Source: Botryllus schlosseri | Lineage: Eukaryota | DNA: 64,000 bases | Direction of reading: 5' to 3' | Assembly: GCA_051294905.1 (NCBI GenBank) | Contig: CM119372.1 | Location: 2,978,001-3,042,000, forward strand | Shown: piece after piece, positions 1 through 64,000 of the stretch | How positions within the stretch are numbered: position 1 is the first letter of the stretch | How the letters are laid out: every line of letters starts with the position of its first letter | Notes under the pieces: generated by a model | The model's database searches: none | Told to the model about the DNA's origin: nothing | Seen by the model: only the letters and a program-made list of their open reading frames with translations | Made by a program: the position numbers and the translations under genes

Positions 1-262
1 CACGATTTAAACAACATTGGAAAGGGCAGAACTGGGCCTCAGACAGAAGCTCTATCATGGCATTGGCTATTGTTTTGAGACTTGCCGATAGCCATGATTC
101 TGATACCGCCAATATGGACAGGCCGATGTATCGGCCAACTTTTTTGCCTTGTTGACACCCTTTTGAAATCTTCTGTTTTATACCAATATTAAAATGACTT
201 GAAAATATATTCTGTTCTGGTGTGTGAGTATACTTAATAAACGTTTTTTTGTTTGTCTAGAG

Positions 263-564
263 CAGTGGTTCTCAAACTTTTTTAGACACGCCCCCCTTTA
301 TGATAGTGAAAATTTTCGCGCCCCCTTATCGTCATATCACAAAATGCGACCAGAATGCTAGCAATCCCAACGGATAGTTGGATGGCATGGAAGGTTATGA
401 CTGTTGATGAGAGAAATCTTCAATATGAAATTCGGACTATACACAGAGCAAAAACTATAAATTGGAGGTAAATCGCGCCTGGCGCGAAAAATGTTTTCAG
501 TTTACCCCAGCCTCGCGTCCCTTCAGAATCATTCATCTCCCCCCGTCCAGTTTGAGAGCCACTA
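263..564. mobile_element. hAT MITE (duplicate at 30315-30616; relative inverted at about 52051-52350)
   Basis: TIR CAGTGGTTCTCAAAC / TTTGAGAGCCACTA; 8-bp TSD GTCTAGAG. Confidence 0.9.
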
Positions 565-673
565 GTCTAGAGAGTAATTTATATAACAAACAACTTTCCT
601 GGTAGCAGTCTACAGAAAAGCAGAATTTAGACGGGATGCTACGGACGAGAAACAACCAATACTCAAGACTTGC

Positions 674-2723
674 TTAGGCGCCGTCTTTTATTTTTGCACG
701 AGGTGGCGGAGTTTTGTGACGTCATAAACATTCCAGACGGGTGACGTCATATTCGCACGGATTTGGCGAATCGTGTAAATGCCGATAATACAAGGATCCT
801 CGTGTTGACGAGCTTCGCGTATGATTAGGCGTAAGTTTAAGAGCGAGTACAGCATGGTTGTCAATTAGCAATGCGTCGATCTCGCTTGAATACCCACTAT
901 TCACCATCACGCGCGCGAACAATTGATACGCGACTTCTGTGACGACGAACTGAAAAATGACCACATCTGTTGTGGAATATGCCTTGTAATGGCACCGATT
1001 TCAGGGGATTCAGGCCATCTATTGATAACTCGGCCTTAACACACATCTTCTGATACTTTAGTATTAGCGCAAATCAATTACGCCCGCCCACTGCGTAGAA
1101 GACGGGTAGCTCAAGCCAGCGATGATTCATCAAGCCTGCTGTAATCTGGCCAGGCGTGTTTCGATGCATGCGATAAATCAGGCCTCCGCCAGACGCACTA
1201 AATCAAACCAGCGACCAGCGCACAGCAGTTGTTAAACGCCCAATTTCAGTGCGAATGAATAACAATCTCAGCAGGAGATCGCGTGCTGCTGTACTATACT
1301 ACGGTGCACAGACTGGTACGTACACCAGTGATTCCCAAACTGTGTGCCGCGGCACACTATTGTGCCACCACAGATTCTCAGGTTAGCTGTACCGGTAGTC
1401 TTTCTGGGATTGCGGAAAACGGTGTATGTTAGCCAATAGGCATGCAGACAAGCGGGTGCTACTAAAGGCGGTCTAACCTACTCAACAGGCTGACAAATGT
1501 GCCCGTGACCATGAAACCAATCATGGAATTGCCGATGAATGGGTCATGACTGCTAGGTGGCTACATGTAGACAAAATTCTCTGATTGTTCCAAATCAACT
1601 CCTGAACTTGAAATCGTGCCATAAATCCCGTGCACAGTGTCTGGAATTCGCCTAACACTTCAACAATACCACTCATCTCAGGATTTGCTGCAAACAAATA
1701 TTGGTGGGTAGTCAATTCATTTCGAAGACATTAATCAAGCAATCGTCTTACAGAAGAAGAACAGCTCATTGATTTATTAAACACCCGTTTTATAAAACGC
1801 CGTTTTCGAGAAAAGTTTTGGATGCCTCCTTCCAAATCCTGTTCCATGATAAATGCAATCAAAACTTTATTGTCATTTGCACCTAATGGGTATTTGAGCA
1901 TTATTTATTTTCGCTTTGACGGAAATATAAAGTCGTGACCGAAAGATAATGGTTGGTAAACGACGAAGTGCGTGAATGTTTGTTAGCAATTACGCATCGT
2001 TTCAGTCGAATATATGTTTGTATAGCATAGCCATCGCATTAACACGGGAATCGATTTTTAAAGCTAATTTATTGTAAGTTTGCCGCGATCATTATATACT
2101 TTTTCTAGTGTACCACAAGCCGAAAAAGTTTCCACTGGTGTACACAGTCGATTCCTGATAACTGGCAGTACGCAGCACCAATAATACAAATTTCTGATAC
2201 GGCATTTCAAAAGGACGGGCTTTCGGGTTTGAAATGGGGGTCCTAATTTACACTCTACGCTACGCGACTGGGGGTCCTAATTTACACTCTGATTAATATC
2301 AGTACGTAGGCCCCGATCAGCCACTCGAGTTTGATTGTGAAATGGTGCGAATAAAATTATTCAGGTGTCATTGCAGCAAGAGCAATATGGGCGCATGGCG
2401 CGACCTTATCAATAGAAATCCATTTCTACGAAATGCCAAATTGCTTGAAATTCGATCCGAGATACTGTCGCCCTCGATAGAGTCCGTCCAGCAATCAAGT
2501 TTATTGGAACATAGAAGGTTTCCGTTCAAACTAATCGCATAAATTCAGAATTTGCGCCCACGAGAATCTCGAATTATTTAGAATTATTTAGGAAGCTCCC
2601 GGAAGCTGTAAATAAAAGTTGCAAAAATTTGCCCAACTGATTACTATAAATCACGGATTACAATTTATTGGGACGTCCAAGCATTTTGTACGAGGTGGCC
2701 GTCAACCCGTAACTCGGCGCCTA
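674..2723. mobile_element. Non-autonomous DNA element (TIR TAGGCGCCG) hosting a nested hAT element; duplicate at 30726-32775
   Basis: TAGGCGCCG..CGGCGCCTA termini; internal sequence also found at about 11460-11760, 44130-44400 and 44740-45050. Confidence 0.55.
1326..2137 (+). mobile_element. Degenerate hAT (Buster/Charlie-type) element with transposase C-terminal remnants; duplicate at 31378-32189
   Basis: CAGTGATTCCCAAAC..CCACTG ends, imperfect TSD ACGTACAC/GTGTACAC, remnants EEEQLIDL and AIKTLLSFAP. Confidence 0.75.
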
Positions 2724-2851
2724 TGACTCAAGTCCCAAGTCGCGAATATCATTCGTGAATAGAAATATGAAGCGAAATCGATTTGATAGCGGCTAGTTAC
2801 TCTGCAAATTTTGATACCCATGACACTTATTGTGTAGATGTCTGGTACAGA

Positions 2852-3247
2852 TAGGTTTGCATTTAAAATAAATGGATGTTTAAAACACTTTGTTTAAAAC
2901 ATGTTTCAAATAAAGGCCTTTAAAAAAAATTCTGATTTTTCAAGTAGTAAAATCATGCCATAAATGTGTAAATGCTTTCCAAAAAACACGTTGTATGAGC
3001 CTACGGACGATTACCAGCCGACATAGCCGACGTATACGATATGGGATGGTTGAAACCCTCTAGTACGTAGATACTTCGTCAAAGGAGCTACATTTACCCT
3101 ATATTTTGAATTGTCAAGGTCCATCCAGCATGACGTCACAATTGAATATTCGTGAAGTCATGACTTAAGAAACAAACAAAAAAACAATAAAAACATGTTT
3201 TAAACAAGGGCCTTGTTTTAAACATGTTTGTTTTAAATGCAACCCTA
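2852..3247. mobile_element. hAT MITE; duplicate at 32904-33299
   Basis: TIR TAGG(T/G)TTGCATTTAAAA; TSD GGTACAGA/GGTACAAA; AAACATGTTT subterminal repeats. Confidence 0.85.
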
Positions 3248-4252
3248 GGTACAAAGTCAGAGGAGAGCGGCTTCAGATATTTTACAACTGACACCGAAAA
3301 GTTATTATCCACGCAATGCCAGCGAATAGAAATGCGAAAACCGACCTTATCGCCCATCCTCCAAAATACTCGGAACTTTTCTGACGAGTCGACCTCAGAC
3401 GTACATGTGGCCAAAAACGCCCCGGCGGGTTTCCCGCTTCTAATGTCCATATGGGGGCGGTCTGAAACAAAAATGGAAAGTGAATGGAACATTGCGATTC
3501 TGAGAAAAATTCCAAGTTTCGAGACCAGAGCTTCACGCCAAAGCAGGCCTGGACTATCGCATGCGGTAATAAGATAATCCAGACATTTCAAGTTTCGAGC
3601 AGAACTTTTCAGACATTTAATTTGTTATATGGTGGTTTAGGAATGACTCGTATGACATTTGGATAGGGTTTGACTGAAATTAAGTGAGTTGGGCTATGAG
3701 AGAGATTAGGTTTGTGGTTGATTGATAAGTTAAATTCGGTTACGACAGACCTGAAGTTAGATTACTTGGGCTAAGTCAAATTTAATCAGGTATGGGGTCA
3801 AGTTGGTTAGGGGTTGGGCGAGGAGTTCAATTCGGAAAGAGCGCATGAATGAGGGGTGCGGTCTAGATAGCTTGACTAAGATTTAATCGGGTTAAAGTTT
3901 GGTCAAACTTTGTTTAGGAATAAGGATAGGACTTAGTTTGCCGAGCCATAGCTGCAATCCGAGACGAGCGTCTCCAATTCCTAATAAGTGCCGATTTACC
4001 AGGCGTCGAATCCTTTCTGTTATGCTAAATCTGCTGATGGAAACTAAGCAAGCGTTACGTATCGGTCTTCTATTTCCATTATAATCAAGCGATCCAAATG
4101 AAACAATAATAGGGATTTTCTTGGTCTAAACCATGGGTCTCAACTCTCAAACACGCGGCCCGCGAAGGCCTTTTGGGATTTCACGCATTCGACAATATAT
4201 CCAAGTGTCATATATCTTTTTTATATTTATGAATCTTAAATTCACTCTAAAA

Positions 4253-4909
4253 CAGGGGTCGGCAACCCCTAGCACACGAGGTGATTTTTCATGGCACACC
4301 AAACGAATTGACGCATACGACACGTTATAATCATGTTTGTGGCAAAAAGTCAAACGGAAATGTTCAAAATGGAAAAAGCTCGAAGGTGACCAAAATTATT
4401 TCGTAAAACAATATAGGTGATTCCAATATATTTTGAACAGCGGAAGTCTTTACCGCGATCTGTAGAGCTTTGCAGACAAACTTATGTGTCAAACTGACGT
4501 GTATGATAAAGGGGTGGGTACATTTTTCATGATCAAGTTATACCGTTGTAGCAACGTTGATGCGCGTGTCGCTTATTGGCTGTGGCACCGAACACAGAAA
4601 CTACGAAAGCAGCCACAGTAGATAGTCCATAGCGCGAATAACTTTTTTTTGCAATAAATTAAGCAAATATTATTATATTAAATGATAGCTGTTGTGCGGT
4701 AGCGACCAGAATTTATACCTTTCGCGACTCATACTTGGAGAACCACTGGCGCAACTGATGCCGTTGCCAGCTTCAGATAAGCGGTTAGTGGATTTCCCTG
4801 CTTGAAACGATAAATATCACAAAACTAAAAATGTTTGGCACGCCAGCTGGTAATATTTTTGAAATTGGAATATTTTGGCACGCTGCACACGAAAGGTGGC
4901 CTGTCCCTG
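4253..4909. mobile_element. hAT MITE; duplicate at 34305-34961
   Basis: CAGGGGTCGGCAACC..GGTGGCCTGTCCCTG; TSD CTCTAAAA. Confidence 0.85.
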
Positions 4910-6255
4910 CTCTAAAACTACAAGAAAAACCTGAAATCTCAACAAACCTCACCACCACATCACTTTTAAAAATCTATCATGCAGTAGAAGATCATCTATT
5001 ACGTCACATTTCTAGTTCATGATGATAAAACATGACCCGTTGATGATTCGTGACTGAAGATTGTGATTTGGATTGGTGCGAGCTTTCGTAAAATTACTCG
5101 ATTTCGGATCGACTGAGTGATGAACTAAAATAATTCGAGTTGAGTCGGGTCTAACGTCAAAATCAGAGAAGGAGTTGCGTCTCGGAATAGTGACTTGGTA
5201 ATCCTACGGACGCGACAATCTATGAAACTGTCATTGGAAATAGTAATACCTTAAAACGTCGGAGCTTGCGTTGCGTAGGGTATATATAGGTATATAATGA
5301 GGTCAGTTTGGAAACCATTGGCATTCTATGGCCCCCGTGACGTATAGATTGGTTACATCCTTGGTGTTGTTTGTTCTCTCTATCCATGTTATTATCGGTG
5401 GCGAGTGAGGTAGTGGTCCAACGCTCCACAGCTGTAACACCGATGGATTCTTCGGCGATTGGACATTTCTATTCCACGGGCTCTTAATCAGGGGTCCATA
5501 TAGACACCATCGGGGTACAAGGTACATTGTGGAAGTATGCGTATATGATGTGGAATATCTTCTGGACCAATTTATTCGACTGGAAAATATTCTTCGCGCC
5601 ACGCGCGATTTTATGTGAATGGGCTTTTTGATTTCAATATAGGTACCATACCATCAGAATTGGTGTTGGCGGAAAATCATATTGAAAGCACAAGGGGTAC
5701 GATCGCTAAAAAGGTTAACAAGCAATGCTATTACTACGGCACAATAATGATTATATTCAGATTGTTAATGATCTGTTCCAATATTAATCGACTTTATTTC
5801 CTTCTCAGAATTTGGTGTCAATGTCCCCGACGTGTTGCTAATGGTGACTAGGGTTAATGACAAAAGTGCTGTGGTTTGGTTATATTGTGGCATATGAACT
5901 GAAGATGATCGAAATTTGCTGTCTTCAAGGAATATGTACTTGAAAATATTTGTTACTAAAAATCTCTTCTTCTGCTGGAAATATGCTGGATATTCCAAGT
6001 ATTTTCACATATAATCAGAATTGCGTCGCGGGTCGGATGAAGCCAAGTGGTAGGCCGTATGTTTGACACCGCTAGACTACACGATGCCCTACAAGCGTTT
6101 CGAAACGTAGATGTCCTCAACGTTCTATCCGAAGGAGCAAATGTCCTAATGGTCCGACATTCGTCGCACACGCAATCCCCTTACAACCACGACGACGGAA
6201 TTACGGCGACGTTGTTTAATAGTTACATACACCATATATCAAAATTTATACATAC

Positions 6256-6407
6256 CTTTAACGATCAAATCAGATTTTGTTTCCGCATGCCCGTTAGAGG
6301 ATATCGTGGTACATGTGTATTGCCCTCCGTCTGACTGTTTCAGATCATATATCCGTAGATTTGTTGAAGTAGATGTTAATCGTCGTCCAAACGATTCGCG
6401 GAACCAT
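6256..6407 (-). CDS. Ig receptor A exon 2: second half of V-set domain
   Basis: LRIYDLKQSDGGQYTC; flanked by AG and GT. Confidence 0.9.
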
Positions 6408-7052
6408 CTGAAAATTTCCCTGTCGCGTTATCGATGTCTTCTGGTTATGCAAATACACAGACTTTGTAACCACTTTGATGAAAAACACCGATATGTGGTC
6501 AAAATCGTAGTTGCTGGTACTCTTGTAAAAAGAGAACTAATGCCGGAGATTTCTAATCAAACACCAGCATAGGCGCATGCCCAAATTACTTCAAAAGTAG
6601 AAGGGAAACACGAAATTAATAGTTTGTCAGAACTCAGAAGGGATTTGGAGAAAGCGTGAATGTTTAATTTTTCAGTTGCGGAGCTCTCTTTTATCAAAAA
6701 GTAGCTCCAGCTCCGGAGCTCATGGATATCAATGCTCCGGCTCCCTCAAATACTAGGGTGACAACAATCAATTGCGTCAGTCATTAGTCAGTATCATCGG
6801 TTGCGAATGTTCTGCTATCACATCCTCATCAGCAACGTGGTTATTTATAAAAGGTGAACCAAACAGAGAACAAGCGCATTGTAAACAAAAACCGCGAATG
6901 GCACCGACTTCAACTGTAGCAAGGAGGACACATAAGGTCGGCTACACTTCCCGGTACCATACAACGCGGAGAGGAACATGACCGGTTTAAAAGCATGTCC
7001 GCTGTCCTCAGTACTTGTACGCCTAACAAATAAAATTGTGTAATATACTCAC

Positions 7053-7282
7053 TGATGTTTTGGATGCAGGGTATTGTATCGGTGTTGCACGCTGTATTTA
7101 GCAATGTGCTCGGATCCCTTAGTCCAGTTGTAGGTCACGTTCGCACCGTATCCGGGGTCAATTAAAGGAGCGGAGCACGGCAGTTCCGCTCTCAAGCCGG
7201 CGAATTTGACTAGTTTATCCGCAGTGACGCATACTGCCAACATATTCACCAGCACAACCTTAAACGCCATTAGCTTATACAT
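7053..7282 (-). CDS. Ig receptor A exon 1: signal peptide + first half of V-set domain
   Basis: Paralogue of 37105-37334; ORF 7049..7321. Confidence 0.85.
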
Positions 7283-8412
7283 CACTGCAAAACGCAAGAT
7301 TTGCGTAATATACATCGGCACTCAAAAGACAGGTCGGTGATGGGTTAACGAAAAGCATTCAGCAGTAACAAGCGATCTACGAATACTATCTCTGCTATCG
7401 ACCGGTAGATCGCGATCGGCTTATAAAGTACCCTTGGCTTCCCTCACCTTGTGCTAGCCAGAACGTTATATATCTGATAGGATAGCGAATTCGCAGTCTT
7501 ACAGTCACACGAATTTACCAAGCTAATAAAAGAGCATGCAATAAAAAATCTCATATTCATACATAATAATTCTCATCTCGCAACTATATTTCTGCATTCT
7601 ACGACGCTGTGTCGATAATACGATACACTGCCAAATACCGATCGCGCCAGACAATATATTTCAAATACTGACGAATTCTAAAACGGAGTTCAGCTCGTCA
7701 TAATAAAACTTACACGTAAGCCCAGATAAAACGCATGTATTATAAATCACAACGCGTTGCCTATATTATCAGACGACTCTACCGCCGCGATTGGAACGTT
7801 ACAAATCCTATAAGAGTAGATAACCTGGGCCAAATAAAAATAAATACGGGCTTCTCCTTTTGGGCCGAAAATCGCCATTGTGATATCGTCGCCACATGCG
7901 CCGAACCTAGATATGCCCGGTATTTCGCATAACGTAATGATGCTTATCTGACCGCATTACTGGGGCGTAGCAAGAGAATAATCGGGGAGGGGAAGATATT
8001 TGAAGAGTTTAAAGAGTTCGAAGTATTTATTTTAAGCAAAGCCGTATCAACATTTTGCCATCCCAAATGGGGTGATAAGTTCAGCTTTTTTGGGAGGGGG
8101 GTCGACCTTCAGATCGAAGCCATTAAATTATGACTTCCACACAAAACGAAAGCATTATATAAGTGAATATTCATTGCAACTTTGCTGTTTCCTTTCAGAT
8201 GCCAGTTCAGAAATACGAGGTTTCACCTTGGAAATGGCCATCGTATTATTCGTTCGAAACGCAAGCGTGATACAAATTGCCTGACTACAAATGAGCTTAT
8301 AAATATTGGAGATGGAATTGGCATTACACGAAGACTACTAGGCTTCGATTTCGAAACCCGACTTTCCCTACTTATACCATTGCACTTTAGATAACCAAGG
8401 TAAACGGTGATG

Positions 8413-9002
8413 TCACGCTTGAAATACAATTTGCTGTTGTACAGCGTACTGTTGTTTTGCTGGGCGGCGCTGGACGCTTATGAAGGGGGAGGTAGATTCC
8501 AGCATTTGGATGGTAATATCTATCATATCATCATTATCATCATCATCATCATCATCATCAATTATTAAATATTTTATTAAATCAATACACCACAAGATTG
8601 CGATATAGTGAAAAGATAGTAAGGTGCCGAAAGGACATAAAGTATAGTCTTTTAATGAGACACCCACCTTGGCCTACACTACTGCAGCATGTAAATAATA
8701 TAGGCATGCACACATAGGATTCAAGAAAGGATAAAATAAAAGGAAGCGACAAAAATGAATGCTGCATGTGTCGGTAGGCGATGTCGATTTGTCAGATTGT
8801 GGTCCGATAATCTCGAGGGCTGATTCAGTAGAAATTGCTTGTATTTAGATTTGAACGTGGACAAATCTGGACATGTTCGACGACTGTCGGATAGCCGGCG
8901 AGATGCTGATCCACACCACAGGTCCGGCATACTTGATTGAGCGAGTAGCTGCTCCGTATGGTGACTGACCAACGTCGTGGGATCCATGCTACACAATCGG
9001 CG
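8413..9002 (-). CDS. Candidate cytoplasmic-tail exons of receptor B (8970-9002 and 8413-8476)
   Basis: ttttcctag|(C)ADCVAWIPRR|gtcagt then cccttcataag|(C)VQRRPAKQQYAVQQQIVFQA*; both phase 2; alternative tails exist. Confidence 0.35.
8521..8960 (-). mobile_element. CR1/L2-clade LINE 3' end fragment
   Basis: RSIKYAGPVVWISISPAIRQ / DLSTFKSKYKQFLL resembles the CR1/L2 ORF2 C-terminus; 3' UTR, AATAAA and (GAT)n tail; UTR homologous to 58541-58710 and 59260-59480. Confidence 0.7.
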
Positions 9003-9429
9003 CTAGGAAAACGAAAAAGCGAACACAATATTGAACCCAATAAATACGGCTGCCCGAAGCGCACTTCTTGTATCCCGAGATAGAATTTCCAAGATGTCGT
9101 ATTGGAAGTAAAGTAATTACTAATGACGTGTTGGTATTATAATATATCAGAATAAAAAAACGCATTTCAATTCACACGGTCTCGGTCCCTTCAAATTCTA
9201 TAGATACCGCTATGTTGCTTAACATGGAATCATGGCTTACAGCAGTGGTTCTTGAACGTTTAGGCCGCGACATAAATCTGAGTTCAGTGACACCACGCGA
9301 CCCTTCAAGCTTCACACATCAAAATGAATGCAATTTAATATTAGCATACTATACGTTTTTATAGGCATGGCATAGAGAACGCGAAGACAACAGTTGTTCG
9401 CAACGCAGCTCTATGACACATTTTTGTCG

Positions 9430-9815
9430 CACCGAGAATGCTATTACGGAGAACGGCCATTACTGAGAACGGAAATTAACGAAAATGGACATCACCGAGA
9501 ACGGACATTACCGAGAATGTATATTATCGAGAACGGGCATTACTGAGAACGGAAATTACCGAGAATGGACATTACCGAGAACGGACATTACCGAGAATGT
9601 ATATTATCGAGAATAGACACGGCCGAGAATGGACATTACCGAGAATGTCATTACCGAGCATACATTACCGAAAATGGACATTGCCGAGAATCACATTACC
9701 GAGAATGGACATTACCGAAGATAGACATTACCGAAGATAGACATTACCGAGAATGTATAATACCGAGAATGGAGACTACCAAGAGTGACATTACCGAGAA
9801 TGTACCATACCGAAA
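9430..9815. repeat. Minisatellite, about 16-bp unit ACATTACCGAGAATGG
   Basis: More than 20 degenerate tandem copies visible. Confidence 0.92.
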
Positions 9816-10560
9816 CTCTCAATTTCCGAAATATGAATTCACCGACGGCAATTAACATGTTTCCTCATGTGGAAACAATGTATTCTCCAATATATTGGTA
9901 CTCGATTGCTCCGCCATTTAGCCACCCACCTCGCTTAGCTGACCACCAACACGTCCTATGACTTCAGCGCTGTATACACCATTGTCTGCCAGAAGTTGAT
10001 ATTGACCAATTGCCAAAGTTATTGTGGACCACTTTGCACCATTATCGCGTATGGAAGCGAACTCGCTCCGAGAGTTCATCTGTACTATTGGAGCCCAGCA
10101 CGGTCATTGGTCAGTGGCGAACTCTGGCAAACATGGCCAGCTCTTTAAAATCAACTTTTGTTCTAATGCTACTGGCTATTTGATAAAATTATTAGGTTGG
10201 ATCATGGTTGGATAGAGAAACGCTGCACTGAAGACACACATATTTGGCTCAATCCCAAACTGTAAGAGCCGCTAGACTCATACTAATAGTAATAATATTA
10301 ATATCGTTACATTGCATTTGCTCGTATTAACAACTGCGTACGCATATACATTAACCCAGCTATATTAAAATTTAATTCCAATGTCGTACACAGCTGGGAT
10401 TGTGCCTCTAATTATCGAAAGTAACTCACGACAACCAAAGGCGTAGCAGGTAAATCGCCACTTGTGCGATTGTTATGTCATACTGGCTCAAGACTGACAG
10501 CGTGAAATTGAATGACTTTGAATCTGCGCAATTGGCCACTAACAGACTCGAACGGACGTA

Positions 10561-11456
10561 CCGTAATTTTCCATGTATAATCCGCAAAATTTTCACGATT
10601 TTTTGCCCTAAAATAGGGGGGTGCGTATTATACATGGGTACAACAAGCCTTGAAAAAAATCTCCCTCAATAAAAAACTTGAAATCACACCTATCTTCATG
10701 TTTGTTTCCAATCGCGCATCACTTTCAGCCATCGCGCGTAGTAATTAGTGGGAAGCGTGTTGCCAATTAACGAGAGTCGTGTGCAAAAGCACGCGATCTT
10801 CTGCTGAGTTGTTTGGGCGTTTGTGCGCGAGCGGAATTAGGTCACTCGCGCGCGGCAATTCTCGCCAATTCATCGCGTCAACGACAGGCCCGAACAATCG
10901 CATATGCAATTTATACATACACAAGAGGCCATGTGCGCAAGATATAATCGCTTGCGTAATCAGTCGCATCTCTAATAGACTTGTTGCGTATCACATAACC
11001 GTTAGCCTAGGCGCAATCGCAACTACACACACACAAACTAACTCGCCGCCGGCCTCTCAGGCTTCGGCTGCTATCTACTATCGTTTAGACACAATACCGT
11101 TAATTGTATAATGATTAGCAATCGCATCTGTAAAAGGTCTCCTCGTGCTCAAGATGTCGTGTCGCTAGCCTGAACTATCGCGTCGGGCGCCGCCCGCCTC
11201 GCAGGCTTTGGCTGCTATCTACTATCGTTTAAAGACAATCCCGCTAATTGTATAATGATTAGCGATCGTTGTGTAATGATTGTTCAAGAGTGACATCGCA
11301 AAACAGAATGACATCGTATACGAAATCGGAACTATTCACATGTACTGAAATGCAGGGTGCGTACTATACATGGGTACAGGCTTTTTCCCAGAATTTACAT
11401 GCTATTTTAGGGGTGCGTATTATACATGGGGGCGTACTATACTTGGAAAATTACGG
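10561..11456. mobile_element. pogo/Tigger-like MITE
   Basis: TIR CCGTAATTTTCCA(T/A)GTATA, TA TSD; the empty site is visible in the paralogous repeat near 44126. Confidence 0.9.
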
Positions 11457-12137
11457 TAATTGATTAGCGCTAAAACTAAAACATCAGAAGATGTGTGTTA
11501 AGGCCAAGTTATCAAAAGATACGGCAGGCCTGAATCACCTGAACTCGGTGCCATTACAAAATAGATTCCACAGCAGACTTCAATCGTATTAATTTGTGAA
11601 ATTGTTTGTCGTCAGTGAGGTTGCGTATTCAATCGTTCGCGCGCGCGTGTTGATGAATAGTGAATTGTTGATATTGAAGCGAGATCGAGGAATCGCTAAT
11701 CAAACGCTGGACTCGCTGGCAAACTTACGCGCACCTTTTCAAGCGAGGAATCCCACGTTCGCAGTACAGGTTCGAGAACTACGTCAATGGAAACTGATCA
11801 ACAGCTAATTGCAACAGTAACCGTGAATAGTAGTGACCTTATTGTTGGGCATTCAGACACCCGTGTTGGCGAAAGTATCAATTAATAATGAAAAAAACTA
11901 GCCCTGGCGAGTTTGCTGGTTCCTATTGAACGCATCATTGTTAACACTCTCAAAATATATCATCATCCTTCATCATCCTTAAATCTCAGCCTTTGCGCAG
12001 TGGAGCCGGAGCAGTGGTATCAACAAGATCCGGAGCGGGAGCAATTTAATATTTCCGGCTGACCCAAAACCCTGCTATCATCTCCACGTTTATCATGAAT
12101 TCCTTCTCCAACTATTTGTCATTAAGGTGACGCTTAC

Positions 12138-12246
12138 CAGATGTGCTTTCGCCCCAGAAATACCAACACTGCGGTTAAAGTGAACAGAGCAACGACAGCA
12201 CCCACAGCATATCTCCAAGGTGGTGTTTTGGCAACCTGTGCTGAAG
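12138..12246 (-). CDS. Ig receptor B exon 12: transmembrane helix
   Basis: ttttcag|ASAQVAKTPPWRYAVGAVVALFTLTAVLVFLGRKHI|gtaagc; hydrophobic stretch followed by a basic stop-transfer; phase 1->2. Confidence 0.85.
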
Positions 12247-12394
12247 CTGAAAACATCACCATCGGATAAAACTTGTGCAAATTATTATGCGCTCATTCGC
12301 AGCAACTGGACAGGAGCGAACACTGGTCAAGACTGCGGAATCCAATTTCGACATTGCGCTTCTTTCTAGGTCTTCTACTTTGGAACACTTAGAT

Positions 12395-13090
12395 CAGTGC
12401 TTTTCAACCTTTTTGAGCTTCATTCGGACTTTTTTTGTAAAATAAATTTCATTCGCACAAACTAACCGAAAATCGTTATGCAAAAAGCAGATGAAAATAC
12501 AACATTTATTTGTTCAGATGTGCCACAAATCGGCTAATGTATCTTAAGCTATGAAGTGTAGTGTCTCATTAAAAAGGCTACTATTTTCGCTCGTTTTCAT
12601 TTCAACTATTTCACTAAAACCCTTCTCGGCCAAACAAGTTGTTGGGTTTTGTACAAGAACGTCTACTAGTGCTTGGACGGCCAGGTCTTAAAATCTGTTC
12701 TGCACTTCTATCCAAAATACAACGTGTTTTTCACGAGTGAAAAATGCTTGCTGGAAGAAATCGATTTTGAGAGCTGACGAAAAGGTCTAGGAGACTCCAG
12801 TACGTCGAAATGGTGAAAAACCCACTTGTTTGTGTTGAGGCTTTCGCCTTATGTCTTGGAAAATAAGGTCCAAACGATCAAGAAGAGTAGGCACATTAGA
12901 GCTCGCTACCTTATGATACTTTTTTTCGATTTCACATTTTCTGTCTTGCTAGTATGTGGGAAGAGCAAATTAACTCACGATACTGTGTGTTCTGCTCTTT
13001 AGCTCAATCTAACTTGAGAATTCATAACAGTTGAATAACGTTAAAGCAAATTTTTATACTACCACCAAAATCTGAGTTTTTGCGGCATCT
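12395..13090 (-). mobile_element. Degenerate hAT (Buster/Charlie-type) fragment
   Basis: CAGTGCTTTTCAACC terminus; remnant VLVQNPTTCLAEKGFS on the minus strand. Confidence 0.6.
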
Positions 13091-13285
13091 GGCGACCCGA
13101 GCCTCACCCATGAAAAGGAATTCATTTTGAATATTACAGCAGTATGCTACGATTTTACGGACATGTATGACATACAGAACGCGCACAACACAATTCTATC
13201 CAACACAGCTCTACAAATGTGTCTGACGCACGCGATTTAAAATTAAGGTGAATTAAATACCTCCGCGTGTCGCAGTTGTACTACT

Positions 13286-14262
13286 TAGGGATGGTGTGAA
13301 CCTCTGAAAGGTTCAGGTTCGTGTGAACGCGAACCTTTTTGAAAGGTTCTGTGTGAACGCGAACGTGAACCTCATGACGTCACGTGACGTCATATTGCTA
13401 ATTCCAAACCTATCTTTCAATGAAGTGATAGCCTAGCGACGAGCCACATAATGCCACAATGCTGAAGTACATATCGGCGTTTTAAACGTCGCTAGATGTA
13501 TCAACTGAGGCAATCAGATGATAAAATACTTCCATAAAATCAATATCATCCGTCGCGTTGCCAACAATTTCGACGAGGACTAGCCAGGGAATATACGCTT
13601 ACGCCTTAACGATCTTGGCCAGACCGGACAATGTATTCTGCGTCTGAGTATTGCCAAATTGATATTGAGCAGAGTGTAAAGCAGGTTTCTATACTTGCTA
13701 CTGATATTAGGCTATCCCACAAGTTATACAGCTGTAGCAAACACCTCAATCGTACGGATTTTGTTTTAATGATGCAGTAAACATATGAAGCCAAGATTGA
13801 CCCCGTACACCTGCTAGATTTGTTACATCAAAAAACTATATCAATCTCATAGATTGATTGGTTGAATAAACATCATTCGCTGACTACATGTAGTGTATTT
13901 CGCTCGTGATGTTGTGTGATTTCGGGTCAAGCTCACAACAGAGTGTCACTAAATATTCACAAACGGGAAGCTGGATATTTCGAGCAAACTTTTGTAATGA
14001 AACAAGTAAAATTTTTGAGATTGTCAAGGTGCATGCTCGTTTTGCTCTGATTTTTTATGCTGCCAGCGCCATGCATAGAGTGGCCCACAGTTGAAATGCA
14101 ATAAATTCGAACCAAAGATGCAATAATTAAGTGAAAATTGTAATATATGAAAACGGTTCACAGTGCAGAACCTACCAAGGTTCTGTTGTGAACGCGAACC
14201 TCTAAATTTCCGAGGTTCACACACAGAACGCGAACGTGAACCTCACGTTCACACCATCCCTA
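13286..14262. mobile_element. hAT (Ac-like) non-autonomous element
   Basis: TIR TAGGGATGGTGTGAAC / GTTCACACCATCCCTA; many GTGAAC/GTTCAC subterminal repeats; imperfect TSD G(T)ACTACT. Confidence 0.85.
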
Positions 14263-15928
14263 GACTACTGTCTACTCAGATTGCAAGAACGGGACTATTC
14301 CGTGCCGACAACGGAGCATATCCATATCGAATGGCCTGGCCATTCAGCATCGCTCATTTTTTGGCCAAGGTTTTGTCGACTCTTACGGTTTGGCACCGCA
14401 TTTTATCAGCGGTTTGTTGGCCAAAACTTTACGTCTTCCTTTGACCCGACGCAGAAGGGGTTGGCCTCGAAATGAATGAGTATCATAGACCTGAACTCAC
14501 TCGTTGCTCATCCCTAGTCCCTACACCAGTTCATCCCAACGGTATTCGACCATGTTTTCCAGAAAAACCAGTCGGACAAATCTTATCATGAATTCTCATT
14601 ATAAAACCATATTTTCTGCGTGTCTCGCTTATTGGCTACAGTAGCATACCCAGCTCCGTGACCTCAGATTTGTAAAGACTATCGCGGGATTTTTGCAATA
14701 AATTCAACAAATATCACATAAATATTAACGGATAGCTCTGGCACCGTGTCGACCCAAAATTATACCCTTTGCGGTCCATACTTTAATAATCCTTGAAGGG
14801 GTAAAAAGTTGTGGTACAGTAACTTGCAAATGTGAGTCTGTAATGATGGTCTTTACTATTATCCTCGTGCCTTGCACTAATCAAACAGTCATTACGAAAG
14901 TATGATGATTTTCAGCGAAAGAAAGCAGAAAGTCAACTTGACGTCATTTTTCGAGCCTGCCGCAGGCTCAGACGGGCTGATATACTGTATGTCTGCCACT
15001 ACACAAGCTGCCAAACCAGGCTTTTGGTTACGTAATAATTATGGTGCGAAAATATTAATTCGCTACGGCTTGTGAGAGCTACGATTAGTGTGGTGCGTCG
15101 TAAGTGAAACAAGTTTTTACAATTGCGTCGCAACAACAAAAGTTACACTGCCCTTCAATTTCCTATTAGGTTTATTTGAATTATTCCAGGTCAGAAAATC
15201 AACACTTATTATTCACGATTTTCATTCGCACTCATCCAAGATTTTCATTCGCACCATTCGCACCGCCTCCTTCATTCGCACTACAATTTTTTTCATTCGC
15301 ACCAGTGCGAACCGTCACACAGGTTGATAAGCACTGACTTAGATTATAGCGGTACCGATTTAGCACCTGAAACACCTCTTCGACTTTAGAAGACCGTGGC
15401 GGTATCTTAACGTAATACACACACTGAGCCAAGCTGGCGACTCGAGTACTTTTCGGTGCCTTCCATCTTCTACTTGAGTAGCATCTAGAGGTGCTCTGTA
15501 CGTTTTTGGCAAAACTACCTGCTTTTTAAAACACCTGCATTATGGTATCTACATATATAGTCTCGAGGGTACATCTTGCGATATCGAAAGTAGCCAACTC
15601 CGATTAACTCGAACTGCTAAAATTGATACGCGAACCGCAAACCAAATATAATCTTGGAAATCCCTTATTGAGTACTTTTTAAACCGTTGACTTTCTACTT
15701 CCGCTTAAATACGTGTTGAGATGTCTCTGGTATTTGCTACTTCTACTTGTATTTGAGGAGTAATTGACGGCATTGTTCCTACTTTTACCGGAGTGGCAAA
15801 AGTGCTGGGTTTGGCCAGCTCTGGAAATTACGCATCCTGTTTGAAAAGGAGGTCTTAATGACTGACACCCCGCTAAGATATGAAAAGGCGTTGGATGATA
15901 TATGTCCAATATTGGCAATCGTACTGAC

Positions 15929-16124
15929 CTTCAATTTCCGCGGTCCATTCGAATTTGGCTCTACTCTCTCCAAGCTCGTTCTCAGCAATACATTGGTAGG
16001 TGCCAACCGGTTTGTGTGACATGGTAAGCGTGGATTTGTTGTCAGAGATTTCTTTGACTGTAAACGGATTTCTTTTAGTATTCGGCTGGGCAATTTTGAC
16101 CAATATAGGGTCAACAAATTTCTC
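15929..16124 (-). CDS. Ig receptor B exon 11: second half of domain 5
   Basis: gtag|EKFVDPILVKIAQPNTKRNPFTVKEISDNKSTLTMSHKPVGTYQCIAENELGESRAKFEWTAEIE|gtcagt; phase 0->1. Confidence 0.88.
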
Positions 16125-16715
16125 CTACGCGCCCAAACATTTTTCACCTTTTAACAATTGTCTGACCCCCAACAGGTTAACCAACACATCTTCTGACGGG
16201 CATCGCACCCCTGACTCATTACTTATTACGTGGAATCCATCGCCACCCTTTATACATACAATTCATACGCACACACTTTCGGTAGTGAACTAAGTCCAGA
16301 GTTACGCGATTCGCGAACGAGCCGGGTTAGGTAACTGCGGATTCAAGACTTATCTGCTGATGTCTATCGGTCAACTATGTGTAAACATATCAATATGGCG
16401 AATTTTAATGTCATAAAAATTATGAATCTGGTCAATAATATTGATACCGGTATATACGGCATATACGTGATCATACGTTCATGCCACGCGGTTATAATAC
16501 TACATTTATCGGATATTCAGGTTCACACTTTCTAGCTAGACCAAACTAAAAGAAATAGTCGCACAGGCTGCGAAGCAGAGCTGGACAACTAACATTTTAA
16601 GCAATTTACAGTTATAGGATTATAACGAAAATATAACGGTAGCTAGCCTACCTCCGGATCTTACCATCCAGCTAATTCACAAGCATGCACATAGACTTAT
16701 ATAGATTCTATATCG

Positions 16716-19430
16716 CAGTGGCGGCTCGTCCTATAGGGCAACTGGGGCATTGCCCCACCTAAAATTCTGTTCAATAACAATTTAACCATTTATAGACGCA
16801 CAGCGCTCAATATATATCGAGATCACAGCGAAACCCGCGTTCTTCTTGTGCTTTCGCTTGCAAATGCCCATACATAGCGAAGTCTCCGCGAAAATCGAAT
16901 TCTCTTCTGTGTTTTCGCTTTGTGAATGCCTAGCCGGGGCTTGTCCCGGTAGCGCTCATAACAAGCTTTCACTATCTATTCTCTCAAAGCTGCGCACAAT
17001 TAAGAAACGTTGCTTTACTCTCTCCTATTCGTAAAATGGCCGAGCAACCGGGGCAAATATGCTTGCTCGCCCCTAAGGTGTGATGTAACAATCGTATCTA
17101 TATCTGAACTCGGATACCGTGATATGCGTTGAGTCGACCGTTGCTGGTACAGGTCGATTTTGATGGTGTTTCACACCATGATAATTCTTGAAACTTGGTA
17201 TGTCATGTCGTGATGGTGGTATTTAACACTGTCCTAAGTTTCAGGGTTTCTACTCAAAGTTTAGGGTAGTAATTCCGTTTCCAAAGTCGAGTGTGTGCTG
17301 ATCGGTCATGTATCGCAAACATATTTCACGCAAAGCCGGTATTGGTCTCCATTGATTTTAACGATGCTCCTTAGCTAGATCCGTCATGAACTTTTACATG
17401 GTATGTCTTGATTTTAGTATCGAACGCTGTGCCAAGTCTCAAGGTTGACACTCAATGATTAGGGCAGCAATTTCGTTATTAAGTTCGAGTATGGTAGAGA
17501 TGTGCGCTGATCTGACACTTAGCCTACCTAACGCATTGCGGATTTCACGCAAAAGCCGGTGTATCTGTGTTCCATACTGAGATAGGTGATGAGATGATGA
17601 TATCATGAAACAGTTTACTAACATCCTCGGTTTGCATTCAAATATTTAGTTTTATTTTATATTCTCCAATGTCAATTTCACCGTGGAATGGTGGCCTTCG
17701 GGCCATTTGCTCACAATTACAACCCCTGTCAAGCGCGATAGCTGTTTCGTTTTCGATGGCGGCTAACAGCTGATCGCTTGATCAGCCGATTCCTCAGTAA
17801 ATATTACGCAAAATTCGGCGTTGATCTGTTCGTATTAATTTTGACAGTGTACCATACCGAAAACGGTCATGAGGCTATACTTCTCGATGATTTCATGTAA
17901 CCTTGTACCAAGTTTTCGGCTTTCATCCACGTATTTATTCGGTAATATATTTTCCGAAGGCGATTTTGCAGCAGACATATAGACACTATAGACCGTAAGC
18001 CGTATGTGTCGTGTGACAGTCTCCAGCCTCAAGGCCAGAATCTCCCAAGCTGTACCGGGACCGAATTTCCGAGGCTGCTATCCGTAGTTCTTCAGAAAGA
18101 TGTTTTGGATTCAATATGACATTTCCTTGTCCAATCTATGAGATAACAATTGCGTATGTGTCCGAACTCGTTGACCTTTCCAGTTAGGCATACGCAATCT
18201 CTCGATTTATAGTCATTTCCATTTCTGCAGATAAGTAGTCAGGTCAAGTGCGAACATGAATCGTGTTGAATCTTTGCTCCGTACGCCGTTTAGCCAGCTG
18301 CCTTCAGAGCAAAAATTAGAGGTAAAGCGACTAGGTCCGTATCAGCCTAGAAATTGCCCATTGATCCAATCGTACGCCGGAGGAAAGCGCACTCGTGCCT
18401 TTTCTTCAGCGCATTTCGATAAAAATGAATGGCTTACTTATGGCGAGGATAAAAACGCCTTGTTTTGCTTTTACTGTCTTTTATTCGACAGTGCCGGTAC
18501 CGGAAGCAGTGGCTCTTGTTGGAACAAAATTGGTTATCGCGATCTGAAGCATTTGTCAGAGCGTCTGAAAACGCACCAAAAATCCCAAGTGCACATGGCT
18601 AGTGCAGTTAAATATAAATTGTTTGGCAGAGTAAATGTAATGTCGCAGCTCAATGAAAGTTATCGCGTATCAGTCTGCAAGCACAACGAGCTTGTAGATA
18701 AGAATAGGCATGTTCTCTCTCGGGTGATTGATGCCAATAAATTTATTGGAGTTCATGAATTGCCCCTTCGAGGCCACGATGAGAAGGAATGCTCTCTCAA
18801 TAGGGGGGTATTTTTGGATCTAATTAAATACACGGCTTCCATTGATAGCATTTTGCGCGAACATCTCGACACCGCGACAGTAGCTAAGGGTACCTCAAAG
18901 ACTATTCAAAATGATGTGCTTGATTCGATATATCACATCTATCTACAGCATTTGTTTACCGAGATTGTTGACGCTGAATTTCTATCTATTCAGTCTGACG
19001 AAACAACTGACATTACGTGTTTGTCACAACTAGTCGTGATTTTTCGGTTCACGAAATTTGGTATGCCAGACGAACGATTCCACAGCTTTGTGGCTGTTGA
19101 CGATCGCACTGCTGTCGGAATTTCTTACGTATTAAAAAAAAACATTACAGCCCTATTCAGTTGAGTCGAAACTTATTGCGCAAACCTACGACGGCGCAGC
19201 AGTCATGAGCGGATCGCGACATAGCGTACAAGTTTTAATGAAAGAAGTTTACCCGCACTTCTAGTCACGCCACCGGCAAACCTCTCGCGGCACCTACGTT
19301 AAAAATCATTGTTTACGGGAAATTCATGTGGCCATCATGAACGTTGAAAAACGCTACTGTGACGTCATATTGATAACAAGTCGCTTGCGGCCCTTGCCCC
19401 ACCACCCGATATTGTCACGAGCCGCCACTG
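16716..19430 (+). mobile_element. Internally deleted hAT DNA transposon
   Basis: 14-bp perfect TIR CAGTGGCGGCTCGT, 8-bp TSD CTATATCG on both sides, internal transposase. Confidence 0.95.
18256..19258 (+). pseudogene. hAT transposase (ZMYM1-like, TTF-type zinc finger + DUF4371 region), frameshifted and C-terminally deleted
   Basis: WL..FCFYC..H..S..H, LPLRGHDE, DETTD; frameshift in the A-run near 19140 continues as LIAQTYDGAAVMSG..VQVLMKEVYPH and then breaks off before the CxxH and dimerisation region. Confidence 0.9.
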
Positions 19431-21232
19431 CTATATCGGTTATTTTAGCATTTATGGACGCAGATTGGCGAGTGCTATACATTGAAATAAACTGAAAATG
19501 CATACCGTATCATTACTACAACATACTATTATGTGTTATGTCGTTATGTGATAGCTCGTCAAACATTCCAGCACGTAATGCACAAGTTTGCGAGGGATCA
19601 TACGCCGAGTAATATTGGACTTATAGCAATTTATACTTGACTATGAGCCGTTATTTTGATGCAAGTAAAATTGCGCCGAAATGTACACTAAACATAGACA
19701 AAATATAAAGTTATATGACCAGCGGAACTCAAGATATATCCTTGTCTGACGGGTATTCAATATTCATCCATGCATTTGACGCTAGACTGCAATAATTCTC
19801 TTTCTAGGTTTTCAGAAGCGGCCTTGGAAGGCTTTAGACATAACTAATATATACCTTCAACTTAGCATTCATATTCAGAAATTGACTATAACTATTCATA
19901 GAAACAAACAACAACTGTCGTCTATTATATTTTTCTGGCATATCTAGAGGTCAATAAGAGCCGCAAGAAGGCTATCTTGGAGCCGCATGCGGCACTGAGA
20001 GCCGCGGTTGGGATCACTGTATACATGTTCTCCTGTCGCAATTTCAGGAAAACCAGAAATTAGATTAGAATTAAAATTAGAGCAAATAAACACGTCACAA
20101 ATTAGATTAGAATTAGAGAATAAAAACATTTAAAAAATTTGACTAGAATTATCCATAGTTATCTAGTTGTCCGAGTCTTCCGTGCAGAAATGCGTGCCAG
20201 AAATTTCGCGATGGCGCGTGACCTAGATATAACAGAGAGTGCAATGATACATTTCGAGAAATGTTTAGCTGCAGTCCGAATACGATGGTATACTGAATAA
20301 AATGGCTGCTGTCATACCAACCTTTTTCACACCATTATCTTGCATTTAAGACCATATCATATTCACAGCGCAGTGCCCCTTAACATAAAACAGCCCCATG
20401 GATGCGTTTTATTCAGTAAAATATTGGAAATGAACCAAACTAGTGCGTGGCAATTGGGAATTTTTGCAATCATACGCACATACGCGCAATTTCTGTTTAT
20501 GAGACTTCACTCCCTTAAAGCTGATGGATATTGTATTATACTGAATGTCAGTATGCAAAATTCATGAATTTGATTTCAAATCGGAGTACTGCCCTGAGAT
20601 GAACCAGCCGGGCATGCGTGGAAAATTACTAACTAAATGACTCAAACTTTGATCCAAGCTGGTCTTGTGGGGCGTGGTGAGTTCTGTTCACGCAGGCTAC
20701 ATCACCATTTGGCGCATTCTAGGGGTTGCATACACAAACAAACAAACACCCGTGGGATATATCTCGATGTGAAACAATGCATTTGGCTCATTTTCGTAAC
20801 GTAGAACGGGTGTTAAATTAATATTTTCTACCGAAAAGTGATAATGATGTCCATTATACTTTAGAGTCGGGTGGAAATCGGTGCGTTACGCGATTTTCGT
20901 TTAATTAAGTAGATAAGCTTACGTTACTGATTCTTATAACAGATTTCCACTCAAAACGTAGCTATGTCTAAATCCATGCGGCTCAAGGCAGTTAATAAGG
21001 ATTGTTAGCAATAACGGAGAAGTGCAATTTGTACACGCTTTGTCGTAATGAGACAACCTTGCAATAAAGGAAGATAAATGATGAACTCTTTAGCTTGACA
21101 AATTCAATTCAATAAGAAATGGATTATCATTCATAGGTATTTTGTGTACTACGAGTTGCAAATTTGACAAACAAAACCCATTGCAGTCGTAAACCACAGG
21201 GTATTTGTGATATGACGAGATCCAGTCTTTAC

Positions 21233-21294
21233 CTGGTCCCCAGGCGCATAGACACCGGGAGAGACCATGATTCCGGAGAATTTATTACAATATG
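21233..21294 (-). CDS. Ig receptor B exon 10 (62-nt exon inside domain 5)
   Basis: ttttaaag|(A)YCNKFSGIMVSPGVYAPGDQ|gtaaag; converts phase 1 to phase 0, as needed to join exons 9 and 11. Confidence 0.65.
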
Positions 21295-22507
21295 CTTTAA
21301 AATTATTATTTGCGAACTAGTTAGTGATGAATCAGTATTTCGTAAACTGAATACGCACCAAATTATTCACAAGAGATTACATCCACGAATACGCATGATT
21401 ACAGCCAGGATTAAAACGTTGGAGGCCAGACATACAGCGAAATGATGCCAAAATGCAAAGTGACATTACGAGAAAGTTGGCGACATCGCGTTCAGAAAAT
21501 CTACATTGCGTTGAGGTATAGGGCGCATAATATTTCCTTTCTGTTGATGACAGTGGTCTTATGGGTCATCACTTCATCACGTAACACGCATTGCAGTTAC
21601 AATATATTCGAATCAAGTACACTTATATTAAGGAACAGTTTGGATCGCCCCTCATATCGAACGCATCACGGAAATATAGCGACATACGCCGGCCATTTTG
21701 ATTATTCGATAAAATCATTTAATGTAACAGTAAATCGCGGCGATTGCTCCTGTCGGTTTAACGACACCACGCCTTATTGTGGTCACACAGAAATAAATTT
21801 TCAACAGCGAAAGTAGGAATTATATTTCAGGTTAGCGATAGTAATTAAGGCTGCGATTTCCGACGGGTCGCTTTATGCCAGTTTTATAAAAACAACCACA
21901 AAACTTCACAATTTCACTGATATAACTGTTATAAACGGACGCCGAAGAGGCTATTGAAATACTAAAAACTGGCCACCATCTGATAGGAATGTACGCGAAG
22001 GTGAGGTACAGGAAAGAGGACAATTATAAGTACCGGTAAAAAGGATACCATATTTTCACGAGACACTACTTGCTGACATACAGTCGACTCCGATTTATGC
22101 GGACACCGATAATCCGGACAAGAGCTTCATTCAGGCCAAAATGCTCAGGAACGGAACAAAAGAAAATGTTACACGTAAAAACAAGGTTAATTCGGACAGT
22201 TATCCGCTTAATGCGAACGCAGGCTTGCAATTCCTATAGTTCGGTTAAGAAACAATACCCAGTACTTCGTTCTAACAAAAGATGAGGGATTATAGTGATT
22301 GGGTACAATTGTAGAACAGCTTGGTTTGGTACAGGAATGTTTAGCAGAGAAAGTGAAATTGCTCACTTACGTTAACAAAGGAAAACGGATATATACACTA
22401 CAGCTAACTACGTACTACAGTCGGGGTATTTTAGAAATTTCTGGGTAGGGATAGACGTAATAATAATCACTCTGCGATCGATTCACAGTTGAAACAAAGA
22501 AACTTAC

Positions 22508-22745
22508 CATTTTCCATTATCCACGAGATTTTTGGGGCTGGTCGACAGCTACCCACGACTTCGCACTTCAAAGTGTCAGTAGTGCGATCACGAGTTATCT
22601 TGACTCTCTCGGGCGGGAAATTGACTATGATCTCGATTTCTTTGGAGCTCTGGCCGATCTCGTTAACGGCATGGCAAGAATACGGACGCCATATCTCTTG
22701 AGACTTTCTGGACGCGATATTTGTAACCGGTAGCTACCTCTTTAC
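22508..22745 (-). CDS. Ig receptor B exon 9: end of domain 4 and start of domain 5, frameshifted near 22686
   Basis: GKEVATGYKYRVQKVSRDMA / PYSCHAVNEIGQSSKEIEIIVNFPPERVKITRDRTTDTLKCEVVGSCRPAPKISWIMEN|gtaagt; 238 nt is not a multiple of 3 between two phase-1 introns. Confidence 0.85.
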
Positions 22746-22869
22746 CTGTGAAATGAATTAATTCATTATTAAATAAATATATTATTTATTGTGATCAGGT
22801 CGGTCATCGAATTGAGGCATAGAAAATATATCGAAGCAAAGTGAGTCATATTTCATTGCAGTAGGCTAG

Positions 22870-23348
22870 GCGGAGTGATGTGTGGACGTCAAATCGATAT
22901 TTACCAATGCCAATTCTATCTCAAGCATTTATAACAGTTGTACTTGAACCGCGATCGTAATCTGAGTTTTAGTGGCATCTCGCTACGGTTAATTCCAGCC
23001 AAGGTTTTATCGATGCCAATCTTATCCAGCCGTATGCTGACCAAAGCGCAACCAATTATTGCACACCTTCAAGGTAACTACTAAATAATGCCTCAAGACA
23101 GTAATGTCGAACATATTCATAGACCACAATACAACCAGATGTCGGCAGGGATGAGTTCTAACCCAAGTAACTATCAGGAAAAAGTCGGTGACATTGACAT
23201 TACATTCCGTGAAGGCAAAAAAGTGCAAACTGAGGTAAGAGTTTACTGCGAAAATATAACAGTATTCACAGAAGCGGAAATGACAATGCGAAACCATGTA
23301 AAATACATGGAGCTACTCGAAGAATATAAGTCAAATATCTTTGGTTGA
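22870..23348 (+). pseudogene. Degenerate TM + tyrosine-motif cytoplasmic tail of an antisense receptor relic
   Basis: AFITVVL-[1-nt gap]-TAIVI*VLVASRY (22925-22986), then NY*IM, QYNQM and VKYMEL (ITIM consensus, 23298-23315) in or adjacent to ORF 23088..23348. Confidence 0.4.
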
Positions 23349-23678
23349 ACTTCTGCTTACCTTACTCTGACCCAAAACGCCCCAGCGCCGGTCTCCAGAG
23401 AAACATGAATGGTGAATTTGTCAGGTGATGTAAAAAATGGAACAAATTTCTAACGCCCGCGTCTACAATCTCTAGTGTTCCTCACCACGAATACGTAGGG
23501 TCAACGATGCATCATGAGTAATACAGAGGGAGTATAGAAATATTTCAACTAATATCGCCGTTAGAGACACTGATTGAGTGTTGTGTATTTAATCGGCCAA
23601 TCATTCAATTTTTGCCAATTCCTTTGTTTGCAATTAGCTGTGTTGCTCCAACAGAGCTCGAACGATCCGTGATATAAT

Positions 23679-24070
23679 AGGGTTATCATATTTTGGAAAT
23701 CTGAAAAGAGGACATTTTTTCAAAATTTTCAGACTTGCAAAACCGGAGGAAAATCCTGAAAAAATGGTAAATTTTCCCACATCGTGGTCGGTTGATTAAA
23801 AAACGGTCAACTTTTTGGCTAAGCTCCAGAAACACAGTTTTTCTCTCACTTTATCCGTTGGTTGACAAAAAAAGGTCAACTTTCCGGCCCAGCTCCCGAA
23901 ATACCCGCCGGAGCGTTGCTTCAGTGCTGATATTTACTGTATCTAAGTCGAATTTTGTCTTATATTCAACTAAAATTCTAAAAAAAGAGGACATTTGGGC
24001 GTCCTCCGAATACACTTTCCAAAAAGTCAAAAAAGAGGACAAATCCTCTTAAAAGAGGACGAGGGTATCG
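23679..24070. mobile_element. MITE fragment with AAAAGAGGAC subterminal repeats
   Basis: TAGGGTTATCATATTTT start and repeated AAAGAGGAC; right terminus not clear. Confidence 0.55.
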
Positions 24071-27064
24071 AATTGGAAGTAACACATTGGAATCATTTGA
24101 CTGGTCCGGCCCGCGAGCGATGAAAACTTTTGAATCTGGCTCGCGACCCAAGATGAGTTTGACACCCCTGGCGTAAACAAACAACAAGAAATGGCGCGAA
24201 TCGCGAAGAATATTTTTCGTTGCCAGAAATTCAACAAGTAGCACATACGAAACGATGTAAATAAGTCGCAACACATACTTTAAGAACCCATGATTTGTAA
24301 ACGATTTGCAACTAGGTAATTGCCATCATGCTCTTGCGTTTCGACCGCACAATACCATGCCACTTTCACTTTCCAACATTAAGCCTCGCATTTCTGAACT
24401 CAAAAAGCAGTATGGGCAGGGCAATTTTAAAATGAGCATGACAGTCGAACATCACGAGTTACAGCAACAACATAATGCAGAAAGGGTTCTGGGCTGAAAT
24501 ACCGCATTAGCGTAGCACGCATATGTCAATATTGGGAGGTAGAATTGATATACTGCAGAGTTATTCGTCGACAGGTGAAATGAGTCTAATATTTCATCAT
24601 CTTCTGGTAAAAAAGACCGAATTAAGCAATATTCACAGATTAACGGGGCGACAAAGCAAGAGGTAAAATAATATAAGCTATTGTAAGGTTTCGGGAAACG
24701 ACGAGAAACCCACAGATGTCAAAACTACTTCAAGTAGAGGTCGGAAGAGGGCACGTCGGTGGTTAGCAACTTGAACAATGCATCTTTGTGACTAACGCAA
24801 ACTGACTACCGGTATTGACGGTGCAAATAGGTACAATCTTCGACACTCTATTCAGCAGTTACTGTGGTGGTCATTTCGCTCGGAGCTCCTTTCAGAAATG
24901 TGTTGCCAACTTAGCCCAAAACTATCTTTTAGTTTTCAAAAACCAAAGTATGAAAGATAAGTAGCTTTGCCCAAAAACTTTTCGAGTAGAAGTTGAAATA
25001 AGAGCCACTTTATTAAGTAGTGAAAGTAGGCAATAACTACTTAATTACATGGAAAAATAAATAGCCTACTTCGTTTGTCTGACTACCAGTATATGCTGGT
25101 ATTCGACAAGGAAAACTTGATGCTGTACGAGCTAAACAGATAAATTTGAACTTGAAAGTTGTTCTTAGTGACCCAAGATATACGAAAAGGTTGTTGACGA
25201 TTGAAATAGCATACCTAATAGCCCGGGCAAATTTTTGTTGGGTTCAGATCGTGTGAAGGTTGCACTTCATTTTAACAAAAGTTTCAATATAAAGTTGCAT
25301 TCATATATATTTTTTAATTATTTGGGTTACAAGAGATACTCGAAAAATTCCCTTTTATAACCCAACAGTTTAGGATTTGTAAGGTGTCTGCTTGTTCCAT
25401 TTCTTTCTTCGCTATTCAATCGATCATGCATACACTTTTATGTTCGTTAATAGGTTTAAAACGTACATCACAGCTTTTCGCTGTAGGCTCGTGCAGAGCT
25501 GTCAAATTTGGTACTTTCCCATTTCACGGACGGCCTGGCGAGACCGATGAAAATTAGATTTTTGCTGGTACGCAGCAAGAAAATAACGCAATGTCGAAAT
25601 AATGTTCCGCTAAAAGCCAAACAGCAAAGCAATAACTCAGTCCTCCCACCCCGCCAAATCAATTCAAATACCACACCCCGAACCCCCTAGGCCTGCAAAC
25701 TTTATTCAGGCAATTCAGCAAAACTCAGTGTTGGTGACTTGAACAAATAAATAGCTTGATATAGATGACGCCCCAGTGCAAATGTAATTTTCGGCCGTCT
25801 CACCCGGGCGTCTGTGAAATGGGAAGGGACCTCAAATTTAAACGACAGTGAATTAATTAATCTAGCGACCATTTACATATAGTTCGGGCTGTCGTGCTTG
25901 GCTGGGGTTGTTGAAATTCCAGCTTGCAAGATTGCGTCATAGATCACGTTGATATGCAGCTAATCCATCACATAGCTCGTTGCTATGCGTATCAATGAGA
26001 ATAGAACCATACTAGATATAGTTTATAGCACGCTATTTAAATCACTCGATAAAAGTTGCAGTAAAAAGTTGCATGAAAAATCGAATAAAGTTGCGCTATA
26101 AAATTCCTGCAAACAGCTTAAAACATCGTACTACATAAATTCTGAGTATTTACGAGAGAGCGTGAGAGTCTTTATTTTCATCCAACCAAAATACATAAAA
26201 AAAAACAGACGGCAATGATGGTGGTACAGAAAATATGCATGCACAGTAGTCGGTATCAGACAGGAATGATCGATACGACCGTAAAGGTCAACTAGTCTGA
26301 TCACTATACTAATAGTAGCTATACAATGAACAATGAACGCTCGCGTGGATGATAAATTCTATCAAAATGTATACAATGATTTGAATCACTGATTATGTGC
26401 AGCATGCACCCCCTTCCCTATCTGGAACCTGTTTGAATCACCAAGTCGTTATCAACATTGCTATAAAGTATCGAACCGACTTTGTAGAACAGTATTGAGT
26501 CACTAAACAACTGTCAAAAGCACCCAGAGCTGGAATAATATCTGGTTAAGTGTCAAACAGTATTACGGATACTCGTCAATCACGGTATTGTTTTGTCTAG
26601 AGCTGGTGTAATTTCTACAACACTGACTACTTTGCCCACCTCTTCCTATAACCTATCAGAAATAGATCAACATTCCCAGTTTATCAATCGCAGACTTCCT
26701 ACAATGTTAGCAGCGAAAAAGAGTGAGTGAATATACAGTTATACACCCATATCGCACGAAACCAGAACCTGCCTCAGACTTATACCACGGTATAAATCCA
26801 GTACAACATTTTAATCCAAATTATGCATGCCAATAGAAACGTATGACGGTATGCGCGTGGGCACATATGGGATTTATCGCCACGATATAATTCTGAGTTA
26901 GGTTCTTTTTTCGCGTATCACCCTTTTGGAGTGAATATACGCTCTTATCGCTGGGGGCATAGTTAACCTATAGCCCCATATCACGAAAATTGTCGATATT
27001 TTCACCTCTAATGGTCGATACCGATATTCATATCAAAGTATCGACTCCAGATTATCGGCTAACC

Positions 27065-27763
27065 CAGTGGTTCCAACCGAGGGGAATTCCCCACTTAGGG
27101 GGAATTTTGAAATTTTTAGGGGGGAATATGGCTTTAGGATTGTATCGGAAGATACACTGGGTGTACGAGGTGTTTAGATTTTTATGGTAGAACTGTTAAG
27201 TATGAAACTAGTTCTTTACAATTGTATGATTCCTTGGAGGATTTTAGGGCTAGGTGTAGGCCTATGTATAAATGCCTTCCGTAGATATTACACCCCCGAT
27301 AACGTGAGGTTCGCGAGACGATTTCGCTGGGCCCGTGACAGCCTCTCGACCAAACTGCTTCTAAGCTGGGAAAAGTCGAGCCAAATTCAGCACAAAGCTA
27401 CTGGTGAAAATGTTTACCTTTTTAAGCCAACCAGAAGAGCTAACGTGAAAAACATACCAAATTCATCGATTCACCTCAACGCCATAGCAAGCGGAGTTGG
27501 TGATTTATTTCTCGTCAGCGGCTGCCGGACCGGTAAAAAACAGGTCAAATTTAGCTGTATTTTGCCAAAGTGTAGTGCGGTCCGCATTTGGCATAGTTCG
27601 AACATATCTGAATATGTTTGACCATGTATTGCTCAGTCAAGAATAATGGTTGTGCGTTAAAGAGTACCTTTTTTAGTCACAGGTAACATTTTCATACGGG
27701 GGAATTTTAGCTCAAATATCTCGGCCGAGGGGTCCACGATACGAAAAAGGTTGGAAACCACTG
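27065..27763. mobile_element. hAT MITE
   Basis: CAGTGGTTCCAACC..GGTTGGAAACCACTG; TSD GGCTAACC/GGTTAACC. Confidence 0.85.
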
Positions 27764-27831
27764 GGTTAACCCGATAATCTATCGGGGTCTAGTTTTGATA
27801 GATAAAAAAATAAAAAAAAATAAATGATTAC

Positions 27832-27948
27832 CTGCGAGTTTCCAAATATATGTACTCTTGGGGTAAGCCGGAGCGTCACACATCAGAAAAAGGCTGTAAC
27901 CCTCACGAATCACTCTTTCTCCGGTAATATTCACGTCGGTTGGCGGGT
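27832..27948 (-). CDS. Ig receptor B exon 8: first half of domain 4 (C2/I-set)
   Basis: cacag|(H)PPTDVNITGERVIREGYSLFLMCDAPAYPKSTYIWKLA|gtaatc; phase 1->1. Confidence 0.9.
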
Positions 27949-28013
27949 CTGTGATGAATGGATATTGGTTACGCGCTACTTCGTTAACACACATTCATCT
28001 CTTCTGCTTAGCA

Positions 28014-28820
28014 CAGGGTTGGGCAAACTTTTCATCACACGGGCCGCATTGAACATCTGAATCCATTCGCGGGCCGCACTATATTAAATTTGGATTATTA
28101 GCTTAAGCGCAATATTTTTATGTAATTATACAGGGACCGAGGAATTATGGATGTGATATCTATGTATATAATAAAAACTAATCAAATAATAATATACACG
28201 CGTCAGAAACATTGACAAGATTTTTTACGCTGGCCGTCCTCAACAAGCAATTTGGTAAAATTTGGGATGAAAGGCGGCGGTGTCAATTCTTAAAAGAGGA
28301 TGTAAATTTAACTCTGTGAGGAGAAAAGATCCGTTCATCGAATTGCCGATTCTACGTTTGGTTTACCTCCAGGACAGGCAATGCTGACAGCATCATAATT
28401 ATGCTACCTTAAATATACGCTTCTACAATATATAGTTAATATAAATATAAAATACTTCTACACATATCGAGGACATACATATACCTAACTTAACACACGC
28501 GTCGCAAATACAATCACATAAGTAATAAAATTGCTGCAGTTTCGCACTCATGATCAAAAATCAGAATTATGTTATTTCCGTTTTGAGTTTCTGTGATGTT
28601 TGCCAAATGAAACCTTGGAAAATACGTAAGCCTTGAGATCAGGCTACTACGTCAGCAATAAAATAAACATCATAGTAAGAAATATTAACAAATGGTATTG
28701 CCAAGTCGCTGCAAAGATTGCACTTCACTACGCATTATATTTTCTAGAGGATTTCGCGGACCGCACAAAACGGTGTTCTGGGCCGCATGCGGCCAGTGAG
28801 CCGTAGTTTTCCCACCCCTC
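28014..28820. mobile_element. hAT MITE
   Basis: CAGGGTTGGGCAAAC..GTTTTCCCACCCCTC; TSD GCTTAGCA. Confidence 0.85.
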
Positions 28821-29682
28821 GCTTAGCACATCTCTATAGTGCTATCATCGGATGTCAGATATGGCATAACACAGCATAACTAGTCATTTCCGAAAATATA
28901 TTGTTGAGATAAATCTGGAGGTACGCAGAACCACCACGTGGAATTGCATGCATACGTATACTTGAAGCTTCCGGGTAGCACTGTTCCGGGGCAATCACCA
29001 ACAACGCAGATTTCTTATTATTATTGAAGGGCACTGCACCCTAAATATGACGTGTCAAATAAAAGATATAAGTGTTAAACAACAGCAAGCCTTTCCCTCG
29101 GAGAATCAATGTATTCAATCCGCAGGTAAAAGATTCACAAGAGTGGTACTTTCCAGTCGAGCTCATCTCTGAGGTGTCGAGGTAACGCGTCATCGCTTCA
29201 TGCCACATATGATGCAGATTTACCCGACACGGAATCGAATAGTCAAATACTCCATTTTGCCAATGGTTCGATACTGTTCTACCGACGTTTAAGATTTGAA
29301 ACCTACAATGATCGTATAACTGCATACAAAACATGTAATACACACTACCCAGTATCCATATGCTAGTCAAAATATCATTTCTGTGAAGTCATGATCAACC
29401 CACAGTATTGCCACAAAATGCAATGAAATAGTAAGGGTCAAAAATCACCCAATTATCTTTATATGGCATAGACCTGGCATTATTTTACTTGTGCTCGCAG
29501 AAAAGGTACATATATCTGAAATCTTCATAGCACTTATATTCTTATGACGTCGAAATGGGTATACTCTATATAGAGTCGAATCACTCGGGTAATTCAGTTT
29601 GCCAAGCCCTAGTTACGCCAAGGCACAAAACTACAAAATGGTGTCGGAAAAATGAAGTCGTTACCAGAATGGTTCTACTTAC

Positions 29683-29866
29683 GCGGGATCCTGGACAAGT
29701 AGGGTCGCGATTCGTATGTTTTGCCCGCAATTTTCGCGACACAGGTGAAATTCTCTCGTAACGAATTTGGATGTGACGTCATCAAATGTCGAGGTACAAT
29801 CAAATCCACTGTTATGGTGGACATGCCAGCTACGCTGATGTGCCCCTTCATTTCTCCAGGAAGATC
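29683..29866 (-). CDS. Ig receptor B exon 7: second half of domain 3
   Basis: ttcag|DLPGEMKGHISVAGMSTITVDLIVPRHLMTSHPNSLRENFTCVAKIAGKTYESRPYLSRIP|gtaagt; phase 0->1; different frame from the ORF-track call. Confidence 0.8.
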
Positions 29867-32800
29867 CTGAATTCAATTATGTTAGGACCGTTTTAGTCGA
29901 GAAGGTGGCGTTGTTAATTTAGTTTTAGACCTAGATCAGGTATCTTTCGTTCAATGAATTAGCCTAGCACATACCTTATTAGAGCGCAACATTACCCAAA
30001 GAATTACGAATGGCGAGAAATGACTCTCATGCGGTCACGGTCGCTATGTAGACACGATTTAAACAACATTGGAAAGGGCAGAACTGGGCCTCAGACAGAA
30101 GCTCTATCATGGCATTGGCTATTGTTTTGAGACTTGCCGATAGCCATGATTCTGATACCGCCAATATGGACAGGCCGATGTATCGGCCAACTTTTTTGCC
30201 TTGTTGACACCCTTTTGAAATCTTCTGTTTTATACCAATATTAAAATGACTTGAAAATATATTCTGTTCTGGTGTGTGAGTATACTTAATAAACGTTTTT
30301 TTGTTTGTCTAGAGCAGTGGTTCTCAAACTTTTTTAGACACGCCCCCCTTTATGATAGTGAAAATTTTCGCGCCCCCTTATCGTCATATCACAAAATGCG
30401 ACCAGAATGCTAGCAATCCCAACGGATAGTTGGATGGCATGGAAGGTTATGACTGTTGATGAGAGAAATCTTCAATATGAAATTCGGACTATACACAGAG
30501 CAAAAACTATAAATTGGAGGTAAATCGCGCCTGGCGCGAAAAATGTTTTCAGTTTACCCCAGCCTCGCGTCCCTTCAGAATCATTCATCTCCCCCCGTCC
30601 AGTTTGAGAGCCACTAGTCTAGAGAGTAATTTATATAACAAACAACTTTCCTGGTAGCAGTCTACAGAAAAGCAGAATTTAGACGGGATGCTACGGACGA
30701 GAAACAACCAATACTCAAGACTTGCTTAGGCGCCGTCTTTTATTTTTGCACGAGGTGGCGGAGTTTTGTGACGTCATAATCATTCCAGACGGGTGACGTC
30801 ATATTCGCACGGATTTGGCGAATCGTGTAAATGCCGATAATACAAGGATCCTCGTGTTGACGAGCTTCGCGTATGATTAGGCGTAAGTTTAAGAGCGAGT
30901 ACAGCATGGTTGTCAATTAGCAATGCGTCGATCTCGCTTGAATACCCACTATTCACCATCACGCGCGCGAACAATTGATACGCGACTTCTGTGACGACGA
31001 ACTGAAAAATGACCACATCTGTTGTGGAATATGCCTTGTAATGGCACCGATTTCAGGGGATTCAGGCCATCTATTGATAACTCGGCCTTAACACACATCT
31101 TCTGATACTTTAGTATTAGCGCAAATCAATTACGCCCGCCCACTGCGTAGAAGACGGGTAGCTCAAGCCAGCGATGATTCATCAAGCCTGCTGTAATCTG
31201 GCCAGGCGTGTTTCGATGCATGCGATAAATCAGGCCTCCGCCAGACGCACTAAATCAAACCAGCGACCAGCGCACAGCAGTTGTTAAACGCCCAATTTCA
31301 GTGCGAATGAATAACAATCTCAGCAGGAGATCGCGTGCTGCTGTACTATACTACGGTGCACAGACTGGTACGTACACCAGTGATTCCCAAACTGTGTGCC
31401 GCGGCACACTATTGTGCCACCACAGATTCTCAGGTTAGCTGTACCGGTAGTCTTTCTGGGATTGCGGAAAACGGTGTATGTTAGCCAATAGGCATGCAGA
31501 CAAGCGGGTGCTACTAAAGGCGGTCTAACCTACTCAACAGGCTGACAAATGTGCCCGTGACCATGAAACCAATCATGGAATTGCCGATGAATGGGTCATG
31601 ACTGCTAGGTGGCTACATGTAGACAAAATTCTCTGATTGTTCCAAATCAACTCCTGAACTTGAAATCGTGCCATAAATCCCGTGCACAGTGTCTGGAATT
31701 CGCCTAACACTTCAACAATACCACTCATCTCAGGATTTGCTGCAAACAAATATTGGTGGGTAGTCAATTCATTTCGAAGACATTAATCAAGCAATCGTCT
31801 TACAGAAGAAGAACAGCTCATTGATTTATTAAACACCCGTTTTATAAAACGCCGTTTTCGAGAAAAGTTTTGGATGCCTCCTTCCAAATCCTGTTCCATG
31901 ATAAATGCAATCAAAACTTTATTGTCATTTGCACCTAATGGGTATTTGAGCATTATTTATTTTCGCTTTGACGGAAATATAAAGTCGTGACCGAAAGATA
32001 ATGGTTGGTAAACGACGAAGTGCGTGAATGTTTGTTAGCAATTACGCATCGTTTCAGTCGAATATATGTTTGTATAGCATAGCCATCGCATTAACACGGG
32101 AATCGATTTTTAAAGCTAATTTATTGTAAGTTTGCCGCGATCATTATATACTTTTTCTAGTGTACCACAAGCCGAAAAAGTTTCCACTGGTGTACACAGT
32201 CGATTCCTGATAACTGGCAGTACGCAGCACCAATAATACAAATTTCTGATACGGCATTTCAAAAGGACGGGCTTTCGGGTTTGAAATGGGGGTCCTAATT
32301 TACACTCTACGCTACGCGACTGGGGGTCCTAATTTACACTCTGATTAATATCAGTACGTAGGCCCCGATCAGCCACTCGAGTTTGATTGTGAAATGGTGC
32401 GAATAAAATTATTCAGGTGTCATTGCAGCAAGAGCAATATGGGCGCATGGCGCGACCTTATCAATAGAAATCCATTTCTACGAAATGCCAAATTGCTTGA
32501 AATTCGATCCGAGATACTGTCGCCCTCGATAGAGTCCGTCCAGCAATCAAGTTTATTGGAACATAGAAGGTTTCCGTTCAAACTAATCGCATAAATTCAG
32601 AATTTGCGCCCACGAGAATCTCGAATTATTTAGAATTATTTAGGAAGCTCCCGGAAGCTGTAAATAAAAGTTGCAAAAATTTGCCCAACTGATTACTATA
32701 AATCACGGATTACAATTTATTGGGACGTCCAAGCATTTTGTACGAGGTGGCCGTCAACCCGTAACTCGGCGCCTATGACTCAAGTCCCAAGTCGCGAATA

Positions 32801-35408
32801 TCATTCGTGAATAGAAATATGAAGCGAAATCGATTTGATAGCGGCTAGTTACTCTGCAAATTTTGATACCCATGACACTTATTGTGTAGATGTCTGGTAC
32901 AGATAGGTTTGCATTTAAAATAAATGGATGTTTAAAACACTTTGTTTAAAACATGTTTCAAATAAAGGCCTTTAAAAAAAATTCTGATTTTTCAAGTAGT
33001 AAAATCATGCCATAAATGTGTAAATGCTTTCCAAAAAACACGTTGTATGAGCCTACGGACGATTACCAGCCGACATAGCCGACGTATACGATATGGGATG
33101 GTTGAAACCCTCTAGTACGTAGATACTTCGTCAAAGGAGCTACATTTACCCTATATTTTGAATTGTCAAGGTCCATCCAGCATGACGTCACAATTGAATA
33201 TTCGTGAAGTCATGACTTAAGAAACAAACAAAAAAACAATAAAAACATGTTTTAAACAAGGGCCTTGTTTTAAACATGTTTGTTTTAAATGCAACCCTAG
33301 GTACAAAGTCAGAGGAGAGCGGCTTCAGATATTTTACAACTGACACCGAAAAGTTATTATCCACGCAATGCCAGCGAATAGAAATGCGAAAACCGACCTT
33401 ATCGCCCATCCTCCAAAATACTCGGAACTTTTCTGACGAGTCGACCTCAGACGTACATGTGGCCAAAAACGCCCCGGCGGGTTTCCCGCTTCTAATGTCC
33501 ATATGGGGGCGGTCTGAAACAAAAATGGAAAGTGAATGGAACATTGCGATTCTGAGAAAAATTCCAAGTTTCGAGACCAGAGCTTCACGCCAAAGCAGGC
33601 CTGGACTATCGCATGCGGTAATAAGATAATCCAGACATTTCAAGTTTCGAGCAGAACTTTTCAGACATTTAATTTGTTATATGGTGGTTTAGGAATGACT
33701 CGTATGACATTTGGATAGGGTTTGACTGAAATTAAGTGAGTTGGGCTATGAGAGAGATTAGGTTTGTGGTTGATTGATAAGTTAAATTCGGTTACGACAG
33801 ACCTGAAGTTAGATTACTTGGGCTAAGTCAAATTTAATCAGGTATGGGGTCAAGTTGGTTAGGGGTTGGGCGAGGAGTTCAATTCGGAAAGAGCGCATGA
33901 ATGAGGGGTGCGGTCTAGATAGCTTGACTAAGATTTAATCGGGTTAAAGTTTGGTCAAACTTTGTTTAGGAATAAGGATAGGACTTAGTTTGCCGAGCCA
34001 TAGCTGCAATCCGAGACGAGCGTCTCCAATTCCTAATAAGTGCCGATTTACCAGGCGTCGAATCCTTTCTGTTATGCTAAATCTGCTGATGGAAACTAAG
34101 CAAGCGTTACGTATCGGTCTTCTATTTCCATTATAATCAAGCGATCCAAATGAAACAATAATAGGGATTTTCTTGGTCTAAACCATGGGTCACAACTCTC
34201 AAACACGCGGCCCGCGAAGGCCTTTTAGGATTTCACGCATTCGACAATATATCCAAGTGTCATATATCTTTTTTATATTTATGAATCTTAAATTCACTCT
34301 AAAACAGGGGTCGGCAACCCCTAGCACACGAGGTGATTTTTCATGGCACACCAAACGAATTGACGCATACGACACGTTATAATCATGTTTGTGGCAAAAA
34401 GTCAAACGGAAATGTTCAAAATGGAAAAAGCTCGAAGGTGACCAAAATTATTTCGTAAAACAATATAGGTGATTCCAATATATTTTGAACAGCGGAAGTC
34501 TTTACCGCGATCTGTAGAGCTTTGCAGACAAACTTATGTGTCAAACTGACGTGTATGATAAAGGGGTGGGTACATTTTTCATGATCAAGTTATACCGTTG
34601 TAGCAACGTTGATGCGCGTGTCGCTTATTGGCTGTGGCACCGAACACAGAAACTACAAAAGAAGCCATAGGGGATAGTCCATAGCGCGAATAACTTTTTT
34701 TTGCAATAAATTAAGCAAATATTATTATATTAAATGATAGCTGTTGTGCGGTAGCGACCAGAATTTATACCTTTCGCGACTCATACTTGGAGAACCACTG
34801 GCGCAACTGATGCCGTTGCCAGCTTCAGATAAGCGGTTAGTGGATTTCCCTGCTTGAAACGATAAATATCACAAAACTAAAAATGTTTGGCACGCCAGCT
34901 GGTAATATTTTTGAAATTGGAATATTTTGGCACGCTGCACACGAAAGGTGGCCTGTCCCTGCTCTAAAACTACAAGAAAAACCTGAAATCTCAACAAACC
35001 TCACCACCACATCACTTTTAAAAATCTATCATGCAGTAGAAGATCATCTATTACGTCACATTTCTAGTTCATGATGATAAAACATGACCCGTTGATGATT
35101 CGTGACTGAAGATTGTGATTTGGATTGGTGCGAGCTTTCGTAAAATTACTCGATTTCGGATCGACTGAGTGATGAACTAAAATAATTCGAGTTGAGTCGG
35201 GTCTAACGTCAAAATCAGAGAAGGAGTTGCGTCTCGGAATAGTGACTTGGTAATCCTACGGACGCGACAATCTATGAAACTGTCATTGGAAATAGTAATA
35301 CCTTAAAACGTCGGAGCTTGCGTTGCGTAGGGTATATATAGGTATATAATGAGGTCAGTATGGAAACCATTGGCATTCTATGGCCCCCGTGACGTATAGA
35401 TTGGTTAC

Positions 35409-36231
35409 ATCCTTGGTGTTGTTTGTTCTCTTTATCCATGTTATTATCGGTGGCGAGTGAGGTAGTGGTCCAACGCTCCACAGCTGTAACACCGATGGAT
35501 TCTTCGGCGATTGGACATTTCTATTCCACGGGCTCTTAATCAGGGGTCCATATAGACACCATCGGGGTACAAGGTACATTGTGGAAGTATGCGTATATGA
35601 TGTGGAATATCTTCTGGACCAATTTATTCGACTGGAAAATATTCTTCGCGCCACGCGCGATTTTATGTGAATGGGCTTTTTGATTTCAATATAGGTACCA
35701 TACCATCAGAATTGGTGTTGGCGGAAAATCATATTGAAAGCACAAGGGGTACGATCGCTAAAAAGGTTAACAAGCAATGCTATTACTACGGCACAATAAT
35801 GATTATATTCAGATTGTTAATGATCTGTTCCAATATTAATCGACTTTATTTCCTTCTCAGAATTTGGTGTCAATGTCCCCGACGTGTTGCTAATGGTGAC
35901 TAGAGTTAATGACAAAAGTGCCGTGGTTTGGTTATATTGTGGCATATGAACTGAAGATGATCGAAATTTGCTGTCTTCAAGGAATATGTACTTGAAAATA
36001 TTTGTTACTAAAAATCTCTTCTTCTGCTGGAAATATGCTGGATATTCCAAGTATTTTCACATATAATCAGAATTGCGTCGCGGGTCGGATGAAGCCAAGT
36101 GGTAGGCCGTATGTTTGACACCGCTAGACTACACGATGCCCTACAAGCGTTTCGAAACGTAGATGTCCTCAACGTTCTATCCGAAGGAGCAAATGTCCTA
36201 ATGGTCCGACATTCGTCGCACACGCAATCCC
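35409..36231 (-). CDS. Ig receptor B exons 3-6: Cys-rich atypical domain 2 and first half of domain 3 (TGA at 35706-35708)
   Basis: Exons of 171, 130, 54 and 223 nt separated by 72-87 nt introns; phases chain 1-1-2-2-0 and fit both neighbours; GDCVCDEC..ACRASC..TTW..TALLSLTL..F*CRINW..YGPLI..SPPIITW. Some donors are weak (GTGAAA, GTCGAT). Confidence 0.55.
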
Positions 36232-36307
36232 CTTACAACCACGACGACGGAATTACGGCGACGTTGTTTAATAGTTACATACACCATATATCAAAATTTA
36301 TACATAC

Positions 36308-36459
36308 CTTTAACGATCAAATTAGATTTTGTTTCCGCATGCCCGTTAGAGGATATCGTGGTACATGTGTATTGCCCTCCGTCTGACTGTTTCAGATCAT
36401 ATATCCGTAGATTTGTTGAAGTAGATGTTAATCGTCGTCCAAACGATTCGCGGAACCAT
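36308..36459 (-). CDS. Ig receptor B exon 2: second half of V-set domain
   Basis: tttcag|WFRESFGRRLTSTSTNLRIYDLKQSDGGQYTCTTISSNGHAETKSNLIVK|gtatgt; canonical DxGxYxC; phase 2->1. Confidence 0.9.
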
Positions 36460-37104
36460 CTGAAAATTTCCCTGTCGCGTTATCGATGTCTTCTGGTTAT
36501 ACAAATACACAGACTTTGTAACCACTTTGATGAAAAACACCGATATGTGGTCAAAATCGTAGTTGCTGGTACTCTTGTAAAAAGAGAACTAATGCCGGAG
36601 ATTTCTAATCAAACACCAGCATAGGCGCATGCCCAAATTACTTCAAAAGTAGAAGGGAAACACGAAATTAATAGTTTGTCAGAACTCAGAAGGGATTTGG
36701 AGAAAGCGTGAATGTTTAATTTTTCAGTTGCGGAGCTCTCTTTTATCAAAAAGTAGCTCCAGCTCCGGAGCTCATGGATATCAATGCTCCGGCTCCCTCA
36801 AATACTAGGGTGACAACAATCAATTGCGTCAGTCATTAGTCAGTATCATCGGTTGCGAATGTTCTGCTATCACATCCTCATCAGCAACGTGGTTATTTAT
36901 AAAAGGTGAACCAAACAGAGAACAAGCGCATTGTAAACAAAAACCGCGAATGGCACCGACTTCAACTGTAGCAAGGAGGACACATAAGGTCGGCTACACT
37001 TCCCGGTACCATACAACGCGGAGAGGAACATGACCGGTTTAAAAGCATGTCCGCTGTCCTCAGTACTTGTACGCCTAACAAATAAAATTGTGTAATATAC
37101 TCAC

Positions 37105-37334
37105 TGAGGTTTTGGATGCAGGGTATCGTATCGGTGTTGCACGCTGTATTTAGCAATGTGCTCGGATCCCTTAGTCCAGTTGTAGGTCACGTTCGCACCG
37201 TATCCGGGGTCAATTAAAGGAGCGGAGCACGGCAGTTCCGCTCTCAAGCCGGCGAATTTGACTAGTTTATCCGCAGTGACGCATACTGCCAAGATATTCA
37301 CCAGCACAACCTTAAACGCCATTAGTTTATACAT
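37105..37334 (-). CDS. Ig receptor B exon 1: signal peptide + first half of V-set domain
   Basis: MYKLMAFKVVLVNILAVCVTA-DKLVKFAGLRAELPCSAP...VTYNWTKG; acceptor-like ttttgcag just upstream; donor CA|GTGAGT (phase 2). Confidence 0.85.
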
Positions 37335-39352
37335 CACTGCAAAACGCAAGATTGGCATAATATACATCGGTACAACCTTGTATCTACCCTACGGATAGGC
37401 AAAACAGAATAATAGCTGATTCGAATCGGACTCCGCAGTAGGGCCATAATCAAAGCAAGTCACATGTACATTGTTTCTTTCAGTAACTGAAATAAAATAA
37501 CAGTACTACTAGCTGCCCCTGATCAGGAATCCTAAAGCGACATCCACGCGTTCCAGGGTATTGTGGGCCTACAACACTACAGTAGGAAGCTGTGTTACAT
37601 TTGCAGATTAAAAAATATAGGACATTATCGGCTGTACTACGTTATTCGATACCAGCTGCTGACAAGATCGCTAGTTTCCGACCGTTATCCCGTCTAACGG
37701 TTTTGAAGAGCCTAACATCGGTAATGGTTATACTTCTGGCGTATCCTACAACATATAAATGGATGAAGTGAAAATGAAGACCGCGTGCCATCAATTACAT
37801 AAGCGGATTATGTCATTGGCAAAATGACTGTCCAAGCGCTAACTGCCGGCATTGCTCGTATCCTACCGTTATGCCGTCCAGTTCAAAACGACTACAACAG
37901 GGACGCTCACAATATTGCAGCATGCGATCTATCCATAAAAGTTTACAAGACGGCTTTCACTGAGTGATTAGTTTAGTCAGGTCATGGTCCAAACGATAAT
38001 TGACGACAGTCAGCTTCCAAATGTACATCAGTCTTGGACAACTAGAAAATTTTCAGCTTTTCTGAATTAGAATAGAATTAGAATTAGAGCTACACACTTT
38101 TTCCAAATTAGATTAGAATTAGAGCGACACAGCTTTTTACAAATTAGATTAGAATTAGAATTACTAAATTCGCAAAAACTTGGAAATTAAAAAAAAATTG
38201 TGAATGGTAAATGAATACAGCAAAAATCAGCTCATATCAAATCACAGTGCATTCCCGTAACCATGACAATGGTTAACGTCTGTACACCAAGCTTGGCTCG
38301 GTTTCAACTATACCAGGGGTCACAGCAATAGCGGCCGGCGATCTGATTTGAGATTTTGGAAATAAGCGAAATAAAGCATTTTGAAATGCTCAAATTGATT
38401 TCGGTTTCAAATCAATATTGTTGTTCTTTCAAAATAAGGTATTCGCCTATGCCCAACAACATTATTCCACACTAGCTGAAACGGCTTCGGCGATGACAAC
38501 AGCATTCCACCGATAGAGAGTCAGCTGATATTAATACGCATAAGAACATTGCCTTGACGTGCGATGGCCAAGACACAGACGCTTAGAAAACGGCATAGGA
38601 CGTCCCCACAAGATCAATCTTTAGGATGAGATAGTCTTTCAGCTAGTAACATGTCTAGCTAGCCCCAATATGGATTCACTATTCGTTGGAAAGCGTTGTC
38701 GCGTATCGTGAGCAACTCACATAGTTCAAAATAAAATGGCGGGTATGATCATGATATTTCTTGTAGTAATTGTACTAGTTTAATAAAATATTAGTTCTTT
38801 TGTGGTAACCATGAGCATCGCCCATGATAGTCAGAAGAGCGTTGAACTAACGTAAAGTTTAAAAAAAAGAATGTTGTTCGCAGACTACAAGCTACTATGC
38901 TAGCACGCTATTATTCGTCACAAGAACTACGTAATTTTCCATGTATAATCCCAAAATTTTCACGATTTTTTGCCCTAAAATCGGGGGTGCGTATTATACA
39001 TGGGAACAACTCGCTTGAAAAAAATCTCGCTCGGTAAAAAACTTGAAATCACAACTTTCTTCATGATTGTTTCTATTCGCGCATCACTTTCAGCCATCCT
39101 GCCCAGTAATTCGTATTATCAGTGTAACGCGCTACCAATTAGCAGAAAGCGTAATGCCAATTAAAGAGAGTCGTCTCCACAGCACACTAACTCCTGCTGA
39201 GTTGGTTTGCCGTTTGCACGCGAGCGAAATTAGGTCATTCATTGATTGCTGAACGCGCGCGCGACAATCCTCGTTTATTCATCGACAGGCCATGTGCGCA
39301 AAATATAATCGCTTACGTAATCAGTCGCACCTCCAACAGGCGTGGTGTGCAC

Positions 39353-40684
39353 CAGAGTTGGATCAATTGTAATTTGTAATGTAATTGAATGTAATTAATT
39401 ACACATTTCAATGTAATTGTAATGTAATTGTAATTGAAGCATTTTTATTTTGTGTAATTGTAATTGTAATTTGACAAAAATTTTGCTCAATTACAATTTC
39501 AATTACATTAAATTGCTATTGAGACCTGACAAGCACAACATAAAATATTTTTTTACCGCTATGCTGGCCTCGGCTGCCATTGTATACAATTATTAGATTA
39601 CTAACCAACGGATGGATTCGCAACACGTGACTCACGATTGAATACGCCTAGAAGCGAACTGCTGAGCCGGCTAAAGGCAGCAGAATTGATAGTCCCATAG
39701 CTAACGATCCAAGCGTCGAAATTTGATATGTATGGTCCTAATCGAAAGCTAGTGTCGCACTGATTCCGCAATAAAAGTATATTTCCAGGCAATGGTACCA
39801 TCCCAAAATAGTCGTGAAAGTCTGGGAATCGGCATTGTAATTGGTCATTGTTGTGGTCATGCTGCTGCGGCGCTCTCACTTTTCAGAACAGTCGGCCTTG
39901 AACGGCTATTTTGGAGCAGTTACATTGTCCTGGCGAGATTTTAATTTGTATGTTCGGAATTAGTGCATCAATAGCTTACGATAAAGACCAGATGCATCAA
40001 ATTTGAACGCCTGAATCGCCAGCTCTAGGACTATAAAGTTTGCTGCTTTTAGCCGGCTCTGCAGTACGTTTGTCGGTGCATTCATCCGTTACTCACATCT
40101 TGCGCATCTATCCGTGGGTTGGCAATCTACAATACGATTTCAGATCACGATGCTGCATCGTTACTTCGTCTGTCTAACTAACCAGACCACTGGATATTAT
40201 ATAACGTCTTATCTGACAAAGCACGGTTTTGTTTTCACCCCACATCCTAATTCCTACGTCCCTCGACAAAAATAATATTATTTCTTTAATTATATACTAT
40301 ATACGCAAATCCAACCCGTGCATGATTATAATACTTTTATCAACGACATACTGCATTCAGGAATAGTTCAAAAACGTGTTTCTTTTATTAATTACCGGGT
40401 ATTTGCGTATCATGAATGAAACATGAATACTTGAATTGCTGTTAATTACGACGCTACGGTTGTCAAGGAACACCGTTGAATTTATCATTATTGAATTACA
40501 TGTTCAACAGCAGCAATTGTAATTGTAATTGTAATGTAATTGAATCATGCAAGGAGTAATTGTAATTGTAATTGTACTTTGATATTTTTAGCATGGAGTA
40601 ATTGTAATTGTAATGTAATTGAAACATGCATGAAAGTAATTGTAATTGTAATTGAACTGAAATAATGTAATTGATCCAACTCTG
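39353..40684. mobile_element. hAT element with (GTAATT)n subterminal arrays
   Basis: TIR CAGAGTTGGATCAATT; TSD GTGTGCAC. Confidence 0.92.
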
Positions 40685-40791
40685 GTGTGCACGACATAAC
40701 CGTTGGCCTGAGCAATTGCATCTGACCTCGTGCGCAAGATGTCGCGTCGCCGGCCTCGCAGGCTTTGGCTGCTATCTACTATCGTATAGAG

Positions 40792-42279
40792 CAGCGGTTC
40801 TCAACCGGGGGTCCGCGGACCCCTAGGGGTCCGCGAAGCAATTTCAGGGGGTCCGCGAGACCTCTAAATTTTTAGTATTGTTGATATTCTAATTTTTATT
40901 TCATTTTTTAATTTGAGAAAGCATGAGGCAGTTTCGCACCACAACTGCTAAAACCTCATGACTCATATCATCATAATAATCGTCTGACATGAACTATCGT
41001 AGTGTGGAAATTCATTTTCATTGCCAATTTTTCATTAACCTTCTGATACAAACATATTGCTGTTTAGAGACGTTTTGTTTGGGTTTGTGGAAAAAAATAA
41101 CAATATGGAGATAGTACCGTCAATCAGGGTGACTTCGTAATGTCTGCAAAACCTTCTCGATTTGAAGTTGTCAGTCTCATCAAATTAGTGTACAGTCGTT
41201 TGAAATAAAAATTTCCGAAGTATATCCTTAATTTGTCCCAATGCCGGTATTGAAACCTCGCCACGAAATCCATTTTATCCTGTGATATACATAACCACTA
41301 TTTGAACAGCTTCTTGGAGGTACAGAACTTCAATGTGCAATTGAATAGTATATTCATATTGAAATGAACCCGAATATTTTCGGTTGACATCCGTCATAAA
41401 TCGGACAATGATATACATCTTGAAGCTCGGCTATCAGATTTGGCGCATTCTTATTGCGGATGCCCTATCGACAAGGCTGGTTTTTTGAAGAACAAGGAGT
41501 GTTTCGTTGCTATGAAAGCATTACGCTTAAACCCTGAAATTCATATCACCAGTTATATCGGTATGCAACCTTGTCTTGTTAATGTTCAATTGTTCATGGT
41601 CGAAAATGTTTGCTCGTTAATATATATGTAAACCAGAACAGAAAAAGTAGTTTCATGACAGTCTTTCTCAGGTTGGAAAACTTGGATCCATTCTTTAGCG
41701 CATAAAATTTGTCTATACTTTTAGATTAGGATTCAACTTTGACGGTAGAAACTCTCTGCGGCCGATCAAAATGCTGTCGCGGGCCGAATCCGACCCGCGG
41801 TCTCTATGTTGCCCGTCCCTGCGCTAGATGCAGGACGTGATATGTTCATAAAATATATGTTTCTTCATTTCGGTGCCATAAATGTTGCGATCACACCGAA
41901 AGTATCGTCGGAAGCGTTATGCGTTAATATTGCATTATCCTCCATCTATCTTTGCGGAAATGGTTTTCGGCACTCCTCGTTGATATCAAAACGAAGACGC
42001 GGATTTTCAAGACACGACCACGTACTTCAAGAAATACAGCAGCAAAATTAGCTTTGAAGTGATTAAAGTCTACCAATTTCTACATAAATAGTATGATGTT
42101 ATTTTCAAGAAAAGTCATTATTTTTCTGTTTCTCACAAGCCTACAGTTCATATTTGCACAACACAGATATGAAGGTTGCACCATAATAGAGCTAAAATTG
42201 AACTAAAACTTGAGGGGGTCCGCGAGAGTCCGTGACGGTCAAAAGGGGTCCGCGAAGCCAAAAAGGTTGAGAACCACTG
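40792..42279. mobile_element. hAT element (sibling of 48886-49800) with an additional internal insert
   Basis: CAGCGGTTCTCAACC..GGTTGAGAACCACTG; TSD GTATAGAG. Confidence 0.92.
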
Positions 42280-42530
42280 GTATAGAGGCAATACCGTTAC
42301 TTGTATAATGATTAGCAATCCCATCTGTAATAGGCCTCGTGCGCAAGACGTCGTGTCGCTGGCCCGAACTATCGCTTCGCCAGCCTCGCAGGCTTTGGCT
42401 GCTCTGTAGTATCGTTTAAAGACAATGCCGTTAATTGCATAATGATTAGCGATGGTTATGTCATGATTGTTCGACAGTGACATCGCAAAACAGAACGACA
42501 TCACGTACTAAAACACAGCTATTCAATTTA

Positions 42531-43139
42531 GGGCTGTTCAAAAATAACTTTTTTTTCCTGATTCCAGCCATTCACTGATTACATTGTCAGGTTGCCACAA
42601 CAAAGGCTGCACACCAAATTTGGTTCAATTCGAACATGTCTAAGCGTCCGCAGAGCCAATTAAAATTTTTAATTTAATACGTAAAATTAAAAAAAAAATC
42701 AAATTTTTCTCTCAACCCCATGAAAATGTTGAGATGTCTTCAAAGACCATGCAAATGAAATTTGAGTCAATTCCAACCAGTAGAAACGGAGTTATTTGAG
42801 TTTTTCGTTGATAATTCTCGGATTATCCACCAATCAAGGATAATTGGAGAATTATCAACGAAAAACTCCAATAACTCCACTTCTACTACTCCGAATTGAG
42901 TCAAATTTTATTTGCATCGTCTCTGAAAACAGCTCAACAATTTCATGGGGTTGACAGAAAAATTTGAAATTTTTTTTTTTTAATTTTCCTGTATAAATTA
43001 AAAATTTTAATTGGATCCGCGGAGCCCTATACTTGTTAGAATTGAACCAAATTTGGTGTGCAGCGTTTTTTAAGGTAACCTGACGATTTAATCACTGAAT
43101 GGCTGGAATCCGGAAAAAAAAGTTATTTTTGAACAGCCC
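42531..43139. mobile_element. Foldback-type MITE, almost fully palindromic
   Basis: GGGCTGTTCAAAAATAAC termini flanked by TA; arms of about 300 bp meet at a loop of about 10 nt near 42830; relative at about 62868-63170. Confidence 0.9.
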
Positions 43140-45723
43140 TACTATTCATGTACTGCGAATGCAGGGTGCGTACTATACATGGGTACAGGCTTTTTCCCAG
43201 AATTTGCATGCCATTTTAAGGGTGTGTATTATACACGGGGGCGTACTATACTTGGAAAATTACGGTATGTATACGATGACTGCACGGTGTAAGTAAGACG
43301 GTGGCGGCTTGGCACTGGATTTCCTTGCGCGAGAGGGAGATTCTTGTTAACTCACTGCGAAATGTCTCGGACAAAGAGGCATTTTCAGGAAAACAATAAA
43401 TATGATTAGAACTAAAATTAGAGCAGAAGGACATTTCACAAATTAGATTAGAATTAGAATTAGAGCATAACATTTCAAAAAGTAGATTAGAATTAGAATT
43501 AGAGCACGGAAACATTTCACAAATTAGATTAGAATTAGATTACTGGCATTTCGTCCTAATTTAGTGAAATTAGACAACTAGACAACTAGAATTATCTAGT
43601 TGTCTAAGTCTGCAGTCATGGTTCGAACTTAACAAAATGGAGTACCTGATTATTCGAATCCGTGTTGACTTTCAAGTGTCAGTTATTATGACACCATATT
43701 CGAGAAAGAATGCAAGACATTTAGTACGGACGTTTTGGAAATTCATTTTGTAATACGGTTGACACCGTTTCGCGACGTCGAATACTATCTTTGCCATCAA
43801 CCATTGCATGGTACCCCTAACTTTTCGAAGAAAACACTTACATCAACTCCTCCAGTAAATTTAATTACGCATATGCAAGTACCAATATTATTTACCAAAT
43901 TTACTCATTACTTTTGAAGAATTTTCGTGTTTGCGCAACTACAAATTAAATACAAACTGATTTTGCATAACATTACCATAAGCGATTTTGGTGGGGAGTG
44001 CCGATGGACACGAATAAATAAGAAGTTCCCTTCATTTATTTAATTAAATATTTGTTAGTTATCTATAATTGAATACTGAATAGCTTTGAATCATCGCAAT
44101 TGGCCACGAACAGACTCGAACGAACGTAATCGATTAGCGTTAATGTTAAAACATCAGAAGGTGTGCGTCAAGGCGCAGTTATCATAAGATGGGACAGATG
44201 GGCCTGAATCACCTGAATTCAGTGCCATTACAAAACAGATTCCATTAGACTTCGCCCCGCGTGTTGGTGAATAGTGAATAGTTGATATTGAAACGAGATC
44301 GTGGAATCGCTAATTGACGGCACCGTCAGACTCGCTGGCAAGCTTACACGTACAGATACGTGTGAGTTCGTCAACACGATGAAGTTTTTCATATCCAGGT
44401 ATTATCGGCAATCGGCATTTACGCATGTACTTAACCGTAATAAACTGATCTTACCTTGGTAAATTTGAAACAATTTCAAACCTCTCCCATTTTATTTAAA
44501 CCCCTCCCTTTTTCGGCTGGCCACCCCGTGTAAAAGTCGGCGCCTGTCTGTATAAATTGAACCGGAAATGCGTTTGCTTTGTAGGCTGTTTAGTGTTTAG
44601 TGTTTACTTATGCCCCGTGGTTAGGTACAGGCGCGTAGCCAGCCGAAAAATAAGGGGGGTTGAAATCCAAGAGGAGGTTTCTATTTTTTTTTGAATTTAC
44701 TAAAATAGCATCAATTCATTAGGGTAAAGTGCATGCGTAAATGACGATCATACAATCTCCTCGTGTTGACGAACTTACGCGTATGATAAGCTTGCCAACG
44801 AATTTCGGAAGTGCTGTCAATTAGCGAGTCCCTGATCTTTCGTGAACAATTAAATACGCGCGCTTATCAACGCGTATTACGTAGCCTCGGCGACGATTTG
44901 CGCAAGTCAAAATGCCCGAGTTGTTATGGAATCAGTTCTATAATGGCACCGATTGCAGGTGGTTCAAACCTTTCTCATCGTTTATAACTGAAGCTTTGAC
45001 ACACATCTCCTGATGGTTATGTTTAAGTATTGGCGGAAATCAATTACGACTAGATTATTCTAACAAGTTATCCAATTAGAGTAATCGGAGTGAAATGCAG
45101 GTAATCGAATTATAAACTAATTTGTGAAATGCTTCTGTGCTCTAATGTTAATTCTGAACTAACTACTGGTTTTCCAGAAAACGCTACAGAACTGACGGTG
45201 CGAAACGAGCACACAGCTTGGTGTACAGACAATGGCCGTTGTCGTGTTTATGAGAATGAAGTCAGCTTTGATATAAACTGAGCTGGTACCAATTTTCAAG
45301 TCTTCCTGAATGTAATCCTTATTCTAATCTAATTTAAAAAAAATCTGTTCAGCCATCATTTTAATTCTAATCTAATTTGGAAAAACTGTGTAACCATAAC
45401 TATAATTCTAATCCAATTTGAAAAAAAAATTGTGTAGCTATAATTTTAATTATAATCTAATTCGGAAAAGCTGAAAATTTTCTAGTTGTCCAACGCTGAT
45501 TGTGACGTGTGGTAAGCACTGGAAATGACACAGAATATGGATATTAGTTATTAGGGACAAATCGTATAAATAAGAACAGTCCGGTTAGTTTCATAGTTTA
45601 TAGTTGCGTTTTCAACAATGAGTTTTCGTGGAAATTTTAACCCTAGTACGCCGACCCAAAGGGGTCCATGGACTGGTACTGAACATCGAAACAATGCTGA
45701 CAAATCTAAAATACGAAGAAACG

Positions 45724-45890
45724 CGGCATGATAGCGCAGTGGTATAATCCACAGCTGCAACACCAATGGGTCTCTGTCGAGTCCGACTTCAGAATTCCTA
45801 CCTAAGTGTCCGAGGTTTGTCTAGGCTCCTCCTCGCCAGTCGCCACCTCATCCGTGCATGCGGTGTCTTATAAATGAAATGGAATAGGCA
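45724..45890 (+). mobile_element. tRNA-derived SINE, family 2
   Basis: GATAGCGCAGTGGTAT..GCTGCAACACCAATGGG head shared with 50131-50195. Confidence 0.6.
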
Positions 45891-47169
45891 TGGTCGAAAA
45901 ATACCAAATTATCTTTAATGTGATGTAAAATTGGCATTGTATTCTATGTGGTAGCGACTCGACTAGAAGCCTAATACTGGATTCTGAATCGAATCACTCA
46001 GGTACTCGATTTTGCCCAGGTCTAGATCACCAGTCTACCAAGTAAAAACAGAACTAACGTATAGCTGGTGGTACACCCTGCAAATCACCGTATGCGAACA
46101 CATTATACACGACAACAATACATCGCTATCAACGTATTGAGCAATTTCGCTATATCGTAGCCGTGCCTTGCTATTCGTGTATTAGTACTGCCTAACTAAA
46201 ATATAAACATACACCATAGGACGAACCGCACCTGACGCTGAATGGCATACATCATGCTTTGCTTACTTGCCAACCGAGAACGTTAGGTATTCATTCGTCT
46301 CATATGCACGTCCGTCTGGCAACTGGTCTGCAACTAAAATGTCGATGAAATCCCCCGAGTTAAGCTGGAAATGTACTTTGATATCATGTCTATAAAATGG
46401 CAGACCCGTCAACCGTGTGAAAACAGATTTCCAGTTTCAAAACATACGTGATAGCCGTCCTCCTTGGAATACATCGAGCACGTAAATCACGATGCGTCGC
46501 CTGTAATCATACAGATTTGCCGCTTCCGATGAGGCAGGAACCTTATCCAATTACAATTCAATACTGCGATAAACTATTTTAGCCGAAAAAATTGCATTTC
46601 GCATATTGCAGCTTAATTTTATACGGTGCCAAATATCCATAATTGACGCTACGTTGTAACGGTGGCTACTGGATCGCATTGGGAGTTTACGAAACTTGCA
46701 ATGTGTTCACTTTTGTTTGTAGTTTTGGTGCAATAAAGTAATATGACATACGGCCAGGAAGGGGGCGAGTGTGTCATTGATGCATAACGTCCCCACGGAG
46801 ACAGAAGTTGCCGACTTGTCTAGTAACCGATTTTGACATCGTTTTGTGTTGGGGTATTCTTGTTCAAGTTAATCAGCGTATTCTCTCTTTGCGATCAAGT
46901 TCAGTATACCCCCTTGCCTAACTGAACAATTGAGATGAGACTGCGTCGCGATAGAATATATTATTGAACACTGCGCCGTCAGTTACTTGTTCACACTGTA
47001 TCAATTGTGCAACTTTATCGTTGATCATTTGTCACCCCCCTTTTTTCCCGTTTCATCACCACGAATATGACCATTCCAGTATATGTGGTTGAGCGCTTGA
47101 TGAATCAGAGTACTGAAGACAAAATTAACGCGAAATTCTGCCTTTTAGCGCATAATGCTTCACTTAAAG

Positions 47170-47975
47170 CAGGGGTGGCCAACCTTTTCGGCCGAAGGGC
47201 CACATGAGATTTACAAACCATTGCGCGGGCCACTTGAATGTTGATGACATTTTATTAGTCGTCAGATAGGAGCGAACCGGATTAGGTAACGGTGAAAACA
47301 AGACTTATCTTACTACGCATCAAAATCGAGAACGTCTATGTCATGAAAACTCAGCGCGCATTAAGGTTCTAGCTGCGCGAAGCGCGAAAATTTTGCAAAG
47401 ATAATAAATGAATTCGGTCAATAATATTGTTGCTTGCATATATTCCGGGTTGACCCTGTATACCGCTGAGTTGATTTGGCAAGGACCTGGTTATTAGGCG
47501 CTTGGACATATCAATATCGAAGGTTTCGGCCAACATGAGTCTATCATTTTGTGCCAAGGCTTCATCGCCGACGATCTTTTTACGAGTGCACACACTGCAC
47601 ACGCAAAGTGACATGTTAATAGCGAATATAGATAGACTCAACTCTTAAAGCAAGAAATCGTGGGCAATAAATCGCGTGAAATTCTAAGAAAAATTTCAAG
47701 TCAACTAAATCTCCCGCGAAATATTCTACTTCATGGTCATATATAGGAAGATTTACAAAAAAGTGACTAGCCCCTGGCTACGTTAATGCGTCGGAAATGA
47801 TAATTCAGCCATCAATACCCCAAATTTCGAGGTCAGGCTAATCAACTATTTGGTTGGCCTTGCAAGGTCACAATAAATTACCTGGGTAATTATTTCTTGA
47901 TAATATAACTAATTTCGAAAATTATCTCGCGGGCCGCTCAAAACCGTCTCACGGGCCACGGGTTGGCCGGCCCTG
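47170..47975. mobile_element. hAT MITE (partial relative at about 50560-51120)
   Basis: CAGGGGTGGCCAACC..GGTTGGCCGGCCCTG; TSD ACTTAAAG. Confidence 0.9.
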
Positions 47976-48885
47976 ACTTAAAGTACTGTAAGTCAAGTTA
48001 CGCAACACGCGTCTACAATCCATACAAAACGGACATTATAAGCCACCCTTACACAAAAACAACAAATGCCAGTTCGGCTACATACAAGATTTAGACATGC
48101 GACCGCTGTGTTTTAACGATTTGATATCTAAATCGTTATGCATTTTATTTGACGGGTGGAAAATTCTCAGATGCATAATCGGTGGGGCATTTGTGCGATT
48201 TCCATACTATTTGCCTATGGTAACAAAGTCCAAACTGCGTTTACCTATAATATCGTGATCAGGGTGAAAACGTAACATTGCCGTCGGACGGTTGCGATGT
48301 GACATATCAAAAACAGACCATGTTCGATATGACATATGTCATGTTTGACATTTATTGTCTGGAGAACTGTGCTCACACTATGTTTTATTTTTTAATTATT
48401 TTTTATTAAATTACATTAACTTGGAAAATCATCGCTGCTCACCTGATATATCAGGCAAAAGGCCAGCGATTCCAATCAGGCTGAAAGAAAGGTGCCGGAT
48501 ATTAAGAGCATATTTATATTTACCCAAAATTGCTTTACGGGCCGGATCCGGATGTCTCACACCCCTGTACTAGCACATCGGAATACCTGCACAGTATGAA
48601 ATCTCATGCGAATTTTGTACAAGCAGGGATGAGTTAATTCCAAACACAACGAATCTGCAAAGCTGAGTACATCAGAAATCCTTGTATTATCTAGCACATT
48701 TCTAACAAAATTTGAGATATTTATTACATAATAATAAATACTTCAACGCAAATAATTTCTCAAGTGTTGAACATATCCATTGTTCATTTGTCACTTTTTG
48801 TAATCGCCCGACCATTAGTAACAAGTTCGTCACATCGACACCAAATTCGGAGAGTCACATTCAGTTCAGGAAAGATGGACTAAAA

Positions 48886-49800
48886 CAGCGGTTCTTAACC
48901 GGGGGTCCGTGAAGCATTTTCAGGGGGTCCGCGAAGCCTCTAAATTTTTAAAATGATCGACAACCTACTTTTTATTTATTGTAATTTGGAAAAGCATGAG
49001 CCAGTTTCGCTTCATAATTGCTCAGACTTTAAGACTCGCATCATCGAAATGGTCGTCTGAGATAAAATATCCGAATGTGCAAATTCATTTTAATTGTCAA
49101 ATTGCCAATAGCCTGCTGATGCAAACATATTGCTGTTTAGGGATGTTTTGTTGGGGTTTGTGGAAAAATGAAATGTTGGAGATAGCAAGGTCAAACAGGG
49201 TGACTTCGAAATATTTGCAAAACATTTTGGATTTGAAGTTATCAGTCTCTGCAAATTGGTAACCAGTCGTCTGAAATATAACTTCCTGAATTTTTTTCCT
49301 AATCTGCCCGAATGAAGGAATTGAAAGCTCGCCACGAAATCAATTTTCTCCTGTGATATAACCATTAAATAACTCCAATATAAGATGCTAGATAGAAATG
49401 ACTAGGCTGCACGTGATATGTTAATTAAAAACTCACAACAAAAGCTGTCGTCGGAGGCGTTCCGCGGTAATATTACATTCGCCACCAATATATCTTGGTG
49501 GAAATGGATTTTGGCACTCATTCATATCAAATCGAAGACGCAGATTTTCAATACAATAAATGCAGCTGGAAAATTCCTTTCGAAATAACAAAAGCCTAGC
49601 CAATTTTCACAGTATGGAGTTATGTTCAAGAAAAGTCATTTTGTTGCTATTTCTCAATATAGCCTACAATTAATATTTGCACACGACAGATGACGGTTAC
49701 ACGATAAATGAGCTAATTTTTAACGAAAACTTCAGGGGGTCCGCGGGGTCTGTGACGGTTCAAAAGGGGTCCGCGAACGCAAAAAGGTTGAGAACCACTG
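48886..49800. mobile_element. hAT MITE
   Basis: CAGCGGTTCTTAACC..GGTTGAGAACCACTG; TSD GACTAAAA/GACCAAAA. Confidence 0.88.
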
Positions 49801-50130
49801 GACCAAAAGGTAGCCTGCTTATACGTACAGTGGCAAAACGTTAATCCTGAACTCCTGTGTGCTAGTTACATAGTGCTCAAAGAAGATAATGCAAATATCT
49901 GTGCTGACACTGCTATATAACTTATGACTCAAAAGAACCGCGGCCTCTCGAAGCCCTACCCAGTTATCGTCATTGTGGAAAGTTATAGCACTCCAAGGAC
50001 AGGCTCAATGATGGGTTAACGACAAGCATTCAGAAATAACAAGCTATCTACGAATACTATCTCTGCAATCTACCGATAGATCGCCATCGAATTATTAAGT
50101 GCCCTTGGCACACCTGACATGTGGTGGGGT

Positions 50131-50195
50131 GGCGAGATAGCGCAGTGGTATTATCCGCGGCTGCAACACCAATGGGCTGCGGGTTCGAGTCGCAT
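50131..50195 (+). mobile_element. tRNA-derived SINE family 2 head fragment
   Basis: A box TAGCGCAGTGG, B box GGGTTCGAGTC; no complete cloverleaf. Confidence 0.6.
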
Positions 50196-50329
50196 TTATA
50201 ATTAATAGTTTTCCTCACTTTTAGCAGTTTCTGATCGCATTTTCCAGTACCAGTACCAATAGACGAAATCACTATTGTGTGGTGACTTTACCATTCTTCG
50301 AAATTACAATGCAATGTCGGTCTTGGCCG

Positions 50330-50485
50330 TCTGAGTCTCGAGTCATAAGACTTGGTTCGAGTCATGCGCAACGACTCGAGTCCAAGTCGAGTCGATAGAC
50401 AGATTGACTCGAGTCGAGTCATTTCCCTATTTTGATAAAATGGTTCGAGTCAAGTCGAGTCATTGGAAAATCGTGACTCGAGTCG
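50330..50485. repeat. GACTCGAGTC-rich array, probably a MITE subterminal region
   Basis: Repeated CGAGTC/GACTCG motifs. Confidence 0.7.
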
Positions 50486-51340
50486 TCATCACCATCACCA
50501 TCATCATTATTCAATATGAATATGAATATCAGTATATTCAATTGTATAATGTTTCCTAATTTTTTTCACAGTTCAGAAATGAGCTATGTCATTAATATTG
50601 TTACTTGAGTATATTGTAGGTCTGCTGTATATCAAAAGCTTTGGCCAATACGCGTCATTCATTTTGTGCCCAGGTTTCATCGTCGGCGGTCTTTCTGCGA
50701 GCGTAAACGCAAGGTCGCATATTGGACGGCACTTTACTCTCTTAGTTGCGAATATAGTTAGACTCAATATGGTGAAGTAGGCGTTTTGTGGATATTCAGG
50801 CGGGGAACCAATATTAAAAGCAAGAAATCGAGTGACAACATATCGCGCGAAGCGTGAAGAGAAATTTTACTTTTGATAAATCTACCGCAAAATAGTCTAC
50901 TTTGTTGTAATGCACGAATGTAGAGCAAAAATGTGACCGGCCCATGGATCTGGCAATGCGTCGGAAGTGATATTTTAGCCATCAACATCCCAAGTGCTGC
51001 GGCCAGACTAATCAAATTTTTTGGTTGGCCTTGCAGGTTTACAATCTGGGCAATCCATTTTTGATAATATAACCGATAGCGAAAATTACCTCGCGGGCCA
51101 CTCAAAACCTTCTCGCGGGCTACGGACAAAAAGAGGCATTTTCAGGAAAGCAATAAATTAGATTAGAACTAAAATGAGAGTATAGAAACATTAAATATAT
51201 TAGAGTAGAATTAGAATTAGAGCATATGAACATTTCACAAATTAGATTGGAATTAGACCACTGCAAACTAGATGACCGCAAACTTTCAGATATTTGCAAA
51301 AACGCTGATACTGCCGTAATGTAACCGAATAGGTCTATAC

Positions 51341-52050
51341 CAGACCTGGGCGGCCCGCGAAACCATTCTGTGCGGCCCTCAAAAGGTTGCTTGGAATTCA
51401 TAACATTAAACCTGCTTTTTGAATGTTGATGCGTGGAGTAAAACCATAGGCTTTATCAATTTAACAGGAAATTCGTTTACTTTGAAGCCTCTTCATTAAT
51501 ATGTCACGATTACGCTGCCTATACGTACCTCGCATGCGTAATCCAGATTCAAAATAAAGGAAATGTTACACAAAGTACGAGTAACAATTAAATTCACAAG
51601 AAATCACTCTTTCCATATAGTTTAGGTCAAGCCTTGTTTGTTGCCATCGTCGCATTACGCATTATAAGGTACGTGTTTCAAATTGTTACGTGAGGCGTTT
51701 CCAAATCCCTAATTCGTAAAACAAGTCAATCAGTGCTCGCGATTAGTATATGACTTATCATATCTGTCACTCATAAAGGATGAAAGGGCATGTCAAAAAG
51801 AGAAAGTCGAAAACTGAAATTCAAAGGTTTAGGAACTAAATATTTGTATACTCGTCCTTCTAGTTTTTGCCGAGCATGTCGCCGAGATTAAGGATTTTAA
51901 TTGTGACGAAAACACGAAACACTCGGTCAAGGGAGGGCAAATTTCAGAAAAACTGCGAACTTCGTCCAACATCAAGGCTATTTGAGCTGCACACTGCTCG
52001 GAATGCAGCGACCAAGACAAGCTTTGTACTATTCCATATACATTTCAGTG
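51341..52050 (+). mobile_element. Degenerate hAT 5' end with transposase N-terminal remnant (GTF2IRD2/SPIN-like)
   Basis: CAGACCTGGG..CGGCCCGCG terminus; frameshifted MSK-KRKVETEIQRF-like start near 51790. Confidence 0.45.
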
Positions 52051-53367
52051 CAGTGGTTCTCGAACTGGCGGACGTGAAAGCATCTGAAGGGAGGCGCGAA
52101 GCCAAAGTTGAAAAGAAATTTTTTTCCGCGTTCCGTGCGATCTACCCCCAACTCATCTTATAATTATTGCTCTGTGTATTGTCCGACTTTGATATGAGAG
52201 AATTCTCTCATCAGCAACCATACCATCCATGCCATCAAACCATCCGTTGGGATTGCTATCATCCTGATTGCTCTTTTTAATATGGTGTGATATCATGATA
52301 GAGGGGCTGGGCACGAAATTTTTCACTATCATAAAGGGGGCGTGCTTAAAACAAAATTTTGGCCGCAGCCATTTTCTTCAGAAAGCTACCGTAATGGAGC
52401 TGCAAAATTCATTTAATTGCAGTTCCATTACGGTGGTTTTCTGAAAAAAATGCCTGCGACTAAAATTTTTTTTCGACCTGCACTCCAATTTGACACCACA
52501 TCATTTTTAGAGTGAAGTGCCCCTTTAACGTCCGCAAAGTCCTGTTGAGTAACTATTATGCGCAGGAATGGATAATAATTCGCAGGCATACACTCACACA
52601 ATGACACATTGTCCAATTTCGCACTCGAATTAAGAGACTAACACGAAAATCGCCCATATGCGAGTGCGGAGTTTCATTGAATTGAAACCTTCAGGTCGCA
52701 ATAAGTCATGTTCATAGGGCGACTCATTGGAAACGTTGTCTTACAATTTGTAACGATTTAAGAGTTGGATGCTAGTTTCACTCACACACTCACGAATTCG
52801 TCGTGTATCGATAAATAATATGCAACTGTACTTGTACAGTATGCACATCGCACAAGGATAGACCCGGCGATAATCTGACTAATATATATATTATTGTTAA
52901 ATCTGAATATATTTAGTTCCAACATGGATACTCGGAGAGACAGTTGGACACCCCCAGCATAGTCAGAGGCGTTGGTTATCAGCACATTCGCATATATACC
53001 TTGGATTTCATGATTTGGCAGTTGTTTTTTCGACGAAACATGGGTCTATGTAATTATCCCAGATCAAAGTGATTGCCCCAGGATTAATCAAGCGAAAGCT
53101 ATTGCTTTGAATCTTGTCAGGTCAATGAAAATACACGAAGATTACCCTCAGAAATTGGGAATGGATGGCACTGTTACGCACATTCGCAGTGTGATGATAC
53201 ATTTAATACACCAACAAGTATTGACGCCGCGCACCAACTGTTTCATAGCAATGCGTCGAGAGGAAAACAACATAATTTGCAGAGTTAACCGAGCAAAATG
53301 TCTAGGATGAACTGTTAAAGATTCAATATCAAAGGCTTCTATGACTGCAACTGTAATTGATGACGGT

Positions 53368-55265
53368 CAGTATCGAATGTAACTAGGGAACGGAAAGTAA
53401 CGTTTTCCCATTGTTGGGTCACGCTCGACTGAATCTAGCGGTTTTGGTCAATCGCAGCGCAACAATTTGCTGTAGGTTAGATGGCATATCACATCACACT
53501 TACAGATACTCGACTTTGATAACGAAATTACTACCCTAATCAGTTAGTAGTAATCTTGAAACTAGCTACAGTGTTAGATGACATCATCAAGATCAACAAT
53601 TCGAAAGCTAGTTGCTCATCTGGTTATGCAACACAATCGAAATCCACACAGACCGATACCGGCTTTCGCGAAAAAGCCATTGCGCGCTAGGCTGCGCGCA
53701 CCTATATACTCGACTTGGATAAAGAAATTACCATCCTAATCAGTTGGTGGTAATCTTGAGACTTGCTGCAGTGCTCGATCACATCATTAAGATATACAAT
53801 TCGAAAGCTAGTTGCTCATCTGGGTATGCAACACAATCAAAATCCACACAGACCGATACCGGCTTTTGAGAAAAATCCATTACGCGCTAGGCTGCGCGCA
53901 ACTATATACTCGACTTGGATAACGAAATTACCATCCTGATCAGTTAGTGGTAATCTTTAGACTTGCTGCAGTGTTAGATCACATCATCAAGATATACACT
54001 TCGAAGGTTAGTCGCTCATCTCGGTATTCAACACAATCAAAATCAACATAGACCGATACCGGCTTTTGAGAAAAATCTGTTATTGGCTAGGCTATGTGCG
54101 CACACTCGACTTCGATAACGAAATTACTAACCCAACTGTGTAGGAACAGCCTTTAAACTTAGCACAGAGTTAGAACGCATAATTCGAATAATAGATACGA
54201 AATCTCGTCATCTCTCCCGCAATGAAACACCTTCAAAATCTTTAGACTTAATTAGAGCAATACCGGCTTTTGCGTAAAATCTGTTCCGCAGGTATAGGCT
54301 GGATGTCATATCAGCGCACACCTCTGTTATCCACATAAAATTATACACTCGACTTCAACAACGAAATTACTGCCTTAATTCTGAGGTAACAAATGTGACA
54401 CCACACTTTGTACAGAGTTAGAATACCTAATCTGAATATTCCATACGAAATCTCGTCATCTCTCTCGACAAGCAACAACGTCAGATTTCAGATCTAGCCT
54501 ACCTTCGTAACAGATCCTAAGCAAAAGCAGGTATTGCTCTGTGTAGATTGTGAAAGTGTTTCATAGCGGTAGAGTTTACGAGAATTCGAATATATTATTC
54601 GGATTAGGCGTTCTAACCCTGTGCGAAGTTTCATGGATGTTACTACGTACACAGTTGGATTAATAATTTCGTTGTCGAAGTCGAGTATGTATAATGTATA
54701 AGTATATGTATGTATGATTGTATAAGTGCGCACACCCACAGCCTAGCCAATAACGGATTTTCGCTAAAGCCGGGATCAGTCTATGTCGATTTTGATTGTG
54801 TTGAACACGGAGATGAGCGACTAGCTTTCGAACTGTATATCTTGATGATGTCATCTAACAATGCAGCAAGTTACAAGATTACCACAAACTGATTAGGGTG
54901 GTAATTTCGTTATCGAAGTCGAGTACTTAGTACATAGATGCGCGCAGCCTAGCGCGTAACGGATTTTTCGGAAAAGCCGGTAACGATCTATTTGGATTTT
55001 GATTGTGTTGCATACCCAGATGAGCTACCAGCTTTCCAATTGTATATCTTGATGATGTCATCTAACACTGTAGCAAGTTTCAAGATTACCACTAACTGAT
55101 TAGGGTAGTAATTTCGTTATCAAAGTCGAGTATCTATAACTGATATGTCATCTAACCTACGGCAAATTGTTGCGATTGTTGCGCTGCGATTGACCAAAAC
55201 GACTAGATTCATTCGAGCGTGACCTAACAATGGGAAAACGGGAGTTTCCGTTCCACTCGATACTG
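53368..55265. mobile_element. Foldback-like element: long inverted arms made of about 200-bp tandem units
   Basis: Outer inverted segment GGAACGGAAA..TTTTCCCATTGTT.GGTCACGCTCGA; forward units at 53511, 53711, 53911, 54107, 54350; inverted units near 54680, 54920, 55125. Confidence 0.88.
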
Positions 55266-55969
55266 TCAGCATAGTGTCCAGTATGGTGTCGACACAGGCA
55301 AATCTCACGCCTCGGTGAAATTGATTCACGTCACAATTTCCATTTGGCTACAGGCAATTTGACGGTCATTTTCAAAATCCTCAAATTTAAGTTGCTGACC
55401 AATATCACTCGCAAATTTGAGGTACCCGGTACGAAATCCTGAAATGCACGATGCATTCACTGATCAAAGAAACTAGAAGAAATGGCGGCGCCTGTATCAC
55501 AATGCAGTTTTGAAATATACATCGTCTTTCTGATCTCCGGCGAGAAATAAACTCCCGCGGAAATGACATTCACAATTACAAATTCAAATTACAAACAACG
55601 CCATAGCTATCCACTTTCTTGATTGATAACGTAACTTTGTAGTCGCTGTTACCTTGCCATGCAACACTAAAAGATGCATTAACTGTAAAAGGCGTCTTAA
55701 AAGTAGATTCATACATTTATTGTTGTCTATATGTCTGTTGAAAATCTAAATATTATACGTTTTGAGCTTCGAAAAATATCATATGCCTCTCAGTGCAATA
55801 CAATTAGAAATATATTACTTGCATAAAATTGATGTAGCTCAAGTTTTGCATACTTATTATTCAAATAAGGCAACAAGCATGATTAGTACGAGTCTTTACT
55901 GAGAAAATACGGTGTACACGAATTTGCGCTAAGATGACGTCACGATTTTTCAAATATGACGTAGTAGTT

Positions 55970-57440
55970 ATATATATATATATCGGCTTTCAATTAAATA
56001 AAAGGGCAAAAGAAAACAGGAAACAAAGGAACATCAAGATATCAGTTTTGGGCCCTTATCAAGCGCCTCCAGCGTGGGCGGTCGTGGGCGTCTTCGAGCG
56101 ATAGCCCGCGTTGCGCTAGCTCGGTCTCTATTGTTGAGCGCCATGTGGTTCTATTCCAGCTACCTCTGCGCCATGGCTCTGTCGGAATGTGGTTGATGAT
56201 GGCGGCGGCTGGTTGATCGTCTTGATGCCGCACTAGATGACCGATTAAGCGTAAGCGTCGTTCAGCAGCCAGCAAACGGCATGGGACTGTTTTTGTGAGT
56301 TTGCGCAGAGCATTGGTGGATATGTGCTCCGGGTGGTGGATGCCGAGTGCGTAGCGGAGGAGTGCATCGTAGTTGGCGTTGAGTGTCTTAGCCAGCTTTT
56401 CTGTCAGCGTGATTGCTTCTATTCCGTAAAGAAGAACCTGCTCGACAGTGGCACGGAAAATGCGGGTCTTGAGTTGGGGTGAGGCACTTGAGTGGAAGAG
56501 GCAATGTAGCCGTCTTGCCGCGCCCCAGGCCTTTGCTCGCCTCGCCTTCAGTGCTTTTCCAGAGTCCGCGACGTCAATACCGAGGTATATAAAACTCTTG
56601 ACATTCTTGAGCCTGACTTCTCCCAGTTGAATTGGTGTCGCGTTCTCCGGCAGAGCTGGTATGGCCAGAACCTCAGTCTTCTTGGCATTGATCTGGAGGC
56701 CAATAAGAGCGGCGGTGGCCTCTAGTTGGTTGATGAGGCGCTGTGCCGACGCGGTATTCGGGGCAAGCAAGGCGAGGTCGTCCGCGTAGGCAAGAATACC
56801 TACGTGGATAGCCTCGCGAGTCGTACGCGTACGCGTTCCTTGCCGTGGCCGCCATTCAAAGAAGTTCGAGTTGTCCGGGAAGGCCGTTCGTAGCACGAAG
56901 TCAAGGATTATCACGAACAAGAATGGTGCCAAGGTGTCACCTTGAAGCGCGCCAGCCGAAGTGGTAAAATGGCGTACCTTATCACCTCAGGAATTCCATA
57001 GAATCTGAGGATCTTCGCCATGGCTGGGCGCGAGACCGAGTCGAAGGCTTTCGCAAAGTCAACAAAGACAGCCACAACATTCTTTTTGTGTGAGCGGCAG
57101 GTGTCAATGATTGTGCGCAGTGCCAGGATATGCTCTGTTGTACCGCGGGATGGTCGAAATCCATTCTGGACATTCAGGAGCTTGGTAGATACTTGCTCAC
57201 GTATGCGAAGGAGCAGTACTCGGTCGAACAGCTTGGCCGCGGTCTGCATGAGGGAGATGCCTCTGTAATTCGCTGGGTCACTCGCAGCGCCTTTCTTGTA
57301 GATAGGCACGATTTCGCTCTCGATTCACTCGGGCGGCACCGGGCCGCCTTCGAGGACACCGTTCATGACGTCGAGGAGAAAAGGTGCAACGCCCGAGGTG
57401 TACGCAGCCGTTGGGATGCCGTCCGTACCGGTGGCCTTGA
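55970..57440 (-). mobile_element. 5'-truncated non-LTR retrotransposon (RTE-like) with inactivated reverse transcriptase
   Basis: KATGTDGIP, NYRGISL, QNGFR, FVDFAKAFDS, QGDTLAPFLF, LAYADD, YLG motifs; (TA)n tail; 11-bp TSD ACGTAGTAGTT at 55959-55969 and 57441-57451; W->TGA near 57325 and an internal deletion/frameshift near 56970. Confidence 0.93.
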
Positions 57441-58169
57441 ACGTAGTAGTTGAGTGACATGTATGGCTCTTTGGGAGGTAAAATGGAAAATATACGGTCA
57501 ATATGGCTCTTCGGACGAAAAAGGTTCCCGACCACTGCCATATAGGACACTATGCTGTCAGAAACACACAATCCGAATAATATTTACAAAATCTCGTCAT
57601 CTCTCCCGCTATGAAGCACTTTCAAAATTTACATAGAGCAATACCTGCTTTTGCATAAAATCTGTTACGCAGGTAGGCTAGATGTCATATCAACGCACGT
57701 CGCACACCGATGCATATTTAACTACTTCGAGAACGGAATTACTACCCTGTCATAGAGTTTTAACCTTGAGACTTCGCACAGAGTTAGATCACGTACAATT
57801 AAAATATGCCATACGTTAATTGGACGTATGGAACACCGCCAAACTCTGGACCAGGCAATACCGACAGTGGCGTAAAATATACTATGCGATAGCGCACACC
57901 TATGCCATAGCAATTTACAACGTAGCTGGCATGGACTGCCATGGAGACTCGATCCAAGAAATTGTGGTTGGCAGCTCCCCCTAGTGAGTAGGTAACGGAA
58001 TACGACGATGCCAATGCTGTAGTGCAGATCCAATGCTATCAGGCTACAGTTTTCTCCAGCTATCTTATCGATATTTGAGTGAAATATAGGATCTGGGTTT
58101 ATTTGGCCTCCACATCTCGGTTTTCTGAAATATCCCTGTGGCATCCCTGTTAGTAATCTGTAGTCTCAT

Positions 58170-58540
58170 CGGTAGGGGTAAGGATAAGCGGACACGAATC
58201 GGTCGGCCCCGGTTCAATTCCCGTCGGAGGTTCATCTGGGCTCCTCTTCCCCCGCAGTCGCCGTTCTTACGGCGATAAAAAAAAGCCAAGAAAAAGACCC
58301 GACCAAAGAAAGCACTCACAAGTAATGGAAAGAACTAAAACGGGCCATGGCTTCAAAAAGATCAACATCGAATAGTGAACTGTTACACCGGGCCCTCTAG
58401 GCCGAGGTGGATGTCATCGGTCTAAAAGGACCGCAACTGCATGTCGTTCGATATCCTCCTATCTGTTCATTACATCGCATTGTGTCTTATCGCATTGTAC
58501 ATCGTGTGTGACTTGTTCAGATGAAAAATATACCCTAACA
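58170..58540 (+). mobile_element. tRNA-derived SINE, family 1, second copy
   Basis: B box GGTTCAATTCC and body CTGGGCTCCTCTTCCCC..AAGAAAGCACTCACAA..CTCTAGGCCGAGGTGGATGT as in 59858-60280. Confidence 0.8.
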
Positions 58541-58710
58541 TTCATTCAGTGTGCATGCCTCCTCTTCACATCGCCTAGGCCAAGGTGGGTGTCTGATTCC
58601 ATAGACAAATCCAAGTCGCTTCGACATCTTCCTGTCTATTCATTGTATCGCATTTTTGTGGTGTATTGAACTGATAAAATTGCTAATAAACCAATGATGA
58701 TGATGATGAT
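58541..58710 (+). mobile_element. CR1/L2-type 3' UTR fragment with (GAT)n tail
   Basis: GTGTGCATGCCT..TAGGCCAAGGTGGGTGTCT..TTGTGGTGTATTGA..AATAAA..(GAT)n, shared with 8521-8720. Confidence 0.7.
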
Positions 58711-59187
58711 ATACCTCGGGGGTTTTACCGGGCACGAGCGAACATGTCCAGATTGTCCACTTTGTACATGTTTGTACAGTCATGGAAATGTGATATGTTC
58801 TATTTTCACCTGCCGCGTTGGGATCTCATGATATTCTATAAATATTTATTTACAACATAGCATTCTGCGCTACCAGTAAGAATGCACAAGTCACCGCAAA
58901 GTTCAAACTGGAAACATTACAATACCAGAGTTACGTATCGTCGATATTTGTGAACGATACCGGTCGATCAAATATATTTTCCGCTTAGGAAATTTCACAT
59001 AAACAAAAAGTCAGAATCACCACTGAGCGATATAGTAAGTTAGGAACTTAAGGAACCAGTATCTAATGTTTACACTTTACATTACATGCGATAATAGCTG
59101 TAGCAAAGACGAAGAGAGTTATTCGTGGTGCTCATTCGGTCAATCAAATCAGACTAAAGTGACGGACTAAGTGACAGACAAGACAGG

Positions 59188-62100
59188 ATGACGGACGAAT
59201 TTCATAACTTGCGGTAAACCTTAAATTGCTTGTCCGTTTATGTTGTCTTCGATTACTTTTCATTCAGTGTGCATGCCTCTTTTCTTCATAGACTAGGCTT
59301 AAGTGGGTGTCTGATTTTGAAGACCACTCCAAGACCTTCCTATCTTTTCATTGTATCGCTTAACACGAGCCCAAAACTGATTATCTCGATGTTCTTTTGT
59401 CTCCTGTTTTCTTTTGCCCTTTTTTATTTTATCTAATTGAAAAGTCGATATATATAATATATATTGTATCGCAATCTTGATGTTGTCTGGTTTGAAACAC
59501 AGTAAACTGAACTGAATATATACATCTTCATCACTTGAAACCAGACTCGCCCTCTATGCAGTAACCTCATCTCATATAGTACAAGTACCGATACTACTGG
59601 GCAGTGTTCATAAGTTATAAATATAAATATTGTTGCAGAATATTCGTCTCTACGTGGAACGTTGGAGAAAGTAAGCCTTTGGAAAGAGATGAATTTGAAA
59701 AACTGCTCCCATCTGAAGGACCAGTTGATATCTACGCTTTTGGGTAAGAATAATCTGTAACTGTACAATGGTAATGGTCAAAATTTATGGTACTACCATA
59801 ACAAACCAGAGTAAAGTAGTCTTTGAAAATTCAAAAGTTTCAAATCAAATGATAGCAGGAGAGATAGTGTAGTGGTTACGATAAGCGCCCAGCACGCAGA
59901 CGAACCGAGTTCGATTCCCGTCGGAGGTTTTCTGGGCTCCTCTTCCCCTGCCGATGTCGTTCTTACGGCGACAAAAAAGCCCAGACAAAGACCCGACGAA
60001 AGAAAGCACTCACAATGAATGGAAAGAACTAGTGGAAAGGGCCGCGGCTTCAAAGAGAGTCAACATCGAAAAAGGACTGTGACATCGGGCGCTCTAGGCC
60101 GAGGTGGATGTTAGAGTAAAGGATCGCTGCTGATGCGTGTCGTTCGACATCCTCCTATCTGTTCATGACATCCTCCTATCTGTTCATGACATCGCATTGT
60201 GTCTTATCACATTGTACATTGTGTGTGACTTGTTCAGATCAAAAATATACCTCAACCATGTTATGTTATGTTATGTTATGATCAATTCTGTATTCTGTGT
60301 CGAACTTTATGTACTAACATGAGATGTAACAACACTTCGACCCTATTTGTACCAAATGTCATTGAAATCATATGTCATCTTTTTGATTAAACCCATCCCC
60401 TACTACTAGATTCACTTGTTTACACATGTAGAAATAAAACTAATTCACGTCAGATTATCGAGAAAATGATTCTCTATCACATATTTGACACTTACACAAG
60501 ATGAAGCAACATTAAAACTCTATCCGTACGAAATGTTATCAATATCCAATGTCATGTCACGTTTATGTCGTCATGGAAACATCACTTTGTGATAAGTCCA
60601 TTTTATGTGCATCATAAAAACCGAAATTCCTCTTTTCAAATTGTTTGGTATCTCCTATTTACTGACAAAGGTATGTGTTTGTATGTTGAACTTGAAACAA
60701 GTTATACCAATTCCATATTTACCACAGTGTAGAATTCAGACTTATCAGAATGCAATTTCACTTATGAGCTGAACCAGTGTAATATAATCCATCTTGTCCT
60801 ACTAATAGTTTATAATGTATATAAGTGTTTGTAATTGCAGTCTTTTTCTATGTCAGCTTCCAAGAAATCAAAACCGGAGCCCAAGAAACAGTGAAAAGTT
60901 TCATCAAGTATGATCAGTGGGCCAAAGCTCTTATCGACTTTTTATCCAAAAGGTCTTATTACTTGGTACGTAAGGTCTCTTCAATTGATTGATTGGGTTA
61001 TTAATACATACATTCATAAGTACCCATTACTTTCAGGTTTCATTGGTCAGCAATAAAATTATTTGTAGTATAATTCTTACTGTACCCATTTCATAAAATA
61101 TGTTTTAACTTCCTATCAACTGGAGTCTTTAATCTTTGGAATTATGTAATCTCGAATGGGGATTATATTTCATTCATATTGATTTTATTTCATTCGTTTT
61201 GATTAATCAATGCTATACCGCGAATATCCCCAATGAATGAGCCACATGATTTATTGAACACTCATTTCCTGCATACCTGCATGTTATGGTGTATGCTTGT
61301 CGGATGATAACATCTATAGGCCTAGTGACCTATTTATTGATTTCAACTAGCATATTTTGTTTCTCCTCTTTCCTACAGCCACGTATGCCTTGTACTTTAA
61401 AACAGATCTAAAAGAGATCATCTATATATAGTATTCTTGTTTGCACTAGCTGTCAAGGAGATATTTGTAGGTTTATAAATCTGTTGATACACTCAATGTG
61501 ATTATAGCTCATCCATTGCAGTGACTTTAAGATACTTTCTTGCTAGATGAAGCACCCTGCTAAAATGTCACTTGTATATACGATTACTCCCCTTTTCTTA
61601 TTTCAATATCTCATCATATGAGAGAGCAACTCTCTTGTAAAGAGACTGTCGGAGTTACAAAGCTTCGATATACAGTTAAATAATACATTCATTTTTCCTT
61701 CAAGATTGAAAGTGTCCGGGTGCAAGGAATATCTTTAAGCGTGTTTGCGTTAATTAAACACCTGCCGCATATTCGCCACATTGAAACGGAAATCGAACGA
61801 ACGGGGGTCGCAGGGGCTTGGGTGAGTACCATGGTATTTCTCTAGAGCTGAAGTCACTCGAAATTGTTTGAATGTGTTCAATTCCATTACAAAAATGCAG
61901 CGATAATTGTTAAAATCTAGATGCCTTTGCCTAAATGTTCACATATATATAGCCTATATATCCTTCACATAGGCTATGTGTATGTTGTGCGCCCGTGAAT
62001 TTTATCTGCATGACGAATCTTATGGCTTTATTATTGTCGCCATTTTCCTCTGAATCACATCATCAAAAAGACATTTTATCTCTCCAATGCAATGTTATAT

Positions 62101-62855
62101 GTTGCCCGATTTCGCAGTTAGGCCAGTTGACATCCATATGCATGAATAATTCATAGTTTTCTGTTTGATTCATTCATATACTGGTCTTTATACGCATCGA
62201 TTTGAATAATTATGGATGATTCACGAATGTATGCACAATTTTGACATTTCACATGCACTACACCAGCGTTGGACCATTTGAAAATTTTCAAGCTTTTCCA
62301 AATTAGATTGGAATTAGACTTTTAGGTCAACATTTTTTTTCCAAATTAGAATAGAATTGGAATTATAGATACAGTTTTGTTTCCAAGTTTAAATTACAAT
62401 TACGGAATTGGCAAAAATTTTCATACGAAATCTTAATTCACACTCATACACATGAGAACGGAAAATGTTTGTACAGCAAGCTTGGCTCGCACTGTGTAGT
62501 TCTTTAGCATTTTCAGGAAAACCAGAAATTAGATTAGAATTAAAATTTTAGTGTAGAAACATTTCACAAATTAGATTATAATTAGATTACAGGTATTTTG
62601 CTATAATTAGTCTAATTGTCCAAGTCTACGCACTACACTGCATATAAGTTTATAACGGATGGTAAGCCATGCCGTAATCATTCAGGGTAACAAGGGCGGT
62701 GTTGCCGTCTCTGCGCGGGTGTACGGCCAGCATATTTGCTTTCTCAACGCTCATTTGTCCGCACATCTGACCAACGATGACGGCCGGATCAGCGACGTCA
62801 ACGAAATTTACCGGGAAATGAGCTTTCGTGGAAAGGCTACCGTGCAAGACCACGA
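59188..62855 (+). CDS. INPP5K: Inositol polyphosphate 5-phosphatase (INPP5K/INPP5J-like), 5' exons; gene continues beyond the window
   Basis: Exons 59188-59213 (tentative start MTDEFHNLR), 59639-59743 (IFVSTWNV..DIYAFG), 60857-60965 (FQEI..DQW), 61705-61821 (RVQGI..RTGVAGAW), 62686-62855 (GNKGGVAV..ICFLNAHLSAH..RISD); all GT-AG and in phase; hallmark IPPc motifs. K versus J assignment uncertain. Confidence 0.9.
59360..59462 (+). mobile_element. Extremely 5'-truncated copy (about 100 bp) of the same RTE-like family
   Basis: GCCCAAAACTGA..CCTGTTTTCTTTTGCCCTTT..AATTGAAA..CGATATATAT matches the 3' end of 55970-56055; flanked by TSD ATTGTATCGC. Confidence 0.8.
59858..60280 (+). mobile_element. 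tRNA-derived SINE, family 1 (intronic)
   Basis: A box TAGTGTAGTGG, B box GAGTTCGATTCC, body shared with 58170-58540, (TGTTA)n tail. Confidence 0.85.
62264..62630. mobile_element. hAT MITE with AATTAG repeats (intronic)
   Basis: TSD CACTACAC on both sides; same family as 38029-43612 and fragments near 20040-20180, 45310-45500, 51125-51260. Confidence 0.8.
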
Positions 62856-63724
62856 GTAAGTGCCGTCGGCTGTTCCAAAAAGTTGTTTTTTCAAATTTTA
62901 CTGGCTACTCGATATAATTTTAGCTTGCCTGTAACGCCTGAAGAAACGCTGCGCACTAAATTTGACTTGGTTCCAACTCGGTCAAGAATTTCTATGAGAC
63001 GAAAAAATTTTGGATTTATTTAAAAAAAATTAATTTTCTTCAAATGTTACCGGCCGTAAGTGGCCTACCATTTTTTTTTTCAAATCAAAAGTTTTCCACG
63101 CCGATAACAGTTCTATCAATTAGCCAATGAAACTTCAAAAAACTTCAAAAGTTGTTTTCAAACAGCCCCTAGTGTGCATTTCTGGCTGAATTCGTAAAAA
63201 TGAATCTCTATCTGTTGATCATTTCGTGCCCGACGCCCACGCAAGTTCGGTTCATTCGATATTTTCTATCATTCAATGTGTCGCATGTTTGGTGCAACCG
63301 TTTCTGCAGAAGTCAATACCGGTATACCGTTTCAAATTGCCCACATCGAGTTGAATTCATTGGTTCAAACTGCAAAGCATGCCGTAGTTCAATAGGCCTA
63401 GTTATCAGCAGGGCGATTTATTTTACCTAAAAAACGAAAGATATTGACCTGATAATCTTAATTTTGACCAAATTTGACCTAACGTATTCAAATTAGGTGT
63501 TTTCCCACATAATTTAAAATTGTACTGCTTGTCTTCATTTCTGGTTGGAACTGTCTGTCCTTACGAAGGAGTTTATCCTGAAAAAAACTTTTTTGCCTCA
63601 AAAACTAACAATTTTTTTATGAAAAAACTTTATTTAACAAAATCTAGCCTTATGAAGAAGTTCAGTAGCTAGATTACCCATTATGGTAGAAATAATTAAA
63701 AAATTTTGTAGTGCAACGAAAGTT

Positions 63725-63940
63725 ACTTTCCTATATTCTCGGGTAGAAAGTGTCTGTCCTAACTAAGTACAGTAGCTTGTCAGGAATGGAGAAAGAACGT
63801 TCAACACCAGCAGTTGTTAGCTGACAGCACTGAAGTTGTGGGTACATTGCTGGTGACAAACCGTGATGCTCCATTCTGCCAATGGTGTCTACATCACAAT
63901 TTTTCATCATGCGCTTTTTGATATAAGGTCCATGCAATGA
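63725..63940 (-). mobile_element. hAT transposase C-terminal relic
   Basis: LQCCQLTTAGVERSFS..KLL resembles the hAT dimerisation-domain motif (S..ER.FS). Confidence 0.65.
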
Positions 63941-64000
63941 CCACGCAGTCTTGCTTCAGTTGGGTTATTGCAGTACGTTGAGCTCTTGAGCATAACACCA

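Follow-up and report, generated by a model that had tools for sequence, protein, structure and literature searches.

The window analysed here (64,000 nucleotides of Botryllus schlosseri, contig CM119372.1 of assembly GCA_051294905.1) holds on its minus strand a hidden gene of the Ig superfamily (IgSF), copy A, which begins at the ATG at position 37334. As far as the TM helix it consists of eight exons, all with GT-AG ends and every one kept in paralogues. A sequence-only reading had proposed such a gene, and its GT-AG exons were borne out, with eight leading to the TM helix in place of the twelve claimed. Exon 1 (coding; 37105..37334), which is matched in paralogues, encodes the signal peptide and the N-terminal half of a V domain; its best Atlas match was a V-set cluster (0.94), and an acceptor immediately 5′ of it suggests a preceding non-coding exon. 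Exon 2 (36308..36459) supplies the C-terminal half of the V domain with its D-x-G-x-Y-x-C motif (Pfam I-set, 1.1e-5; V-set, 0.0019), and eight of its 10 genomic matches were at E<0.001. The two halves of an atypical domain 2 are encoded by exon 3 (33398..33513; Cys and Trp; kept in copy B and at loci C8, C93, and C13; zero Pfam matches) and exon 4 (29683..29866; nine genomic matches, and none in Pfam, the PDB, or profile comparison). Exon 5 (27832..27948; six matches) encodes the N-terminal half of Ig domain 3 (Pfam Ig_3, 0.006), exon 6 (22508..22745), a phase 1-1 cassette, the C-terminal half of Ig 3 and the N-terminal half of Ig 4 (I-set, 8.1e-8 for its intact form), exon 7 (15929..16057; seven matches) the C-terminal half of Ig 4 (I-set, 0.0039), and exon 8 (12138..12240) the TM helix followed by basic stop-transfer residues. 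The ectodomain has four domains: V, an unclassified two-cysteine domain, and two I/C2 domains. The predicted signal peptide, V domain, atypical domain, and TM helix are present; the third C2/I domain was not confirmed.

Because each domain is split over two exons, Pfam scans and folding were carried out on exon-encoded half-domains. Domain 2 contains two cysteines over about 100 residues, spaced 60-61 residues apart in copy B and C8. Compared with a generic Ig alignment, its profile yielded a probability of 1.9%, like that of shuffles. The AlphaFold model of half of the domain (pLDDT 69, pTM 0.38) comprises one short helix and four strands, and Foldseek returned no match for it at E<=0.001. 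Judged from these models, it may be described as an unclassified two-cysteine domain and as an Ig candidate at most. Five Ig domains had been claimed, and a fifth was sought throughout the window. Over 2,251 stop-to-stop frames, an Ig profile reached i-E<0.05 solely in listed exons (exons 2, 5, 6 [two frames], and 7, and exon 2 of copy B), and the top score among 25 cryptic-exon candidates (the longest form per acceptor and phase, from 72) was 3.3 bits with a profile that also misses domain 2 and that an atypical domain could escape. The candidate at 24603-24456 is open in copy A, copy B, and C8, but it drifts like an intron (seven replacement and three silent changes against C8, counted by eye) and has zero Ig or Pfam score. 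A fifth domain built from cryptic exons was rejected on the profile scan, the low scores, and this intron-like drift.

A second copy had been placed about 1.1 kb downstream, and copy B indeed starts at 7282, 1,131 bp below 8413. Its exons 1-3 with their introns occupy 1..7321 on the minus strand, and the gene runs beyond the window to C2:2958434; its ORF is intact and 663 aa long, 238 of them in the tail. Exons 1-5 of copy A lie in a tract (26336..37373, minus strand) that matches copy B over 11 kb at 99.4% identity (62 mismatches, 1 gap) and covers exactly the membrane-distal domains. Exon by exon, the two copies are 98-100% identical in exons 1-5 and 75.7% identical in exon 8, where B and C8 share 91.5%. 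Compared with C8, the tract over exons 1-4 shows 78.8% identity, and most flanking segments 83-88%. An identity of 99.4% across exons 1-5 against 76% at the TM exon suggests recent conversion or recombination involving the front halves of A and B; conversion as the mechanism, and its direction, are presumptive. The pair is a clear example of ectodomain homogenization between tandem copies.

Behind this tract, copy A is damaged. Relative to the intact paralogues B and C8, its exon 6 carries a 2-bp deletion near 22687 (238 nt versus 240 nt), outside a homopolymer and with a substitution adjacent, which shifts the frame; the in-frame chain with matching phases that had been claimed breaks here. 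Skipping exon 6 restores an open frame of 343 aa with a whole hybrid Ig domain (as a single Ig domain, the joined exons 5 and 7 reach 42 bits), and reading through the donor of the TM exon leads to a stop one codon later. At locus C18a, exon 7 directly follows exon 5 with no exon 6 in the 893-bp intron, which leaves three domains; this copy appears damaged itself. Because one paralogue is without exon 6 and its skipping restores the frame of copy A, exon 6 is, as far as sequence comparison tells, a removable cassette. The family tail exon, found at four genomic places, none of them in the window, is absent from copy A: A-B homology stops at ∼11864, ahead of that exon, and a DNA contig of run X1 (11674-12069) crosses this 3′ breakpoint. 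Intron 6 of copy A contains a hAT-like DNA transposon (16716..19430; terminal inverted repeats, 8-bp target duplication) that is absent from copy B and encloses a DUF4371 ORF (18235-19161, plus strand). Copy A has no charged TM residue and no activating motif, and its upstream flank is without a donor-like site that B and C8 keep. It is probably a pseudogene or a null allele. In run X7, one contig seems to contain an A-like exon 6 with two additional letters; the frameshift could therefore be a polymorphism or be confined to this assembly. The read comparison covered 9901-29900 (exons 4-8), was dominated by repeats, and its 12 listed indel rows of 123 lie away from the frameshift site. Reading 6% and 13% of two RNA runs gave a depth of 0-0.1 on repeat-free exon bins, and the RNA-seq splice check gave no exon-exon joint among the joints listed (15 of 995).

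Exon searches of the genome, by which paralogues were to be counted, found matches at 12 places, two of which were demonstrated to be intact (B and C8); C4, C18c, C23, and C37 are known from search matches alone. The genome is that of a tunicate: a GH6 domain, a marker of this group, scores above its cut-off there. The products of B and C8 are type I membrane proteins (637-663 aa), each composed of a signal peptide, the V domain, the unclassified two-cysteine domain, a pair of I/C2 domains, the TM helix, and a tail; their exon ends are GT-AG, their frames are open, and they read as four domains without extra exons. The family gene has nine coding exons with the TM helix in exon 8, and every domain is split over two exons. 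The tail, encoded by one exon, is long (207-312 aa) and of low complexity, and ends in HTAV, PTAV, HTAM, or HIVV (n=4), that is, in T-A-V in two tails (C8 and C18b), T-A-M in one, and I-V-V in copy B, which departs from the T-x-V pattern. An ITIM consensus is present in one of the four tails (C8), ITAM and ITSM in none, and YxxM in those of B and C8. Other copies are broken or partial: C93 has a frameshift in exon 4, C23 and C37 comprise exons 7-8 only, and the 21 kb below exon 5 of C13 yielded none of exons 6-9. Together with the mosaic identity, this agrees with the earlier view of a lineage-restricted, duplicating family with turnover. Pairwise dN/dS between B and C8 was 0.19-0.69 over the ectodomain and TM helix, indicating purifying selection, and 0.29-0.36 for exons 7-8 of copy A against B and C8. 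Divergence is faster in domains 1-2 (65% amino acid identity) than in domains 3-4 (82-88%); in many recognition receptors, distal domains likewise diverge faster.

An orthologue could not be named from the sequence-only reading, and none passed in word-seeded protein searches restricted to longer proteins with exon 6 of copy B (0 of 13 candidates) or with the alignments of exon 1 (0 of 1,067) and exon 4 (0 of 1,111), each a weak negative. A profile of the exon 6 alignment, run against 1.84 billion representatives, had nothing but long multi-Ig proteins (at least 688 aa) among its top 150, so an orthologue is not readable from this search. Sequence search of the PDB gave generic neural-adhesion and VNAR Ig matches for exons 6 and 2 and no match for exon 1 or 4. 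In the tunicate IgSF literature, searched in mostly non-subscription texts and one supplement, no account of the family turned up; it is a small unannotated one, and its two intact members are worth annotating.

With moderate confidence, we regard copy A as a decayed tandem member of a small, tunicate lineage-specific IgSF family of adhesion or recognition proteins evolving by birth and death. By analogy, the intact proteins would work like adhesion or cell-recognition receptors of the nectin, CTX, or Kirrel type, the V domain binding a partner on another cell and the last tail residues anchoring to a PDZ scaffold. The family would turn over through gene conversion as well as duplication and unequal recombination, and copy A, although a pseudogene or null allele, would still exchange ectodomain sequence with B. 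Like the family, nectins/Necl and JAM/CTX proteins, of which JAM/CTX-like and nectin-like genes are present in Ciona, begin with a V domain, continue with constant-type domains and a single TM helix, and have a hydrophobic residue of the PDZ type at the end of the tail (PMC7826847, PMC2777377). Nectins have three Ig loops (V-C2-C2), as many domains as C18a but one fewer than B and C8; their C-terminal afadin motif, Glu/Ala-X-Tyr-Val, is absent from the family tails (PMC7826847), domain 2 of the family is not shown to be C2, and no sequence orthology was found. Kirrel/Neph proteins are also type I IgSF members with a long tail, and Kirrel3 ends in a PDZ-binding THV, comparable to the T-x-V end of C8 and C18b, but has five Ig domains instead of three or four (PMC4269076). 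The family, by contrast, is multi-copy with pseudogenes, and the likeness is one of layout.

It is unlikely that the family has the immune or allorecognition role suggested by the sequence-only reading and is a counterpart of Botryllus FcoR/fester or Hydractinia Alr. Copy-number turnover, pseudogenes, the faster divergence of distal domains, the ITIM consensus of C8, and YxxM in B and C8 would fit it. A Sushi domain has a four-cysteine pattern, which the two cysteines of domain 2 do not form. FcoR is a tunicate type I IgSF protein of similar length with multi-locus turnover and intergenic recombination (PMC12582321, PMC12065747), and its size and its layout of V, second module, two Ig domains, TM helix, and long tail parallel those of the family (PMC12065747); however, its second module is Sushi, its ITIM/hemITAM/core tyrosine tail motifs are not conserved in the family tails, and none of five family motifs occurred in the FcoR supplement text (71,231 characters), where short motifs broken across lines may be hidden. 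The tunicate type I protein fuhc-tm likewise has tandem Ig domains, but three of them, 15 exons with the TM helix in exon 11, and a short tail, and fuhc-sec lies 227 bp upstream (PMC3691228). Hydractinia Alr resembles the family in its genes, putative genes, and pseudogenes and in its variable domain number, but has one exon per domain instead of two, an Fn3-like spacer where the family has none between Ig 4 and the TM helix, and frequent ITAM/ITIM motifs (PMC9546547). On these domain, exon, and tail-motif patterns, membership in FcoR, fuhc-tm, or Alr was rejected. The dozen or so places are moreover dispersed, not one large cluster, and dN/dS between B and C8 is below 1. Immune function is not supported for the family; the conserved PDZ-type ends of the tails speak rather for junctional adhesion. 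The family modestly extends the set of candidate cell-recognition genes in a group used for allorecognition studies.

A quite unlikely reading takes copy A for a paired receptor or decoy, as for Siglec-11/16. It would then be expressed as a membrane protein with three domains and no tail, exon 6 being skipped, or intact in other alleles, and the TM donor read through, and conversion would keep its ligand-binding domains identical to those of the signaling neighbor B. SIGLEC11 and SIGLEC16(P) are adjacent IgSF genes whose ligand-binding exons are homogenized by conversion, like the A-B tract, and the frameshift-type, maybe polymorphic null of SIGLEC16(P) resembles copy A (PMC5701461); this is an analogy and no homology is claimed. 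As to the opposite signaling of such a pair, the sequences show no activating feature in copy A and no ITIM in copy B. The in-frame skip of exon 6, the natural lack of this exon in C18a, the confinement of the shared tract to the membrane-distal domains, the X7 contig, and the low dN/dS of exons 7-8 are consistent with a decoy. Against it, the two RNA runs give no support, copy A has neither a charged TM residue nor an activating motif, the flanking donor-like site is missing, the low dN/dS may predate decay, and C18a looks damaged too. Slightly more doubtful is the broader idea that the receptors of the family have their reach adjusted by gaining or losing exon 6 (three versus four domains), and that copy A, either a functional decoy without a tail or a polymorphic null, has its V and second domains matched to B by gene conversion; if true, an invertebrate chordate would have a counterpart of Siglec-11/16 pairing that is separate from the known fester/FcoR system. 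Expression of copy A would lend the locus greater importance, because a conversion-matched decoy/signaling pair is a strategy of vertebrate immune receptors.

It is improbable that an error of the assembly (haplotypes collapsed or duplicated falsely, or a wrong base) produced the tandem or the frameshift. Such an origin could account for 11 kb at 99.4% identity and for the X7 contig, and several other matches lie on small contigs (C18, 751 kb; C93, 47 kb), but A and B are 24% different at the TM exon, copy A has flanks and a transposon of its own, the A-type contig of run X1 crosses the 3′ breakpoint, and the deletion is flanked by a substitution instead of lying in a homopolymer.

The gene as first modeled, intact, with five Ig domains, and spanning 37334 to 8413, is highly improbable: its tail chain is in frame on paper and the exon at 24603-24456 is open in three copies, but the exon 6 frameshift and the paralogue comparison, in which the frames of B and C8 stay open across four domains, contradict it. 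Its two tail exons (∼9002-8933 and 8469-8413, minus strand, within 8413..9002) are not supported as a tail; although the splice-like sites at 9002 and 8933 are also present on C8, the exons are unrelated to the family tail and homologous to the upstream flank of C8, where their frame is lost. A dispersed repeat covers 8552-8944. The upstream flank of copy B (7318..10436, minus strand) is about 83% identical to that of C8, and the donor-like site shared by the two, at 7447 in copy B, could mark a non-coding first exon of this gene.

The minus-strand gene starting at ATG 37334 (copy A) has eight GT-AG exons that lead from a signal peptide to a transmembrane (TM) helix. Exons 1 (37334-37105) and 2 (36459-36308; Pfam I-set 1.1e-5, V-set 0.0019) encode the signal peptide and a V-type domain, for which the V-set cluster was the top Atlas match (0.94; profile match 97%). 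Exons 3 (33513-33398) and 4 (29866-29683) form domain 2, 100 aa with two cysteines and one tryptophan in Ig-like spacing; profile, PDB and fold searches assigned it to no class, which makes its earlier label, atypical, a fair one. Exon 5 (27948-27832), exon 6 (22745-22508), which ends one domain and starts the next, and exon 7 (16057-15929), which closes the second, encode two I/C2-type domains, and exon 8 (12240-12138) the TM helix. The extracellular part comprises four domains, not the five Ig domains from twelve exons of the sequence-only reading. When all 2251 frames of the window were scanned with an Ig profile derived from library proteins, no further match fell below i-E 0.05; the profile also fails on domain 2, however, and could likewise miss a second atypical domain. 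Among 72 candidate cryptic exons in introns 5-7, of which the longest form per acceptor/phase class was scored (n = 25), the top Ig score was 3.3 bits. One candidate, 24603-24456, has an open frame in both paralogues too; it was rejected as an extra exon, its conservation being no better than that of the surrounding intron and a Pfam match lacking (seven replacement and three silent changes relative to the paralogue on contig C8, by our own count).

The gene proposed from 37334 is thus real, but the reading frame does not survive in the assembly. Exon 6 measures 238 nt, compared with 240 nt in the tandem neighbor (copy B) and in the C8 copy, and this 2-bp gap near 22687 causes a frameshift and an early stop. 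Homology to copy B past the TM exon stops at ∼11864. One terminal exon encodes the family tail. It occurs at four places genome-wide, none of them in the window, where the best tblastn match (E 0.085; 56272-56385) lies within a retroelement. The junction at 11864 is present outside the assembly, because a DNA contig of sequencing run X1, which may represent the source sample, crosses it (4 differences and 1 gap over 395 letters). The two tail exons that had been extended to 8413 do chain in frame (9002-8933 and 8469-8413); however, the stretch that holds them, 7318-10436, is ∼83% identical to DNA upstream of the C8 paralogue, where the counterpart of the first candidate has an extra 19 nt. Private to copy A is a hAT-like DNA transposon (16716-19430), which has terminal inverted repeats, is flanked by an 8-bp target duplication and carries a DUF4371 ORF (18235-19161). 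Both RNA runs cover its sequence well, probably through other copies. A contig of run X7 over 22484-22712 has 231 letters per 229 places and 4 differences from copy A, where copy B has 9 substitutions. It reads as a possible A-like allele with intact exon 6, and as such would count against copy A as a fixed pseudogene. Copy A is probably a dead or null copy.

Exon 6, phase 1 at both start and end, behaves as a cassette in sequence comparison. It matches the genome at four places (exon 7 at seven, exon 4 at nine), and it is absent from one of three loci on contig C18 (C18a), where a single 893-bp intron separates exons 5 and 7. Without exon 6, the frame of copy A is open for 343 aa, its exons 5 and 7 join into one Ig domain with a score of 42 bits, and reading past the TM donor reaches a stop one codon later; copy A could therefore, in principle, encode a three-domain, tail-less protein. 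A distant multi-Ig gene (C11:16887020-16892635) shares an exon straddling two Ig domains (∼40% identity), and may be a relative or donor of the cassette.

The second copy predicted downstream was confirmed as copy B (ATG 7282), an open model of 663 aa and nine exons extending beyond the window; the C8 copy encodes 637 aa, one acceptor position being approximate. Sequence comparison shows the three to be mosaics. Copies A and B are 99.4% identical across 26336-37373 (62 mismatches), and 95.4, 89.9 and 75.7% in exons 6-8; B and C8 share 74-83% in exons 1-4 and 89-94% in exons 5-8. The shared A-B tract starts exactly where the B flank, compared with those of A and C8, jumps by ∼12.5 kb, which favors copying from A into B, a direction that divergence does not settle. 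Copy B exon 1 comes after the junction at 7318/7321, which skips ∼12.5 kb present ahead of A and C8. A strong donor-like site on the minus strand (7447-7522), kept in C8 and not in the copy A flank, possibly marks a first exon that is non-coding, its intron being much shortened in B. As an analogy, SIGLEC11/SIGLEC16P comes closest to the A-B pair (PMC5701461).

In raw RNA runs X17 and X21 (∼6% and 13% read; compared over 9901-29900, with exons 4-8), depth was 0-0.1 in repeat-free bins with exons 6 and 7. None of the 15 joints listed was an exon-exon joint. Low depth in two runs does not amount to silence of any copy.

Single-exon genome searches, which yield lower bounds, matched at least 12 places (A, B, C8, C93, C13, C4, three on C18, C23, C37 and C11, the last a distant gene; C23 and C37 with exons 7-8 only). 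Of the three loci followed along their whole length, copy A is broken and the other two, B and C8, are intact. Exon 4 of C93 is frameshifted, and C18a has a repeat expansion past exon 7, its TM exon appearing shifted. At C18a, 45-bp tandem units copied from the exon 7 3′ end fill ∼1.3 kb (C18:234900-236230) and show frame slips, and the 312-aa tail contains an internal duplication. Paralogues on small contigs may be haplotype duplicates. The postulated family is real and dynamic, albeit small; weak protein searches found no orthologue, and the family apparently lacks a description in the searchable literature.

Four family tails terminate in HTAV, PTAV, HTAM and HIVV. The T-x-V/M endings fit the class I PDZ ligand consensus. 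Of the four tails, one carries the ITIM consensus and two have YxxM; neither ITAM nor ITSM is present in any. Between B and C8, dN/dS was 0.35, 0.69, 0.32 and 0.27 in domains 1-4, 0.19 in the TM segment and 0.89 in the first 150 tail residues (amino acid identity 65, 65, 82 and 88%, 91% and, over the same tail residues, 69%). The value of 1.18 for domain 1 of A versus C93 (14 replacement, 4 silent changes) involves a broken copy. These values indicate purifying selection, the distal domains evolving faster, although pairwise values are blind to site-level positive selection. PDZ-type endings, sparse ITIM/ITAM motifs and purifying selection together favor an adhesion or cell-recognition role over an immune one; the intact proteins would be receptors held by a PDZ scaffold. 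Kirrel3 is described as terminating in a PDZ-binding THV (PMC4269076), and nectins as binding afadin via their last residues (PMC7826847); Ciona is reported to have one JAM/CTX-like and two nectin-like genes (PMC2777377).

FcoR is described as V-Sushi-C2-C2-TM with ITIM/hemITAM tails (PMC12582321, PMC12065747), whereas domain 2 here is not Sushi-like, and none of five family motifs occurs in the available FcoR supplement text (PMC12582321). For fuhc-tm, a gene of 15 exons with a short tail is described (PMC3691228), compared with nine exons in copy B, and each Alr domain is a single exon (PMC9546547), whereas exon 6 straddles two.

The window (C2:2978001-3042000; assembly of 495.5 Mb in 219 contigs) has ∼41% GC, CpG not being depleted across most of it. 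It also contains a short-period tandem repeat (9431-9815) whose family is dispersed genome-wide in dozens of copies, large fold-back/MITE-like inverted-repeat elements with internal tandem units (42529-43141 and 53387-55254), and a minus-strand non-LTR retroelement (55969-57324) with its reverse transcriptase in two frames (Pfam RVT_1); another copy of it, 88-92% identical, lies upstream of the C8 paralogue. The GH6 domain, in animals a mark of tunicate cellulose synthase, exceeded the Pfam cut-off at two genomic places and in none of 14 control genomes, which identifies the animal as a tunicate. Two long open frames with GH6 (531 and 545 aa), 43 kb apart on C9:15025585-15068854, are possibly duplicated cellulose synthase genes.
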